A stretch of 64,000 nucleotides of DNA from an uncultured Bacteroidota bacterium (GTDB taxonomy: Bacteria > Bacteroidota > Bacteroidia > Flavobacteriales > Flavobacteriaceae): the NCBI GenBank assembly GCA_902514625.1, contig CABXRK010000003.1:264-64263 (forward strand), written 5' to 3'. Within the stretch, counting starts at the first letter, position 1, and each line of letters opens with the position of its first letter. The translations under genes and the position numbers were made by a program. Positions 1 to 64,000 of the stretch are shown one piece after another. The notes beneath the pieces were generated by a model. The model was not told the DNA's origin. It ran no database searches and worked only from the letters and a program-made list of their open reading frames with translations.

Positions 1-853
1 ATATTTTCCAAGATATAACGACTGGAGAGGTAAAGAGCCTAATCCTAATTTTTCAAAATATTACGAAGAATATATGAAGCCTCAAGTAAAGGAAATAATC
101 ACGGAATATGATCCCGATATTTTATGGTTTGATGGTGAATGGATTCAAGAATTTACTCATGAAATGGGTCTCGATCTATATGAATTTGTAAGATCGTTAA
201 AGCCAGAGATAATAATAAATAATCGTGTAGATAAAGGTCGAAAAGGAATGCAAGGTATGAATGATACTAAAATGAAATATGCCGGTGACTTTGGAACGCC
301 TGAACAAGAAATTTTAGAAGAATCGTCCGAATTTGATTGGGAGTCATGTATGACAATGAATGATACTTGGGGTTTTAAAAAGAATGACAATAATTGGAAA
401 TCCTATGAAACTTTAATTCATAATTTGATTGATATTACAGCTAAAGGAGGAAATTATCTTCTTAATGTTGGCCCAACTGCTGAAGGTTTGATCCCTGAAA
501 CTAGTATAGAAAGGTTAAAAAAAATGGGAGAATGGTTGAAAATCAATGGGGAAGCAATTTACAATACTGAAAAATTAAATAATAACTATAAGCAAGGAGA
601 ATCAATAAGGTTTACAAAGAAAAAAGGTGGTAAAATTCATTATGCTATTTATTTAAAAAATACTGATAACCATGAAATAAATGGCATTCGTCCTGAGAAT
701 GGATCAGAAATTTTCTTATTAGGAATAGATAAACCTTTAGATTGGGAATACAATAATGAAAAAAAATTGAGAATTATACTACCTGAAAAGGCAAAAAAGT
801 TTATAAATACTAAATCTGCTTACACATTTAAGATTATCGGAGAAGAAGTATGA
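1..853 (+). CDS. alpha-L-fucosidase, GH29 family (5'-truncated by window edge)
   Basis: The frame of the 74..853 ORF stays open back to nt 2, so the gene enters from the left. The translation carries GH29-like motifs DILWFDGEW and GGNYLLNVGPTAEG, followed by a C-terminal tail domain. Confidence 0.8.
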   Translation, partial: YFPRYNDWRGKEPNPNFSKYYEEYMKPQVKEIITEYDPDILWFDGEWIQEFTHEMGLDLYEFVRSLKPEIIINNRVDKGRKGMQGMNDTKMKYAGDFGTPEQEILEESSEFDWESCMTMNDTWGFKKNDNNWKSYETLIHNLIDITAKGGNYLLNVGPTAEGLIPETSIERLKKMGEWLKINGEAIYNTEKLNNNYKQGESIRFTKKKGGKIHYAIYLKNTDNHEINGIRPENGSEIFLLGIDKPLDWEYNNEKKLRIILPEKAKKFINTKSAYTFKIIGEEV

Positions 854-861
854 AATTTTTA

Positions 862-1683
862 TTAAATTTCAAATTCAGAGTCATCTATCACGTATTCATT
901 TATTTTTATATCATCTAATCCTTTATTATCAAATGGATTTTCAATAAAATCTTGAATATTATAAAGTTCTACCAATACAAAACTTATTAAAATACATAAA
1001 AAAAATGTAAACATGTTAGTGGTAAAAGTTTCTACACTAGTTAATCCCAAGATTCCTGGGACATAAATAAATGGATATATATATATAAATAATAAACAAT
1101 AGGCTCTTAAAGATTTTGGAGTACTATGTTTTTTTAAAGAAGATAAATTTTCTATACATAAAGAAACTTCTTGTTTAGATTCAATAACACCTCTTTTAAC
1201 AGCATTTCCAAAAAAACTTTCATATTGGATTATTTTATTTTGGATTTGATTTAAATCCTTTCTTAAAGCTTTAATTCCATCTTTATTTTGCTGATCACTT
1301 AAATAAATTGCATTTTTAACTGAAATCTCTTTTATTATTTCATTTATTTCCTTTAAACTTTTAATTGGGATTTTAGGCGTAGATCTAAAATAGTCACTTA
1401 TTGCCAATAAATTTGATCTCAAATCAGAAAAATATCTTAAAGCATCTTGTCTTTTTTGAAATGCACTAGTAATGCTAAAAACTAATGGAAAAACAATAGC
1501 TATACTTATTATATTATAATCATTATTTAATCTAAAATCATATTTAATACATAAAAAATAGGTTATAGAAGTTAATGCAAATACAATAAAAACTCTAAAA
1601 TTGAATACTGTTGTAAAATTCCTTCTTACCTTTTTTATTCTATATTTTCTTTTTCTTATTGACTTTTGTACTTTACTTACCAT
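862..1683 (-). CDS. membrane protein, possibly bestrophin/YneE (UPF0187)-like ion channel
   Basis: 273 aa. Two hydrophobic helices lie at each end around a helical soluble core. The C-terminal ENPFDNKGLDD resembles the E-x-PFG...D motif of bestrophin-family channels. The assignment is tentative. Confidence 0.45.
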   Translation of the reverse strand: MVSKVQKSIRKRKYRIKKVRRNFTTVFNFRVFIVFALTSITYFLCIKYDFRLNNDYNIISIAIVFPLVFSITSAFQKRQDALRYFSDLRSNLLAISDYFRSTPKIPIKSLKEINEIIKEISVKNAIYLSDQQNKDGIKALRKDLNQIQNKIIQYESFFGNAVKRGVIESKQEVSLCIENLSSLKKHSTPKSLRAYCLLFIYIYPFIYVPGILGLTSVETFTTNMFTFFLCILISFVLVELYNIQDFIENPFDNKGLDDIKINEYVIDDSEFEI

Positions 1684-1745
1684 AGGTATAAAAATTTAAG
1701 TGACCATAACTAATAACGTTTTTTTTTTTAAATATTGTATGAATT

Positions 1746-1787
1746 AAAGAAACCCCTTACTTAAATAATTAAGAAAGGGGTTTCTTT
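1746..1787 (-). terminator. hairpin terminator closing the SusCD-linked operon
   Basis: A perfect 13-bp inverted repeat, AAAGAAACCCCTT (1746..1758) / AAGGGGTTTCTTT (1775..1787), lies 27 nt beyond the stop of the oxidoreductase gene. The stem ends are T-rich on both strands. Confidence 0.6.
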
Positions 1788-1813
1788 ATATAGAATTTAA
1801 ATTGATTTTTTAC

Positions 1814-3151
1814 TTATATAGGCAAAGAATAACCATTATGATAATCAGGAGAGATTAAATCATTGGCTTCCTTATCCTTTCCAAAAGTCTGATTTTCTTT
1901 ATCCCAATAAATTTTTCTACCTACTTTATATGAAATATTTCCCATATGAGCATTAATACAAGCAATACTTCCAGATTGAATTCCACAATTCAATGAATCA
2001 GGATCATTATTTCTAATTGCTTCAATAAAGTTTTTTGTATGAAAATCTAACCCACTAACTGTTGCCTTTTGATAAGGTACCTCATCTATCTTTGGCACTT
2101 TTTTATTCTGATAATCCAATTCCGGAACTACTTTCCAACCTCCTCTATCTATCACAACAGTACCATCATTTCCAACAAAAGCAATACCTTCATCCTGTCC
2201 ATAGTTTCCTCCATCAATTCCAACAGCATTTTCCCATAACATTGTCCAATTATCATATTGAAACAATGTTTGGAGTGTATCTGGAGTTTCACTATCCTGA
2301 TTTGGATATCCAAATCTCCCACCACTTGCAACAACAGAATAAGGTTCTTTAACTTTCATTCCAAATAAAGCAATATCAATTTCATGAACACCCCAATCAG
2401 TCATTAGACCTCCCGCATAATCCCAATACCATCTAAAATTAAAATGAAACCTGTTTTTATTAAAAGGTCTCATTGGAGCAGGACCCAACCAATTTTTGTA
2501 ATCCACTCCATCTGGAGCAGGAGAATCAGGAGCAGGATCATACATACCATACCATCCTTGATAAGCCCATACCTTAACTAATCTTATTTGTCCTAATTTT
2601 CCTGACCATAAATAATTAAGGGCATCCCTATAATGAGGAGAACTTCTTTGCCATTGACCAACTTGAATTAAATAATTACTATGTTTTTTTGCAGAATCGA
2701 GCATTATCATAGACTCTTTAATAGAGTTAGCAATAGGCTTTTCACAATAAACATGTTTTCCAGCTTCCAAGGCATGAACTAATATTAAACAATGCCAGTG
2801 ATCAGGTGTCCCTATAACCACTGCATCGATATTTTTATTATCTAATAATTTTCTATAATCTTTATATATTTTAGGCTTTTTTCCTGTGATTTTTTTAACA
2901 TCAGCGGATCTTTTTTCTAAAACACTATCATCAACGTCACATAAAGCAATACAATCCGTACCCTCATTTTTTAAAATTGATCTCATATCAGACCACCCCA
3001 TTCCTCGACATCCAATCACACCGAATTTAATTCTATCATTTGATCCAATAATTTTATTCATTGAATTAAATGGTTGATTAGCAAAAGACGATGAGAGAAT
3101 CCCTCCCGTAATTAATCCAGTATTTTTAATAAACTTTCTTCTTGATTTCAT
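1814..3151 (-). CDS. Gfo/Idh/MocA family oxidoreductase with twin-arginine (TAT) export signal
   Basis: 445 aa. The N-terminus MKSRRKFIKNTGLITGG fits the S/T-R-R-x-F-L-K TAT consensus. It has a Rossmann start (FGVIGCRGMGWS) and a CEKPIA (EKP) motif typical of the family. Confidence 0.85.
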   Translation of the reverse strand: MKSRRKFIKNTGLITGGILSSSFANQPFNSMNKIIGSNDRIKFGVIGCRGMGWSDMRSILKNEGTDCIALCDVDDSVLEKRSADVKKITGKKPKIYKDYRKLLDNKNIDAVVIGTPDHWHCLILVHALEAGKHVYCEKPIANSIKESMIMLDSAKKHSNYLIQVGQWQRSSPHYRDALNYLWSGKLGQIRLVKVWAYQGWYGMYDPAPDSPAPDGVDYKNWLGPAPMRPFNKNRFHFNFRWYWDYAGGLMTDWGVHEIDIALFGMKVKEPYSVVASGGRFGYPNQDSETPDTLQTLFQYDNWTMLWENAVGIDGGNYGQDEGIAFVGNDGTVVIDRGGWKVVPELDYQNKKVPKIDEVPYQKATVSGLDFHTKNFIEAIRNNDPDSLNCGIQSGSIACINAHMGNISYKVGRKIYWDKENQTFGKDKEANDLISPDYHNGYSLPI

Positions 3152-3180
3152 TTTATATAATTATTTAATTACTTGATATA

Positions 3181-4035
3181 TTAAAGCTTTCTCAGCCATA
3201 TATTTCTAAAAGAAACAGGATTTCCATGATCTTGAATATATATGGTTTTATTTAAACTCCTACTAGGCATATATTTAGAAACTTTATCTCTCCCCTTTTG
3301 AGGCTTCCCAATAAATTCAGTTGTTCCTAAAATCTTAACATTATTTTGAACTAGAACTCCATTATGAAAAACAGTTAAAGTTCCAGCTCTAATTTCTTCT
3401 CCTTTTTCATTATACTTTGGCTCCATAAAAACAATATCATATGTTTGCCATTCCCCTGGGGGTTTGCTTGAGTTAACTAAAGGGGGATGTTGTTTATATA
3501 TTGAAGCAGCTTGACCGTTAGAATATGTTCTATTATTATAACTGTCTAAAATTTGAACCTCAAAACGTCTTTGAAAAGTTATACCGCTATTACCTCTTCC
3601 TTGACCTTTTCCTTCCATTTTAGTTGGAGTTTTCCATTCCATATGAAATTGAACTGAACCAAATTCCTCCTTAGTTTCTATACCTCCATCGACTTTTACG
3701 GTCATTGAACCATCGTTATTAATAATCCAATCTGCATCTTTTCCAGTAGGCGAATTTTTCCATTTTGAAAGACTAGACCCATCAAAAAGAACAATTGCAT
3801 CACTTGGAGCTAAATTGCTAATTCCTGGAGTAACTATTTTTGGTTCTGGCTCCCATACTTCAGTGTCTTGAGGAGAAATCCCTCTATCTTCAGGGAAAGC
3901 AGTGTAATATGCTTCTAGCATTTGTTCCATAGTTGGACCATCATCTATTTTATTCTTCTTTTCCTGAGCAGTAATAATGGTTATTGACAATATGAAAAAA
4001 ATATACTTCATAATACTATTTTTTAAATTATTCAT
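3181..4035 (-). CDS. DUF1080 (3-keto-disaccharide hydrolase family) secreted protein, copy A
   Basis: 284 aa with a signal peptide. Family-like blocks are WEPEP, PSDAIVLFDG, GRGNSGI.FQRRFEVQILDSYNN, and IQDHGNPVSFRNIWLRKL at the C-terminus. Confidence 0.8.
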   Translation of the reverse strand: MNNLKNSIMKYIFFILSITIITAQEKKNKIDDGPTMEQMLEAYYTAFPEDRGISPQDTEVWEPEPKIVTPGISNLAPSDAIVLFDGSSLSKWKNSPTGKDADWIINNDGSMTVKVDGGIETKEEFGSVQFHMEWKTPTKMEGKGQGRGNSGITFQRRFEVQILDSYNNRTYSNGQAASIYKQHPPLVNSSKPPGEWQTYDIVFMEPKYNEKGEEIRAGTLTVFHNGVLVQNNVKILGTTEFIGKPQKGRDKVSKYMPSRSLNKTIYIQDHGNPVSFRNIWLRKL

Positions 4036-4036
4036 T

Positions 4037-4792
4037 TTAAAGTTTTCTCAGCCATATATTTCTAAAAGAAACAGGATTCCCATGATCTTGAATATATATA
4101 GTTTTTCTTGAATTATTACCAGGCATATATTTAGAAATCTGTTTTTCTCCTATAAGGGGCATTCCTATATACTCAGTAGTCCCTAAAATCTGAACGTTAT
4201 TTTGTACTAAAACTCCATTGTGAAAAACTGTAAAGCTTCCTCTTGTAATAGTTGTTCCAACTTCATTAAACTCAGGCTCTATAAATATAATATCATAAGA
4301 CTGCCATTCTCCTGGAGGTCTACTCGAATTAACTAAAGGAGCGTGTTGTTTATAAATTGATGCTGCCTGACCATTAGAGTATGTTCTATTATTATAACTA
4401 TCTAGAATTTGAACTTCAAAACGCCTTTGAAAAATTATTCCACTATTCCCTCTTCCTTGACCTTTCCCCTCCATTTTAGTAGGGGTTTTCCATTCAATAT
4501 GAAATTGAACTGATCCAAATTCTTCCTTTGTTTCTATCCCTCCATTTCTAGTTACAGTCATTGACCCTGACCTATCATTATTAAGAATCCAACTAGCATC
4601 TCCTCCACGTGCATTAACCCATTGAGACAAATCTTTGCCATCAAAAAGAACAATTGCATCACTTGGTGGTTGATTATTTTTGCCAGGGGTAACAATCACT
4701 GGTTCCGGTTCCCATACTTCAGTTAATTCAGGCTTAGGCTTTTCTTGAGAAAAAACAACATTAACTATAAAAAATAAAACTATATACCTCAT
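4037..4792 (-). CDS. DUF1080 (3-keto-disaccharide hydrolase family) secreted protein, copy B
   Basis: 251 aa with a signal peptide. It is a close paralog of copy A, with long identical peptide runs such as FQRRFEVQILDSYNNRTYSNGQAASIYKQH and IYIQDHGNPVSFRNIWLRKL. It is separated from copy A by 1 nt. Confidence 0.8.
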   Translation of the reverse strand: MRYIVLFFIVNVVFSQEKPKPELTEVWEPEPVIVTPGKNNQPPSDAIVLFDGKDLSQWVNARGGDASWILNNDRSGSMTVTRNGGIETKEEFGSVQFHIEWKTPTKMEGKGQGRGNSGIIFQRRFEVQILDSYNNRTYSNGQAASIYKQHAPLVNSSRPPGEWQSYDIIFIEPEFNEVGTTITRGSFTVFHNGVLVQNNVQILGTTEYIGMPLIGEKQISKYMPGNNSRKTIYIQDHGNPVSFRNIWLRKL

Positions 4793-4837
4793 AAAAATTA
4801 ATTTTAATTTAACATTTACCTAAATATAAGAGTTTTT

Positions 4838-7800
4838 TTATTTTTTAATTATATAGCTTCTATCATTATTTGAAAAAATTATTACTTTATCATTTTCTAA
4901 ATTTAGAATTTTTCTAGTATTCAATTTATTAGGAATAGTTAAATTTTTATATTTTTCATATTTAATTCCATCAAATCCTATAAATTTTCCTCCAGAATTT
5001 GAATCACTACTTCCTATTTCATTTACATAATTTAAATAATTACCAACAAAAAATAAAGTCTTTACATTATTTTTATTAGTTACCAAAATATCTTGAATAG
5101 GACTCCATTGAGCTTCTTTTGGTAATGGAATGGAGATAAATGTATCTTTCATATTCAGGAAAACCATTGACTTTAATTCATTTATTTTTTTTACATGAGT
5201 TAAAGAATCTCTGTGAATATCAAAAAGATCTTCATAGGATTTAATTTTAGAAAAAGAATTATAATCCGGAAATTTTTTCTTTAAAAATGGCATCTGATTT
5301 ACTAACTTATCCTTAGAAGCAAAAGGGACATAAGCATCAAAAAATGGGTAAAATATAACTGGATCAATCTGCCCATTACTATCAAAATCATGAAGAAAAA
5401 TTTCAATAGGTTTTTCTAATGATGCTTTAAACTTAATATTTAATCCAGCATTTCCAACTATTAAATCTTTTGTGCCATTTTGATCTATATCATCAATAGT
5501 AATACAATTCCACATCCCATATGAATTTGAAAGACCTAAAGGTAAAGTCATATTTGAAAATGATTCTTTTCCTTTATTGATTAATATAGTGACAGGCATC
5601 CAATCACCAACTATAACTAAATCTAATAAATTATCTTGATTTATGTCAACCCACTTAGCATCAGTTATCATTCCCAAACGAAATTTTTCTAAAACTCCAA
5701 AACCTCCATTTTTATTATTTAATAAAATAAAACTATAAGGAGAAAGTCCGTATGCTCCGGGAATTGATCTGGATCCTAAAAAAACATCGTCAAAGCCATC
5801 ATTGTTTAAATCCCCTACCGAGATAGCTCCACCATTATAGGCAGGCAATTTAACTGGATATGATGTAAAGTTTGCATTCCCATCATTAAGATAAATTCTA
5901 TCTGCTAATCTACGATCTCTCTCTAAAAATTCTGATCCCCCACTTACCACGTAAATATCTAAATCACCATCATTGTCAACATCAAGAGCTTCTGCATCAA
6001 CATCTTCATAAAAATTATCAAGATTAAATATTGGAATATCCTTCCTTTTAAATTTTCCTTTATTATTTGCCAAATAGAAATTAGCAGGTTCATAAGTTGC
6101 TCCACCTACATATAAATCTTTCAGATTATCTCCATTAAAATCTTGATAAACTACTGCTGGGCCTTCTCTTGACAGAAGCTCTGGAATAAGCAATTCTCTT
6201 TCATAATCGAAGGTATCGTTTTCTATATGTAAATCGAAGGTTTTAAAATTCTTTAATTTATTATTTAAATTAATTTTATTTATAATGCTTTCATTTTTAT
6301 TAATAAAATTTTTTTTATTTACTATAATATCAAAATAGGATTGCTTTAAGCCATCAGGCCATGTTACCTGAATAGAATCAATTCTATTTATATTACCTAG
6401 TCCAAAATTAAGGTTATATGAAGATGATGATTGAAATCCCTTGATCGGATTTAGCTGTTTTGTCCATTGTTCTCCTTTTGAAAATAGAGTTACCTTAGCT
6501 CCAATAGAAATATATTTGTTCCCATTATCTAATAATGAAATTTTAACATAATTATTTTCATTATTAACATTTGTAAGGTTTTCTAATAAATAAACATTTT
6601 CGTTAATATTGCTAACAACCAAATCTAAATCTCCATCATTATCAAGATCACTGTAGGCGGCTCCATTAGAATAGGAACTTTCCATCCCAAAATCATTTGT
6701 CTTTTTCTCAAAATTGAGATTTCCCTTATTTAAATATATAATATTTGGAATTTTAAGGGTAGGCATTTTATCAATCAACTTTTTATTTAAATTTTTTTGT
6801 TTAGATAGCTTGTAAGCTCTGTAGTCTACATTACTTGTATAATTAATATAATCTAAATCATTTGGCCTTTTATAAATACCATTAGTTATGAAAATATCAT
6901 TATAAGTATCATTATTTAAATCCTCTAAAAGAACAGACCAACTCCAATCTGTTGCATAAGTATCTGTATAAATAGCTATATCAGAAAATTTATTACTGCC
7001 TCTATTTAAATGAAAATTATTTCTAGCATACTGATCCTCATAACCAAAAGATTTTTTTATTTTATATACTTGATCTGTATCCTCACCTCCCGATTTCAAA
7101 AAAACTTCACGAAGATATGGCATCATGTCTAAAGTGAAAATATCAAATAATTGATCATTATTCATATCTGCAATATCAACTCCCATTGTAAATCGAGAGT
7201 TATGGCTTATGAATTCTTTGCTTTTTTCTATAAATGATTTATTTTTTTGATTAATGTATATATAATCATTTTCATGAAAATCATTTCCTATATATATATC
7301 TGTCCACCCATCATTATTGATATCAGCAGTAGTAATTGCCAAACCGTAACCTAAAGGGCTACTATATATTCCCGAAGAACCAGTTACATCAACAAACTTG
7401 CCTTCCTTTTCATTTATTCTATTTTCATAAAACCTATCGCCGCTTAAAGAGTCCTTTTCCTCTCTCTTACTAATATCTGTATAATTTCTTGGAGTATGAA
7501 TATTATGATTGAGCAAGTACATATCTAAATCACCATCATTATCATAGTCTAAAAATGCTACTTGAGTAGAAAAACCACTAAAATCAATACCTAAATCAAC
7601 AGAGGACTCGATAAAAGATCCATTTTTTTGATTTATATAAATAAGGTTATGGGCTTTTAAAGTTTTATAATTTCCAACTTTTGAAACATGAATATCTAAC
7701 CATCCATCTCCATTTACATCAGCCATTGCAACTCCAGTAGACCATGTTGATAAAGAATCTAAGCCTGAAGTTTTAGTAATATTTTTAAACTTAAGATTTC

Positions 7801-8098
7801 CTAAATTAATATATAATTGATCCTTTTTTTGATTTGCAGATAAATAAATATCATCTAAACCATCATTATTTATATCCCCAATAGCAACACCCCCTCCATT
7901 ATAAAAATAAAGATATTCTATGATATTTAATTCCTCAGAATACTCAAGTTTATTAGAAAAATCTAATCCAGAATAAGACGAATCTATTTTATTAAAAAAA
8001 TTACTGAAATTAACTTTTTCTTCTTTATTTTTTTCTGCACACCCTATAATTGAAATTATAAAAGTGAGAAGTATCAATTTTTTTTTGTTAAAATTCAT
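4838..8098 (-). CDS. FG-GAP/VCBS repeat + UnbV_ASPIC lipoprotein (CRTAC1-like), paralog 3
   Basis: 1086 aa with lipobox IISIIGC. There are seven DxDxDG-type FG-GAP blades (e.g. GDINNDGLDDIYL, ADVNGDGWLDIHV, LDYDNDGDLDMYL). These are followed by an UnbV_ASPIC-like block (IGAKVTLFSKGEQWTKQLNPIKGFQSSSS) and a second set of FG-GAP blades. Confidence 0.85.
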   Translation of the reverse strand: MNFNKKKLILLTFIISIIGCAEKNKEEKVNFSNFFNKIDSSYSGLDFSNKLEYSEELNIIEYLYFYNGGGVAIGDINNDGLDDIYLSANQKKDQLYINLGNLKFKNITKTSGLDSLSTWSTGVAMADVNGDGWLDIHVSKVGNYKTLKAHNLIYINQKNGSFIESSVDLGIDFSGFSTQVAFLDYDNDGDLDMYLLNHNIHTPRNYTDISKREEKDSLSGDRFYENRINEKEGKFVDVTGSSGIYSSPLGYGLAITTADINNDGWTDIYIGNDFHENDYIYINQKNKSFIEKSKEFISHNSRFTMGVDIADMNNDQLFDIFTLDMMPYLREVFLKSGGEDTDQVYKIKKSFGYEDQYARNNFHLNRGSNKFSDIAIYTDTYATDWSWSVLLEDLNNDTYNDIFITNGIYKRPNDLDYINYTSNVDYRAYKLSKQKNLNKKLIDKMPTLKIPNIIYLNKGNLNFEKKTNDFGMESSYSNGAAYSDLDNDGDLDLVVSNINENVYLLENLTNVNNENNYVKISLLDNGNKYISIGAKVTLFSKGEQWTKQLNPIKGFQSSSSYNLNFGLGNINRIDSIQVTWPDGLKQSYFDIIVNKKNFINKNESIINKINLNNKLKNFKTFDLHIENDTFDYERELLIPELLSREGPAVVYQDFNGDNLKDLYVGGATYEPANFYLANNKGKFKRKDIPIFNLDNFYEDVDAEALDVDNDGDLDIYVVSGGSEFLERDRRLADRIYLNDGNANFTSYPVKLPAYNGGAISVGDLNNDGFDDVFLGSRSIPGAYGLSPYSFILLNNKNGGFGVLEKFRLGMITDAKWVDINQDNLLDLVIVGDWMPVTILINKGKESFSNMTLPLGLSNSYGMWNCITIDDIDQNGTKDLIVGNAGLNIKFKASLEKPIEIFLHDFDSNGQIDPVIFYPFFDAYVPFASKDKLVNQMPFLKKKFPDYNSFSKIKSYEDLFDIHRDSLTHVKKINELKSMVFLNMKDTFISIPLPKEAQWSPIQDILVTNKNNVKTLFFVGNYLNYVNEIGSSDSNSGGKFIGFDGIKYEKYKNLTIPNKLNTRKILNLENDKVIIFSNNDRSYIIKK

Positions 8099-11000
8099 AA
8101 ATAATAATTTGATTATTATTTCTTGAAAAAATTAAAAGATTGTCATTTGAAATTATTTTCCTTATTTCTCCCTTTATTGAAATTCCTTTGCCGTCAGAAT
8201 GGTATTTAAAATTTGCATCTCCATTGTTTTCAAGATAAGCTCCATAGGAGGAATCATACCTTCCTACCTCAGGTTTAACTCCAAATAAATTTCCACCCAA
8301 GACTAAATCTAAATCCCCATCGTTATCATAATCATTTGCGCTTATTCCATGAACTGGAGAAAATTGAATTTCTTCTGGCAAATCAATAGATGTGAAATTC
8401 ATTTCTCCATTATTAATGAATAAAGAAGTCTTAAGTTCGAATACTTGAGGAATAAAACTCTCTTTTATTTGCTCTTTTGAAAAAATATCTTTTATGTCTG
8501 CATCCTTGAATGATTCATAATTAGGGAATTTCTTTTTCAAAACTTTAATCTGATTAATTAGATCATGTCTTAAAGAAAATGGATAATCTTTTTTATTTTC
8601 TGCTCTAAAAGTAAGAATTGGATCAAGTGATCCATTTTTGTCATAATCATTAATAAAGAGACTAATTGGATTGTCAAAACTAGCCTTAAACCTCGAATTT
8701 GTTCCATGATTCCCCGCTACTATATCTTCAAGACCGTCATCATTAAAATCACCAGTAATTAAAACATTCCACCATCCTTTTAATTTTGAAAGATTATTAT
8801 TTTTAATCTTTTTTAAAATCCCTTTATTATTTTTGAAAATTTCTATACCCATAAATTCCCCAACTACTATTAATTCCTCATATCCATCATTATCTAAATC
8901 TTTAAAAATAGCATCGGTAATCATACCCATATCTATCCCATCAGTTAAATAAGCGCTTGTTACATCTTTAAAATTTCCTTTCCCATCATTCAAAAAAATA
9001 AATCCAGACCCAGGAGTTCCATACTTAAACGGATGTAATCTTTGACCAACAAAAATATCTATATCCCCATCAGAATCTATATCTGAAATTGCTACTGCTC
9101 CTGTACTAAAATTCATTTTGGAAAAATCAGAATCTCCTTCGGAAATAATAAAATTTCCTTTTCCATCGTTAATATAGAGCCTATCCTTATAATCTTTAGA
9201 ATTAGGACCAAATTCAATTCCCCCACTACCAACGTATAAATCAAGGTCCCCATCATTATCTGAATCAAAAAACACACTTTCAGAATCTTCAGAAAACTTG
9301 TTTTTTTCAAAAAAACCATTATCTATTCTCTCACCAGATAAAAGATTATAAATTCCAGCAGAAAGACCTTTAGAGCCTCCTAAAAAAATTTCTTTTTTAC
9401 CATCCATATTAATATCTCCTATTGACATTGTCGGCCCCTCTGTACTACACATGTGATACATTAATCTATTTCTATGAAAATCAACAAATACATTTTCTTT
9501 ATGTGTTATAGGAAATTTTTGTTTCTTTTCTCTAAATAATTTTGATTCTTTACTTATGTTTTTTTGGAAATTCTCAATTGCGTTTTTTTCTTCTATAATT
9601 ATAATTTGATTAGGCTCCACATTATCTAATCTTGTTATCTTTAATGAAGGCCATAGGACTTCTATAGAAACTGGGCTATTATCGGGTAATCCAAAATTTG
9701 GACGTAAATCCATACTGGACTGAAATCCACGAGCAGGTTGTTGCTCTAAATAGTAATTTTTATTATTAGATTTTACATTTATTTGTGCGCCTATTGCATT
9801 AATATTTTCATTCAATCCTTTTAAGACTATCTTTAGATAGTTATTTTTTTTAAGCTCCTCTGATTTGTTTTTATAAACAAATGCTTTCATATTAACGTTA
9901 TTAACTACTAGATCCAGATCTCCATCATTATCTAAATCTCCATAAGCTGCTCCGTTAGAAAAACTTGGTGTTTCAATTCCTGAATTTGAAAATCTTTCAA
10001 ATTCTAATTTACCTTTATTTAAATAAGCATGATTTTTTACTTTGTTGGAAGGAATGATATCAACTAATCTCTTATAATCAACCTTATTATTAGAAACCAC
10101 TGACTTAACTACTTCTTCATTAGAAATATATTGAAGATAATCCTGATTAGTTAAATCTTTATATATCCCATTTGCTATAAATAGATCTTTTAATCCATCA
10201 TTATCCATATCAAAAAATAAAGCTCCCCAACTCCAATCTGAAGCTTCTACTCCACTATACCTTCCAATCTCACTAAATGTATTATTCTTATTGTTTAATT
10301 GCAATACATTTCTTGTGAATTGATGATAATATCCATTTTTAACATTATACTGATACTTATTCCAATCTTCAAAAGTTGTTACAGTTTTTAATCTCTGATA
10401 TTCTGATGGTAACATTTCTGTAACAAATAAATCATTATATCCATCATTATCAATATCTGCAGCATCCGCACCCATTGATGCTCCACTAATTGATTGAATT
10501 TGATCAGTTAATTTTTCAATAAATTTTCCATTTTGTTGATTTATATATAAATAATCTCTTTCAAAAAAATCATTAGACACAAAAATATCTTCCCATCCAT
10601 CTTTATTAAAATCTCCAACAGTGACACCAAGTCCAAATCCTATAACACTACCATAAATTCCAGCTTTTTTACTTACATCATAAAATTTGCCCCCTCTATT
10701 TTCTAACAATTTATCTCCTCCAAGAATATCTCTATTAGGTCTTTCATTCTTTTTCAAATTAAATGATCCTATTGATTGATAAGAGTTGTTAAGAAGATAT
10801 ACATCTAAATCTCCATCTTTATCATAATCAAAAAATGATGAATGTGTAGAAAATCCTAGATCATCCAAATTATATTCACTTGCCCTTTCTTCAAACGTGC
10901 CATCACCATTATTTATAAATAATTCATTTTGTTTATTATCTCCCTTAATATCTCCAGAATTACAAACATATATATCAAGAAATCCATCAGCATTAATATC

Positions 11001-11366
11001 CACCATTGTAACTCCAGTTGACCATGCTTTTTCTCCTCCAACTTTTGCTTTTTCTGTAATATCTATAAACTTCATATTACCCATGTTTTTATATAATCTA
11101 TTTGACTCTAAATTATTAGTTAAATAAATATCTTCTAATCCATCGTTATCAATATCCCCAATAGAAACTCCCCCACCGTTATAGAAATTCCTATACTTAT
11201 ATACATTGAAATCTTCGTCAAAAGTTAGATTATTTTCAAAGTCTATTCCAGAAATTTTTGGGTCTAATAATTCAAATAACTCCGGTTCTAATTTTTTTGT
11301 ACAGGTTATTTGAATAAATAAAATCAACAAAAAAATAATCATATTCTTTATCATTCTATTTATCAT
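8088..11366 (-). CDS. FG-GAP/VCBS repeat + UnbV_ASPIC lipoprotein (CRTAC1-like), paralog 2
   Basis: 1092 aa with lipobox IQITC. It has the same architecture as paralog 3 (GDIDNDGLEDIYL, VDINADGFLDIYV, FDYDKDGDLDVYL ... IGAQINVKSNNKNYYLEQQPARGFQSS ... second propeller). Its stop overlaps the ATG of paralog 3 by 11 nt. Confidence 0.85.
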   Translation of the reverse strand: MINRMIKNMIIFLLILFIQITCTKKLEPELFELLDPKISGIDFENNLTFDEDFNVYKYRNFYNGGGVSIGDIDNDGLEDIYLTNNLESNRLYKNMGNMKFIDITEKAKVGGEKAWSTGVTMVDINADGFLDIYVCNSGDIKGDNKQNELFINNGDGTFEERASEYNLDDLGFSTHSSFFDYDKDGDLDVYLLNNSYQSIGSFNLKKNERPNRDILGGDKLLENRGGKFYDVSKKAGIYGSVIGFGLGVTVGDFNKDGWEDIFVSNDFFERDYLYINQQNGKFIEKLTDQIQSISGASMGADAADIDNDGYNDLFVTEMLPSEYQRLKTVTTFEDWNKYQYNVKNGYYHQFTRNVLQLNNKNNTFSEIGRYSGVEASDWSWGALFFDMDNDGLKDLFIANGIYKDLTNQDYLQYISNEEVVKSVVSNNKVDYKRLVDIIPSNKVKNHAYLNKGKLEFERFSNSGIETPSFSNGAAYGDLDNDGDLDLVVNNVNMKAFVYKNKSEELKKNNYLKIVLKGLNENINAIGAQINVKSNNKNYYLEQQPARGFQSSMDLRPNFGLPDNSPVSIEVLWPSLKITRLDNVEPNQIIIIEEKNAIENFQKNISKESKLFREKKQKFPITHKENVFVDFHRNRLMYHMCSTEGPTMSIGDINMDGKKEIFLGGSKGLSAGIYNLLSGERIDNGFFEKNKFSEDSESVFFDSDNDGDLDLYVGSGGIEFGPNSKDYKDRLYINDGKGNFIISEGDSDFSKMNFSTGAVAISDIDSDGDIDIFVGQRLHPFKYGTPGSGFIFLNDGKGNFKDVTSAYLTDGIDMGMITDAIFKDLDNDGYEELIVVGEFMGIEIFKNNKGILKKIKNNNLSKLKGWWNVLITGDFNDDGLEDIVAGNHGTNSRFKASFDNPISLFINDYDKNGSLDPILTFRAENKKDYPFSLRHDLINQIKVLKKKFPNYESFKDADIKDIFSKEQIKESFIPQVFELKTSLFINNGEMNFTSIDLPEEIQFSPVHGISANDYDNDGDLDLVLGGNLFGVKPEVGRYDSSYGAYLENNGDANFKYHSDGKGISIKGEIRKIISNDNLLIFSRNNNQIIIYEF

Positions 11367-11940
11367 TTAAATTTTCAACATCAACAATAACTTTCATGTT
11401 ATCCATAAAATAAGCTTTAAATTGTCTGTTTCCATCAACCTTAACATATATATCAGAAACATCTTTTTTAATTTTATCTCCTTTAATCACAATAAAATCA
11501 TTTCCTGGGTACCATTTTTTTATACTATCTAAAACCTTAAGGATTAATTTATTAGAATAAAGTTCAATATTCCATGTAGCCCATCCGGGATGAGAAAACA
11601 TAAATTTTAATTTATTTAATCTGTTTTTTTTATTAAACCCAGGAAAGAAATCCATAGCAATTTCTGAATTTTTATCCTTTAACATATATCTTAAAGTTCC
11701 ATATTCTCCAATAGCAGGAAAAACGATTCCCTTTTTATTTAATTCCCATATTTTATCAAAATAATCTTCTTTTCTTTCTCCTAGCTTAATGTTAAATATA
11801 AGTGAATCAAATTTCACATCTTTATTTAATTCTCTTTTTACTAATTTATGATATTCAGAAGTATTACAACTCCAATAAAATAAAAGTCCAATGAAAATTA
11901 ATATTAATTTATTTAATTTTTTTAAATTTAACTTCTTCAT
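11356..11940 (-). CDS. hypothetical lipoprotein (no recognisable domain)
   Basis: 194 aa. The N-terminus is a signal plus lipobox (LLFYWSC). The ATG at 11938..11940 lies 32 nt inside the end of paralog 1. The stop overlaps the annotated start of paralog 2 by 11 nt. Confidence 0.6.
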   Translation of the reverse strand: MKKLNLKKLNKLILIFIGLLFYWSCNTSEYHKLVKRELNKDVKFDSLIFNIKLGERKEDYFDKIWELNKKGIVFPAIGEYGTLRYMLKDKNSEIAMDFFPGFNKKNRLNKLKFMFSHPGWATWNIELYSNKLILKVLDSIKKWYPGNDFIVIKGDKIKKDVSDIYVKVDGNRQFKAYFMDNMKVIVDVENLNDK

Positions 11941-14900
11941 TATTTACCGTAAAAATTAATATTTTATTAGCTTCAAAATTAAAAAAATCTAAATTACGAA
12001 TTTGACCATCAATTTCTGTTGAATTAACATTTTCTAATTGATATTTATCATCCTTTAAACTTCCATAAATTAATAATCCATTTGATGCATCATTTCTTCC
12101 AAATTGTGGTTTAACATTATACTGATTCCCTCCCAAAACAATATCATTAATATTGTCATTATTTAAATCCAATATCTTAATTGCATATATAGAAGAATAT
12201 TGAGCTTGAATTGGTAATTGATGATGAATGAATTTCCCATTTTTATTTTCTAGCCACAAAGATGCCAATTGATCTATTTCATATACTAATGAATTCTTTA
12301 ATTGAGAGGAATCAAAAATATCCTCTATTGAAGCTGAAGCATATTGATCAAATCTAACAAATTTTTTCTTCAAATATGGCAACTGAGAAATAAGTTCGTC
12401 TCTATCAACAATAGGATAAAATTTATCGTTGATTTTATGACAAAAAATTTGTTCTATTGTTCCATTTTTATCAAAATCATTAATATAAACTCTATCTCCT
12501 TTTTTGAAATAGGTATTTAATCCTAAGTTCCCAGCAACTATATCAATATCTCCATCTTTGTCAATATCTTTTAATTCAATATCATTCCATAAACCTACAG
12601 TTTTATTAAGATCATATTTTTCTGTATGATCATTAAAAACCCCATTTTCATTTATAAATACTTTTATCCCCATCCAGTGTCCTATAATAATAATGTCCTC
12701 CCAACTATCATTATTTATATCTACGGCTTGAACATCTGTTACCATTCCAATATTCGAAAAAACCTCCTTTTGATTAACTTTAAATTTAGATTCTTTAGAA
12801 TTATACAATAAATAACCATTTCCTGGCAACCCATAGTTATTACCCTTCATTCGCTGACCAACAAAAACATCTATAAATCCATCTTTATTAAAATCAGCAG
12901 AGGTTATTGACGAACTAATAAAATTAAAATTGGTTGGTAAGAGACTATTATCTAAAGTAAAATTTCCCTTTCCGTCATTAATATATATTCTATCTTTTAA
13001 TGACTTGTCATTTTCTGAGAAAGCTCTACCTCCACTACAGACATATAAATCTTGGTCATTGTCTTGATCAATATCTAAAAAAATTGCGTCCGTATCTTCT
13101 GAATAAATACTTTCTTTAAGAAAGGTAGAATCTTTCAAATATTTATCTTTAAAAGACACAAAAAGTGCTCCAGTTTGGAATTTAGCACCACCAATAAAAA
13201 AATCTTTGACTCCATCTCCATTAACATCAGCAGAACTTAAGGCAGGACCTTCATTACTATACATTTCAGGAATTAAACGATCTCTATTAAAATCAATAAA
13301 TTTATTCTCTATATGTTTGTATTTAAAAGGATCTTTTTTTAGATCCAATACTATTTTTTCTTCATTCTTTTTTTTGGAAACAGCAACTTTATTTATCTCA
13401 GGTTCTATAACCTTATAAGTTTTATTAGATTTTAAATTTTTTATCTTAGAAATTGAGCCATTTGGCCAATTAAAAATCACTGAATCTATTTTATTATTTT
13501 TTCCAATTCCAATATTAATTGGTGCGGCAATTGAACTTTGGAATCCTTTAGAGATATGATTGTCAAAAACAACTTTTTTTGTTCCAAAATAGGCATAAGC
13601 TTTAGTTCCTATAGCCTGAGAATTTAATGATTTAGAAGACAATTTAATTTTTACACTTTTATTTATTAACGAATCTGTTTTGTTCTCATAGATAAAAAAT
13701 GGCATATTCACATTATTAATAACTAAATCTTGATCTCCATCATTATCAAAATCAGCATAAGCACTTCCATTGCTAAAAGTATCATGATCTAATCCCCATT
13801 CAATAGATTTAAATTTAAAATTAAAATCACCTTCATTTTTATAAATGTGATTCATGACAGGTTTTGAAGGCATTATGTCAATCAATTCCTTTATAAAAAA
13901 ATTCTTATCCTTCAAAATGTTTTTCATATTATAATCATTAGCATAATAAGTTAGATAATCCCTATCTAAAAGATCCTTATAAATCCCATTAGAAATAAAA
14001 ATATCTTTATAACCATCATTATCAGCATCAAAAAACAAACAGGCCCAACTCCATTCAGTACTTGAAATACCAGACATTCTACCAAGTTCGAAAAACCCCG
14101 ATGAACCCATATTTCTTTGTAAGGCATTTCTAGGGTATTGATGAAAATACCCTTGAGAATTGGCAAAAACATATTTATCCCATGACTCAAATACAGTTTT
14201 AGTTCTTTTCCTCTGAATTGTACTTGGAAGCATTTCCGTTACAAATAAGTCAGGCAACAGATCATTATCTAGATCTCCAGCATCAGCTCCCATAGATCCC
14301 ATAGAAATAGATTTGAATTTTTCTTCCAATTCTTCTTTAAAAGTTCCATCTTGGTTGTTTGTGTATAAATAATCTCTTTCAAAAAAATCATTTGAAATAA
14401 AAATATCATCCCAATTATCTCCATTAAAATCAGCTATAGTTATTCCAAGGCCAAATCCAATTGAAGAGGTATATATTCCCACTTCTTCAGATTTATCTAT
14501 AAAAATGCCATTTTCATTTACCAAAAATTTATTACCATCCTCGCTAGGAATTAAACGCTGATTTTCAATTAAATCAAAACCACCTACTGATCTAATAGAA
14601 TTACTTAAAAGATAACAATCTAAATCACCATCTTTATCATAATCAAAAAATGAAGCATGAACCGATAAACCATTAAAATCTAATCCAAATTCTTTGGAGC
14701 TTTCAGTAAACGTTAAATCACCATTATTTATAAATAATTCATTATGTCTTTTTTTGCCACCTGGTTTGCCGGATTTACAGACATATATGTCAAGAAAACC
14801 ATCCCCATTAATATCAACAATAACAGAACCTGTTGACCATACATTTTCACATGCTACTCCAGCAAAATCAGTTATATCTTGAAATTTAAAATTTCCTTTA

Positions 14901-15157
14901 TTCAAGTATAATTTATTTGGAACCATGTTACCAGTAATATAAAGATCTACCAGTCCATCATTATTAATATCTCCAACAGAAACACCTGCACCGTTATAAA
15001 AATTGCGATAAGTATAAGGATTAAAATCGTTGGTATAATTTAAATTATTTTCAAACTCAATTCCACTATCTTCTCTAAGTTCAAAAAGAGTGGGAGTTTC
15101 TCTATTACAAGAAATAAATAAAACTATTAGAATAAAAAAGAATCTATTATTTTTCAT
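11909..15157 (-). CDS. FG-GAP/VCBS repeat + UnbV_ASPIC lipoprotein (CRTAC1-like), paralog 1
   Basis: 1082 aa with lipobox LFISC. Blades include GDINNDGLVDLYI, VDINGDGFLDIYV, FDYDKDGDLDCYL, ADFNGDNWDDIFI and ADFDNDGDQDLVI. An UnbV_ASPIC-like block (IGTKAYAYFGTKKVVFDNHISKGFQSS) follows, then a second propeller (ADVNGDGVKDFFI ... LDLNNDNINDIVL). Confidence 0.85.
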   Translation of the reverse strand: MKNNRFFFILIVLFISCNRETPTLFELREDSGIEFENNLNYTNDFNPYTYRNFYNGAGVSVGDINNDGLVDLYITGNMVPNKLYLNKGNFKFQDITDFAGVACENVWSTGSVIVDINGDGFLDIYVCKSGKPGGKKRHNELFINNGDLTFTESSKEFGLDFNGLSVHASFFDYDKDGDLDCYLLSNSIRSVGGFDLIENQRLIPSEDGNKFLVNENGIFIDKSEEVGIYTSSIGFGLGITIADFNGDNWDDIFISNDFFERDYLYTNNQDGTFKEELEEKFKSISMGSMGADAGDLDNDLLPDLFVTEMLPSTIQRKRTKTVFESWDKYVFANSQGYFHQYPRNALQRNMGSSGFFELGRMSGISSTEWSWACLFFDADNDGYKDIFISNGIYKDLLDRDYLTYYANDYNMKNILKDKNFFIKELIDIMPSKPVMNHIYKNEGDFNFKFKSIEWGLDHDTFSNGSAYADFDNDGDQDLVINNVNMPFFIYENKTDSLINKSVKIKLSSKSLNSQAIGTKAYAYFGTKKVVFDNHISKGFQSSIAAPINIGIGKNNKIDSVIFNWPNGSISKIKNLKSNKTYKVIEPEINKVAVSKKKNEEKIVLDLKKDPFKYKHIENKFIDFNRDRLIPEMYSNEGPALSSADVNGDGVKDFFIGGAKFQTGALFVSFKDKYLKDSTFLKESIYSEDTDAIFLDIDQDNDQDLYVCSGGRAFSENDKSLKDRIYINDGKGNFTLDNSLLPTNFNFISSSITSADFNKDGFIDVFVGQRMKGNNYGLPGNGYLLYNSKESKFKVNQKEVFSNIGMVTDVQAVDINNDSWEDIIIIGHWMGIKVFINENGVFNDHTEKYDLNKTVGLWNDIELKDIDKDGDIDIVAGNLGLNTYFKKGDRVYINDFDKNGTIEQIFCHKINDKFYPIVDRDELISQLPYLKKKFVRFDQYASASIEDIFDSSQLKNSLVYEIDQLASLWLENKNGKFIHHQLPIQAQYSSIYAIKILDLNNDNINDIVLGGNQYNVKPQFGRNDASNGLLIYGSLKDDKYQLENVNSTEIDGQIRNLDFFNFEANKILIFTVNNEEVKFKKIK

Positions 15158-15170
15158 AATACCAGAACAA

Positions 15171-15178
15171 CAAATTTA
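15171..15178 (-). promoter_or_regulatory. candidate Bacteroidota -7 promoter box (TAAATTTG on minus strand) for the propeller-gene operon
   Basis: Plus-strand CAAATTTA is the reverse complement of TAnnTTTG. It sits 13 nt upstream of the ATG at 15157 and immediately after the susD terminator. This motif is common by chance in AT-rich DNA. Confidence 0.35.
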
Positions 15179-15182
15179 ATAA

Positions 15183-15216
15183 AAAAAGGGTTGTTCTGTT
15201 AGGAACAACCCTTTTT
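15183..15216 (-). terminator. intrinsic terminator downstream of susD
   Basis: On the minus strand the sequence reads AAAAAGGGTTGTTC-CTAACA-GAACAACCCTTTTTTT. This is a GC-containing stem with a 6-nt loop and a T7 tract, about 20 nt after the susD stop. Confidence 0.7.
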
Positions 15217-15236
15217 ACCATTATTAAAAGATATTC

Positions 15237-16967
15237 TTAGTATCCAGGATTTTGGGTTAAAGAACCATTAGCAGCTTGAATTTGAGATAACGGAATTGGA
15301 AATAAATTCTTGTTGTCATCTCCAACAGATCCACCTTTAGCACCGGTTTTCTCCCACCATGCTTCAGTGAATTTACCCCATCGAACTAAATTTGTTCTCC
15401 TATGAGACTCAAATATAAATTCTTTACCACTCTCATCAGCAAACTTTGCAGCGTCTAAAGTTGCTAAATTAGCAACCCCAGCACGAGATCTAACAGCATT
15501 CACATCAGCTAAACCTAGACTCCAATCTCCTGCAGCCATAGATCTTCCTTCAGCTCTATTGAAATACATTTCAGCTAAACGAATAATTGGCATATCATTA
15601 TCCATATCATTCTGCTGAAATTGCTTATAGCTGAATTTATACATTCTAGCTCCAGTTTGTCTCCAAGAGTCAGGTTCTAATTCATTTACATAAGGTGTAT
15701 AAACTAGATCCGGTTTACCGAAATCAGATGCAGGCCATCCACTTGCAGCAACAGCATCATCAGCCTTATCGTCATATGCCCAGTCAACTAACTGCTTTCC
15801 AGCAGAACTTTTCTGAGATCCAGTTAAGAACCATCCTAAACGCTTATCTCCAGCCTCATACTTTTTATACATATCTTCCATAGTTTGATAACCATTCCAT
15901 GGTTGAGAAGCCAAATTAAAAGTATTCTGACTTGGCTGGTGAAGACTCATCTGAGCAAAAGGCATTCCACCTTTACCAGTAGCTTGATCATAATCAATAG
16001 AGAAGATGATCTCAGGATTATCTTGATTATTTGGAGCTCCTATTGTAAGTACTCCGGAAAGCGTTGCAGGATCATTCAAACCACTTGAATCAGGACGAGC
16101 AGCTAAGTTAGCAACCGAATATGAATCATCAACAAGCACATATGGCCCATTAGTGATAACCCAATCAGCAGCATTTGCAGCTTCAGTCCATCTAGCAGTT
16201 CCATCAGTTCCTGCAGTATTTGCAGAAGTCCAAACTTTAGCATTTAAATATAATCTTGATAAAATACCCATTGCAGCGTATTGATTAATACGATATTTTT
16301 GGGGATTAGTATTTAAATCACTTCCTGACAAATCAATAGAACCAGATAAAACAGCAGCAGCAGTAGTACCTAAAGCAGCTAATATTTCACTTTCAGCAAA
16401 TTCAAAAACTTGTTTTCTAGTTGATTGAGCAGGATCCTGTCCAGCAGCAGTAACAATTTTTACTCCACCATACAAATCCGCTAATCTCATATAGAACAAT
16501 GCTCTTAAAACTCTAAGTTGCGCTGTTTCATTTGCAGTAATAGATCCAGCTAAAACGTTATTAATTTCATTAATTGCGTTATACTGACCACTCCACATGC
16601 CTGAATTTGGTCCGTGAGCTGAACTAACAGTATGTCTATGAGTAACTACCCATATTCCACCATCATACCAGTCACCACCTTTAACTCCAACAAGCATTTC
16701 ATCGGTTGATACTGATTGCATAGACCAATATGATCCGTGACCACCACTACCAGAACTTCTTAGTGTTCCAAAGGCACCACCAAGATTGTCACTCGCTCTC
16801 TGTGCACTTCCATCTGTAGCGCCAGAAGAATATTGAGCTCCACCACCACCACCAGCAGCGGCAACATAAGGCTTAGTAAGGTCACTTATTAGTTCTTCTT
16901 CTAAATCACAAGCAGTAAAAGCTACTAGTGATAAAGTCATTAACGTTATTTTTATATAATTTTTCAT
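15237..16967 (-). CDS. susD: SusD/RagB family nutrient-binding outer membrane lipoprotein
   Basis: 576 aa. The lipobox LVAFTAC is followed by an acidic DLEEE stretch (like a surface-export signal) and a Gly-rich linker. The body is SusD-like. It lies 12 nt downstream of the SusC-type gene. Confidence 0.9.
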   Translation of the reverse strand: MKNYIKITLMTLSLVAFTACDLEEELISDLTKPYVAAAGGGGGAQYSSGATDGSAQRASDNLGGAFGTLRSSGSGGHGSYWSMQSVSTDEMLVGVKGGDWYDGGIWVVTHRHTVSSAHGPNSGMWSGQYNAINEINNVLAGSITANETAQLRVLRALFYMRLADLYGGVKIVTAAGQDPAQSTRKQVFEFAESEILAALGTTAAAVLSGSIDLSGSDLNTNPQKYRINQYAAMGILSRLYLNAKVWTSANTAGTDGTARWTEAANAADWVITNGPYVLVDDSYSVANLAARPDSSGLNDPATLSGVLTIGAPNNQDNPEIIFSIDYDQATGKGGMPFAQMSLHQPSQNTFNLASQPWNGYQTMEDMYKKYEAGDKRLGWFLTGSQKSSAGKQLVDWAYDDKADDAVAASGWPASDFGKPDLVYTPYVNELEPDSWRQTGARMYKFSYKQFQQNDMDNDMPIIRLAEMYFNRAEGRSMAAGDWSLGLADVNAVRSRAGVANLATLDAAKFADESGKEFIFESHRRTNLVRWGKFTEAWWEKTGAKGGSVGDDNKNLFPIPLSQIQAANGSLTQNPGY

Positions 16968-16979
16968 AATAAATTTATA

Positions 16980-19943
16980 TTAAAAGTTTATGTTTAATCC
17001 AACTGTGATTGTTCTTGAATCGAAGTAATTACTTCTTCGATCAATACCAGGAGCTAAAACATTTCCTCCTCCAATTACAGTTCCTGCAGTAATTGCCTCT
17101 CCACCATCAACAATTGAAGGAGTTGGATCTGCACCAGTATAGTCGGTAATCACAAATGCATTTCTAACATTTAGAGAAACTTGAGAAGATGAAATTCCAG
17201 AAATTGGAAGATCAAGATCATAAGCAACAGTTAAATTAGCTAATTTAATATAATCAGCCTTTTCAACATATAAACTACTAAATGCAGCAGCTTTAAGATC
17301 GTCGTCTGCATATTTTGTATTTACAAAATTATAAGCAAACTGACTACCAATTCTTGGCTCAAAAAATGCTCTCCAAGTGTTTATCAAGCTATGTCCAAAT
17401 GCTCCTTGAAAAAATGCATTAATCTGAAATTTTCCAAATGTAATATTATTGTTAAATCCTATTTCCAAGTCAGGAATACCTTGCCCAACACCTGTGAAAT
17501 CTCCTTCTGGATCAAGAGCTTTATCTTGACCAGCGACGATTTTACCATCTCCGTTAAGATCTTTAAACTTCGGTTTTCCAGTTGCAGTATCAGGACCATC
17601 ATAAACAGGAGCCCAAATTGTTCCAATTCTATAGCCTTCTTTAACTAATAACATATCTGTAGCATTTTGACCAGGAGAACCTAAATTACCAGTAGTAATT
17701 CCATCTTTAGTAGTATACTTATCTAAAATAGATTCATTAGTTCCTAAATTAATACTTGGAGTCCAAATATCATTTACCTTATAAGTTAAATTTAATTCAA
17801 TACCTGAACTAGTAAGATCACCTGCATTTTCATATCTTCTGTTAAACCCATATAGAGCAGCGTCCACTTCAGTTTCTGAAATAAAGTCAGTAATTTTTCT
17901 TGAATAAACATCCAAAGTAGCATCAAGTGGTCCATTTCTATACTCGATCCCAAAATTAGTTTCTGCCTTTTCCTCCCATTTAAGGTCAGGGTTAGCAGCT
18001 CTCGCTTGAGTTGTTGCTTTGTTAGCAGCTGAATAGCTGTATACAAGTTGAGACAATCCACTTGCAGCAGGAAGCGCCCCAGTTACACCATAACCAACTC
18101 TAACTTTAAATTTATCAAAACTTGTGCCAAGGTATTTATTTAAATCAACACCTATACCACCCCCAGGGAATACACCCCATTGTTGTTCAGTACCTAGTTT
18201 ATTAGATCCTTCACGTCTTACAGTAGCATTAATAAAAATAGCATTGTCTAAAGTAAGATTCACTCTTCCAAAACCAGCAATAGTTTTATTAGTAGGACCT
18301 TTATAACTTCCTAATCCAATAGTACCGGCTGCCAAAAGATCTTCAGAAGCACCTATAAGATAAGAATAATCAATCGCTTCATCTGGGAAATCTCCAACAG
18401 CAATATTTTTAGTAAAGTAATCAGATTCCTGATAAGAATAACCCGCGGTTAAAACAAGATTGGCATTTCCAAGATCTGCATTATAAATACCATAAATTTC
18501 ATATGATGAACTTTCATTCTCAAAATCATCAAAACTTACACGACCTGGTCTATCACCAAGGTTAGCCTGAGTATAATAATCATTAACTGATCTTGAAGTT
18601 CTACTCTCGACACTTGATCTATTACTTGCTAAATTAGCAAATACAGTTAAATTTTCACCTAGCGCGTAGTCAAGAGCTATATTATAAGAAAATTCATTTC
18701 TGTCTGCAGCATAAATTCCTTGTTCTTGAATAGCTACAGGGTTAAAACTTCTAAATAACCCTAGAGTTTGAAAATATCCACCTGATCTAGTGATTTGCTC
18801 ATCAGTAAAATAATTTTGAATATCCGCCGGAGCATCCTTGAAATATACAGGAGCAGTAGGGTTAAAAATATTAGCAAATTCTAAAACACCAGGATTTCCT
18901 AGATCTGAAGTTCTTCTAGTATAAGATGTATTCAAATTAATCGTTAACTTATCATTGAAAGCTTTAGTTTGTAATGTTGCACGTGTGTTAAACTGCTTAA
19001 ATCCAGTTTTTTTAACTACACCGTCAACATCACGAGCATTTAAAGCAACTCGGAAACTAGTCTTATCAAATCCACCTGAAGCTGAAATATTATGAATTTG
19101 CGAGATTCCTTGTCTAGTAACCTGGTCAACCCAATTGTTAGAAGCTCCTAGATCGGCACCACCAAAAGCTCTAAACTCAGCAGCAGTCATCATCTTTATC
19201 GCATTCATCTTTTCAGATACAGCATATTGACCTGTATAGTTAAATTTAACTTTTCCAGGTGTTCCTTTCTTAGTAGTAACAATTATCACACCACTAGACC
19301 CTCTTGAGCCATAAATAGCTGCAGCAGATCCATCTTTAAGTACGTTAATTGTTTCTATATCACTAGGATCAACATTATCAATCGAAGCGCCAGGCACTCC
19401 ATCGATTACAAATAAAGGAGAAATATTTGCCCCAATAGTACTAATACCTCTAAGTCTAATAGTAGATCCAGCATTTGGATTACCACCCTTACTGTAAATA
19501 CTTAGACCAGCTACTTTACCCTCAAGTAAACCAGCAGTATTAGAAATCGGTCCCTTATTAAATTCTTCTGCAGTAATCTTAGTTACAGCAGAAGTGATTT
19601 CTTTCTCTTTTTGAGAACCATATCCAGTAACTACAATTTCCTCCAGTTGACTATCAGAAACTAATGAAACGCTTAAGGAATCATTATCTCCTACACTAAC
19701 CTCTTGAGACAAAAACCCAACAAAAGAAATAACTAGCACATCAGATGAACTGGCCTCTATTGTAAAATTTCCATCAAAATCAGCCGTGGTCCCACTATCA
19801 GTCCCTTTGACTATAATGGTGGCTCCCGGTAACGGGCCATCCTCTCCAGAAACAGTTCCGCTAATTGTTTGAGCAACAAGAGTTGATCCAAACATAACAA
19901 AAACTGCTAAAAGTAGAGTCTTGATTTTCATTAAATTTTTCAT
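16980..19943 (-). CDS. susC: SusC/RagA family TonB-dependent outer membrane transporter
   Basis: 987 aa with a signal peptide. It has a CarboxypepD_reg-like domain (ISGTVSGEDGPLPGATIIVKG), plug motifs (VVTGYGSQKEKE, NVLKDGSAAAIYGSRGSSGVIIVTTKKG), and a beta-barrel ending in GLNINF. There is no N-terminal STN signalling extension. Confidence 0.9.
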   Translation of the reverse strand: MKNLMKIKTLLLAVFVMFGSTLVAQTISGTVSGEDGPLPGATIIVKGTDSGTTADFDGNFTIEASSSDVLVISFVGFLSQEVSVGDNDSLSVSLVSDSQLEEIVVTGYGSQKEKEITSAVTKITAEEFNKGPISNTAGLLEGKVAGLSIYSKGGNPNAGSTIRLRGISTIGANISPLFVIDGVPGASIDNVDPSDIETINVLKDGSAAAIYGSRGSSGVIIVTTKKGTPGKVKFNYTGQYAVSEKMNAIKMMTAAEFRAFGGADLGASNNWVDQVTRQGISQIHNISASGGFDKTSFRVALNARDVDGVVKKTGFKQFNTRATLQTKAFNDKLTINLNTSYTRRTSDLGNPGVLEFANIFNPTAPVYFKDAPADIQNYFTDEQITRSGGYFQTLGLFRSFNPVAIQEQGIYAADRNEFSYNIALDYALGENLTVFANLASNRSSVESRTSRSVNDYYTQANLGDRPGRVSFDDFENESSSYEIYGIYNADLGNANLVLTAGYSYQESDYFTKNIAVGDFPDEAIDYSYLIGASEDLLAAGTIGLGSYKGPTNKTIAGFGRVNLTLDNAIFINATVRREGSNKLGTEQQWGVFPGGGIGVDLNKYLGTSFDKFKVRVGYGVTGALPAASGLSQLVYSYSAANKATTQARAANPDLKWEEKAETNFGIEYRNGPLDATLDVYSRKITDFISETEVDAALYGFNRRYENAGDLTSSGIELNLTYKVNDIWTPSINLGTNESILDKYTTKDGITTGNLGSPGQNATDMLLVKEGYRIGTIWAPVYDGPDTATGKPKFKDLNGDGKIVAGQDKALDPEGDFTGVGQGIPDLEIGFNNNITFGKFQINAFFQGAFGHSLINTWRAFFEPRIGSQFAYNFVNTKYADDDLKAAAFSSLYVEKADYIKLANLTVAYDLDLPISGISSSQVSLNVRNAFVITDYTGADPTPSIVDGGEAITAGTVIGGGNVLAPGIDRRSNYFDSRTITVGLNINF

Positions 19944-19974
19944 AAAATGATTTAGATTAATATTAATTTATAAA

Positions 19975-19993
19975 GTTCTAATTTTTTTAGAAC
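19975..19993. promoter_or_regulatory. perfect palindrome GTTCTAA-N5-TTAGAAC in the susC leader
   Basis: 7-nt arms at 19975..19981 and 19987..19993 are separated by TTTTT, 32-50 nt upstream of the susC ATG. It could be an operator or a small leader hairpin. The function is unknown. Confidence 0.25.
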
Positions 19994-20104
19994 CGTTAAA
20001 TATAATAAAAATGATTGAAAATTAGCAATTCTTTAACATTATTATGTTATAGGATTCAAATGGCCAAAAAATTATTAATGATATATCTCAATGTTTAAGC
20101 ATTT

Positions 20105-20112
20105 CAAATCTA
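20105..20112 (-). promoter_or_regulatory. candidate -7 promoter box (TAGATTTG on minus strand) for susC
   Basis: Plus-strand CAAATCTA is the reverse complement of TAnnTTTG. It is the only such motif I found between susC and the tRNA, about 160 nt upstream of the ATG. Confidence 0.25.
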
Positions 20113-20213
20113 ATTAAAACATAAATTATTTTGAATGAATAATAATTAAAATTCTTATAGAAAACACTAATTCTAGAAAGATCTATGATACAATAATTCA
20201 ATTTTAAAAAAAG

Positions 20214-20295
20214 TACTTCGGGTGGGGCTCGAACCCACACTCTCGAAAGAACTGGATTTTGAATCCAGCGCGTCTACCAATTCCGCCACCGAAGC
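20214..20295 (-). tRNA. tRNA-Leu (anticodon CAA), class II with long variable arm
   Basis: The minus strand reads GCTTCGG-TG-GCGGAATTGGTAGACGC-G-CTGGA-TTCAAAA-TCCAG-TTCTTTCGAGAGTG-GTGGG-TTCGAGC-CCCAC-CCGAAGT-A. The acceptor stem has 7 bp (one G-U). The anticodon loop is TTCAAAA. The T-arm is GTGGG/CCCAC with a TTCGAGC loop. No CCA is encoded. Confidence 0.9.
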
Positions 20296-20375
20296 AAGAT
20301 TAACGAAATTAAAAAAAAAAAAATCTTCTTTCTAAAATTATAGCAGTATATATGTGTCTAGGCTAAATAAATTTT

Positions 20376-20383
20376 TAAATTTG
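20376..20383 (+). promoter_or_regulatory. candidate -7 promoter box TAAATTTG for prs
   Basis: It matches TAnnTTTG and ends 27 nt upstream of the prs start codon. Confidence 0.35.
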
Positions 20384-20409
20384 CACAACAATTTTAATCT
20401 CATTGATAA

Positions 20410-21351
20410 TTGAAAGTGATTTCTGAAGCTAAAATTTTCAGTTGTACTCAAAGTAAAGCTCTTTGTAACAAAATAGCAAAAGCCTATGGTATTGCAGTTG
20501 GGAATATTACTTTCTCAAAATTTAGTGATGGTGAATTTCAACCATCATTTGAAGAATCGGTAAGAGGAGCCCGAATTTTTATTGTTGGATCTACCAATCC
20601 AAACTCTGATAATTTAATGGAATTACTTCTTATGCTTGATGCAGCTAAAAGAGCTTCAGCAAGGCACATTACTGCAGTTATCCCATATTTTGGTTGGGCT
20701 AGACAAGATAGAAAAGATAAGCCAAGAGTTCCAATTGGAGCTAAAATGATAGCAAAAATTATTGAAATAGCTGGAGCAACAAGAATTATTACGATGGATC
20801 TCCATGCTGATCAAATACAAGGGTTTTTTGAAAAACCTGTAGACCATTTATTTGCCTCCACTATTTTTGTTCCGCATATAAAATCCTTAAAGCTAGAAAA
20901 TCTCACTATAGCTTCTCCTGATATGGGAGGTTCCAAAAGAGCTTATGCATATTCAAAATTTCTTGAAAGTGATGTTGTTATATGCTATAAACAAAGAACA
21001 AAAGCAAATGTAGTTTCAAAAATGGAACTAATAGGAAATGTTGAAGATAAAAATGTAGTTTTAATTGACGATATGATAGACACTGCAGGGACTCTTACTC
21101 ATGCGGCTAATTTAATGATGGAAAGAGGAGCAAAATCAGTTAGGGCTTTTTGTACTCATGCATTACTCTCAGGAGATGCACTAAAAAAAATTGAAACCTC
21201 TAACTTAAAAGAATTAATTATTACAGATTCAATTGCTCTTAAAAGAAAAAATTCAAAAATTAAAATTTTAAGTTGTGCTGAACTTTTTGCAAGTACAATG
21301 TATAATGTTCATCATAACGAATCAATTAGTTCAAAATTCATAGATTATTAA
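20410..21351 (+). CDS. prs: ribose-phosphate pyrophosphokinase
   Basis: 313 aa. Motifs are [11 protein letters not shown] and the PRPP-binding loop [14 protein letters not shown]. The track start is a TTG codon. Confidence 0.9.
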
Positions 21352-21361
21352 AAATTATAAA

Positions 21362-22075
21362 ATGAAATCAGTTACAATAAATGGATCAAAAAGAGAAAGC
21401 GTGGGCAAAAAAGCAACTAAAGCCCTACGTAATGCTGAAATGGTTCCTTGCGTACTTTATGGTGAAAATGATCCTATTCACTTTAGTGCAAAAGAAATCG
21501 ATTTCAAAAAATTAGTCTATACCCCACATGCTCATACAGTTAAAATCAATATAGATGGAAATTCATTTGATGCAATTTTACAAGACATTCAATTTCACCC
21601 TGTAAGTGATAGAATTCTACATATAGATTTTTATGAATTAAATGAGACTAAAGAAGTTTCAATAAATATTCCAGTTATTATTGAAGGTACTGCTCCTGGA
21701 GTTTCAATCTCGGGTGGAGAATTGATTATAAATAAAAGGAAACTTAAAGTAAAAGCTCTCCCTAAAAACTTACCTGACGTTATTATAGCTGAAATATCTA
21801 AACTTGAAATAGGTCAAAAAATTTACACTTCTGATGTAGAAAATGACGATTACAAATTTTTGCATTCTGATAGTACTGTAATTTGTCAAGTTAAGACTGC
21901 AAGAGCAGCTATCCTAGAAGAAGAAATTGAAGATGAAGCAGCTGAAGGTGAAGAAGTAGCTGAAGGAACTGAAGGAAAAGAAGGAACAGAAAAAACAGAA
22001 GGAAAAAAAGAAAAACCTTCTGAGTCAGGTAAAGATTCTTCTAAATCTTCTGAAGCTCAAGAGTCAAAAAAATAA
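21362..22075 (+). CDS. rplY: 50S ribosomal protein L25 / general stress protein Ctc
   Basis: 237 aa. The N-terminal L25 fold signature is [20 protein letters not shown]. It has two domains plus an acidic/Lys-rich tail. It sits in the conserved prs-rplY-pth order. Confidence 0.9.
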
Positions 22076-22101
22076 TTTTTTAATTTTTTAAATAATAATT
22101 T

Positions 22102-22137
22102 AAGCATCTACATAAGTTTAAAGTAGATGCTTTTTTT
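22102..22137 (+). terminator. intrinsic terminator after rplY
   Basis: The stem AAGCATCTAC (22102..22111) / GTAGATGCTT (22123..22132) is followed by a T tract running to 22137. Confidence 0.7.
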
Positions 22138-22148
22138 ATTTTAGCTAA

Positions 22149-22772
22149 ATGAATACTAGAATTTGGAATTTTTTTTTTAATAATAAAAAACAAAAAAAAA
22201 TTAATTTGAAAAAATTTTTAATTGTTGGTCTAGGTAATCCTGGAAATGAATATATCAATACAAGACACAATATTGGATTTTCAATTATTGATCATTACTG
22301 CGAAATAAAAGACCTCAAACTTAACAACATAAAATATGGGGTTGGATTAAAAACAAAACTAAAAGGAAAAACAATTTTAATTCTTAAACCCTCAACTTAT
22401 ATGAATCTTAGTGGTAAAGCAATTATCTATTGGAAAAATAAAGAAAATATAGCTTTAGAAAATATCCTAATAATCACTGATGATCTTAATCTCCCTTCAG
22501 GATCTTTAAGGCTTAAATCAAAAGGAAGTGATGGTGGTCATAATGGATTAAAAGACATCGAAGTTGTACTTAAAACTTCAAAATATCCTAGATTAAGATT
22601 TGGAATTAAAATTGAAAATAGAAAAAAAAATAATGTTGATTTTGTATTAGGGGAATGGAGTGAAAATGAAAAAAAAACGATTACTCAAACCATTAAAAAA
22701 ACGATCCAAATAATAGATTCTTTTATTATAAATGGAATAACCAACACCATGAATAGTTTCAATAACAAATGA
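22149..22772 (+). CDS. pth: peptidyl-tRNA hydrolase
   Basis: Motifs are FLIVGLGNPGNEYINTRHNIGF and GSDGGHNGLKDI. The first approximately 19 codons look non-native. An in-frame TTG at 22206 would give LKKFLIVGLGNPG. Confidence 0.9.
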   Translation: MNTRIWNFFFNNKKQKKINLKKFLIVGLGNPGNEYINTRHNIGFSIIDHYCEIKDLKLNNIKYGVGLKTKLKGKTILILKPSTYMNLSGKAIIYWKNKENIALENILIITDDLNLPSGSLRLKSKGSDGGHNGLKDIEVVLKTSKYPRLRFGIKIENRKKNNVDFVLGEWSENEKKTITQTIKKTIQIIDSFIINGITNTMNSFNNK

Positions 22773-23450
22773 TCAAGGAGAAGTTGAAAAATTATATATC
22801 TGGGAAAAGGAATTGTTCCCCATAGAATCAAATGTGATTATCTGCCAATAATATTTTGTGTTAGGTTCAAGAGAAACCTCGAGTGAATTCTCTTTAATGT
22901 TCTCTTCAATAATAAATAATTCATTTTCGCCTATTCCTAATTTAAGTAAATAATGAGATATGTCATTATCTAAATCCAAACCATTCCAAAGCAAATTCAA
23001 TTTATTTTGAACAAGAGATACAGTAGAGTTATTATCTGGGCTTTTCAATTCAGCAGGAAATGGCAAATAACTTAATTGAGAAATACTTTCTAAATAAAAG
23101 TTCCAAACCTGGCTTTTTATAATAGTTGAAGATGATTGTGATAAAGAATTGACCCACCAAGAATACGGAAAACCTCTTTTTAAATTTACCTGCCAATTTG
23201 TTGATTTAGTGTTATATTTAAAAATCTCGTCATTAATTTGATTCTGAATAACCAACTCGTAACTATCGGAATTCTCAGCTGATTGCCAAACAAAATTTAC
23301 GTTAGAAATAAGTGAAGACAAATTTTCAGAATTAACACATATGTTATTATTTAATGGATTTAAAAGTACTGCTGGAGAGGGATCTGGTATTGGATCTTTG
23401 GAGCAACCATTTAACAATAAAACTAAACACAAAAAAATCAATACTCTCAT
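22773..23450 (-). CDS. lipoprotein with two Fn3-like modules
   Basis: 225 aa with lipobox LLLNGC followed by SKDPIPD. It has two internal repeats ending in the ...Y.W(W/Q)...(V/I)(W/Y)NF. signature. Its ATG overlaps the stop of the upstream protease gene (ATGA, 23447..23450). Confidence 0.6.
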   Translation of the reverse strand: MRVLIFLCLVLLLNGCSKDPIPDPSPAVLLNPLNNNICVNSENLSSLISNVNFVWQSAENSDSYELVIQNQINDEIFKYNTKSTNWQVNLKRGFPYSWWVNSLSQSSSTIIKSQVWNFYLESISQLSYLPFPAELKSPDNNSTVSLVQNKLNLLWNGLDLDNDISHYLLKLGIGENELFIIEENIKENSLEVSLEPNTKYYWQIITFDSMGNNSFSQIYNFSTSP

Positions 23451-26400
23451 TTCTTAAGAAATTTTAAAGTTTCTATACTATTACCGTGATTTAATTTCAA
23501 AATATAACTTCCAGTAATCAATTCATCTAATTTTAAATCGATTTTCCTGTTTCCATTATTAATTCTAACTCTATTTTTAATTAGTAAAATACCTTGTAAA
23601 TCAAAAATAGAATATTCAATTTCTGATTTATTTCCACCAACCAAAATTGACAATAAATCCTGAACAGGATTAGGATAAATTAATGATTCATCTTCTATAA
23701 AAATATATTCCTTATAAGTGCCTTGACAATATAAATCAGTTTTAACCTCCAGATAATTTAATCCTTTTTTCAAAGCAAGGTTAATTGAAGATTTTGTAAC
23801 ATTAATTTCTGTGTCATTAATCTTTATATAAAATTGTTTTGCACCATTTAGAGAAAAATTAACATTTTGATCAACATAATTAATACTTGAAATTACTCCC
23901 AATTCTTCTGGCTCATTTATTTTGGCAGTAAAACATCTTTCAAAATTTAATTTCGAAGGACTTGTAATACAAATTAAATATTCCCCTGCTTTTAAATTCT
24001 TTTCTTCTAAAACAAGATTAGAAAAACTTACATTTAATGAATATCCGTTCGGGCCAACTATACTAGCTAAATATTCATACTTGGCTTTTGCATTAATGGT
24101 AATACTACCATTATTTTTATTTATGCATGTTACATCATTTTTATAAATAATGAAATTATTAGAATCTTCAATATCACAAATATCTCCAATACCATTTAAA
24201 TTAGAATCTAGTTGATCTTCATTAGCTATTAAAGGACAATTATCAAGATCGTTAGGTATTGAATCCTTATCATCATTAGGTAAAAAATCACCCCTTAAAC
24301 AAAGTCCAATGCCAAATGAAATTATTTTTCCAGAATCCTCAGATTCTTTATCCACAATTTTTAAGCGCCAATTCCCATATGACATAGTCCCTTTAAATTG
24401 GTTTAACTTTTCAAAAGGCTTGAAAATTCCTGTGAAAGGAGGACTTCCTGTTGAAATCAAAAATTCAGCTTCATCGTCAAATGTAGTATTAACATAATTC
24501 TTTTTATCTCCTCCAATGTTTTTTGAAAGAATCACCTCTTTTCCTTTTGGAGAAATTAAAGAAATAGTCAGATCAGATAAATAGCTGTGATTTATTGATA
24601 AATAAACATTAAGATCTTCTATTTCATAATTATAGGGTATATCAAGATTAGCATATGTTATTCCAATATTATTAGCCGAAGCATCCTGAAGAGTTATGGG
24701 CATATTTTCTGAATCAAAATCCTTACATGAAATCAATTGAGTTGTAAAATTATATACATCAGAAAAAGTTCCTGTAGCACAACTATTAATCGCTCTAACT
24801 CTCCAAAAATATTTTGTTTGGCTTTTTAAATCATTTAACTGATATAAGTTGTTTTCGTTTTTTTTATCAATTATTAAATCCTCAAAATCTATATTTTCAG
24901 ACAATTGAAACTGGTATTTATCTGCATCTTCTTGAGAAGTCCATGAAATTATTGTCGAAATCCCTTGATCAATAGCATCATCTTTAGGGCTAATTATTTC
25001 TGGTGGAATCAAACTCGAATTTCTTTTTTGAATTTCAAAAGAAGTTGAATAAGAAACATCTTCTGCTTTACCTTGAAGTATTATATTATAATTTCCTGAA
25101 TTTAATTTACTTAGATCTGAAAAAATTATATTCACATTAGTATTACCGATTGATGTTTTTGGAGGGAAAATTTGATATGTTAAATCATTAGGAATGTTCA
25201 AAATTTCAAAACTAACATCCTTATTGAAATCCAGATAATTTTTATATTCAAAAGAGATGCTTGTAGTATCTGATTCACAAGATTTTACAATCAATTCTTC
25301 AAATGAGAATGAAAAATCTCTCATTTCAATTTTAAAGTCAACCAGATTTACTGCAAAATAAATAGAGTTTTCAGCTACAATTTTTATTCTTGCATTTGAT
25401 GTTGAAATATTTTCTGGAACTGAAATATATGCTTCTCCATCATTTGGCGTATTTGATAATAATTTTATTGGAAAGGTTTCACCCCCATCAATAGAAAGTA
25501 GAATTGATATTGTCTTAGTATTAATTGGCATATTAAAACTTTCACCAACAATCCATTCTATTTTCTCATTTCCACCTGTTCCCCATAAAGTAGTAGAAAC
25601 ATTTTGTGAAATAATCTTGAAAGGTGTTGAATTCTCAACAACTGTTACTCTAATCTTATCTTGAGCAATTTGACCAACTGGAGAATTGTTTTCAGTTCTT
25701 CTATCTCGAACGGTAACACCCCAATTCAAAATTCTTCCTACCGTTGAAACACTTTCCCAATCAGAATTAAGTCCTGGCCTAGATTCAGTTAATTCTCCAC
25801 TTAAAACTCTTCTCATGTTAGGAATAACTCTTTTTGAACTCAAAGAAGGTGGATTCGATCTGTTTATAGATCCTAATATTAAATCTGAAGAATAATTTAA
25901 ATTATTAACCCTTCCACTATCTAACTGTTCCCATGTATAAGTGATCAAATCCCCATCAGTATCTGTGGCAATTGCTGAAAGCTCATAGGCAGTTCCAATT
26001 GGAATATAAGTGTTAAATCCAGCATTAACGGAAGGGCTTGAATTAGAAATAGTTGAAAAAGTTTGACAAGTTTTACTCTCAATATTTTTATTTATTTCTT
26101 CAATACTTACAAAATGTAAATATGGATCACTGTGATTTTGCAAATCATCTTTATTTGTAATACCGGCATAACCCATTAAAGTAGATCCACTTCCAGGCTC
26201 TACATTAACACCAGTTCCTTCAGTTTCATATGAGAAAGTATGATGAGCACCAAATTGATGAGCCACTTCATGTGCTACAAAATCAACATCAAAATAATCA
26301 TTCAAAAAAAACCCTTCTCCTGAAATATCAACAAAAGGATGAGTAGAATATCCTCTCCCCTTTTGTCCATCAACACAAACACATCCAATACAACCTGAAC

Positions 26401-27343
26401 TCCCGTCAGGGATATTGCTATATGCAAAAAGATGTCCAACATCATAATTTGATTCTCCTATTTTTTCTGAAAGAGTTTTTTGTAAATCATTACCATAATT
26501 CGAAAATTGAGATTTATATGGTTGGCTTTCATAATCTGAATAGATTAAAGAATCAGAGGAAACTAATTCAAGATGAATTCCTAAGTCCGTTTCAAAAATG
26601 TGGTTTACCCTATTTATCGTACTAACTACAGCAGCAAATGCATCCTTTTGATTAGTGCCATTTTCATCATTATCATCTCCCCAATAGTCAGTATAGGAAG
26701 AAGTTGCTGATACTGCTATTCTAAAGGTTTTTAATTTCCTGTCCTGATTTATTATTTGTTTTTTTATTATTTTCTTGTCTGAAATTTTTCTGTTCTGATC
26801 TTTAACTCCAGATAAACAATTCAACCTATTATAAGATTCATAAATTTCATTTTTGTTTTCATAGTAAATATGTCTTTTTTTATTAGTTTTTTTTTCTGGT
26901 TGAATATATATTATTGTCTTATCCGAAATAATCATTGCACTAAGTCCTAAAGGAGAAAATGTACCTCTAATTTTAACCTCTGATCTTAAAACACTCACTC
27001 CAATAAAACTAATTATATCATCATATTTTTTTGATAAATCATATGACATGACTGATGCTTTTTGAATTTCAAATTCCTCTAATTGATTTTTCTCATTAGG
27101 AAAGTAAATTGGCATTGATTTAAAGTTATAAGAATCGGAAAACTTTAATTTCTTAAATTGTTTTTTTAGAAATTCTATGTCTAAATTTGCAAAACTAATT
27201 CTAGTCTCTTTTTTTTCTTTTGAATAGAGATCTAAAAAATCAGATTTTATATTTTTATCTAATTCCCAATAACTCTGAGCATTTGAATTTAAAATTCCAA
27301 TAAATGATACAATTAATATGTGATGTATTAATTTTGATCTCAA
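23447..27343 (-). CDS. T9SS-secreted mosaic zinc metalloprotease (reprolysin/metzincin-like catalytic domain, proprotein-convertase P-domain, TSP3-like repeats, type A C-terminal sorting domain)
   Basis: 1298 aa with a signal peptide and the metzincin motif HEVAHQFGAHH. A P-domain-like block is LNVYLSINHSYLSDLTISLISPKGKEVIL...GNWRLKIVD. A Ca-binding TSP3-like stretch is DDKDSIPNDLDNCPLIANEDQLDSNLNGIGDICD. The C-terminus (IYPNPVQDLLSI...GSYILKLNHGNSIETLKFLKK) resembles a Por/T9SS sorting tail. Confidence 0.8.
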   Translation of the reverse strand: MRSKLIHHILIVSFIGILNSNAQSYWELDKNIKSDFLDLYSKEKKETRISFANLDIEFLKKQFKKLKFSDSYNFKSMPIYFPNEKNQLEEFEIQKASVMSYDLSKKYDDIISFIGVSVLRSEVKIRGTFSPLGLSAMIISDKTIIYIQPEKKTNKKRHIYYENKNEIYESYNRLNCLSGVKDQNRKISDKKIIKKQIINQDRKLKTFRIAVSATSSYTDYWGDDNDENGTNQKDAFAAVVSTINRVNHIFETDLGIHLELVSSDSLIYSDYESQPYKSQFSNYGNDLQKTLSEKIGESNYDVGHLFAYSNIPDGSSGCIGCVCVDGQKGRGYSTHPFVDISGEGFFLNDYFDVDFVAHEVAHQFGAHHTFSYETEGTGVNVEPGSGSTLMGYAGITNKDDLQNHSDPYLHFVSIEEINKNIESKTCQTFSTISNSSPSVNAGFNTYIPIGTAYELSAIATDTDGDLITYTWEQLDSGRVNNLNYSSDLILGSINRSNPPSLSSKRVIPNMRRVLSGELTESRPGLNSDWESVSTVGRILNWGVTVRDRRTENNSPVGQIAQDKIRVTVVENSTPFKIISQNVSTTLWGTGGNEKIEWIVGESFNMPINTKTISILLSIDGGETFPIKLLSNTPNDGEAYISVPENISTSNARIKIVAENSIYFAVNLVDFKIEMRDFSFSFEELIVKSCESDTTSISFEYKNYLDFNKDVSFEILNIPNDLTYQIFPPKTSIGNTNVNIIFSDLSKLNSGNYNIILQGKAEDVSYSTSFEIQKRNSSLIPPEIISPKDDAIDQGISTIISWTSQEDADKYQFQLSENIDFEDLIIDKKNENNLYQLNDLKSQTKYFWRVRAINSCATGTFSDVYNFTTQLISCKDFDSENMPITLQDASANNIGITYANLDIPYNYEIEDLNVYLSINHSYLSDLTISLISPKGKEVILSKNIGGDKKNYVNTTFDDEAEFLISTGSPPFTGIFKPFEKLNQFKGTMSYGNWRLKIVDKESEDSGKIISFGIGLCLRGDFLPNDDKDSIPNDLDNCPLIANEDQLDSNLNGIGDICDIEDSNNFIIYKNDVTCINKNNGSITINAKAKYEYLASIVGPNGYSLNVSFSNLVLEEKNLKAGEYLICITSPSKLNFERCFTAKINEPEELGVISSINYVDQNVNFSLNGAKQFYIKINDTEINVTKSSINLALKKGLNYLEVKTDLYCQGTYKEYIFIEDESLIYPNPVQDLLSILVGGNKSEIEYSIFDLQGILLIKNRVRINNGNRKIDLKLDELITGSYILKLNHGNSIETLKFLKK

Positions 27344-27449
27344 TTTTTAATTAATTAAAATTACATTGGTTTAGTAAAGCTAAATTTAGTAGTTAAATTG
27401 CAACTAAAAAAAGCTAATTTTATATATTTATTCATCTTATGAATTGTAA

Positions 27450-27457
27450 TAAATTTG
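27450..27457 (+). promoter_or_regulatory. candidate -7 promoter box TAAATTTG for ribF
   Basis: It matches TAnnTTTG, 62 nt upstream of the ribF ATG, in a 175-nt divergent intergenic region. Confidence 0.3.
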
Positions 27458-27518
27458 TTTTTTTGGAAAGAATTTGTTTACAAAAATATTCCTTGTTTAA
27501 TAAATATAACTTTTTTTA

Positions 27519-28460
27519 ATGAAAATCATTAAAGGTCTTAATAATTACCAAGAAAAAAAACAATGTTTTTTAACTATAGGCACTTTTGACGGTGTTCATA
27601 TTGGTCATCAAAAAATAATTAAAGCTTTAGTAGAAGAAGCCCATAGCAAAAAACTTCTAGCTGTTGTTCTCACTTTTTTTCCCCATCCTAGAATAGTACT
27701 CCAAAAAAAAGACACTGTAAAACTTATTGATACAATTGATGAAAAAAAAAGTATTCTAGAAGCACTGAAAGTAGATGTCTTAGTAATTCATCCATTTTCA
27801 AAATCTTTCTCTAGATTAAGTTCAATTGAATTTACAGGAGATATTTTAGTTGGGGTTCTTAAAATTCAAAAACTTTTTATTGGTTTTGATCATAGATTTG
27901 GTAAAAACAGAGAGGCTTCAATTAATGACCTAATAGAATATGGTAATAGATTTAATTTTAAACTAAAAAAATTTGAAGCTGAATCATTGGAAATGGTTAA
28001 CATTAGCTCAACTAAAATTAGAAATTCTTTGTTAGATGGAAATATGAAATTAACAAACAAATTCTTAGGAAGGCTATTTAATTTAAATGGAACAATAATT
28101 ATGGGAGATGGATTAGGAAGAAAAATTGGTTTTCCTACTGCTAATATAAGTGTAAAAGAAACTTATAAAATTTTACCTAAAAATGGAGTTTATTTTGTTC
28201 ATTCATTTATTGAAAGAAAAAAAATTTTTGGCATGATGAATATTGGAATTAGACCTACAGTGGATGGAAAAAATAAAAGTATTGAAGTTCATTTTTTTAA
28301 TTTTAATAAAATATTGTATACAAAAAAAATTAATGTTTTTTTTCATCTAAAAATTAGAGATGAAATAAAGTTTAATTCTATAAAAGAACTTAAAATTCAG
28401 TTAAAAAAAGACAAAATAACCTGCATTGAACTTACAAAAAAGAATAACCTGGAAATTTAA
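27519..28460 (+). CDS. ribF: bifunctional riboflavin kinase / FAD synthetase
   Basis: 313 aa. The nucleotidyltransferase motif is GTFDGVHIGHQKII. The C-terminal kinase block is GFPTANI. Confidence 0.9.
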   Translation: MKIIKGLNNYQEKKQCFLTIGTFDGVHIGHQKIIKALVEEAHSKKLLAVVLTFFPHPRIVLQKKDTVKLIDTIDEKKSILEALKVDVLVIHPFSKSFSRLSSIEFTGDILVGVLKIQKLFIGFDHRFGKNREASINDLIEYGNRFNFKLKKFEAESLEMVNISSTKIRNSLLDGNMKLTNKFLGRLFNLNGTIIMGDGLGRKIGFPTANISVKETYKILPKNGVYFVHSFIERKKIFGMMNIGIRPTVDGKNKSIEVHFFNFNKILYTKKINVFFHLKIRDEIKFNSIKELKIQLKKDKITCIELTKKNNLEI

Positions 28461-28494
28461 ATCAATACATTTGCAATAAAATAGAAAATAATTC

Positions 28495-29769
28495 ATGTTA
28501 CAATTAAACTTTATTAGAGAAAATAAAAAGGATGTCATTTCTGGTCTTAAAAAAAGAGGATTTAATAATTTCGATTTAATAGAAAATATTCTATGTCAGG
28601 ATGATTTAAGGAAAAAAACTCAAGCTATTTTAGATGATCAACTTTCCAAAGCAAATTTGATAGCCAAAAAAATTGGTTTATTATTAAAATCTGGAGAAAA
28701 GGAAAAAGCTGAAATTCTTAAATCCAAATCTATAGATATTAAAAAAAATAATAAAGAATTAGAGGAAACTCTGAACAAAATAGAAGATGAATTAACTCAG
28801 CTTAGATACCAAATTCCTAATGTACCAAACAAAATTGTGATTAAAGGCTTTTCTGAAAAAGATAATCAGGAAATAGAGAAATTTGGAAAGTTTCCCAAAT
28901 TAAATCAAAGTAATTGTCTCCCCCATTGGGAATTAGCAAAAAAATATAATTTAATTGATTTCGATCTTGGAAGTAAAATTACTGGTGCAGGATTCCCAGT
29001 TTATATTGATAAAGGAGCTAAATTACAAAGAGCCTTAATAAATTATTTTTTAGACAAAAATATTTCAAACGGATATAAAGAAATTCAAGCGCCATATCTG
29101 GTTAACGAAGAATCTGGAATCGGTACTGGTCAATTACCTGATAAAGACGGTCAGATGTATCATATAATTAAAGATGATCTATATCTCATTCCTACTGCTG
29201 AAGTCCCACTCACTAACATTTTTAGAAATGAAATTATAGAAGAGAAAGATCTCCCTATTTGCTTAACTGGATACACTCCCTGCTTTAGAAGAGAAGCAGG
29301 AAGTTATGGATCTGATGTTAGGGGATTAAATAGATTACATCAATTCGATAAAGTTGAAGTAATCAGAATTGAAGCTCCTGGAAATTCTGAAATTGCTCTT
29401 AAAAAAATGATTCAACTAGTCAAAAAAATTCTACTTGAACTTAAATTACACTCAAGAATTGTAAGGCTTTGCGGAGGAGATTTAGGGTTTACATCTTCAA
29501 TTACTTATGATTTTGAAGTTTTTTCAGCAGCACAAAAAAAATGGTTAGAAGTTAGTTCTGTATCAAATTTTAATAATTTTCAAGCAGAAAGATTAAAACT
29601 TCGGTATCGTAAAAAAAGTGGTTTGAAAAATTTAGTTCATACATTAAATGGAAGTTCACTAGCTCTTCCAAGAGTAATTGCGGCTTTATTAGAAAACAAT
29701 CAAACTAAAGATGGAATAGTTATACCTAAAACTTTAGTGCCTTATACTGGTTTCGATTTGATTTCATAA
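28495..29769 (+). CDS. serS: serine--tRNA ligase
   Basis: 424 aa. It has an N-terminal coiled-coil arm and class II motifs including TGYTPCFRREAGSYG and LNGSSLALPRVIAALLEN. Confidence 0.95.
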   Translation: MLQLNFIRENKKDVISGLKKRGFNNFDLIENILCQDDLRKKTQAILDDQLSKANLIAKKIGLLLKSGEKEKAEILKSKSIDIKKNNKELEETLNKIEDELTQLRYQIPNVPNKIVIKGFSEKDNQEIEKFGKFPKLNQSNCLPHWELAKKYNLIDFDLGSKITGAGFPVYIDKGAKLQRALINYFLDKNISNGYKEIQAPYLVNEESGIGTGQLPDKDGQMYHIIKDDLYLIPTAEVPLTNIFRNEIIEEKDLPICLTGYTPCFRREAGSYGSDVRGLNRLHQFDKVEVIRIEAPGNSEIALKKMIQLVKKILLELKLHSRIVRLCGGDLGFTSSITYDFEVFSAAQKKWLEVSSVSNFNNFQAERLKLRYRKKSGLKNLVHTLNGSSLALPRVIAALLENNQTKDGIVIPKTLVPYTGFDLIS

Positions 29770-29773
29770 AATC

Positions 29774-30559
29774 ATGGACTCAATCAGACCAAAAAAAAGG
29801 CTAGGACAACACTTTCTTAAAGATAAAAACATAGCAAAAAAAATTGTCGAAAGACTAAATTTTAATAATTATGATAGAGTTATAGAAATTGGTCCAGGAA
29901 AAGGAATGCTCACTCAATTTTTTTCTCGAAAAAAAACGTTTTATTTAATTGAAATTGATAAAGAAGCAGTAGATTATCTTAAAAAAAAATTTAAATATCT
30001 ATCTAAAAGAATAATCTATGGTGATTTTTTGAAAATTGATCTTAGTATAATAATTAACAAAAAACCCATCGCTATTATTGGAAATTTTCCGTTCAATATT
30101 TCAACTCAAATTTTATTTAAACTCCTAGAATATAAAGAATATATCCCATTTTTATGTGGAATGTTCCAAAAAGAAGTTGCAGAAAGAGTCTGTGAAAAAT
30201 GCGGATCAAAAAAATACGGAATTATTTCTGTTTTGATTCAAACTTTTTATGAACCCTCATTTGTTCTAGATGTTCCTCCTAAATTATTTAATCCTATTCC
30301 TAAAGTTAATTCCAAAGTTATTGAACTAAGAAGAAAAGAAAATATAACTTTGCCATGTGAAGAAAAGCTTTTTTTTAAAGTAGTAAAGTTAAGTTTCCAA
30401 CAAAGAAGGAAAACTATAAGAAATAGCTTAAAATCATTACAATTAGGAAAAGATATTACTGATGCTAGTATTTTTGATTTAAGACCAGAAAAACTTTCAA
30501 ACAGTGATTTTATTAGATTGACTGAAATAATTCAAAATGACAAGATTTCAAATAAATAA
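29774..30559 (+). CDS. rsmA: 16S rRNA (adenine1518/1519-N6)-dimethyltransferase
   Basis: 261 aa. Motifs are LGQHFLKDKNIAKKIV, the SAM motif VIEIGPGKG, and GNFPFNIST. Confidence 0.9.
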   Translation: MDSIRPKKRLGQHFLKDKNIAKKIVERLNFNNYDRVIEIGPGKGMLTQFFSRKKTFYLIEIDKEAVDYLKKKFKYLSKRIIYGDFLKIDLSIIINKKPIAIIGNFPFNISTQILFKLLEYKEYIPFLCGMFQKEVAERVCEKCGSKKYGIISVLIQTFYEPSFVLDVPPKLFNPIPKVNSKVIELRRKENITLPCEEKLFFKVVKLSFQQRRKTIRNSLKSLQLGKDITDASIFDLRPEKLSNSDFIRLTEIIQNDKISNK

Positions 30560-31895
30560 AGAAAAAATTAGTAAAATTGAAAAATTAATAGAGATAAAAA
30601 ATGAAAAACTATTAATTAGAAATTTAGAAAATCTCCATTATGCTGATATTGCTGAAATTATTGAAGAATTAACAATTCCTAAAGCTACTTATTTAATAAA
30701 ATTATTAGAAAGTGATAAAACCGCTGATGCACTTGCTGAAGTTGATGAAGATTTTAGAGAAAAAATTCTTAATAAACTTTCCTCAAAAGAGATTGCTAAT
30801 GAAATTCAAGAATTAGACACTGATGATGCAGCTGATTTAATAGCTGAACTACCTGAGGATAGAAAAGAACAAGTGATGTCTGAGATATCTGATTCAGATC
30901 ACCTTGAAGATATTCGTGAATTATTAACGTACGAGGAAAATACAGCAGGTAGTTTAATGGCAAAAGAATTAGTTAAAGTTGAGGAAGATTTAAGTATTTT
31001 AAATTGTGTAAAAGAGATGAGAACTCAAGCTTTACAGGTCACAAGAGTCCACTCAATTTATGTAGTAAATTCAAAAAACAAATTATTAGGAAGACTTTCT
31101 CTTAAAGATTTACTCACCGCTAATTCTAAATCTAAAATACAAGATATATATATTCCCAAGGTTGATTTTGTTTATGTTAACCAAGAAGCTGAAGAAGTTG
31201 CCAAGATAATGTCAAAGTATGATTTGGCTGCTATTCCAGTAGTTAACAATAAAAAAGAATTGTTAGGTAGAATTACAATCGATGATATTTTAGATTTAAT
31301 AAAAGAAGAGGCAGATAAAGATTATCAACTTGCTGCAGGGATATCAAATGATATAGAAGCTGATGATAATATCCTGGATCATACTAAAGCTCGATTACCG
31401 TGGCTTTTCCTTGGCTTAATTGGAGGATTAGGTAGTGTTTTTATACTTCAAGATTTTGAAAAACTCATGAACGAACCACAATTAAGAAGTTTGTTCTTTT
31501 ATACTCCTTTAATTGCAGCAATGGCTGGAAACGTTGGAGTCCAATCTTCAGCAATAATTGTCCAAGGGATTGCTAATGATGTTTTAAAAGGTTCTCTTTG
31601 GTCAAGACTATTAAAAGAAATAAGTCTTAGTTTAATTAATGGGTTTATCCTTGCAATACTTTTAATTTTATTCGGATTATTAATAAATCAAGACCTATTT
31701 ATAAGTTTCACTGTAGCAATTTCAATGATGGGAGTAATAACAATTGCTGCTTTAATTGGAACTTTTGTGCCAATTCTGCTCAATAAAAGAGGAATTGATC
31801 CTGCTATAGCGACTGGACCTTTTATAACTACATCCAATGATATTTTTGGAATTTTTCTTTTCTTCTATTTAGCTCAAATTATTCTAGAATTTTAA
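30537..31895 (+). CDS. mgtE: magnesium transporter MgtE
   Basis: 452 aa. It has an acidic MgtE N-domain, a CBS pair, and a C-terminal 5-TM domain with PFITTSNDI. It overlaps the end of rsmA by 23 nt. Confidence 0.9.
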   Translation: MTRFQINKEKISKIEKLIEIKNEKLLIRNLENLHYADIAEIIEELTIPKATYLIKLLESDKTADALAEVDEDFREKILNKLSSKEIANEIQELDTDDAADLIAELPEDRKEQVMSEISDSDHLEDIRELLTYEENTAGSLMAKELVKVEEDLSILNCVKEMRTQALQVTRVHSIYVVNSKNKLLGRLSLKDLLTANSKSKIQDIYIPKVDFVYVNQEAEEVAKIMSKYDLAAIPVVNNKKELLGRITIDDILDLIKEEADKDYQLAAGISNDIEADDNILDHTKARLPWLFLGLIGGLGSVFILQDFEKLMNEPQLRSLFFYTPLIAAMAGNVGVQSSAIIVQGIANDVLKGSLWSRLLKEISLSLINGFILAILLILFGLLINQDLFISFTVAISMMGVITIAALIGTFVPILLNKRGIDPAIATGPFITTSNDIFGIFLFFYLAQIILEF

Positions 31896-31902
31896 AATTT
31901 TT

Positions 31903-32856
31903 ATGAAAATAATTCATATAGATGAAAATCATCCTATCCTGTTAGAGTCTTTAAATGAAATAGGCCATCAAAATATTATCGCTTACAAATTATCCAAAAA
32001 AAAAATATCATCTATAATTGCTCAATTTGATGGGATAGTGATTAGAAGTAGATTTAATATTGATAAAAATTTTATTTCAAAAACAAAAAACTTAAACTTT
32101 ATAGCAAGAGTTGGATCAGGATTAGAAAACATTGATGTTGATGCTGCAAAAGAAAAAGGGATTATTCTATTGTCTGCTCCTGAAGGAAATAGTAATGCTG
32201 TAGGAGAACATGCAATTGGAATGTTATTGTCTATGTTAAATAAAATAAGAGCTGCCCATAATAGTATTCAAAATGGAAATTGGTTAAGAGAACAACACCG
32301 TGGATATGAAATAAACGGCAAAGTTATAGGAATTATTGGATATGGAAATACTGGCAGAAGTTTTGCTAAAAAATTAAAAGGATTCCAAGTGAAAGTTATT
32401 TTTCATGACATTCAACCTTTTGGAAATGATATTTTTGCCAAACAAGTTTCTTTAAAAGAAATTCAAAATAAATCAGATATCATTAGTCTTCATGTTCCAG
32501 AAAACAAGCAAAGTATAAATATGATTAACAAAAAATTTATTCAAAAAATGAAAAAACCTTTTTGGCTTGTTAATACTTCTAGAGGTAAAATTATTGTCAC
32601 TAAAGATTTAATATGGGGTATTAAAAATAATTATATATTAGGAGCTGGTTTAGATGTTTTAGAATATGAATCAAGCTCTTTCGAGAAAATCTATTCAACT
32701 AAAGAGAAAGATTTTTCATTTCTTCTAAAATCTAACAAAGTTCTTTTGACTCCTCATATTGCAGGCTGGACGTTTGAAAGTCATAGAAAACTAGCTGAAA
32801 TAATTATAAAAAAAATTTCTAAATTAAAAAATACTCATTCATCTAATACTAATTGA
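31903..32856 (+). CDS. D-isomer-specific 2-hydroxyacid dehydrogenase family protein (phosphoglycerate dehydrogenase-like)
   Basis: 317 aa. The NAD motif is GIIGYGNTGRSFAKKL. The catalytic-region block is LLTPHIAGWT. Confidence 0.8.
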   Translation: MKIIHIDENHPILLESLNEIGHQNIIAYKLSKKKISSIIAQFDGIVIRSRFNIDKNFISKTKNLNFIARVGSGLENIDVDAAKEKGIILLSAPEGNSNAVGEHAIGMLLSMLNKIRAAHNSIQNGNWLREQHRGYEINGKVIGIIGYGNTGRSFAKKLKGFQVKVIFHDIQPFGNDIFAKQVSLKEIQNKSDIISLHVPENKQSINMINKKFIQKMKKPFWLVNTSRGKIIVTKDLIWGIKNNYILGAGLDVLEYESSSFEKIYSTKEKDFSFLLKSNKVLLTPHIAGWTFESHRKLAEIIIKKISKLKNTHSSNTN

Positions 32857-34091
32857 ATTGTATTCTGATCTCTTTGCTCTAACAGAATATTAGAATTATT
32901 TTTATTTATTGATTTTAAAGATGTCGAATTAAAATGACGAATTGTACGTAATGTAACACCTTCATATACATTAACATTATATTTTGATCTTAAGTTATAT
33001 TCTAATTCATCCAAATTATCATATTTATTACTTACACAAACAGAAAAACTTATAGCGGAATTTTGAATTAATTCAACTCTCATTTTGAATTTATGCAACA
33101 GTAGAAAAATATCACTAATATTTTCTTCAACAATAAAAGAAAAATCCAGGGAAGATAAACGAAGTAAAACTTGATTTTTCTTTATAATAAAGCAAGGAAC
33201 TATTGGCTTCATTTTCGCTCCTTTAGATACAATAGTCCCTTTTTTTGAAGGATTTAAAAATGATCTTACATTTAAAGGAATCTCTTTTCTTTGTAAGGGT
33301 TGTAATGTTTTTGGATGAATAACTGAAGCTCCATAAAAAGCTAATTCTATAGCTTCTTGATAAGAAATTCTGTTTAGTAATATTGTTTTTTTAAAATATC
33401 TTGGATCAGCATTAAGCACTCCATCAACATCTTTCCAAATAGTTACAAATTCTGCATTTAAAACATAAGCAAATATGGCAGCAGAATAGTCTGATCCCTC
33501 CCTGCCAAGAGTAGTACTGAAATTATTGTTATCACTACCGATAAACCCTTGAGTAATATAAACATTTTTTATATCTATATTAATTAAAATTTTTTCTTTT
33601 GAAAGTTCCCAATTTAAATTAGCATCTCTATAATAATTATCAGTTTTAATAAGTTTTCTAGCATCTAACCAAATATTATTTATTCCTGAATAATTTAAAT
33701 AATTACTCAAAATAGTTGTAGAAATAATTTCTCCTAAACTAACAACTTGGTCATAAATAAAATTATAATCTGGTGATTTATTTGTTTGAAAAAAATGTTT
33801 TAATTCCTCAAAAATTTTTTGAATTTCAAGAGCAATAAATGTGTAATCTGAATCATAAAGTTTATTAATAATATCCAAATGAAATTTAAGTAATTTTAAT
33901 ATGCTATTTTGCATATTAGAAGAATCTTCCATGTACTCTCTAACAATTTGTTCCAAAGCATTAGTTGTTTTTCCAAAAGCAGAAACTACAATTAAAGTTT
34001 CATTATATCCAACTTCTTTTAGAACTTTTATAACATTTTTAATGCCCTCAGCATCTTTTACTGAAGCTCCCCCAAACTTAAATACTTTCAT
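32835..34091 (-). CDS. lysC: aspartate kinase
   Basis: 418 aa. The N-terminus is MKVFKFGGASV. It has an amino-acid kinase core and a C-terminal ACT-like region. Its 3' end overlaps the convergent dehydrogenase gene by 22 nt. Confidence 0.9.
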   Translation of the reverse strand: MKVFKFGGASVKDAEGIKNVIKVLKEVGYNETLIVVSAFGKTTNALEQIVREYMEDSSNMQNSILKLLKFHLDIINKLYDSDYTFIALEIQKIFEELKHFFQTNKSPDYNFIYDQVVSLGEIISTTILSNYLNYSGINNIWLDARKLIKTDNYYRDANLNWELSKEKILINIDIKNVYITQGFIGSDNNNFSTTLGREGSDYSAAIFAYVLNAEFVTIWKDVDGVLNADPRYFKKTILLNRISYQEAIELAFYGASVIHPKTLQPLQRKEIPLNVRSFLNPSKKGTIVSKGAKMKPIVPCFIIKKNQVLLRLSSLDFSFIVEENISDIFLLLHKFKMRVELIQNSAISFSVCVSNKYDNLDELEYNLRSKYNVNVYEGVTLRTIRHFNSTSLKSINKNNSNILLEQRDQNTIQLVLDE

Positions 34092-34094
34092 TAT

Positions 34095-34574
34095 CTATTT
34101 CTTCAGATATTTTTTCATGGTTTCAAATTCCATTTGAACAGTTTTCCAATCATTTAAAATTTTTGCTCCACTTTGATTATAAAAATTTATTGCACTTTTG
34201 TTCCAATCAAGTACTACCCATTCAATCCTTCTAACTTTTTCTTTATAAGCATATTCTATAAATTTATTATATAAAGCTTTTCCTATTCCCTTAGATTGCC
34301 ATTTATTTTTTACAATCAAATCTTCTAAATGTAATGTCCTTCCTCTCCAAGTGGAATACCTAAAATAAAAGAATGCCATGCCTATAATTTTATTATTAAT
34401 CTCGGCAACAAAACATTTAAATAAGGGATCATTCCCAAAACCGTCTTTTTCTAGATCTTTTACTGAAAGGACAACTTTATCTGGACTTTTTTCAAATAAT
34501 GCCAATTCTTTAATCAGTTCTAAAACTGAAGGCATATCATTTTTTGTTGCGCTCCTAATAATTAACTCATTCAT
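34095..34574 (-). CDS. GNAT family N-acetyltransferase
   Basis: 159 aa. The acetyl-CoA binding block is WQSKGIGKALYNKFIEYA. It lies 3 nt upstream of lysC. Confidence 0.8.
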   Translation of the reverse strand: MNELIIRSATKNDMPSVLELIKELALFEKSPDKVVLSVKDLEKDGFGNDPLFKCFVAEINNKIIGMAFFYFRYSTWRGRTLHLEDLIVKNKWQSKGIGKALYNKFIEYAYKEKVRRIEWVVLDWNKSAINFYNQSGAKILNDWKTVQMEFETMKKYLKK

Positions 34575-34659
34575 AATTTAAAACAAAAATATAATTTAGA
34601 ATTAAGACAAATGATTTTATTTAATAATATCACATTTTAAACAAAGAGTGTGAATTTTA

Positions 34660-35433
34660 TTATAAAATTAAATCACTTATTATATTTATAACGAAATCCG
34701 GGTTGTCAACGTGAAGCCAATGACCAGAATCAGGAACAGTAATAATTTTAGAATTAGGGAAAAGCTTTAAAATTCTTTTTGAATCATTTTCATCAATATA
34801 ATTGGAATTTTGACCCTTTAAAAAAATAGTCTCATTTAAAAAAATATTATTACTATTAATTTCACTAATGAGCTCATTTCTGCAATTTTTTAAGACCTCT
34901 ATATTTAATTTTAAAGCTAATTTACCAGGTGATTTCCAATATAAATTTTTCATTAAAAATTGAACGATTCCATAATTATCAATAAAATTAATTAAATGAT
35001 TTTCAACTTGAATTCTATTTTTTATTTTAATAAAATCGAGTGAATCCAAAGCTTTTAAAATTATTTCATAATTAAATACATATTTTTTCGGAGAGATATC
35101 TACTATTATAAGCTTATAAATTTTATTGTTTCCATCCAATGCATATTTCATAGCTACTTTGCCTCCCATAGAATGTCCAATAATAATTGGATTGTAAATT
35201 TTATTTTTAATTAAATATTTTTCTAAATCACTAGCTAAAACTTTATAATTAAATTTATTATCCCAAAAGCTTTTTCCGTGATTTCTTTGATCAATAAGAT
35301 GAACACAAACACCTAATTCAGAAATTTTTTTACCAACTGATTTCCAATTGTCCCCCATTCCAAGAAATCCATGTAAGATTATTAAATGTTTATTACTTTC
35401 ACCTATAACATTTGAGTTTAAGAAGGGCATCAT
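34660..35433 (-). CDS. alpha/beta hydrolase
   Basis: 257 aa. It has an HGFLG oxyanion region, the nucleophile elbow GHSMGG, and a C-terminal GHWLHVD. Confidence 0.8.
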   Translation of the reverse strand: MMPFLNSNVIGESNKHLIILHGFLGMGDNWKSVGKKISELGVCVHLIDQRNHGKSFWDNKFNYKVLASDLEKYLIKNKIYNPIIIGHSMGGKVAMKYALDGNNKIYKLIIVDISPKKYVFNYEIILKALDSLDFIKIKNRIQVENHLINFIDNYGIVQFLMKNLYWKSPGKLALKLNIEVLKNCRNELISEINSNNIFLNETIFLKGQNSNYIDENDSKRILKLFPNSKIITVPDSGHWLHVDNPDFVINIISDLIL

Positions 35434-36143
35434 TTCAACTTACTAAGATACTCTTTAATAACATTTTCTAAGCCAAAATATAATGATTCACAAATCAATG
35501 CATGACCAATTGAAACTTCCAAAAGATTTGGGATATTAGTTGCAAAAAAATCAATATTATCTAAATTAAGATCATGACCTGCATTTAATCCAATCCCATT
35601 TTTTTTGGCATGTGTAGCTGCATTTAAATATGGTGATATTGCTTTCTTTGGATTAAATTTAAACATTTCAGAAAACCTTTGGGTATAAAGTTCAATTCTA
35701 TCAGTTCCTATTTCCAAGGCCGCATCTATCATTCTAAGGTCCGTGTCTAAAAAAATTGATGTTCTAATTCCTTTTTCCTTAAATTGAGAAATTACATCCG
35801 TCAAAAAAGATTTATTTTTAATAGTATCCCATCCAGAATTAGAAGTTATAGCATCTTCAGAATCAGGGACTAAAGTTACCTGAGTAGGGATGATTTTTGA
35901 AACCATTGAAATAAAATTTGATGAAGGAAACCCTTCTATATTATATTCAGTCTTTATGATCTTTTTTAAATCATAAGAATCTTTAAATTTAATATGCCTT
36001 TGATCAGGTCTTGGATGAATTGTAATACCATTAGCTCCGAATTTTTGAACATCAGAAGCTACTTTGATTAAATTAGGCGTATTCTCTCCTCTAGAATTTC
36101 TTAATGTTGCAATTTTATTGATATTTACACTTAATTTTACCAT
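35430..36143 (-). CDS. pdxJ: pyridoxine 5'-phosphate synthase
   Basis: 237 aa. Motifs are LSVNINKIATLRNSRG and LEVSIGHALI. There is a 4-nt overlap with the downstream hydrolase gene. Confidence 0.9.
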   Translation of the reverse strand: MVKLSVNINKIATLRNSRGENTPNLIKVASDVQKFGANGITIHPRPDQRHIKFKDSYDLKKIIKTEYNIEGFPSSNFISMVSKIIPTQVTLVPDSEDAITSNSGWDTIKNKSFLTDVISQFKEKGIRTSIFLDTDLRMIDAALEIGTDRIELYTQRFSEMFKFNPKKAISPYLNAATHAKKNGIGLNAGHDLNLDNIDFFATNIPNLLEVSIGHALICESLYFGLENVIKEYLSKLK

Positions 36144-36268
36144 TTTTTTTACGAAATTACAAACTTATATATTTACATGCAATCTTTTAATTTGATTAAA
36201 TTATTAATCTTTTTGAACCTCTTATATCTACCTAAGTTTTTTGTATTTTTGATATAAATAATATTCAA

Positions 36269-37141
36269 ATGAAGATAGCTTTAATTTGTCCTTTTAATAA
36301 CAAACTATCTATTAGTTATTCTTTAAAAGTAATTAAACATCTCTCCTTTTTAAATGTTGAAATATATATTCATGAAGAATTATTAAAAAACATTAAAATA
36401 TCTAAATTGCCTAAAAAATATTTTAGTTTTAAAAAACTAAATTCAAAAGTAGATTTCCTTTTTTCTATTGGCGGAGATGGATCAATTCTTCAATCAGTGA
36501 CTTTAGTTAAGGACACCAATATTCCAATTTTAGGTATAAATACTGGAAAATTAGGGTTTTTAACTAACCTTCAAAAAGAGTCAATTGAATTAGGCTTAAA
36601 GCAATTACTTGATTCAAAATATTCAATTATAAAAAGAAGTCTACTTGAAGTTAATTCTCCTAATCTAGAAAAAAAATTTTTCAAATTTAATTTTGCTTTA
36701 AATGAAATTAGTGTTAGTAGAAAAAATACAACTTCATTAATAAGTATTTCAACTCATTTAAATAATGTTCATTTAACTACATTCTGGGCAGATGGATTAA
36801 TAATTTCAACACCTACAGGATCAACAGGATATTCTTTAAGTAGTGGTGGTCCGATAATGACTCCTGAAAGTTCAAGTTTTGTTCTTACCCCAATAGCTCC
36901 TCATAATTTGAATATAAGACCCCTTATTATTAATGATAATACTACTATCAAAATTTCAGTTTCTGGACGTGGAGATAAACATTTAATCTCGCTTGACTCA
37001 AGAAATTTCTCTCTCTCTTGCAATACTGAAATAATTCTAAAAAAAGCCCCTTTTACTATTTCAACTGTCCAGCTTTATAATAATTCTTTTTTAAATACAC
37101 TTAGAGAAAAACTTTTTTGGGGTCTTGATACTAGAAACTAA
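36269..37141 (+). CDS. nadK: NAD kinase
   Basis: 290 aa. Motifs are IGGDGSIL and TPTGSTGYSLSSGGPI. Confidence 0.9.
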   Translation: MKIALICPFNNKLSISYSLKVIKHLSFLNVEIYIHEELLKNIKISKLPKKYFSFKKLNSKVDFLFSIGGDGSILQSVTLVKDTNIPILGINTGKLGFLTNLQKESIELGLKQLLDSKYSIIKRSLLEVNSPNLEKKFFKFNFALNEISVSRKNTTSLISISTHLNNVHLTTFWADGLIISTPTGSTGYSLSSGGPIMTPESSSFVLTPIAPHNLNIRPLIINDNTTIKISVSGRGDKHLISLDSRNFSLSCNTEIILKKAPFTISTVQLYNNSFLNTLREKLFWGLDTRN

Positions 37142-37208
37142 ACAATATTTCCGCTAAAAACAAGTTTAAATTGAAGCACATGGCAGTACTGTCACTAAAC
37201 TATTTTTT

Positions 37209-37216
37209 TATATTTG
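37209..37216 (+). promoter_or_regulatory. candidate -7 promoter box TATATTTG
   Basis: It matches TAnnTTTG and ends 15 nt upstream of the ATG at 37232. The TTG start in the ORF track (37214) lies inside this motif and is probably not a real start. Confidence 0.35.
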
Positions 37217-37231
37217 CAGACCCTAATTCAA

Positions 37232-37930
37232 ATGAAAAGTTTAATAGCTTGTATAATTATGATCCTTTCATATAATTTATCAAATTCGCAGATGCATGAA
37301 ATTGGTCTATTTATAGGTGGAAGTAATTTTATCGGTGATCTAGGAAACACTTCATATGTTTCTCCAAATTCTCATTCATTGGGGTTCATTTATAAATGGA
37401 ATGTCACTACAAGATATTCTCTAAGAGCTTCATTTAAAACTGCAAAAATTAAAGGTTTAGACCTGCAAAGTAATGATTCAAATAGATCTAATAGATCTTT
37501 TGGTTTTGAAAATACTATTAGTGAATTTTCATCTGGAATTGAATTTAATTTTTTTGATTTTAATTTACATGATGAACAAGTCTACTTTACTCCATATATT
37601 TATACCGGTATTAATTATTTTAAATACTCACTATTAAAAATGAATTTTGGTTTAAAAAAAGCAGAAGAATATGACCAAGAATTAAATTTTGCTTTACCAA
37701 TTATTTTAGGGATAAAAAGTAATCTAAGTTCTGATGTTGTTTTTGGATTTGAAATTGGTTTTAGATACACATTTAGTGATAATTTAGATTCAAGTAATCC
37801 TATAAAAGATTATGCTCAAGATGACTCTCTGAAATTCGGGAATATAAATAATAATGATTGGTATACTTTTACTGGAATAACTATAAGCTATACCTTTGGA
37901 AGATTACCTTGCTATTGTAAAGAAAAATAA
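37232..37930 (+). CDS. DUF6089-like outer membrane beta-barrel protein
   Basis: The start is taken at the ATG (MKSLIACIIMILS, a signal peptide). The HEIGLFIGGSNFIGDLG block and alternating beta-strand pattern fit the family. The position between nadK and uppS is typical of Flavobacteriia. Confidence 0.6.
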   Translation: MKSLIACIIMILSYNLSNSQMHEIGLFIGGSNFIGDLGNTSYVSPNSHSLGFIYKWNVTTRYSLRASFKTAKIKGLDLQSNDSNRSNRSFGFENTISEFSSGIEFNFFDFNLHDEQVYFTPYIYTGINYFKYSLLKMNFGLKKAEEYDQELNFALPIILGIKSNLSSDVVFGFEIGFRYTFSDNLDSSNPIKDYAQDDSLKFGNINNNDWYTFTGITISYTFGRLPCYCKEK

Positions 37931-38655
37931 TGAAAATTACAAACGAAAATATCCCTAATCATATAGCTGTTATAATGGATGGAAATGGGCGTTGGGCTAA
38001 AAAAAAAGGTGAAAAAAGAATTTTTGGTCATAAAAAAGGAGTTAAAGCTGTTAGAAAATTAGTTGAAGAAGCATCCAAATTAAAAGTTTCATTTCTAACT
38101 TTATACGCTTTCTCTACTGAAAACTGGGACAGACCTGAAAACGAAATTTCTACTTTAATGAATTTAATAGTAATGTCTCTTGACAAAGAATTAAATACGA
38201 TAATAAAAAATAAAATACAATTAAGAACTATTGGAGATATAGATAAGCTTCCACCTGAAGTAAAGAACAAACTATTTGAAACAATTGAAAAAACAAAAAA
38301 AAATAAAAAATTAATTCTTACAATAGCATTGAATTATGGAGGAAAAGAAGAATTAACAAACGCTATAAAAAGGATTTCACACAAAGTTAAAAAAAATGTA
38401 ATTTTGCCCGATCAAGTTAATGAATCAATAATAAATGATCATCTTTATACGCAAAATTTGCCTGATGTAGATTTATTAATCAGAACGAGTGGAGAGCAAC
38501 GTATAAGTAACTTTTTATTATGGAAAATTTCTTATGCTGAACTTTATTTCACTGATGTTTTATGGCCAGAGTTTAACAAAAAAGATTTGCATCAAGCAAT
38601 AATTAATTATCAAAATAGAGAAAGAAGATTTGGAAAAACTAGTGAACAAATTTAA
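37930..38655 (+). CDS. uppS: isoprenyl transferase (undecaprenyl diphosphate synthase)
   Basis: 241 aa. Motifs are HIAVIMDGNGRWAKK, LIRTSGEQRISNFLLW and RRFG. Confidence 0.9.
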   Translation: MKITNENIPNHIAVIMDGNGRWAKKKGEKRIFGHKKGVKAVRKLVEEASKLKVSFLTLYAFSTENWDRPENEISTLMNLIVMSLDKELNTIIKNKIQLRTIGDIDKLPPEVKNKLFETIEKTKKNKKLILTIALNYGGKEELTNAIKRISHKVKKNVILPDQVNESIINDHLYTQNLPDVDLLIRTSGEQRISNFLLWKISYAELYFTDVLWPEFNKKDLHQAIINYQNRERRFGKTSEQI

Positions 38656-41203
38656 TATATATAAAAAGTTAGTCCTAATAATACTTACTGTAACTTTAGG
38701 TTTACTTTTCCCTGTTAATATTAGAGCTCAAGTAAAAGATTACGTCTCAGGTAAACAATATATAATAGATTCTATTTCCGTAAAAGGTTTAAAAAATTTT
38801 AGTGATCAAACAGTTATTTCCTATAGTGGTTTAAGAAAGGGACAAAAACTTTTTCTTCCTGGTGAAGAAACTGGTACAATACTTAAAAAATTATGGTCTT
38901 TAGATCTTTTTAGTGATATAAACTTTTATGCTACTAAAGTTATTGGAGATAAAATTTCAATAGAAATAGAAATAACAGAATTACCGACATTGTCATCAGT
39001 TACAATTAAAGGAATAAAAAAAGGTAAAATTGACAAAATAAAAGACGATACAGAATTAACTGCTGGGAAAAAATTGTCTGAAAGCTTTCTAACAAATACG
39101 AAAAATTATTTAATCAATAAATATAAAAAAGAAGGGTTTTTAAATACAAAAGTTTTCCTAAACACTAAACCTGATTCAATTGGATCAAACAACTTATCAT
39201 TATTAATTAATATAGATAAAGGTGATAGAATAAAAATAAATTCAATTGAATTTAATGGTAATGAAAAACTAAAATCCAGTAAATTAAGGAAAAAATTAAA
39301 AAAAACTAAAAAGAAAAATTTAATTAGATTTTGGAAAAAATCTAAATTTATAAGTGAAAATTATAATGAAGATTTAGAGAAAGTGATTGATTATTTTAAA
39401 GAAAAAGGTTATAGAGATGCTCGTATTCTATATGATTCGATAATAAAAAATAAAAATAATACTCTAGATATAAAAATTACATTAGAGGAAGGAAATCAAT
39501 ATAGATTTGGTGAAATAAAATTCATTGGAAATGCTGCATATAATAATTCTCAACTTAAAAGAGTTTTAGGCATAAATAAAGGTGATGTTTATAATGGTGT
39601 TCTTCTAAAAAAACGTATTGCCGATGAAACTAAACCTGATGGTCAAGACATCACTAATTTATATCAAAATAATGGGTATTTATTTTCAAACATAAATGCT
39701 GTAGAAGTTAGTGCTGACAATGATACAATTGATTTTGAAATAAGAGTTACCGAAGGGAAATTAGCAAACTTTAATAAAATTTCAATCACAGGAAATCAAA
39801 GAACTAACGACCATGTTATTTATAGAGAACTTAGAACTAAACCCGGAGAACTTTATAGCAAAGATAAAGTTGTTCGTACTGTTCGAGAACTTGGCCAATT
39901 AGGTTTTTTTGACGCAGAAAACATTAGTCCAGACTTCAAAAATGTTGATCCTAATGCTGGAACTGTAGATATTGAATTCGGTTTGGAAGAAACTAGTGGA
40001 AGTCAAATAGAATTGCAAGGAGGTTATGGTGGAGGTGGATTCATAGGCACATTAGGATTATCTTTTGGTAATTTTTCAATGAAAAATATTTTTAATAAAG
40101 AAGCTTATAAACCTATACCAAGTGGTGATGGTCAATCACTTAGCTTAAGACTTCAAGGAACACAATTTTATAGCACCTATAGTTTTTCTTTTGCCGAACC
40201 ATGGCTAGGAGGGAGACAACCCGTTCAGTTTTCTACATCATTATCTAAAACTAAACAATACCGATATAATTATTTCACTGGAAGATCGGATAAAAGCCAA
40301 TTTTTTGAAATAAGTAGTATTTCAATTGGACTTGCTAAACGCCTCAGAGCTCCAGATGACTATTTCACTTTGTCTCAGGCTTTATCTTATCAATATTATA
40401 ATCTGAATAATTATTATACTGGATTATTTACATTTGGTGATGGTAAATCTAATAATTTGTCATATACTATATCTCTGAGTAGAAACAACACCTACACTAA
40501 TCCTGTTTTCCCTGTGGGAGGTTCAAATTTTATTATTAGTGGTAAATTTACACCTCCTTTCTCTTTAATTTCTGGAATTGACTTCGCTAATCTTGGAGAT
40601 GATAAAGAATTTCAAAGAATTGTTAATGGTACACCAACACCTGATATAGCAAAAATAGACCAAGAAAAATTTAAATGGTTAGAATTTTACAAGATTAAAT
40701 TTAGTGGAGAATGGTATACAAGTTTAGTGGATAAATTAGTATTAAAAACCAAAGCAGACTTTGGGTTTTTAGGAGCTTACAATCAAGATAGAGGAAATAT
40801 TCCTTTTGAACGTTTTTTTGTAGGAGGGGATGGTATGATGAATTATTCTTTAGATGGAAGGGAAAATATTCAAATGAGAGGATATGAAAATCAATCATTA
40901 TCAAGTCTTGATGGCTCAATTATATATAATAAATTCACATTAGAATTAAGATATCCTATTTCTCTTAAACCCAGTGCCTCCATATATGCTCTGAGTTTTC
41001 TTGAATCAGGAAATGGATATGATAGTTTCAGAGACTTTAATCCATTTAATTCTAAAAGATCTGGAGGTTTTGGTGTTAGAATATTTATGCCTGCTTTTGG
41101 ATTACTTGGAATTGATTTTGGTTATGGATTTGACAATCCTAATGATTTACTTTCAACTCCAAATGGATGGGAAACACACTTTATAATAGGTCAACAATTT
41201 TAA
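38630..41203 (+). CDS. bamA: outer membrane protein assembly factor BamA
   Basis: 857 aa with a signal peptide. It has POTRA-like repeats and a C-terminal Omp85 barrel (FFVGGDGMMN..RGY, ending in ...IIGQQF). The track start is a TTG overlapping uppS. An in-frame GTG at 38642 is an alternative start. Confidence 0.9.
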   Translation: MEKLVNKFNIYKKLVLIILTVTLGLLFPVNIRAQVKDYVSGKQYIIDSISVKGLKNFSDQTVISYSGLRKGQKLFLPGEETGTILKKLWSLDLFSDINFYATKVIGDKISIEIEITELPTLSSVTIKGIKKGKIDKIKDDTELTAGKKLSESFLTNTKNYLINKYKKEGFLNTKVFLNTKPDSIGSNNLSLLINIDKGDRIKINSIEFNGNEKLKSSKLRKKLKKTKKKNLIRFWKKSKFISENYNEDLEKVIDYFKEKGYRDARILYDSIIKNKNNTLDIKITLEEGNQYRFGEIKFIGNAAYNNSQLKRVLGINKGDVYNGVLLKKRIADETKPDGQDITNLYQNNGYLFSNINAVEVSADNDTIDFEIRVTEGKLANFNKISITGNQRTNDHVIYRELRTKPGELYSKDKVVRTVRELGQLGFFDAENISPDFKNVDPNAGTVDIEFGLEETSGSQIELQGGYGGGGFIGTLGLSFGNFSMKNIFNKEAYKPIPSGDGQSLSLRLQGTQFYSTYSFSFAEPWLGGRQPVQFSTSLSKTKQYRYNYFTGRSDKSQFFEISSISIGLAKRLRAPDDYFTLSQALSYQYYNLNNYYTGLFTFGDGKSNNLSYTISLSRNNTYTNPVFPVGGSNFIISGKFTPPFSLISGIDFANLGDDKEFQRIVNGTPTPDIAKIDQEKFKWLEFYKIKFSGEWYTSLVDKLVLKTKADFGFLGAYNQDRGNIPFERFFVGGDGMMNYSLDGRENIQMRGYENQSLSSLDGSIIYNKFTLELRYPISLKPSASIYALSFLESGNGYDSFRDFNPFNSKRSGGFGVRIFMPAFGLLGIDFGYGFDNPNDLLSTPNGWETHFIIGQQF

Positions 41204-41211
41204 AAATAGAT

Positions 41212-41808
41212 ATGATAAATAAACTAACCCTAATAATATTTTTTTCTTTTTCCCATTTATTTTTTGGGCAAAAAGGCGCTAGAATTGGTTATATTGATAT
41301 GAATATGATATTAGAAAATATTGATGAATATAAAATTGCAAAAAAACTTATTGATAAAAAAATTGTGGTTTGGAAAAAAGAAATTGAATTGCAAAAAATT
41401 CAATTAAAAAAATTTCAAGATGAACTAAATGCTGAAAAAATTCTTCTTACTCCTGAGCTTATTTCTGACAGAAGTATTGAAATTAATGATTTTGCCTTAG
41501 GAATAATTAATCTTCAAGAAAAACGTTTTGGCCCCTCAGGAGATCTAATAAATCAAAGATTAAGTCTTATAAAACCTATACAAGATCAGGTGATGACTTT
41601 AGTTCGTGAAATAGCTATAGAAAGAAAATATGATTTTATTTTTGACAGATCTTCTGATCTAATTATGCTATATTCCACAAAAAATTACGATATTAGCCAA
41701 CTAGTTTTAAGAAAAATTAACATTCAGGAAAGAACTAAGGAAAAAAAGAAACAAATTGAAGAAAGAAAAAAACTTATTCAAGAAAGAAATAAAAAGAAAA
41801 ATAATTAA
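41212..41808 (+). CDS. OmpH/Skp family periplasmic chaperone
   Basis: The start is taken at MINKLTLIIFFSF (a signal peptide) rather than the track ATG at 41167, which overlaps bamA. It is coiled-coil rich and sits directly after bamA. Confidence 0.75.
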   Translation: MINKLTLIIFFSFSHLFFGQKGARIGYIDMNMILENIDEYKIAKKLIDKKIVVWKKEIELQKIQLKKFQDELNAEKILLTPELISDRSIEINDFALGIINLQEKRFGPSGDLINQRLSLIKPIQDQVMTLVREIAIERKYDFIFDRSSDLIMLYSTKNYDISQLVLRKINIQERTKEKKKQIEERKKLIQERNKKKNN

Positions 41809-41826
41809 GTTAAAATACTATCTATC

Positions 41827-42333
41827 ATGAAATTAAAATCAATTTTTTTAATAGCACTTATAATGTTACTTCCATTGGGTGTAGCAGTTGCTCAATCAAA
41901 AGTTGCTCATATTGACACTCAAAAACTTATTAGTGAAATGCCCGAAGTAATTGCCAAACAAAAAGAACTTGCTCAATTAGAAAAAACTTATAGTACTGAG
42001 ATAGAAAACACCTATAAAGAATTTCAAACTAAAGCTCAGTCTTATGCTGCAGAAGCTGAAAATCAAACTGAAGTAACAAATCAAGCTAGACAAAAAGAAT
42101 TAGAAACTATGCAACAAAATATTCAATCTTATAGACAAACTGCTTCTGAAGATCTTCAAAAAAAACAAGTAGAAATGATGAAACCACTATATGAGAAAGC
42201 AAAAAATGCAATCGAAAAAATTGCTAAAGCGCAGGGATATGATTACGTTTTAGATTCAAGTGCTGGAGGTAGTGTGATTATGGCTGAAGGTAAAGATTTA
42301 ATGGCTGAAGTTAAAAGTGAATTAGGTTTCTAA
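41827..42333 (+). CDS. OmpH/Skp family periplasmic chaperone
   Basis: 168 aa with a signal peptide. SKVAHIDTQKLISEMPE and the C-terminal GYDYVLDSS block are typical of OmpH. Confidence 0.8.
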   Translation: MKLKSIFLIALIMLLPLGVAVAQSKVAHIDTQKLISEMPEVIAKQKELAQLEKTYSTEIENTYKEFQTKAQSYAAEAENQTEVTNQARQKELETMQQNIQSYRQTASEDLQKKQVEMMKPLYEKAKNAIEKIAKAQGYDYVLDSSAGGSVIMAEGKDLMAEVKSELGF

Positions 42334-42364
42334 CTTTTTATTCATGAATTATTTTTAAATTAAG

Positions 42365-42394
42365 CTGTCTTTTTATTTAAAGGCAGTTTTTTTT
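42365..42394 (+). terminator. intrinsic terminator after the bamA-ompH-ompH unit
   Basis: The stem CTGTCTTT / AAAGGCAG (one G-U pair) has a 6-nt loop and is followed by T8, ending just before the murI ATG. Confidence 0.55.
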
Positions 42395-42396
42395 AT

Positions 42397-43185
42397 ATGA
42401 AAAAAGATAAAACTTCACCCATAGGAATGTTTGATTCGGGAATCGGTGGTCTTTCATTGTATAAACCGATAAAAAGATTACTCCCACAAGAAAAGATAAT
42501 CTATATTTCGGATAATCTTTATTCTCCATATGGCAAATTGACTTCTGAAGAAATTAAAAAAAGAAGTTTTAAAATTGTAAATCAACTTATCTCTTTAAAT
42601 TGTAAATTAATAGTGGTTGCATGTAATACAGCAACAACTAATTCAATTACAGAATTAAGAAAAAAATTTGAAATACCCTTTATTGGAATTGAACCTGGAA
42701 TTAAAACAGCTGCATTAAAAAGCTCATCTGGAGTTGTTGGAATATTAGCTACAAAAAGGACTTTAACAAGTAAATTATTTTACAAAACATCAAACCTTTA
42801 CGCTTCTCATATAAAAATAATAGAAAAAGATGGATCTGATCTTGTTGAATTAATTGAAAAAAATAAAATTTATGAATCTAATACGATAAAATTATTGAAA
42901 AACTATTTAAAACCTATGATCAAAAATAAAGCTGATGTTTTGGTCCTAGGATGTACACATTTCCAATTTTTAAAGCCAATTATAAAGCCAATTATAAAAA
43001 ATAAAATGAAAATTTATAAAATTAATACTGCTATTGCAAAGCAAACTAAATCCATATTAATAAATAAAAACATTTTAAATTTAATATCCAAAAAAAACAA
43101 AAATGATCAATTTTATTATACTGGATCAAATGAAGGTTTAATCTCTTATTTAAAGAATCCAAAAACAAAAAAAATTACAATTTAA
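42397..43185 (+). CDS. murI: glutamate racemase
   Basis: 262 aa. Motifs are IGMFDSGIGGLS, VVACNTAT and LGCTHF. Confidence 0.9.
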   Translation: MKKDKTSPIGMFDSGIGGLSLYKPIKRLLPQEKIIYISDNLYSPYGKLTSEEIKKRSFKIVNQLISLNCKLIVVACNTATTNSITELRKKFEIPFIGIEPGIKTAALKSSSGVVGILATKRTLTSKLFYKTSNLYASHIKIIEKDGSDLVELIEKNKIYESNTIKLLKNYLKPMIKNKADVLVLGCTHFQFLKPIIKPIIKNKMKIYKINTAIAKQTKSILINKNILNLISKKNKNDQFYYTGSNEGLISYLKNPKTKKITI

Positions 43186-43186
43186 A

Positions 43187-43696
43187 TCATTTAAACCATT
43201 TCGAATATTCTAAATAATTTTTTGCAATTCGTTTAATTTCTCCTTCTTTTAATTCTTTACTGACATCTTTTATTTTTCTAGCTGGAACTCCAGCATAAAC
43301 TGATCCAGATGTGATATGGGAATTTTTTGTAATAACACTTCCTGCTGCAATTATAGTATTAGATTCTACTATAGCATCATCCATTATTATACTTCCCATC
43401 CCAACAAGAATATTATCTTTTAGAGTACAGCCATGGACAATAGCGTTATGACCTATTGAAACATCATTGCCAATTTTTGTTGAAGATTTTAAATACGTGC
43501 CATGAATTATTGCTCCATCCTGAACATTTACTCTATTTCCTATTCTTATACTATTTACATCACCTCTTACAACGGCAGAAAACCATACAGAACAATTACT
43601 CCCAAAAATAACATCTCCAATTATAGAAGAATTTTCTGCAAAAAAACAATTGTTTCCCCATTTTGGAGTAAACCCTCTAACAGTTTTAATAAGCAT
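43187..43696 (-). CDS. gamma-class carbonic anhydrase family (hexapeptide-repeat) protein
   Basis: 169 aa. It has left-handed beta-helix repeats and the motif VRGDVNSIRIGNRVNVQDGAIIHG. Confidence 0.85.
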   Translation of the reverse strand: MLIKTVRGFTPKWGNNCFFAENSSIIGDVIFGSNCSVWFSAVVRGDVNSIRIGNRVNVQDGAIIHGTYLKSSTKIGNDVSIGHNAIVHGCTLKDNILVGMGSIIMDDAIVESNTIIAAGSVITKNSHITSGSVYAGVPARKIKDVSKELKEGEIKRIAKNYLEYSKWFK

Positions 43697-43789
43697 ACCT
43701 CAATTATAAAGAAGATAAATATAACCTAAAATGTGAAAAAAAATAAAATTCACTTTCATCTTTTCATTATTTTTACAAAAAAAAAAAAA

Positions 43790-44686
43790 ATGAAAGCTTA
43801 TTCCGTTAATTATTTAATTGATGAAAATAATTTATTTGCAAGATTTATTTTTACTCCTAAGCTAAAAAAATTTAAATCTAAAAATTATTCTTCTATTGAT
43901 GACGCTAAAGATTCTCCTCTAGTTCAACAAATGTTTTACCTCCCTTTTGTAAAATCTGTGAAATTAACCCCTGAATATTTGATTTTAGAACGTTTTGATA
44001 TACTCAAATGGGAAGATGTAATTGAGGAAGTATCGATAGAACTTCAAAAATTCCTTAATGAAGGTGGAAAAATTTTAGATACAATTCATTCAGACGATAA
44101 ATCTCCCATTACAATTTATGCTGAAAGCACTCCAAATCCAGATGTAATGAAATTTGTTTCTAATAAAATTCTTGTTAATAATATTTATGAATTTAAAAAT
44201 ATAGAATCTTCCAATAATGTTCCTCTAATTAAGGAATTATTCAATTTTCCTTATGTTAAAGAGGTTTTTATTAATGAAAATTATATCTCTATTGCAAAAA
44301 AAGAAAACACTAAATGGGAAGATTCAGTTATGGAAATAAGAGAGTTTATTAGGGATTATTTACAAAAAAATAATCTGATAATAGATTTAAAGCCCTCGAA
44401 AACTAATGAGAAATTAACATCAATTAAAAAAGTTGAATCTTTAGATGACATATCGAAAAAAATAATTAAAATAATTGATGATTATATAAAACCAGCTGTT
44501 GCTTCTGATGGTGGAAATATACTTTTTGAATCATATCAAAAAGAAAAAAAATTAGTAAATGTTATTCTTCAAGGCGCATGTAGTGGATGTCCTTCATCAA
44601 CTTTTACTTTAAAAAATGGAATAGAAAACATGCTTAAAGAGATGCTTCCTGGAAAAATTAATTCAGTTAACGCCATTAATGGCTAG
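43790..44686 (+). CDS. NifU/Nfu family iron-sulfur cluster protein (Nfu_N repeats + C-terminal NifU domain)
   Basis: The start is taken at the ATG after an A13 tract (MKAYSVNY). The C-terminal block is ASDGGNILFESY...VILQGACSGCPSS, with a CxxC motif. Confidence 0.8.
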   Translation: MKAYSVNYLIDENNLFARFIFTPKLKKFKSKNYSSIDDAKDSPLVQQMFYLPFVKSVKLTPEYLILERFDILKWEDVIEEVSIELQKFLNEGGKILDTIHSDDKSPITIYAESTPNPDVMKFVSNKILVNNIYEFKNIESSNNVPLIKELFNFPYVKEVFINENYISIAKKENTKWEDSVMEIREFIRDYLQKNNLIIDLKPSKTNEKLTSIKKVESLDDISKKIIKIIDDYIKPAVASDGGNILFESYQKEKKLVNVILQGACSGCPSSTFTLKNGIENMLKEMLPGKINSVNAING

Positions 44687-44687
44687 C

Positions 44688-45362
44688 TTATTTTTTAAAA
44701 TTAGTGTGAAAATCTTTGAGATAAAATGGTTCAAAATAAGCAATATCTTGATAGTTTTTGTTTTTATATAATAATTCGGATATTTCAATCATGTTCTTAG
44801 AAGATGGATAAATATTTTTTCTAGGATACTTTATTTTATTATAATCAAGAATAGATTTACATTTTTTTGCGCCAGTCCCTAAAATAACTATTTCTATATT
44901 TGAATAATATTCAGAAAATGAGTTTGGTTTTAATATCTCAGCTTTTGTTTCTCTTAAAATTTCATACTCATTATTTAAAACCATTGAGTATACTTCCATC
45001 CTTCTAGCATCTATAAGTGGGATAATAATTGATTTATTTTTTGTTTTATAACCTGCTGCAAGAATTTGAAGGGTATTAATTGCAATTAAAGGAATGTCAC
45101 ATGAATAACAAAAACCTTTAGCTGAAGCAGTGCCAATTCTAAGCCCTGTGAATGATCCTGGTCCTTTACTTATAGAAACAGCGTCAAGATTTGATATGCT
45201 TATTTCACAATCAACTAATAATTTATCTATAAACTTGTGTAAATAATCACTTTGTTTAAAATCAGATTGATTTTTTTCAATACAATGAATCAAATTACCA
45301 TCTCGAGAAAGACTTACTGAACAATTTGTAGTTGAAGACTCAATATTTAAAATTAAACCCAT
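44688..45362 (-). CDS. tsaB: tRNA threonylcarbamoyladenosine biosynthesis protein TsaB
   Basis: 224 aa. Motifs are ILNIESSTTNCSVSL and SKGPGSFTGLRIG. Confidence 0.85.
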   Translation of the reverse strand: MGLILNIESSTTNCSVSLSRDGNLIHCIEKNQSDFKQSDYLHKFIDKLLVDCEISISNLDAVSISKGPGSFTGLRIGTASAKGFCYSCDIPLIAINTLQILAAGYKTKNKSIIIPLIDARRMEVYSMVLNNEYEILRETKAEILKPNSFSEYYSNIEIVILGTGAKKCKSILDYNKIKYPRKNIYPSSKNMIEISELLYKNKNYQDIAYFEPFYLKDFHTNFKK

Positions 45363-45375
45363 TTTTTAATTTTAA

Positions 45376-46812
45376 CTATATATCTATATTCAGACCAAAA
45401 TAAAACTCGAGCACTTTTAACTTAAAAATATAATCAAATTTTGCTCGAACCTTATCAGAAACTGCACTTTCATATCGCTGTTTTATTTGTGCATAATCAT
45501 AAGAATTAATTACACCCGCTTCAAATTTATTTTTTGCATTATCAAAGGCATCCTTTCTTGCCGAAACAGTTTTTATTGTAGCCTCATAAAACTTATAGGA
45601 TGCAACTGTATTATTAAATGCTTGATTAATCGTGTTTTCAAGATCTAACTTTGTTTGTTCATGTTGATTTTTTACTGCTTCTAAATTAACCTTACTTCTT
45701 TTAATATTATTTTTTGCAACAAAACGATTGAAAATTGGAACGCTCAATTGTATTCCAAAATTATGTCCATCATTTAAACTTAATTGATCGATTATTGAAA
45801 TTGGGCCTACAACTTCTCTCTTTTCAATTTGAGTTAAAACAGGTTCCGAAGATGAAGATAGGTATCCAATGGGAACAGTTTCAAATTGACCCGTTTGTTT
45901 CAATCTATCATTATAAGACACTCTTGAATTATAACCATAATAGGCAGATATTGATGGTTGCAGTCTTACCTTAGCCAGTTCAATATCGGTTTCAGCGATC
46001 TCAATATTAGTTATTGATAATTTAATATCATTTCTTTGAATTAAAGCTTTTGAAAAAATAGCTTTAGGCGTTTCATCTAAAATATTTGAAAATGGCACAT
46101 CAAAATTTTCATTTAAAATTTCAAAATTCTCATAATCATCTATTCTCAACAATTGTGCTAAATTAATTTTGACTAATCTATATGCATTTTCTGCTTGAAT
46201 AAGACTTTGTTCTTGAGTTGCCAATGATGCCTCGATATCATATAAATCTCCTTTTACTAGTATCCCAGCATCAACTAATGCCTTGGTTCTCTCCAAATCT
46301 TTTTTTGAAACCTCTAATTGTTGCTTCTGTACTTCTAATATTTCTCGATTGAACATTATCTGAAGATAAGAGTTTGCAACAAGAAGTCCTATATCATCTT
46401 TAATGTCATCAATTTTATATTGCTCAGCAATTATTGAAAGATTTGCTCTATGTAATCTCTTAATATTTTCAAGACCTTTATAAATGTCTACACCCATATT
46501 TAAACCCATTGAAGAAAACTGAGTGGTCATGTTTTCAAGAATTCCCGTTGTAATATTTTGATTTAAGCCATAATTCCATGAATGATTTAAAGAAGCATTT
46601 AAATTGGGAAAAAAATTAGCTTTTGCATTACTTTTTTCAATATTTGCATTTTCCAATTGTAATTCAATTTGTTTAATCGAAATATTCTTTTCATAAGATA
46701 AATCAACACACTCTTTAAGAGACCAATACTTTTTCTGAGCTTGAATTCTAGACAAACTAAAAAGAAAAATACTTACTATAAAAATGTAACTTATTTTTTT
46801 TTCTATAATCAT
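45376..46812 (-). CDS. TolC family outer membrane efflux protein
   Basis: 478 aa with a signal peptide. It has duplicated coiled-coil/beta OEP repeats and is the last gene of the ABC-MFP efflux operon. Confidence 0.85.
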   Translation of the reverse strand: MIIEKKISYIFIVSIFLFSLSRIQAQKKYWSLKECVDLSYEKNISIKQIELQLENANIEKSNAKANFFPNLNASLNHSWNYGLNQNITTGILENMTTQFSSMGLNMGVDIYKGLENIKRLHRANLSIIAEQYKIDDIKDDIGLLVANSYLQIMFNREILEVQKQQLEVSKKDLERTKALVDAGILVKGDLYDIEASLATQEQSLIQAENAYRLVKINLAQLLRIDDYENFEILNENFDVPFSNILDETPKAIFSKALIQRNDIKLSITNIEIAETDIELAKVRLQPSISAYYGYNSRVSYNDRLKQTGQFETVPIGYLSSSSEPVLTQIEKREVVGPISIIDQLSLNDGHNFGIQLSVPIFNRFVAKNNIKRSKVNLEAVKNQHEQTKLDLENTINQAFNNTVASYKFYEATIKTVSARKDAFDNAKNKFEAGVINSYDYAQIKQRYESAVSDKVRAKFDYIFKLKVLEFYFGLNIDI

Positions 46813-46847
46813 AAATTTATTGTTTTGTGATTTAAATTGATTTTTTG

Positions 46848-47972
46848 TTATTCCACTATATCTTCCTTATCAAACTCTTCATAAGATTCAGTTTTATTCC
46901 AAACTTTGATTTTATCATTAATATCTATTCCAGAAATAATTTCAACATTAATTCCATCAGATATTCCTGTCTTTATATCCCTTCTTTCAAATTTTTGATC
47001 ACCTATTTCCAATTCAATATATGATTTTCCAGTTTTTCTGTCAAATTGAAGTAACGATTCTGAGATTGACAATACACTATCTTTTCTTTCTAAAACTAAA
47101 GAAGCATTAGCACTATATCCAGCTCTTACAACCTCTAAACTATCTAAATTCACTATACCTTCAATTTTAAATTTAACCGCTCCACTCTCCTCATTCCCTT
47201 TTGGAGCTATAAATCTAAGTTTTGCCTCAAATTTCTCATCTTGTATAGCCCCTAAATTTACTTGCAAAGGCATTCCTGTTTTTAATTTTCCTACCTCTGA
47301 TTCATCTACTTTGCCCTCAAATATCATTTTGTTTAAATCTGCAATAATTGCAATTGTAGTTCCTGGATTAAAATTATTACTTTCAGTAACTTGCTGCCCT
47401 TCCTTAACTGGAATTTCTAAAATAGTTCCTTCAATTGTAGAACGTATATTAGTGTTTGCAAGAGATGATCCCCCAACAGAACCAAGACGAATAATTTGTA
47501 AATCTGAATATGCGTTCGATACTTCCTGTTTAGCTTGATTATAATTTAACTCAACTGTTTCCATTTCTCGTTTTGCTATAACATTTTTATTAAAAAGATC
47601 CAAATTCCTTTTATATTCAATCTTGGAATTTTTTAAATTTATTTTTGATCTTTCATATCTTCCCTTAGAACTATTAAGTGCTTGCTCATTTGGAACAACT
47701 TTTATAATTGCTAATAATTGTCCATTATTAACTAAATCTCCTTCTTCAACCAACAATTTATCTATTATACCAGAAATTTGGGGTTTAATTTCAATTTCAT
47801 CCTCAGGAACAACTTTACCGGTTGCAACGGTTTTTTTCTCAATATTGAGAATTTTTGGTGATTTAATCTCAAAAGTAACTTTTGATTTACTATTTGATTT
47901 AATAAAATAAGCAGTTGCAAATAAAGAACCTGCAACAATAAAAGTTATTCCTAAATATTTTAAAATTTTCAT
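46848..47972 (-). CDS. efflux transporter periplasmic adaptor (HlyD/MacA-type membrane fusion protein)
   Basis: 374 aa. It has an N-terminal anchor, a lipoyl-like hairpin (ISGIIDKLLVEEGDLVNNGQLLA), and a coiled-coil plus beta-barrel region. Confidence 0.85.
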   Translation of the reverse strand: MKILKYLGITFIVAGSLFATAYFIKSNSKSKVTFEIKSPKILNIEKKTVATGKVVPEDEIEIKPQISGIIDKLLVEEGDLVNNGQLLAIIKVVPNEQALNSSKGRYERSKINLKNSKIEYKRNLDLFNKNVIAKREMETVELNYNQAKQEVSNAYSDLQIIRLGSVGGSSLANTNIRSTIEGTILEIPVKEGQQVTESNNFNPGTTIAIIADLNKMIFEGKVDESEVGKLKTGMPLQVNLGAIQDEKFEAKLRFIAPKGNEESGAVKFKIEGIVNLDSLEVVRAGYSANASLVLERKDSVLSISESLLQFDRKTGKSYIELEIGDQKFERRDIKTGISDGINVEIISGIDINDKIKVWNKTESYEEFDKEDIVE

Positions 47973-47991
47973 TTTTTTAAATTTAAATTTA

Positions 47992-49272
47992 TCATTCTTC
48001 TCTTAAAGCATCAATTGGTTTTATACTAATGGCCCTTTGAGCAGGAATTAAACCAATAATCGTTCCAAGTGTTACCATTAAAAATAAGGCTAATGAAATA
48101 TATTTAATCGGTACAGTTGGATTAGTATATGGAAAATCTTTTAACTCTTCTGTTGCTAAATTTATCCCAGCTAATACAAATGAAGCAAGAATTATTCCAA
48201 TAATGCCAGCAATAATTGTTAAAAAAACACTTTCTAACAAAATCTGATTTCTTATTTCATTTGGAGTTGCTCCTAAAGCTCTTCTTACTCCAAGTTCTTT
48301 TGTCCTCTCTTTTACGGAAATTAATAAAATATTTCCTATTCCAATTATTCCGGCAATAATTGTTGCTATTCCTACTATTAAAGAGAGAAATGTCATTCCA
48401 CGTGCAAACCCAATTATTCTATTAAATATTTCTCCCAAATTAAATGATCCAAAGGCTTTTTTGTCTAGAGGAGAAACTCTATGAATAAATTTGAGAGTTT
48501 GTTTAATGTCTTTTTCGACTTTTAAAACATTTGCATTTTCATAAGCTGCTATGTTAAACCAATCAACTGAATCCCCTGTATTATATAAGTTTCTATAAGT
48601 AGTAAATGGGATAAAGACATCTGAATCAGAATCAAAAGGACTCCCTTGCCTGAATACCAAAACTCCTATAACCTTAAAAAAAACATTATCTATTCTAACG
48701 TATTTCCCTATGGGATCTTCATTTGGTTCAAATAAATCAGACTGGGTCCTCTCACCTATAACACAAACTTTTCTATTTCCTTTTATATCCTCCTCATTAA
48801 TAAATCTTCCTCCATCATAAATATTTTGTGTTGATATTTTAGTAAACTCTGGATAATCACCAAAAATTGCATAATCTCCATATTTATTACCTCTTACAAT
48901 ATTTGCAGGAGAACCACCACTAAAATTTCCCCTAGCATTACGAGGAACAATATATTTTATTTCTGGAATTCTTTTTTTCAGTATCTCCACATCTTGTAAT
49001 TTCAATTGTGGAAATCTTCCTATTTTAAAACCATCATACGGGATGCTTGTAGCTTCGGCCCAAACAAACATAGAATTCATCGCAACATTTCGAAATTGCC
49101 TTTCAAAACCATTATCTAATCCTTTAGCAGATCCCGAAAGAACAACATAAATAAAAATACCCCATAATACACCTATAATAGTAATTATAGTTCTAATTTT
49201 ATTTTTTTTAATGGAACCAAAAATTTCTTTCCAAACTTCAATATCAAAAAACATTTTTAAACTATTCATCAT
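47992..49272 (-). CDS. ABC transporter permease, MacB/FtsX-like
   Basis: 426 aa. TM1 is followed by a large periplasmic domain and three C-terminal TMs. The FtsX motif is ERTKELGVRRALGA. Confidence 0.85.
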   Translation of the reverse strand: MMNSLKMFFDIEVWKEIFGSIKKNKIRTIITIIGVLWGIFIYVVLSGSAKGLDNGFERQFRNVAMNSMFVWAEATSIPYDGFKIGRFPQLKLQDVEILKKRIPEIKYIVPRNARGNFSGGSPANIVRGNKYGDYAIFGDYPEFTKISTQNIYDGGRFINEEDIKGNRKVCVIGERTQSDLFEPNEDPIGKYVRIDNVFFKVIGVLVFRQGSPFDSDSDVFIPFTTYRNLYNTGDSVDWFNIAAYENANVLKVEKDIKQTLKFIHRVSPLDKKAFGSFNLGEIFNRIIGFARGMTFLSLIVGIATIIAGIIGIGNILLISVKERTKELGVRRALGATPNEIRNQILLESVFLTIIAGIIGIILASFVLAGINLATEELKDFPYTNPTVPIKYISLALFLMVTLGTIIGLIPAQRAISIKPIDALREE

Positions 49273-50497
49273 TCAAAGCTTCTATTGGTTTAATCTTTGA
49301 CGCTCTTTTTGCAGGAATATAGCCTGCTATTGCGCCAAAAATAATTAAAATAATTGTTGATAAAATAGCAGTATAAATATCAATAAATGGATTTTTAATA
49401 AAATACTTTTCAGCTAAACTTGTCCCGATTCTATTTAAAAGAAGAACTCCTGAAATCATTCCTAAATATCCAAAAATAGTTGTTATTAAAATTGACTCTA
49501 ATAAAATAGTGCTAATAACTGATCTAGGTGAAGCTCCCAATGCCTTTCTAATGCCTAATTCTTTAGTCCTCTCCTTTACAACAAAAACCATAATATTTGA
49601 AATTCCAATAATTCCAGCCAATAAAGTTCCTAAACCAACAAATGTTACTATATATTGTAAAACAGAAGAAAATTGCTGATTCTCGTTCAACTGTTTAGAT
49701 ACATTTCTAATAAAAATTCCTCTTGAATCAGTTGGATCAATAGATTTTTTTTCCTCTAAAAAACCCCTAAGCTGTTTCTCAAAAGCCATTGAACCAATGT
49801 AACCTAACTCTGGTCTAAAAGAAACCTTAATTTGATCTACATAATCATTATTTTTCTCTAGAAGTTGTCTGGTAGTATAAGGTAGTGCAATTACTCTTTC
49901 CTCATTATCTCCGCCGCTATCTTTAAAAACACCAACAACCTTAAAAGGACTGGATCCTATATTAATATATCTTCCAATTGGATCTTTTTCAATAGGAAAA
50001 AGGTCCTCTTCTACAAGCCTTCCTATAACAGCATACCTGTTTTTATTCAAAATATCATCTTCATTAAGATATCTTCCTTTAATTAATATGTTTTTTTCAA
50101 AAAACTGATATGAAGGAGAAACTCCAACAGTTCTATAATTATCAGATTCTAATTCATAACTGACTTGTGCATAACGAGTAATTCTAGGTGATATATTCTC
50201 TAAGAAAAAGTTGAAGTTTAATTTAATATCATTAATGTCATCATTTTTCAATCTAATTTGACGATTTGACTTAAATCCCTTATATGGTTTTGAAGTTTTT
50301 CCAGCAAATAAAGTTAAAACGTTAGTTGCGTCATCAAGAAAAAATTCTTTAAATTGATTTTTCAAACCATTACCAAAACCAAACAAAACTATAAAAATAA
50401 ATATCCCCAAAGCTACAGTAAAACCAGACAAAAAAGTTCTAAGTCTATTTTTACTAATTGTTTTAAATATTTCTATCCAAGAATCTAAACTAAACAT
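49262..50497 (-). CDS. ABC transporter permease, MacB/FtsX-like
   Basis: 411 aa with the same topology as the neighbouring permease. The FtsX motif is ERTKELGIRKALGA. It overlaps the next permease gene by 11 nt. Confidence 0.85.
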   Translation of the reverse strand: MFSLDSWIEIFKTISKNRLRTFLSGFTVALGIFIFIVLFGFGNGLKNQFKEFFLDDATNVLTLFAGKTSKPYKGFKSNRQIRLKNDDINDIKLNFNFFLENISPRITRYAQVSYELESDNYRTVGVSPSYQFFEKNILIKGRYLNEDDILNKNRYAVIGRLVEEDLFPIEKDPIGRYINIGSSPFKVVGVFKDSGGDNEERVIALPYTTRQLLEKNNDYVDQIKVSFRPELGYIGSMAFEKQLRGFLEEKKSIDPTDSRGIFIRNVSKQLNENQQFSSVLQYIVTFVGLGTLLAGIIGISNIMVFVVKERTKELGIRKALGASPRSVISTILLESILITTIFGYLGMISGVLLLNRIGTSLAEKYFIKNPFIDIYTAILSTIILIIFGAIAGYIPAKRASKIKPIEALNDE

Positions 50498-50498
50498 T

Positions 50499-51191
50499 TT
50501 ACTTTAATAAAATTTGTTTTATTTTCTTATCCTCAACTATTATTCCATCTTTAAGGGTTACAACTCTTTTACACATTGCAGCAATTTCTTTTTCGTGTGT
50601 GACAACTAAAATTGTTTTACCTTCATTATTTATTTTTTGAATAATTGACATTACCTCATGTGATGTTTTCGAATCAAGAGCTCCTGTAGGTTCATCGGCC
50701 AATAAAACCTTAGGTTCAGAAACAAGAGCTCTAGCAATAGCTACTCTTTGCTTTTGTCCACCAGAAAGCTCACTTGGTAAGTGTTTAGACCATTCTTTCA
50801 ACCCCACTTTCTCTAAAAAGTTTAGCGCCTGTAATTGTCTTTCTTTCCTATTAATTCCTCTATAATATAAAGGTAGTGCAACATTTTCAACTGCATTTTT
50901 ATAATTTATCAAATTGAAAGACTGAAAAACAAATCCTAAAAACTGATTTCTATATTTTGCGGCTCTTGTTTCATCCAAATTTTTAATCTCAATGTCATCT
51001 AAAAAATAACTTCCTTCATTGGCTATGTCAAGCATTCCTAATATATTTAGTAATGTTGATTTTCCTGATCCAGAAGATCCCATTATTGCAACTAATTCAC
51101 CTTCTTTAACGCTAAAATTTATTCCTTTTAAAACATGTAATGATGAACTACCCATTTTATAAGATTTGTGAAGGTTTTTTATCTGAATCAT
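50499..51191 (-). CDS. ABC transporter ATP-binding protein (MacB/LolD-type)
   Basis: 230 aa. It has Walker A (GSSGSGKST), the ABC signature (LSGGQKQRVAIARAL) and Walker B (LLADEPTGALD). Confidence 0.9.
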   Translation of the reverse strand: MIQIKNLHKSYKMGSSSLHVLKGINFSVKEGELVAIMGSSGSGKSTLLNILGMLDIANEGSYFLDDIEIKNLDETRAAKYRNQFLGFVFQSFNLINYKNAVENVALPLYYRGINRKERQLQALNFLEKVGLKEWSKHLPSELSGGQKQRVAIARALVSEPKVLLADEPTGALDSKTSHEVMSIIQKINNEGKTILVVTHEKEIAAMCKRVVTLKDGIIVEDKKIKQILLK

Positions 51192-51276
51192 ACTAGAAAA
51201 AATTTATGAAAGCTCATCTTTAATTAGAAAGAACAAATTTATTATAATTATTTTTTTTAACTCAACGAATTTATGT

Positions 51277-51486
51277 TTATTTCAATTCTTTAAAAATAAA
51301 ATACCCAACTAATAATACTAAAATATAGGGGATGGCCATTAAATAAACTATTCCATCATTTATCCCCTTAGCTGTGTTTTGACCTTCTTCTGATTCAAGA
51401 ACAGCCCTACACATTGAACATTGAGAAAACGAAATTTCTGAAATAAAAAAAAGAGAAAACAAAATTAAGAAAAAATAATTTTTCAT
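51277..51486 (-). CDS. small membrane-anchored protein with CxxC motif (uncharacterised)
   Basis: 69 aa. It has a signal-like N-terminus, a CSMC motif, an acidic stretch and a C-terminal TM helix. The ATG lies 7 nt after the stop of the DUF420 gene, so it is probably co-transcribed. Confidence 0.5.
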   Translation of the reverse strand: MKNYFFLILFSLFFISEISFSQCSMCRAVLESEEGQNTAKGINDGIVYLMAIPYILVLLVGYFIFKELK

Positions 51487-51493
51487 TTTAAAA

Positions 51494-52033
51494 TCAATAA
51501 TAAGGAGAAATCATTAAATATATAATTACTCCAGTTATAGTAATATATAACCAAATTGGTAAAGTAACCCTAGCTATTTTTCTGTGATTTTGAAATTGAT
51601 TAGAAATAGCTCTTACATATGATATCAAAACTAAAGGTATAATCGCTATAGATAAAAGTATATGAGAGATTAGAATAAAATAATAAACCCACCTAATTAA
51701 ACCTTTACCTCCAAAAGGAGTTGGATCTGATGTGATGTGATAAGCAACATACATTATCAAAAAGGTCAAAGACAAAAAAATTGCTATTTTCATTAGTTGA
51801 CTATGCAATTTTAATTTTTTTTTCTTTATAGCCCATAAGGCAATTAAAAGTATAATTGCTGTATACCCATTAATTGCAGCATATATTGGTGGTAAAAAAG
51901 ATAATTCCTGAACACCCTTAAGTCTTATTCTAAAAAGTAAAGCTACGACTATAGGGATAATAAAAGAAACAAAAATAATTAAATTTCTATACCTTAATTT
52001 TTGTTGATTATCCTCAGTAATATTTTTCATCAT
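51494..52033 (-). CDS. DUF420 family membrane protein (CtaM-like cytochrome oxidase accessory factor)
   Basis: 179 aa and polytopic (4-5 TM). It is placed directly after an SCO gene in an oxidase cluster, with an overlapping stop/start (52033). Confidence 0.7.
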   Translation of the reverse strand: MMKNITEDNQQKLRYRNLIIFVSFIIPIVVALLFRIRLKGVQELSFLPPIYAAINGYTAIILLIALWAIKKKKLKLHSQLMKIAIFLSLTFLIMYVAYHITSDPTPFGGKGLIRWVYYFILISHILLSIAIIPLVLISYVRAISNQFQNHRKIARVTLPIWLYITITGVIIYLMISPYY

Positions 52034-52737
52034 TATTTCTCTTTAAGCAACAAAGAAATATCTTCTTTTAACATTTCAATACCTTGAATAGGGGCATTAT
52101 TATCATCAATTCCCAAATAATAAACTATTGGATTTCCAAACTTATCATCCCTGGATCTAAGATAACCATTCTTATCGATCAAGGCAAAATACCCCTGATG
52201 TTCAAATCCTCCAATTATATTAGGATTAGCAGCTGCAAAAATGTTAAATCCATTATTTGCTAATGAAAATATTTGCGATTTTGGTCCAGTTAAAAAATTC
52301 CATTTAAGAGAATTTTCTATATAGTTTTCAGAAAACAATTTTAATACTCTAGGTGTATCATGCTCAGGATCAATTGTGAAAGATGCAATAGCAAATTTTT
52401 CTTCATCTTTATAAAAGTCATAAAGTTCTTTCATGTTTTTATTCATAATAGGACATATTGTTGGACATCTACTAAAAAAAAATTCTGCTAAAAATACCTT
52501 CCCTAAATAATCTGTTTCAGAAATAAATAAACTATCTTGATTTAGTAAAATGAACTTGGGAATCTTTCTATTTTGTCCATTAATATTAATATATGATAAT
52601 GTTCTTAATCCAGGTTTCACAGATCTAATACTAGTCACCGTATCATTTAACCTTATTTTATTGATTATTTTAGGAATAAAAATTATTGAAAACAAAATAA
52701 TTAAAATAGATAAAGCTAAGTATGGATATTTTTTCAT
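52033..52737 (-). CDS. SCO family copper chaperone / thiol-disulfide protein
   Basis: 234 aa with an N-terminal anchor. The CPTICP (CxxxC) motif and the downstream FEHQGYFALIDKNGYLR block (conserved His) are typical of SCO1/SenC. Confidence 0.85.
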   Translation of the reverse strand: MKKYPYLALSILIILFSIIFIPKIINKIRLNDTVTSIRSVKPGLRTLSYININGQNRKIPKFILLNQDSLFISETDYLGKVFLAEFFFSRCPTICPIMNKNMKELYDFYKDEEKFAIASFTIDPEHDTPRVLKLFSENYIENSLKWNFLTGPKSQIFSLANNGFNIFAAANPNIIGGFEHQGYFALIDKNGYLRSRDDKFGNPIVYYLGIDDNNAPIQGIEMLKEDISLLLKEK

Positions 52738-52748
52738 AAATAAATATT

Positions 52749-53420
52749 TTATCTAAAATTTAAATTGTTATTTTTTTTTAATGCCAAACGATATTCAGCT
52801 AAAATAACTTTAACATCATCAATCATTTTATTATTAATTTCAGCAACTGAAGAAGAATTGTATCCAAAAAGAGTTCCTGAATCTTCATCATCATCTCTTC
52901 CTCTTAGATTTCCTGATCTATCTATAATAAAAACAGTAGAGGTAGACATTAAATCTGATAAATTTAAATCGGATTTTAAAGATTTAAATAATTCTAAAAT
53001 CTGAAATTGATCTCCAAAAATAAATTTCCATTTACTCAAATCAGTCCCCATCCCTTTATTTAACTCTTCTTTAAATTCTTGGATTAATAATTTATTATAA
53101 TTTTCATTTTTAACCACAAAAACAAATTGAAAATCTTTAAATTCAAAAAACCTCTTATAAATTTTTTGATTTAAATTAAAACCATCACTTTTTTTAATTT
53201 TCATGTCATCTCCCCAAAAACCTAAAACAGTGATATTATTATCGAATTTGACCTTATCTCCATTAAATGACATCCAATTATCTACCTCAATAATTGATTC
53301 AGTTAAAACGGGAAGTCTTGCAAAATTATTAACCCCGGAAGAAAAAAACAAATAAACTACTATTGGTAATATAAATAAAACTCCTAGAACAAATTTATTT
53401 TTTATTTTTTCAGTATTCAT
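52749..53420 (-). CDS. membrane-anchored SCO-like thioredoxin-fold protein lacking the CxxxC motif (hypothetical)
   Basis: 223 aa with an N-terminal TM. It aligns by eye with the neighbouring SCO protein (KWKFIFGDQ vs KWNFLTGPK, and VFIIDRSGNLRGRDD vs FALIDKNGYLRSRDD). It has GDDMKIKKS where SCO has CPTICP. Confidence 0.5.
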   Translation of the reverse strand: MNTEKIKNKFVLGVLFILPIVVYLFFSSGVNNFARLPVLTESIIEVDNWMSFNGDKVKFDNNITVLGFWGDDMKIKKSDGFNLNQKIYKRFFEFKDFQFVFVVKNENYNKLLIQEFKEELNKGMGTDLSKWKFIFGDQFQILELFKSLKSDLNLSDLMSTSTVFIIDRSGNLRGRDDDEDSGTLFGYNSSSVAEINNKMIDDVKVILAEYRLALKKNNNLNFR

Positions 53421-53432
53421 ATAAATGGAATT

Positions 53433-53816
53433 TTAAAAATTCCAACTCACAAAACCAGCACTCATTACATCATAAATATAATCTGCTTCAAGTAATAAGA
53501 TAAAAGCTAAATAAGGAATCAAAAAAATCAATGGCAAAACAATTGACCCTTTTAAGGAATCTCTTTCATCTCGAATATGCATAAAATCCCATGCTATATA
53601 ATAAGCCTTAACTAAAGTTAAAATAAGAAAAATCCAATTTAGAATTTTCATTCTCAAAAAAGTTGTTTTTAAAAATTCAGGTTTAATTATACCAAGAGCC
53701 ACCTCTATAGTAGTAACTATTGAAAGCCAAATCAAAACCCCCCAAATTTTTTGAACATTTGACTTAAACTTTATAAGTCCTCTAAATATTGAAAGATTTT
53801 CTGTATTATGTCCCAT
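53433..53816 (-). CDS. cytochrome c oxidase subunit IV family protein (prokaryotic type)
   Basis: 127 aa with three hydrophobic helices. The block KIWGVLIWLSIVTTIEVALG fits the family. It lies immediately downstream of the subunit III genes. Confidence 0.65.
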   Translation of the reverse strand: MGHNTENLSIFRGLIKFKSNVQKIWGVLIWLSIVTTIEVALGIIKPEFLKTTFLRMKILNWIFLILTLVKAYYIAWDFMHIRDERDSLKGSIVLPLIFLIPYLAFILLLEADYIYDVMSAGFVSWNF

Positions 53817-53827
53817 AGTAAATTATA

Positions 53828-54808
53828 TTAGACCAAGTAAAAAAATGTAAAAACAAAAACCCAAACCAAATCAACAAAATGCCAATATAAACCAACCTTT
53901 TCAACCATTTCATAATGACCTCTCTTTTCATATGTTCCAAGGATTACATTGAAAAAAATTATAATGTTAATTAAGACTCCTGAAAAAACATGAAAACCAT
54001 GAAATCCTGTTATAAAGAAAAAGAAGTCAGCAAATAATCTATGACCATATTCATTATGAATTAAATTTGCTCCTTCAACTACAGTTATAGCGTCTTGAAT
54101 TTTATCAAGTGATTCATCTCTTGAAAGTATAATTTTATTTCCTTTAGAATCTAGTTTTTGAATTCTAATTAATAAATTTTGATTTAACTTAAAGCCATCT
54201 TTAACTTCAATTACATTATAAGTTGGAAGTTCAGATTCTGAATTATACCAAACACCCCTATTTTTATTATGAGTAATTCTATTTGAATTTGATCTAATTG
54301 AAAAATCTTTTATTGAAACTCTTTTTCCATTATTTGAATTAACAAATTGCAAAATTTGGCCACCTTTGGTTTCTAGAGCTCCATAATCTCCCTTAATAAA
54401 TGTTTTCCATTCCCATGCTTGCGAACCAACAAAAGTTGCCCCAAAAATTATGGTTAAAAACATATATAAAATAACTTTATTTTTTTTCATATGATGGCCA
54501 GCATCCACAGCTAAAACCATTGTTACAGAAGAAACAATCAAAATAAAAGTCATGAATGCAACATAATACATTGGGGCTTCAACTCCATGTAAAAAAGGAA
54601 AATGAGTAAATACCTCATCAGCTATAGGCCATGAGTCAATAAATTTAAACCTTGAAAATCCATAAGAAACTAAGAATCCTGAAAATGTTAAAGCATCAGA
54701 AATGATGAAAAACCACATCATAAGTTTTCCATAACTTGCGCTAAAAGGTTCATTACCTCCTCCCCAAATTTCAGAATTATCGGTTTGATTTGTGATTGTT
54801 GTTTCCAA
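53828..54808 (-). CDS. cytochrome c oxidase subunit III (long form with hydrophilic insertion)
   Basis: 326 aa. Motifs are ITGFHGFHVFSGV and YWHFVDLVWVFVF. An approximately 110-aa hydrophilic segment (about residues 140-257) separates the helices. Confidence 0.85.
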   Translation of the reverse strand: METTITNQTDNSEIWGGGNEPFSASYGKLMMWFFIISDALTFSGFLVSYGFSRFKFIDSWPIADEVFTHFPFLHGVEAPMYYVAFMTFILIVSSVTMVLAVDAGHHMKKNKVILYMFLTIIFGATFVGSQAWEWKTFIKGDYGALETKGGQILQFVNSNNGKRVSIKDFSIRSNSNRITHNKNRGVWYNSESELPTYNVIEVKDGFKLNQNLLIRIQKLDSKGNKIILSRDESLDKIQDAITVVEGANLIHNEYGHRLFADFFFFITGFHGFHVFSGVLINIIIFFNVILGTYEKRGHYEMVEKVGLYWHFVDLVWVFVFTFFYLV

Positions 54809-54848
54809 TAATTTTTATTAAATATTTTAAGTGCAAATTTAGTGTATT

Positions 54849-55439
54849 TTAATTATATGCTAAGACAAAAACGTACAAATAAATCCATAAAAAGCCTAAG
54901 AAATGCCAAAAAATAGTCGCTAATTCAAACCCAACAGTATTTGATTTATTATAAATCTTTTTATAACTATTATTGCTAATTATAAAAAGAACTATTAATC
55001 CGCCAATAAAATGGAGCATATGAAGAACAACTAAAACATATAAAAAGGATGTAGTAATTGAACTTTCAGCTCCAGTAAAATAATACCCTTGTTGAATTAT
55101 GCTTGAGAATCCTTTAAATTGAGAATACAAAAATGTAAATGCTAAAATTATAGTCATCCAAAGAAAATAATTTTGAAAATTAAAATTTCCATTTAATAAA
55201 GATCTTTTAGATATATGAATAGTTATGCTACTCAAAAAAATTAAAATTGTACTGATCGTAAATTCAAAAGGTAAATCAAAATTATTTAACCAATCTTGTC
55301 TAGAGCTACTGACAACATAAGCACTAGTAAGACCAGCAAATGTCATAGTCATACTAATCATAGAAAACCATAACATCATTTTCTTTGCTCTTATATTTTT
55401 TAATTTTTCTTCCTCTATCATTTTAAATAAATTTATCAA
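54849..55439 (-). CDS. heme-copper oxidase subunit III family protein (short form)
   Basis: 196 aa with 5 TMs. Motifs are HMLHFIGGLIVL and FWHFLGFLWIYLY. Confidence 0.8.
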   Translation of the reverse strand: MINLFKMIEEEKLKNIRAKKMMLWFSMISMTMTFAGLTSAYVVSSSRQDWLNNFDLPFEFTISTILIFLSSITIHISKRSLLNGNFNFQNYFLWMTIILAFTFLYSQFKGFSSIIQQGYYFTGAESSITTSFLYVLVVLHMLHFIGGLIVLFIISNNSYKKIYNKSNTVGFELATIFWHFLGFLWIYLYVFVLAYN

Positions 55440-56319
55440 ATACGTAGATAATCTGAACTAAAGATAAATAGGCAATGCTCATATACATTAATTTTTTTGC
55501 GGATTTTGTAGATTTTTTTTTGATAAGATCTAAAGCATAATATAACATTATAAGACCTAGAATAAAAATTATTATAGCGGCTAAAATACTAAGATTTAAT
55601 AAGCCCGTATATTTAGTTATAGGAAATAATGAAATTAATATCATCCAAAAAGTATACAATAAAATTAAAAACCCAGTAGATCTATCTTTATAACCTGTCG
55701 GAAGCATTTTAAAACCTGCTTTTTTATAGTCTTTATCTAACATCCACCCAATCGCCCAAAAATGAGGAAATTGCCAAAAAAATTGAATCATAAATAATAT
55801 CCCTGGTTCAATCCCAAACTTATTGGAATGAGCTACCCATCCTAACATGAAAGGAATAGCTCCTGGAATTGCACCAAAAAAAACACTCAATGGGGTTTTT
55901 GTTTTTAATGGCGTATAAACACAGGTGTAAATTATAATTGAAATTGCACCAAAAATTGCTGTTCGAGTATTTATTTTATATAATAACATCAATCCAATTA
56001 TTGTCATAAATAATGAAATTAATGTTGCTTTAATAGAGCTCATTCTCCTAGCAGGCAAAGGTCTATTCCTTGTTCTAAGCATTAAAAGATCAAGATCTTT
56101 TTCTAATATTTGATTAAATGCGTTTGATGCACCAACAATTAAATACCCACCAAAAATTAACAATATTATGGTCCTGGTATTTAAAAAATCTGCAGCCAAA
56201 AAATATCCTGCCAAAGAAGAAAACACTATACTAAAAGACAAACGTATTTTAGTTAGTTGACCAAAATCTGCTAAAAATAAATTAATATTATTCGGCTTTG
56301 GAATTACTTTTAAACTCAT
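55423..56319 (-). CDS. cyoE: protoheme IX farnesyltransferase (heme O synthase)
   Basis: 298 aa. It is a polytopic UbiA-family protein with the motif NQILEKDLDLLMLRTRNRPLP. Confidence 0.9.
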   Translation of the reverse strand: MSLKVIPKPNNINLFLADFGQLTKIRLSFSIVFSSLAGYFLAADFLNTRTIILLIFGGYLIVGASNAFNQILEKDLDLLMLRTRNRPLPARRMSSIKATLISLFMTIIGLMLLYKINTRTAIFGAISIIIYTCVYTPLKTKTPLSVFFGAIPGAIPFMLGWVAHSNKFGIEPGILFMIQFFWQFPHFWAIGWMLDKDYKKAGFKMLPTGYKDRSTGFLILLYTFWMILISLFPITKYTGLLNLSILAAIIIFILGLIMLYYALDLIKKKSTKSAKKLMYMSIAYLSLVQIIYVFDKFI

Positions 56320-56341
56320 CTAGAAAAGCAATATTGATAAA

Positions 56342-56349
56342 CAAATATA
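56342..56349 (-). promoter_or_regulatory. candidate -7 promoter box (TATATTTG on minus strand) for the cyoE-cox operon
   Basis: Plus-strand CAAATATA is the reverse complement of TAnnTTTG, 22 nt upstream of the cyoE ATG (56319). Confidence 0.3.
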
Positions 56350-56417
56350 TAAACAGACAAGATTATAAATGTTATTTTATTGAGTTCATTTAAAAATTAG
56401 ATCAATTTTGGTTAATC

Positions 56418-57119
56418 TTATTGAAGTCTAAAAGTAATAGGAATACTAAATGGAACTCTTACAGCTCTACCTCTTTGTTTCCCAGGAGTCATTCTTGGAA
56501 GCTTAGAAATAATCCTTTCCGCTTCTCTTTCAAGATTTTTATCAGGTCCTCTTTTTCTTATATTGATTATACTACCATCCTTAGAAATTATAAAATTAAC
56601 ATACACTCTACCCTGTATTCCCATCTCTTGGGCTATTTCTGGATATCTAAAATTTTTACGAATGTGCTTATTAATTTGTTCCTGAAAACAATCTCTTCTT
56701 TTAGATTTAGCCACTCTCTCACAGCCTGGAAAGATTGGGACATCTTCTATTACTGCAAAAGGAACATCAACATCTTCAAATTCCTCTTCCATAACTTCAA
56801 CTTCAACTATTTCCTCTTGGTCAGTCTCAGTTGATTCAATTACAGTTTCTTCAATCTCTTCTTCATCTTCAACAACCTCTATAATTTCAGGTGCTGGAGG
56901 AGGAGGCGGTGGTGGAGGTGTTTTTATTTGCTCTGTAATAGGTATTTCTTCTTGGTCGTCATTTTCAACATCTAATGCTTGATATCCATAGGCGTTTTTA
57001 TCGTATGTTTTCCACTCAATTCCACGCCAAGCAATGAATAAAACAAATGCTAATCCGATAGCAAAATATAGACTACTATTTCTTGATAAATCCGCTTTTG
57101 GGTTTTTTTTAGGTTGCAT
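56418..57119 (-). CDS. tonB: energy transducer TonB
   Basis: 233 aa. It has an N-terminal anchor, a proline run (PPPPPPPPAPE), an acidic linker, and a C-terminal TonB_C block (GIQGRVYVNFIISKDGSI). No exbB or exbD gene is adjacent. Confidence 0.8.
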   Translation of the reverse strand: MQPKKNPKADLSRNSSLYFAIGLAFVLFIAWRGIEWKTYDKNAYGYQALDVENDDQEEIPITEQIKTPPPPPPPPAPEIIEVVEDEEEIEETVIESTETDQEEIVEVEVMEEEFEDVDVPFAVIEDVPIFPGCERVAKSKRRDCFQEQINKHIRKNFRYPEIAQEMGIQGRVYVNFIISKDGSIINIRKRGPDKNLEREAERIISKLPRMTPGKQRGRAVRVPFSIPITFRLQ

Positions 57120-57155
57120 AAAAATTTCTTTTATAAGCTAATTTAAAAAAATACC

Positions 57156-57554
57156 TTATTTAATTATAGAAAAAATTGAGCTTTTTGAAAAAAAATAAAA
57201 AATACTAATTCCAAGAAAATTTGATAGAAGGTCTGAAAATTCAAAAGAACGGTAGGGAATAATTAATCCCTGAACAGCCTCAAGAAGAATTCCTAAAGAC
57301 AAACAAATAAAAATTGAGTGCATTTTCGAATTCTTAATCTTCCAATCATGACTCAAAGCTAAAAATAAAACCAATGAAAGAGAAAAATAAAAAAAACAAT
57401 GGGCCAAAGATTCAATTTCAAAGGATTTATTAATTGAAATTACGGTTTTAGTGAATTTAAACTCTTTTAATGACAAAAAGATTATAAACAAACAATCCGA
57501 TATGGATAAGATTGTAAAAAAAAACTTAAACTGCAATAATTTTTTCATAATCAT
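57156..57554 (-). CDS. VanZ-like family membrane protein
   Basis: 132 aa with four hydrophobic helices. It sits directly after gcvH, overlapping it by 29 nt at the track start. The assignment rests on topology and gene context. Confidence 0.55.
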   Translation of the reverse strand: MIMKKLLQFKFFFTILSISDCLFIIFLSLKEFKFTKTVISINKSFEIESLAHCFFYFSLSLVLFLALSHDWKIKNSKMHSIFICLSLGILLEAVQGLIIPYRSFEFSDLLSNFLGISIFYFFSKSSIFSIIK

Positions 57555-57906
57555 CAGAATTTAATAATTCATCTAATTCTGAAATTGAAGAAATTTTGAC
57601 TTTTACAATCCACCCTTTTCCGTAAGGATCATTATTAACTTCTTCAGGATTATCGATTATATAATCATTAACCTCTATTATCTCACCACTAACAGGCATA
57701 AATAAATCTGAAACTGTTTTAACAGCTTCAATAGCTCCAAATATTTCTTCTTTTTTTAATTTTTGATTTAGAACATCGACTTCTATATAAACCACATCTC
57801 CTAATTCACTTTGAGCAAAATCAGTAATCCCTATTGTTGCTATTTCATTTTCAACCTTAACCCATTCATGGTCATTAGTATATTTTAAATTATCAGGCGT
57901 TAACAT
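57526..57906 (-). CDS. gcvH: glycine cleavage system protein H
   Basis: 126 aa. Motifs are YTNDHEWV and the lipoyl-lysine motif IEAVKTVSDLFMPVSGEI. Confidence 0.9.
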   Translation of the reverse strand: MLTPDNLKYTNDHEWVKVENEIATIGITDFAQSELGDVVYIEVDVLNQKLKKEEIFGAIEAVKTVSDLFMPVSGEIIEVNDYIIDNPEEVNNDPYGKGWIVKVKISSISELDELLNSDDYEKIIAV

Positions 57907-57958
57907 TATAAAATTATTTAAAACAAATATATATTTTTCTTTAATTCTTATCTATGTT

Positions 57959-60900
57959 TTAATCTCCAAAGTTATACCTAACCGTTATTCCTGATCTTAT
58001 ACTTGTTTGAGGGAAAGCCGAAGATATGGCAAATTTTGAAAAATTATGATCATAAAAAAATAAAGCTGTCAAATTTTTAGATAAATTATAATCAGCCGAA
58101 ATTTTTATTGCCCAGAGCTTCTGACCTGCAGTTACTTGATTGTTATCTATTTCAATATTTCTTAGAATTGTAATATTATTTCTATATGAAATATCAGCTT
58201 TAATATTAAGATCTCCTCTAAGAGAGGTTTTTTTACCTGCAATATTAGTTCTAAATCTAAGGTCTTTTATTCTATAACCCAAACCAAAAATATATTCGTC
58301 TCCGGAAGATTCTGTAAGAATATTATTGTCCAAACTTAAAGAAAGAGCTCTGTCTTTTTTTAATTCAGCCAAAACTTTAATTGAATTTTTAAACTCTACA
58401 TCAAATTTTAATAATGGATTAAATTGTTCAACTAAATTTAAATTTCCATACAATATTGGGACAACTAAATTTCCTCCATCATCTTTTAAATAAGGATTAT
58501 TAATATTATAATCTAAATTGGTTTGAAAATTATTAACTGTAAAGCTAGATCTATAACCATGGGTAATTGAAAATCTATTAAAAATTTCTTTAAATGACTT
58601 AATAGACATTAATCCTGTATACTTTATATTCCAATTTGGTAATGGAGTTTTTTGAGTTGGATTAAGTGTAACTTTTTCCGGAGACTGACCTGAATAAGCA
58701 GATATAAATGCAGGGATTATAACAGATTGATGTGTTTTACCATATCCCTTTCTATAGCCTTCTTGATCAATTTGTTCTAAATCTAAACCATTGATATAGG
58801 CTAATCTTTTTGAAATAGTTAATCTATTTTTTCTAAAACTTTGAAAAGTTTTATTAATAGAGCCATCATATTTTCTAAATGCAGTTCCAATCATAATTGA
58901 TGAAACTTCAAAATTTCCATATTGATTTGGGCTTATTGGATTATATATTCCATTTGTAACTAAAAAATTTTCAGAATTGTTTCTTGAATATTTTTTATCA
59001 GCACTTAAATCAATTAATAAGCCCTTTCCAATGTTTATCTGTCCATTTATATTAAATTGACTACTATGGATTTGAGTATAAGATTGGTTAAAATCAGGAA
59101 ATTCAGTCAACCATCCTTTTTTTGCTATTTCATATCTAATGTCGGATTGACTTCCAAAAGTATAACCAATTGAGGGTTTTAATGTCCCCATAAATCCTAT
59201 TTTACCAAGATAGCCAGGTAATAAATTTCCATTATTTTCAGAATAAGTAAATTGAATTCTATTTAAATTTAATAGACCCTTAATTATTTTTTGAAAAAAT
59301 GTAACATTTTTTTTAGTATAATCAAATCCAAAACTTTTCAACATTTTTCGTGTAGACAATGTTCCATTTAATGCTTTTGAATTCGAATTCTGAATGGTAT
59401 TAATTTCTCCTAAAATTTCACCGGTTGAAGCTTTTATATTATTTAAAATATCTGATCCACTTTTCCAACTAAAATCACCAGTATAACTATAATTTGCTTC
59501 AATAAAATTGAAAAAAGGCAAATACTTTAAAGGCAAATTATAATTTAAATTAATTGATTGAAAATGTCCATTAGGTTCACCTCTACTCCATAATCCGTCC
59601 CATATGTTTTTTTGTTTGTTAATTTTATTTAAATCTCCATTATTCTGATTATAGTAATTTTTAACCAAATTATTTGTTGATGATGTAAAATTCAATCTAA
59701 GTGATTTAGTTATATTATGACCTATATAATATGACATATCAAATAGATAATTTCTTTGTTGTAATTCTGGCATTGAAATTTGATTTTCTGAATTTATACC
59801 TTCTATATAGACTTGTCTGAATCTCTGTCTATTAAAAGATCTATCAATTTTTGGATTAAAAGAAATTGAAGAGGGTAAAAGATTTAAATTAAATTCTTTT
59901 AACCATTTCAAATATTTTGATTCATTTAATGTTTTGTTATCATAAAATGGATTAATCTCAAAAGGTTTAAAAGAATATGAATAATTAGCAGCTAAATTTA
60001 GCCTAATTCTTTCTTGATTTCTGATTTCATAATTATTATGTTTTAATTCATTATAAGAATATGAAAAAGAAAAGTTCTCAATATTGTAAAATCTTGATTT
60101 CTCAGATTTATTAGATTTTCTAACTCCTATAAAATTAATACTTTTTCTGTCTGTAAAATCAATTGCTTGATTCCTTATTGAATCCCTTAATTCTTTACTA
60201 TTAATTGATTTTAATCTGTCATCTAAAAGCAAATCCTGATAAAAAGGATCATATTCAGGAGTAATTACTGTTCTTCCAGTACTATAATTAAAAGGAATTT
60301 CTATACCCCATTTATCAGGAAAAAATCTTCCCAAATCAACGTTTGAAACTATATCATATTGTTTAATTTCTTCTCTACTTCTTTGATTGGGGCTCTGATC
60401 TAAAGAACCAAATCCAATAGTAGAAAACTTTCCGGTTAATGAAAAATTTGCTAGATCAGAAATATTTCCATCTAATGCTCCAATTGCAGCCCAACCCCCT
60501 TTGGCTTCTATCCCTGCAATTCTAAGTTCATTAAACCAAACTTCTCCACATAAATTATCTCCTAAATTTATTGAAGGATTTTTAACACCAATCATCATAT
60601 TTTTAATTGATCCCAGTGAAGGATTACCTTTAATAGAAAGTTTATACTTTTTATCACCAGGTAATACGCTTATTAAAGAAAACTCCTCTACTTGATTTAA
60701 GTTTTCATCAAAATAAATAGGATCTTGCCTATCCTTTCCAATTACTTGAGATTTAATTTTAGACAATATTGAAATTGGTATATCAATAGAATTGTGATCT
60801 GGAAGCCAAACTTCTTCAGAAGATAATCTATTTGATGAATCATCACTAAATGGTGTTGGCTTTAAAGGAACTTCTATCTGATAATAATTCTTATTTAAAT

Positions 60901-63900
60901 CTGATCCTAATCTTATAAATGCTACAACTCTCCTATCAAATTCATCACTAATTCCTTCTCCGGGAAGTTTATCCTCACCCTGAGAAGATTCTGCGTGAAT
61001 GTACATTTTTAATTTCTCATACTGTCTTAAATCTATTTCAGTGTTTTTATAAATCCCCCTTAAATCCATAGGCCTAAGATTACAAAACTTTAATGACAAT
61101 GATTGCTCATTTTGTCTTATAACAGTATTATTACTATTTATTTTTTCTCTAACAATATCCGGAGGCAGAACATAGTTAATAGGAATTCTATTTTCATTTT
61201 CTAAAATATTTACAGTACTAACATCTATTGTAGTAGTATTATTAGGTAATATTTTTTCATTCAATTCCTTATTATATCTTCTCCAATCTCCTCTAACCAA
61301 ATCTAATGTTCCAAATCTTAAAACTATTGGATTTTCAAAATCACTTAGAACCATCCTTATAAATCTAATTGATCTTAAGTCTTGAATACCATTAATGATT
61401 TCATGATACTTTTTATAATTAGATCCTTCATAAAATTCTTTATCAATTGGTATTTTAAACTGTATCCATCTAGCTGAAATATTTTTTCCATTTGGAAGAT
61501 CTATCTTTATATTTTCTCTTACATCAGTAACAAAAGGATGATTCCCAACGGTCATTTCCTTTCTTATAGGAATATTATAACTAAAATAGCTATCGATTGT
61601 ATTCATTGTTTGGTCATTATTAATATCTTCCGTATCAGGCTGAGAAGTACTTCCTCTATCTGAATCAGAAAAAGCTATTGGTGAATTTCCTTGAGTTCCA
61701 TTATATCGCTTATATCTTTGAATAATACCTCCTGAACCTTTTACAAAATATTCATAATTATCACCTGCTGGATCATCTATAGGGCCATTAAAATAAACTT
61801 CTTTCTCTTCCTCGTCATTTAAACCATCTAGTCCCAAATCTTGAAGTTTCCTGTCTCCATCTATTGTATTAAAAGCATATAACAAAGATTGACTTGAAGG
61901 GGTTTTGCCCCAGTTAGATTTTTTAACTGAAGTTGGTTGCTGACCGGGAAGACCATTTTCGTATTGCTTCCTTCCATCTTTTAAAATGTCTTCAGAAATA
62001 TTACCAAGATGAAGTGATAAGGTCCCCAAATCATTCCCCGAACTTTGAAATTCAGAAAATGTATCTAACAACCAAAACTCAATAAATTCGACATTAGTTT
62101 GCTCAAAATTTGTGGAATTTATAGCTCTCATTATCCCCCCCCAATTGCCTTTTAAATTACTTTTAAAATCATTAATTTTATTATTATTATAAGGTCCCTT
62201 TTCATCCGGAAAAAAAGCTACGTCAAAAGTGTTTTGAACTGTCGTTTGACCTTGAATTAAATCCTGTTCGGGAAATATCTCATTAATAAAAATTCTTCTT
62301 GTAGAATTTAAAGAAGTTGATCCATTATCAATACCTGTTGGCCTAAGTTGACTTGAATAAAATATTGGATCAATAGTATACCAAGAAATTAATGCTCTAT
62401 TATAGCCTCCTAAAATGTCGTCCTTTTTAGCGTTAGATCCTAAAAAACCTTCTATTGGTACGCTAGATAAATTCCAAGCATAAGGACTCTTAATATCAAT
62501 ATTAGTTTGAGCTCCTTCAAAATCATCAATATATACTGTTGCTTCCCCTTGAAGTTCAGTATTTTTAGGATTTTTAGAAATTAAAGAAGCTATTTCTCCT
62601 CTAAAAGAAAATTTAGATGGAATTTCAGTTTCAATAGTTGGAATCTTATTGACTAATCTAGTTAAAAATGGAATCTCTAGAGACAAATTAGCATTAATAC
62701 CAATCATAGTATTATTGACAGGCTCTGTCCCATAATTTGCTTTTTGTGTTAATGGATTTTCACTTAAATTAATAAAATTGCCTCCTAAAACAATTTTTTC
62801 ATTAAACTGATGAACCACATCTATTCCAGAAAAACGCTTGTTTTGTTGACCAAATACAGAGTTATTTTCAACTGATATTTGAATTGGGATATTAGATGCT
62901 TTTAATCCAGGATCTAATATTTTAACTCTTCCTATTTGATAATTAACTGTGTAATCAATGCCTTCTTTTAATAATCTTCCTCCTGCTGTTACTTTTACTG
63001 ATCCCCTTGGAACATTAAATGCTCCTAAAGAAATACCATCTCCTCCTTGAGATTTATATCTACCTTTTATTTCAAATTTATTTTTTTCAGTTGATTCTAA
63101 AGCAGCTGCTTGAGTTAATTTATATAAATCTTTGAAAACATACTTTGATTGATTTTCATTATATGATGTTTCATCATTATATGTCTCATTTTGAGACTTC
63201 GAATCTGATAAAATATTAAATAAATTTTCACCAAATGGTTCAACTGTTGGAAAAATTATTCTACCATACCTCGAATCAACTGAAATCCCCTGAACAAAAT
63301 CAAAAAACCCATCTCCCTCTGGTTGAAAATTTTCAAATGAATCTAATTTATCAAGTTTAAAAATATTTAACAAAGTTCTATCTTTAAAATATTCGGGCCA
63401 AATAGAATTATTTATGGCTGTTAAATAATTTATTGGAGAGGGGTCTGAATAAAGAATATTTAATTTAAAATCTTCACTAGATAATTCATAAGCTCCAATA
63501 TTATAAATATTTTTCATCATTAAATTCCATAAAGGCTGATTAACATCAGTAAGACTACTTTTCAATAGCTTAACAACCAAATTATTTGTTTCTTCAATTT
63601 TAACTCCCTGATCATTAGAAACAGTAGTCCCAGAAATTCCACCATTAGCAAATTCTCCAACTTGATATACTTTTCCTTTATATGTATATTGAAAAGCTAC
63701 ACCTAATATTTCATCATTACTTAATTTCTGATTAAGTGATATATAGCCTAATTGTTTTTGTAATTTATATTCATTCGGCTCCAATTTCCTTGCACTTTCT
63801 AAAAAGGCATAATCAATACCCTCTAAAACTTGTCCATTTAACTTTCCGAATCCTTCAGAAATATTAGCAGCATCTCTTATATTTTGATTCAAAAAAGAAT

Positions 63901-64000
63901 CTGATCCAATTGATTTTGGATTGAATTTATTTGATTCATTGCTAGGTATTTTTTCAATTGAAGATATCTCTATAAAAGTTGGATCTATTTCAGTTAACCT
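57959..64000 (-). CDS. sprA: T9SS translocon / cell surface protein SprA (N-terminus lies beyond the window)
   Basis: The track start at 63892 is a TTG. I read the same frame onward to nt 64000 without a stop, so the gene continues off the right edge. More than 2,000 aa of giant beta-barrel-type sequence is present. The sprA-gcvH-vanZ order fits Flavobacteriia. Confidence 0.85.
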   Translation of the reverse strand, partial: RLTEIDPTFIEISSIEKIPSNESNKFNPKSIGSDSFLNQNIRDAANISEGFGKLNGQVLEGIDYAFLESARKLEPNEYKLQKQLGYISLNQKLSNDEILGVAFQYTYKGKVYQVGEFANGGISGTTVSNDQGVKIEETNNLVVKLLKSSLTDVNQPLWNLMMKNIYNIGAYELSSEDFKLNILYSDPSPINYLTAINNSIWPEYFKDRTLLNIFKLDKLDSFENFQPEGDGFFDFVQGISVDSRYGRIIFPTVEPFGENLFNILSDSKSQNETYNDETSYNENQSKYVFKDLYKLTQAAALESTEKNKFEIKGRYKSQGGDGISLGAFNVPRGSVKVTAGGRLLKEGIDYTVNYQIGRVKILDPGLKASNIPIQISVENNSVFGQQNKRFSGIDVVHQFNEKIVLGGNFINLSENPLTQKANYGTEPVNNTMIGINANLSLEIPFLTRLVNKIPTIETEIPSKFSFRGEIASLISKNPKNTELQGEATVYIDDFEGAQTNIDIKSPYAWNLSSVPIEGFLGSNAKKDDILGGYNRALISWYTIDPIFYSSQLRPTGIDNGSTSLNSTRRIFINEIFPEQDLIQGQTTVQNTFDVAFFPDEKGPYNNNKINDFKSNLKGNWGGIMRAINSTNFEQTNVEFIEFWLLDTFSEFQSSGNDLGTLSLHLGNISEDILKDGRKQYENGLPGQQPTSVKKSNWGKTPSSQSLLYAFNTIDGDRKLQDLGLDGLNDEEEKEVYFNGPIDDPAGDNYEYFVKGSGGIIQRYKRYNGTQGNSPIAFSDSDRGSTSQPDTEDINNDQTMNTIDSYFSYNIPIRKEMTVGNHPFVTDVRENIKIDLPNGKNISARWIQFKIPIDKEFYEGSNYKKYHEIINGIQDLRSIRFIRMVLSDFENPIVLRFGTLDLVRGDWRRYNKELNEKILPNNTTTIDVSTVNILENENRIPINYVLPPDIVREKINSNNTVIRQNEQSLSLKFCNLRPMDLRGIYKNTEIDLRQYEKLKMYIHAESSQGEDKLPGEGISDEFDRRVVAFIRLGSDLNKNYYQIEVPLKPTPFSDDSSNRLSSEEVWLPDHNSIDIPISILSKIKSQVIGKDRQDPIYFDENLNQVEEFSLISVLPGDKKYKLSIKGNPSLGSIKNMMIGVKNPSINLGDNLCGEVWFNELRIAGIEAKGGWAAIGALDGNISDLANFSLTGKFSTIGFGSLDQSPNQRSREEIKQYDIVSNVDLGRFFPDKWGIEIPFNYSTGRTVITPEYDPFYQDLLLDDRLKSINSKELRDSIRNQAIDFTDRKSINFIGVRKSNKSEKSRFYNIENFSFSYSYNELKHNNYEIRNQERIRLNLAANYSYSFKPFEINPFYDNKTLNESKYLKWLKEFNLNLLPSSISFNPKIDRSFNRQRFRQVYIEGINSENQISMPELQQRNYLFDMSYYIGHNITKSLRLNFTSSTNNLVKNYYNQNNGDLNKINKQKNIWDGLWSRGEPNGHFQSINLNYNLPLKYLPFFNFIEANYSYTGDFSWKSGSDILNNIKASTGEILGEINTIQNSNSKALNGTLSTRKMLKSFGFDYTKKNVTFFQKIIKGLLNLNRIQFTYSENNGNLLPGYLGKIGFMGTLKPSIGYTFGSQSDIRYEIAKKGWLTEFPDFNQSYTQIHSSQFNINGQINIGKGLLIDLSADKKYSRNNSENFLVTNGIYNPISPNQYGNFEVSSIMIGTAFRKYDGSINKTFQSFRKNRLTISKRLAYINGLDLEQIDQEGYRKGYGKTHQSVIIPAFISAYSGQSPEKVTLNPTQKTPLPNWNIKYTGLMSIKSFKEIFNRFSITHGYRSSFTVNNFQTNLDYNINNPYLKDDGGNLVVPILYGNLNLVEQFNPLLKFDVEFKNSIKVLAELKKDRALSLSLDNNILTESSGDEYIFGLGYRIKDLRFRTNIAGKKTSLRGDLNIKADISYRNNITILRNIEIDNNQVTAGQKLWAIKISADYNLSKNLTALFFYDHNFSKFAISSAFPQTSIRSGITVRYNFGD

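Follow-up and report, generated by a model that had tools for sequence, protein, structure and literature searches.

A gene cassette encoding SusC, SusD, three large propeller lipoproteins (Prop1, Prop2 and Prop3) and a small lipoprotein (Orph), in the order SusC-SusD-Prop1-Orph-Prop2-Prop3, was found to be old, conserved in many Bacteroidota and uncharacterised. In the 64,000-nucleotide stretch of DNA analysed here (the window), the cassette is followed by two DUF1080 genes and a Gfo/Idh/MocA oxidoreductase gene, an oxidative tail that appears from its distribution to be an addition confined to a narrow marine lineage, not a conserved part of the core. We favour, tentatively and with slightly less than even confidence, the reading that this SusCD and propeller system, so far uncharacterised, is tied to alpha-glucosides and that a pelagic clade would have swapped glycosidases for oxidative cleavage in it. 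The comparative context, in which alpha-glucoside enzymes and a vanadium iodoperoxidase go with the core, is invisible in the window.

The outer-membrane uptake operon of nine genes is real. All genes lie on the minus strand from 19943 to 1814, and the open reading frames and spacers (5' to 3': 12, 79, -32, -11, -11, 45, 1 and 29 nt) match the preliminary description, which had given a range of -32 to +79 nt. Folding confirmed the two hairpins it had placed, at 15183..15216 and at the 3' end, and the domains it had named (SusC without STN, propellers with UnbV_ASPIC, two PF06439 proteins and Gfo) were recovered with Pfam and NCBIfam. From 5' to 3', the features are as follows:

20105..20112, minus strand: Bacteroidota-type -7 motif TAGATTTG, 163 nt 5' of the susC start (pattern search)
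16980..19943, minus strand: SusC-type TonB-dependent transporter, 987 aa, with signal peptide (TIGR04056, Pfam)
15237..16967, minus strand: SusD lipoprotein, 576 aa (PF07980, 88 bits)
15183..15216, minus strand: stem-loop with T-run in the susD/Prop1 interval (-24.5 kcal/mol, z -5.4, 0/200 shuffles as stable)
11909..15157, minus strand: Prop1, CRTAC1-like lipoprotein, 1082 aa, FG-GAP propeller/UnbV_ASPIC/FG-GAP propeller (Pfam)
11356..11940, minus strand: Orph, lipoprotein, 194 aa, between Prop1 and Prop2 (lipobox, synteny)
8088..11366, minus strand: Prop2, lipoprotein, 1092 aa, architecture as Prop1 (Pfam, AF2, Foldseek)
4838..8098, minus strand: Prop3, lipoprotein, 1086 aa, architecture as Prop1 (Pfam)
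4037..4792, minus strand: DUF1080a, 251 aa, with Sec signal peptide (PF06439, 135 bits, full length)
3181..4035, minus strand: DUF1080b, 284 aa, tandem PF06439 paralogue, 67% identical to DUF1080a
1814..3151, minus strand: Gfo, TAT-exported Gfo/Idh/MocA oxidoreductase, 445 aa (SRRKFIK twin-arginine signal)
1745..1788, minus strand: operon-closing terminator hairpin 3' of Gfo (14-bp GC-rich stem, z -5.5)

A lipobox Cys was found in SusD, Prop1-3 and Orph. Judged from its folding, the stem-loop after susD is probably a partial terminator or attenuator. The -7 motif, whose count across the window was not above chance, is a possible, weakly indicated promoter. As had been claimed, no classical GH, PL, CE, sulfatase or peptidase was detected in the operon by Pfam, PDB sequence search or Foldseek. 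A GH29 fucosidase gene, truncated by the window edge, is located at 2-853 on the plus strand, approximately 1 kb past the operon's 3' end and convergent with it.

SusC scored 578 bits against TIGR04056 (cutoff 368) and contains CarboxypepD_reg, Plug and barrel domains according to Pfam; no STN domain was found in it with Pfam/NCBIfam profiles. Its orthologues, with 45-54% identity, lead the same cassette in other families. SusD has clade-specific insertions and carries C-DLEEE, an acidic surface-export-like motif that was also found in 60 of 64 SusD orthologues; its nearest solved homologue is starch SusD (3CK7), with a match limited to the C-terminal 120 aa. Prop1, Prop2 and Orph have only a weak form of the acidic export motif, and their surface exposure is therefore only putative.

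Of the related loci, 70 could be assessed for linkage, and SusCD adjoins propeller genes in 63 of them; the complete core set is present in 50/80 loci from at least five families, its carriers including Flavobacteriaceae, Saprospiraceae, Cyclobacteriaceae and Mucilaginibacter. Prop1 directly follows SusD in 65 of 80 loci, the order Prop-Orph-Prop is kept in 67 of 80, and Prop3 forms a separate orthologue group found in most loci; propeller genes without neighbouring SusCD occur in 4-5 loci. Orph has no Pfam or NCBIfam match, and its homologues fall into 105 clusters, every one unnamed. Its AF2 model is confident (pLDDT 88) and matched no PDB fold at E<=1e-3.

The commonest partner of the core is an orthologue of the Zobellia vanadium iodoperoxidase (45/80 loci; E 7e-212 against 4CIT), itself a lipoprotein, and this link is not discussed in the literature that could be searched. 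GH37 trehalase or GH65 is present in 18 loci (Flavobacteriaceae, Saprospiraceae, Cyclobacteriaceae and Mucilaginibacter), an alpha-glucoside association that is partly inherited within clades and therefore represents fewer independent events than loci. At 1088 bits, the GH65 exceeds the equivalog threshold for kojibiose hydrolase (800) and matches FjGH65A (7FE3), and the Mucilaginibacter locus also encodes SusR and a MalA-like GH31. Further partners are sucrose-type MFS or SSF transporters and a GMC oxidoreductase, which lies with its small subunit next to Prop3 in Zobellia and Pricia. LacI/SusR, iodoperoxidase and alpha-glucoside partners are all absent in this pelagic Flavobacteriaceae clade. 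The preliminary description had reported no cis regulator, which holds for the window but not for its relatives; a divergent LacI (33 loci) or SusR occurs in these, and the missing regulator appears to be a secondary, lineage-specific loss.

Conservation with SusCD extended to the propellers but not to DUF1080 and Gfo, which were found behind Prop3 only in two close relatives, L001 (Prop2 76%, Gfo 81% identity) and L086 (Gfo 81%), each with a single DUF1080 copy. DUF1080a is a candidate periplasmic 3-keto-alpha-glucoside 1,2-lyase/hydratase, and Gfo a candidate glycoside 3-dehydrogenase. By sequence, both are distant from the characterised BT2157 and BT2158. DUF1080a matched the uncharacterised protein 4QHZ with E 1.4e-65 and BT2157-type chains (3OSD, 8RR2) with only E ~0.008, the motifs GNSGI, EVQILD and QDHG..V.FRNI aligning with the latter; DUF1080b has an additional N-terminal segment of ~35 aa. 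PF06439 is no longer a DUF, its current Pfam name being 3-keto-disaccharide hydrolase. Gfo reached 171 bits against NCBIfam BT_2158_fam (equivalog cutoff 750), and its best PDB matches (8TDF and 8TDH, E ~1e-34) cover the N-terminal 240 aa only.

By analogy, the chemistry of the tail would be that of the known 3-keto-glycoside pathway, BT2156-BT2160 / AL1-AL5 (Liu et al. 2021, PMC8121099; Nasseri et al. bioRxiv 10.1101/2024.03.25.586180), so that oxidation-driven cleavage, put forward earlier as differing from textbook PULs, is not a new logic and had already been published. In that pathway, through which B. thetaiotaomicron mainly handles trehalose (PMC8121099), DUF1080 is an alpha-specific 3-keto-glucoside lyase and hydratase, Gfo, exported by TAT, regenerates its cofactor itself, the two proteins suffice in vitro for alpha-glucoside cleavage, and a TIM-barrel enzyme is required for beta-anomers only (bioRxiv 10.1101/2024.03.25.586180). 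VCBS/FG-GAP propellers include lectins, tachylectin being an example (title of PMC8023676).

Under the alpha-glucoside reading, lectin-like propellers and Orph would serve as SusCD accessory lipoproteins capturing a small trehalose/kojibiose-type alpha-glucoside or alpha-gluco-oligosaccharide, which SusCD would import. Periplasmic Gfo, with tightly bound NAD, would then oxidise the sugar at C3; DUF1080 would eliminate the alpha-linked aglycone and hydrate the glucal to 3-keto-glucose, and reduction of the latter by the same Gfo dehydrogenase would recycle the cofactor. The tail would thereby be a non-orthologous replacement of the glycosidases used in other lineages. Its composition speaks for this reading, as Gfo and DUF1080 would be exactly the two components that the pathway needs for alpha-glucosides. 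Against it, the commonest partner, the iodoperoxidase, is left unexplained, and the whole window contains no alpha-glucosidase, regulator or inner-membrane sugar transporter.

DUF1080-DUF1080-Gfo may instead be an independent periplasmic sugar-oxidation unit whose substrates are unrelated to SusCD import and which came to follow the propeller operon when a streamlined genome lost genes and became compact; we consider this unlikely, if still a serious competitor, and the function of the core would then remain unknown. The claim that DUF1080 and Gfo are integral to the system did not survive, since Gfo orthologues at 58-67% identity are located away from the propellers, alone or as a DUF1080-Gfo pair, which makes the module a unit of its own. 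In other pelagic Flavobacteriia, those of 62-67% identity have a 4-nt overlap with sodB and housekeeping neighbours, with no DUF1080 nearby. The DUF1080-Gfo pair of Salegentibacter has no propeller genes in its vicinity, and the Gfo gene of Runella is solitary. The arrangement of the window is common to L001 and L086 only, and Gfo, DUF1080 or GMC occur in the flanks of ~9/81 core loci, close to a rough, uncomputed background guess from family copy number. Independence is countered by the co-oriented genes, a 45-nt Prop3-DUF1080 spacer in which folding shows no structure, and a single shared terminator, the only one downstream of that gap, after Gfo. Moreover, the arrangement has survived divergence from L001 and L086, DUF1080 was duplicated within it, a 54%-identical orthologous Gfo abuts Prop3 in a Saprospiraceae genome (L033), and the module sits in the slot taken elsewhere by alpha-glucoside genes, its chemistry being one that would fit alpha-glucosides.

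Each of Prop1-3 contains 9-10 FG-GAP_3 repeats and a UnbV_ASPIC block at about residues 515-595 (Pfam), flanked on both sides by DxDxDG motifs, of which a motif count gave 14 of the calcium type in Prop2. Identity is 44% between Prop1 and Prop2 and 38% between Prop3 and either. Several lyase and hydrolase families are built on beta-propellers, and Prop1-3, perhaps with Orph, could form a new enzyme family, for example surface endo-glycanases or lyases replacing the missing CAZyme. An obvious endo-acting surface enzyme is present in no locus of this type, and many residues outside the calcium motifs (W378-S-W380, Y338, Y346, Q349, R352, N353, H622, E624, D629, R776) are the same in each of the three paralogues and in 63 orthologues. 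This explanation is nevertheless improbable. In a Foldseek search of the Prop2 AF2 model (pLDDT 82, pTM 0.81) against the PDB, the N-terminal half matched murine CRTAC1 (9ETN, E 5.6e-27, TM 0.73), the other matches were generic double-propeller scaffolds, and no GH or PL entry was among the top 50; PDB sequence search and Pfam likewise gave no GH/PL family. Among solved structures, the propellers as modelled resemble CRTAC1 only, in keeping with the earlier statements that no GH or PL is recognisable in the locus and that such proteins have no assigned role. Three paralogues in fixed order suit a structural complex better than three catalysts, and several invariant segments have low model confidence, as is often the case in binding interfaces.

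In an Arenibacter strain, iodine is taken up only when glucose, oxygen and calcium are available, and the process has been ascribed to an oxidase and a haloperoxidase (PMC5064120). Together with the orthologue of the biochemically defined iodoperoxidase, the GMC oxidoreductase beside Prop3 and the richness of the propellers in calcium-binding motifs, these requirements would suit a cassette devoted to halogen or oxidative chemistry instead of sugar nutrition, taking up iodine or oxidised/halogenated organics, with the iodoperoxidase as key enzyme and the sugar genes merely supplying reductant or peroxide. This is very improbable, as the window and its close relatives keep the whole core without the iodoperoxidase, LacI/SusR control and rare alpha-glucoside-specific enzymes point to sugar catabolism, and we know of no precedent for SusCD transport of halogen species.

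Vertebrate CRTAC1 is an extracellular-matrix protein with, to our knowledge, no enzymatic role. The propeller proteins share with murine CRTAC1 (9ETN) the N-terminal FG-GAP propeller and ASPIC/UnbV (sequence E 1.7e-14; the TM of 0.73 is over the target), but differ in being lipoproteins and in having a second propeller at the C-terminus; an EGF-like domain was not detected in them, and they occur as three fixed paralogues beside SusCD. Orthologues of Zg-vIPO1 from Zobellia galactanivorans (PDB 4CIT/4USZ) are the commonest downstream partner of the cassette, a Zobellia genome included, whereas no such gene is present anywhere in the window. As in Sus of Bacteroides thetaiotaomicron and FjDexUL of Flavobacterium johnsoniae, an adjacent SusC/SusD pair leads an operon that also encodes lipoproteins and periplasmic enzymes, a stem-loop lies behind susD, and relatives of the cassette have SusR or LacI, GH31 and GH65 alpha-glucosidases, their GH65 being the FjGH65A equivalog (PMC10316084). 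Unlike those systems, this operon has no SusE/F-type binding proteins and no GH/PL/CE, three CRTAC1-like double propellers of ~1,085 aa and a small lipoprotein standing in their place, and this lineage has no regulator. With BT2156-BT2160 it shares a TAT-exported Gfo/Idh/MocA protein, secreted DUF1080 proteins and conserved family motifs. It differs in lacking the TIM-barrel beta-lyase, the second cytosolic dehydrogenase and the DUF6377 regulator, in the distant subfamilies of its Gfo (171 bits vs 750) and DUF1080 (E ~0.008), and in having DUF1080 duplicated and the module fused to a SusCD operon.

The nine head-to-tail minus-strand reading frames running from 19943 to 1814 were recovered exactly at the coordinates claimed in the preliminary description, and each of its domain assignments was upheld by Pfam and NCBIfam. 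The operon consists of a six-gene core (SusC, SusD, Prop1, Orph, Prop2, Prop3) and a tail of two DUF1080 proteins (PF06439) and a TAT-exported Gfo/Idh/MocA enzyme (Gfo), with successive spacers of 12, 79, -32, -11, -11, 45, 1 and 29 nt. Both hairpins described earlier were strong (z-scores of -5.4 and -5.5), and folding gave no structure in the gap between Prop3 and DUF1080. The operon is preceded by tRNA-Leu, prs and housekeeping genes, and the remaining window is made up of housekeeping genes, with a G+C content of ~28%. The same or near-identical proteins were found in Tara Oceans assemblies and in one Flavobacteriaceae MAG, placing the genome among the uncultured pelagic Flavobacteriaceae. 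Individual features within and around the operon are as follows:

2-853, plus strand: C-terminal part of a GH29 alpha-L-fucosidase, its frame open to the window edge, converging on the 3' end of the operon
862-1683, minus strand: 273-aa protein with ~4 hydrophobic segments by eye, just past the operon terminator
8088-11366, minus strand: Prop2
15171-15178, minus strand: Bacteroidota -7-like motif TAAATTTG, lying past the susD hairpin and 14 nt before the Prop1 ATG
15237-16967, minus strand: SusD
23447-27343, minus strand: reprolysin-like metalloprotease of 1298 aa with a type IX secretion C-terminal domain
57959-63892, minus strand: SprA, the type IX secretion translocon

The GH29 gene is the sole classical CAZyme near the operon, yet it lies outside it. 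The 273-aa protein had no match in Pfam or NCBIfam; a homologue occupies the same place in L001, a related locus in another genome, and a 250-aa unannotated gene is found there in L086, a Tara contig. As had been reported, no cis regulator of the HTCS, SusR, ECF/anti-sigma or LacI type accompanies the operon; none was found in the rest of the window either, which holds no homologue of the LacI gene seen in relatives. Promoter assignments are weak, because neither sigma-70 sites (114 against 116 expected) nor the Bacteroidota -7 motif (111 against 117 expected) exceeded expectation in the window. TAAATTTG may be an internal promoter upstream of Prop1, the -7 motif being one that is not enriched here.

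SusC scored 578 bits against TIGR04056 (cutoff 368) and is without an STN domain, SusD scored 88 bits against PF07980 (cutoff 23), and the two genes are adjacent, as in polysaccharide utilisation loci (PULs). SusD carries four clade insertions (residues ~40-48, 248-255, 405-420 and 545-550) that are missing from its orthologues; they include a Gly-rich stretch near the N-terminus and lengthen the protein by ~40 aa.

The six-gene core is strictly conserved and widespread: a scan with Prop2 using one genome per species returned at least 588 relatives from several families, of which the best 80 loci were examined. Flavobacteriaceae, Saprospiraceae, Cyclobacteriaceae and Roseivirgaceae, among others, share the order SusC-SusD-Prop1-Orph-Prop2-Prop3, and every core position has its own orthologue group. 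SusCD was present in 63 of the 80 loci (10 of the 17 without it were cut by a contig end), Prop-Orph-Prop in 67 and the full set in 50, while Mucilaginibacter has a reduced core with two propellers and no Orph. On these findings the coupling of propellers to SusCD is beyond accident, and the linkage proposed in the preliminary description therefore stands among these best 80 loci. The cassette of SusCD, propellers and Orph is ancient. The propeller-Orph module is nevertheless separable from the transporter genes, since four related loci (L040, L045, L060 and L061) carry Prop-Orph-Prop without adjoining SusCD despite the presence of upstream sequence; L040 and L061 have Prop3 as well.

The preliminary description treated all the downstream genes as belonging with SusCD; this held for the core and was partly contradicted by the tail. 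DUF1080 followed by Gfo stands after Prop3 only in L001 (Prop2 76% and Gfo 81% identical) and L086 (Gfo 81% identical), with a single DUF1080 gene each. The Gfo orthologue group is itself very well conserved (~60% identity across Spirosoma, Runella, Salegentibacter and Saprospiraceae). Salegentibacter has a DUF1080-Gfo pair distant from any propeller gene, the Gfo gene of Runella is solitary, and in one Saprospiraceae locus the orthologue abuts Prop3 on the opposite strand. Orthologues of 62-67% identity in other pelagic Flavobacteriia overlap sodB among housekeeping genes, with no DUF1080 nearby, which suggests a constitutive role there. The TAT-Gfo genes with a 4-nt overlap with the 3' end of sodB (superoxide dismutase) are:

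L081, 9001-10344
L087, 8001-9344
L088, 8001-9368

Since these contexts differ from that in the window, the tail is a lineage-specific addition. One alternative is that it is functionally unrelated to the core, and the scattered settings of the Gfo orthologues are compatible with this; on the other side are its position in the same run of nine genes and its recurrence after Prop3 in L001 and L086. The idea that sugar-oxidising modules generally accompany the core was rejected as unproven, since ~9 of 81 loci have Gfo, DUF1080 or GMC genes nearby, about the rough background estimate.

Prop1-3 are 1082 to 1092 aa long, share 38-44% pairwise identity and each contain 9-10 FG-GAP_3 repeats with a central UnbV_ASPIC domain. 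Pfam placed PF13517 and PF07593 in all three, as in the CRTAC1/ASPIC-UnbV family, and Prop2 has 14 DxDxDG-type motifs. An AlphaFold2 model of Prop2, built from 66 sequences (pLDDT 82, pTM 0.81), shows a beta-sandwich between two propellers. When compared to the PDB with Foldseek, its N-terminal half matched murine CRTAC1 (E 5.6e-27, TM 0.73), and the other matches were generic double-propeller scaffolds of the DDB1/CPSF160 type with poor superposition. The PDB sequence search with the propellers gave only CRTAC1 (9ETN, E 1.7e-14) and integrin. A CAZyme identity for the propellers was accordingly rejected, as Pfam, NCBIfam, the PDB sequence search and Foldseek led to CRTAC1, integrin and generic scaffolds only. 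Across the operon, the same four approaches detected no GH, PL or CE, in agreement with the earlier statement that it lacks a CAZyme. A second alternative, in which the propellers represent a novel family of enzymes, would suit an operon so constituted; the Foldseek top 50 for the whole Prop2 model against the PDB, with no GH or PL entry, and the lack of any Pfam match of Prop1-3 to a catalytic propeller GH/PL family speak against it. Residues 328-350, 628-638 and 1027-1039 of Prop2 are near-invariant across paralogues and orthologues, yet modelled with a pLDDT below 50. Invariant but poorly modelled segments are a pattern typical of interfaces or lids, and these three could be mobile lids or surfaces for interaction.

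Orph, a lipoprotein of 194 aa, was assigned to no family in Pfam or NCBIfam, and its 105 homologue clusters are all unnamed. Its model (pLDDT 88) has an alpha/beta fold, for which Foldseek found no PDB neighbour at E<=1e-3. Weak PDB sequence matches to designed PPR proteins were discarded and are best put down to composition. The exact sequence of the window's Orph was not found in the contig index. A lipobox cysteine is present in SusD, Prop1-3 and Orph, and is conserved in Prop1-3 and Orph. Acidic residues at positions +1 to +5 after the cysteine mostly number 0-1 in Prop1, Prop2 and Orph, 1-2 in Prop3 and 2-3 in SusD; the acidic export motif is thus pronounced in SusD orthologues, and for the propellers and Orph it ranges from weak to moderate. 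Prop1-3 and Orph may be surface-exposed accessory lipoproteins of the SGBP kind.

To describe the partners of the core in other lineages, unlabelled neighbour genes of the related loci were clustered and representatives annotated. A divergent LacI regulator was found in 33 of the 80 loci and SusR in three. Eleven loci encode a GH37 trehalase, accompanied by two MFS proteins, one of them sucrose-symporter-like. Ten encode a GH65 that scores above the equivalog cutoff for kojibiose hydrolase and has a match in FjGH65A; at the Mucilaginibacter locus, SusR and a MalA-like GH31 are found in addition. Of the 80 loci, 18 from at least four families have GH37 or GH65, and because both enzymes are rare in genomes, this is, by raw locus counts, far above chance adjacency. 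A literature search for GH37 together with SusD returned nothing specific. The genes xylA/xylB/SSF were not retained as part of the system, being confined to one related Flavobacteriaceae group, and probably form a neighbouring xylose unit.

A PAP2-superfamily lipoprotein of ~447 aa, present in 45 of the 80 loci and usually directly after Prop3, is orthologous to the vanadium iodoperoxidase of Zobellia galactanivorans (4CIT, E 7e-212). Orthologues were seen among L002-L080 and in L085, the Zobellia locus, for example:

L008, 16531-17868
L085, 21402-22754

No mention of the iodoperoxidase in an operon beside a propeller core was found in the searchable literature, and for this well-studied enzyme the new setting may account for its role in the cell. 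In the Zobellia genome, LacI and the full core are joined by the iodoperoxidase, an SSF transporter, and a GMC oxidoreductase and its small subunit. The GMC oxidoreductase and its Gluconate_2-dh3-type small subunit, whose N-terminus MKRREALK is possibly a TAT signal, abut Prop3 at:

L085 (Zobellia), 16589-18896
L017 (Pricia), 10061-12358

The pair is another periplasmic sugar-oxidising module beside the core, unrelated to Gfo. A third and less probable alternative, that the cassette serves halogen or oxidative chemistry, would accord with the iodoperoxidase and GMC genes, and less readily with the GH37 and GH65 genes.

From this comparative context we infer the substrate class, the role of the propellers and the replacement of glycosidases. 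The cassette would deal with an alpha-glucoside or alpha-gluco-oligosaccharide of small size. The propellers would be lipoproteins with a lectin-like capture role or an accessory one, and an oxidative route would stand in for GH37, GH65 or GH31 in this streamlined clade. A broader proposal, which we rate as rather improbable, is that Prop1-3 and Orph form an unrecognised SusCD-associated class in at least 588 species-representative genomes, unlike SusE/F-type binders or CAZymes, devoted either to Ca-dependent multi-propeller capture or processing of small alpha-glucosides, or to catalysis as a new family with periplasmic redox enzymes (iodoperoxidase, GMC, Gfo with DUF1080).

SusCD systems are the main glycan uptake route of Bacteroidota in oceans, soils and guts, and SusCD loci without CAZymes usually remain unannotated. 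To our knowledge, the core protein families have no known bacterial function, and no paper in the searchable literature treats SusD together with ASPIC, UnbV, FG-GAP, VCBS or CRTAC1. From the comparative context, trehalose and kojibiose-type alpha-glucosides emerge as substrates that can be tested, and Zobellia, Winogradskyella and Maribacter as models that can be cultivated. The window offers a possible natural case of the oxidative 3-keto pathway, itself a recent discovery, replacing glycosidases in a streamlined pelagic bacterium.

In comparison with a canonical PUL, the window operon has neither CAZyme nor regulator, whereas its relatives carry GH37, GH65 or GH31; although uncharacterised, the core clearly belongs among PUL-type systems. 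The tail would follow chemistry that is already known. PF06439 proteins and a TAT-exported Gfo/Idh/MocA enzyme are the heart of BT2156-2160, by which B. thetaiotaomicron mainly processes trehalose (PMC8121099). In that pathway, Gfo uses a tightly bound cofactor to oxidise C3, DUF1080 acts as 3-keto-alpha-glucoside 1,2-lyase and as glucal hydratase, a TIM-barrel protein is the beta-specific lyase, and the cofactor is recycled by reduction of the 3-keto-glucose product; the TIM-barrel lyase, a second dehydrogenase and the DUF6377 regulator are dispensable for alpha-anomers in vitro (Withers-group preprint, bioRxiv 10.1101/2024.03.25.586180). Both kinds of tail protein in the window are only distantly related to their characterised counterparts, though family motifs align. 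The two PF06439 proteins (mutual identity 67%; full-length matches of 134-135 bits) align at QDHG..V.FRNI, GNSGI and EVQILD and are weakly similar to 3OSD and 8RR2 chains (E ~0.008), and Gfo, with its twin-arginine signal SRRKFIK and family domains, reaches 171 bits against BT_2158_fam (equivalog cutoff 750), aligning over its N-terminal 278 aa only. Because of this distance, we claim likeness of the pathway and not equivalence of the proteins: the tail would work like the 3-keto-glycoside pathway. The TIM-barrel 3-keto-beta-glucoside lyase, the second, cytosolic dehydrogenase and DUF6377 are absent from the nine reading frames and the scanned flanking ones, so that, compared with BT2156-2160, the window has the candidate dehydrogenase and DUF1080 only, the smallest set that alpha-glucosides require.
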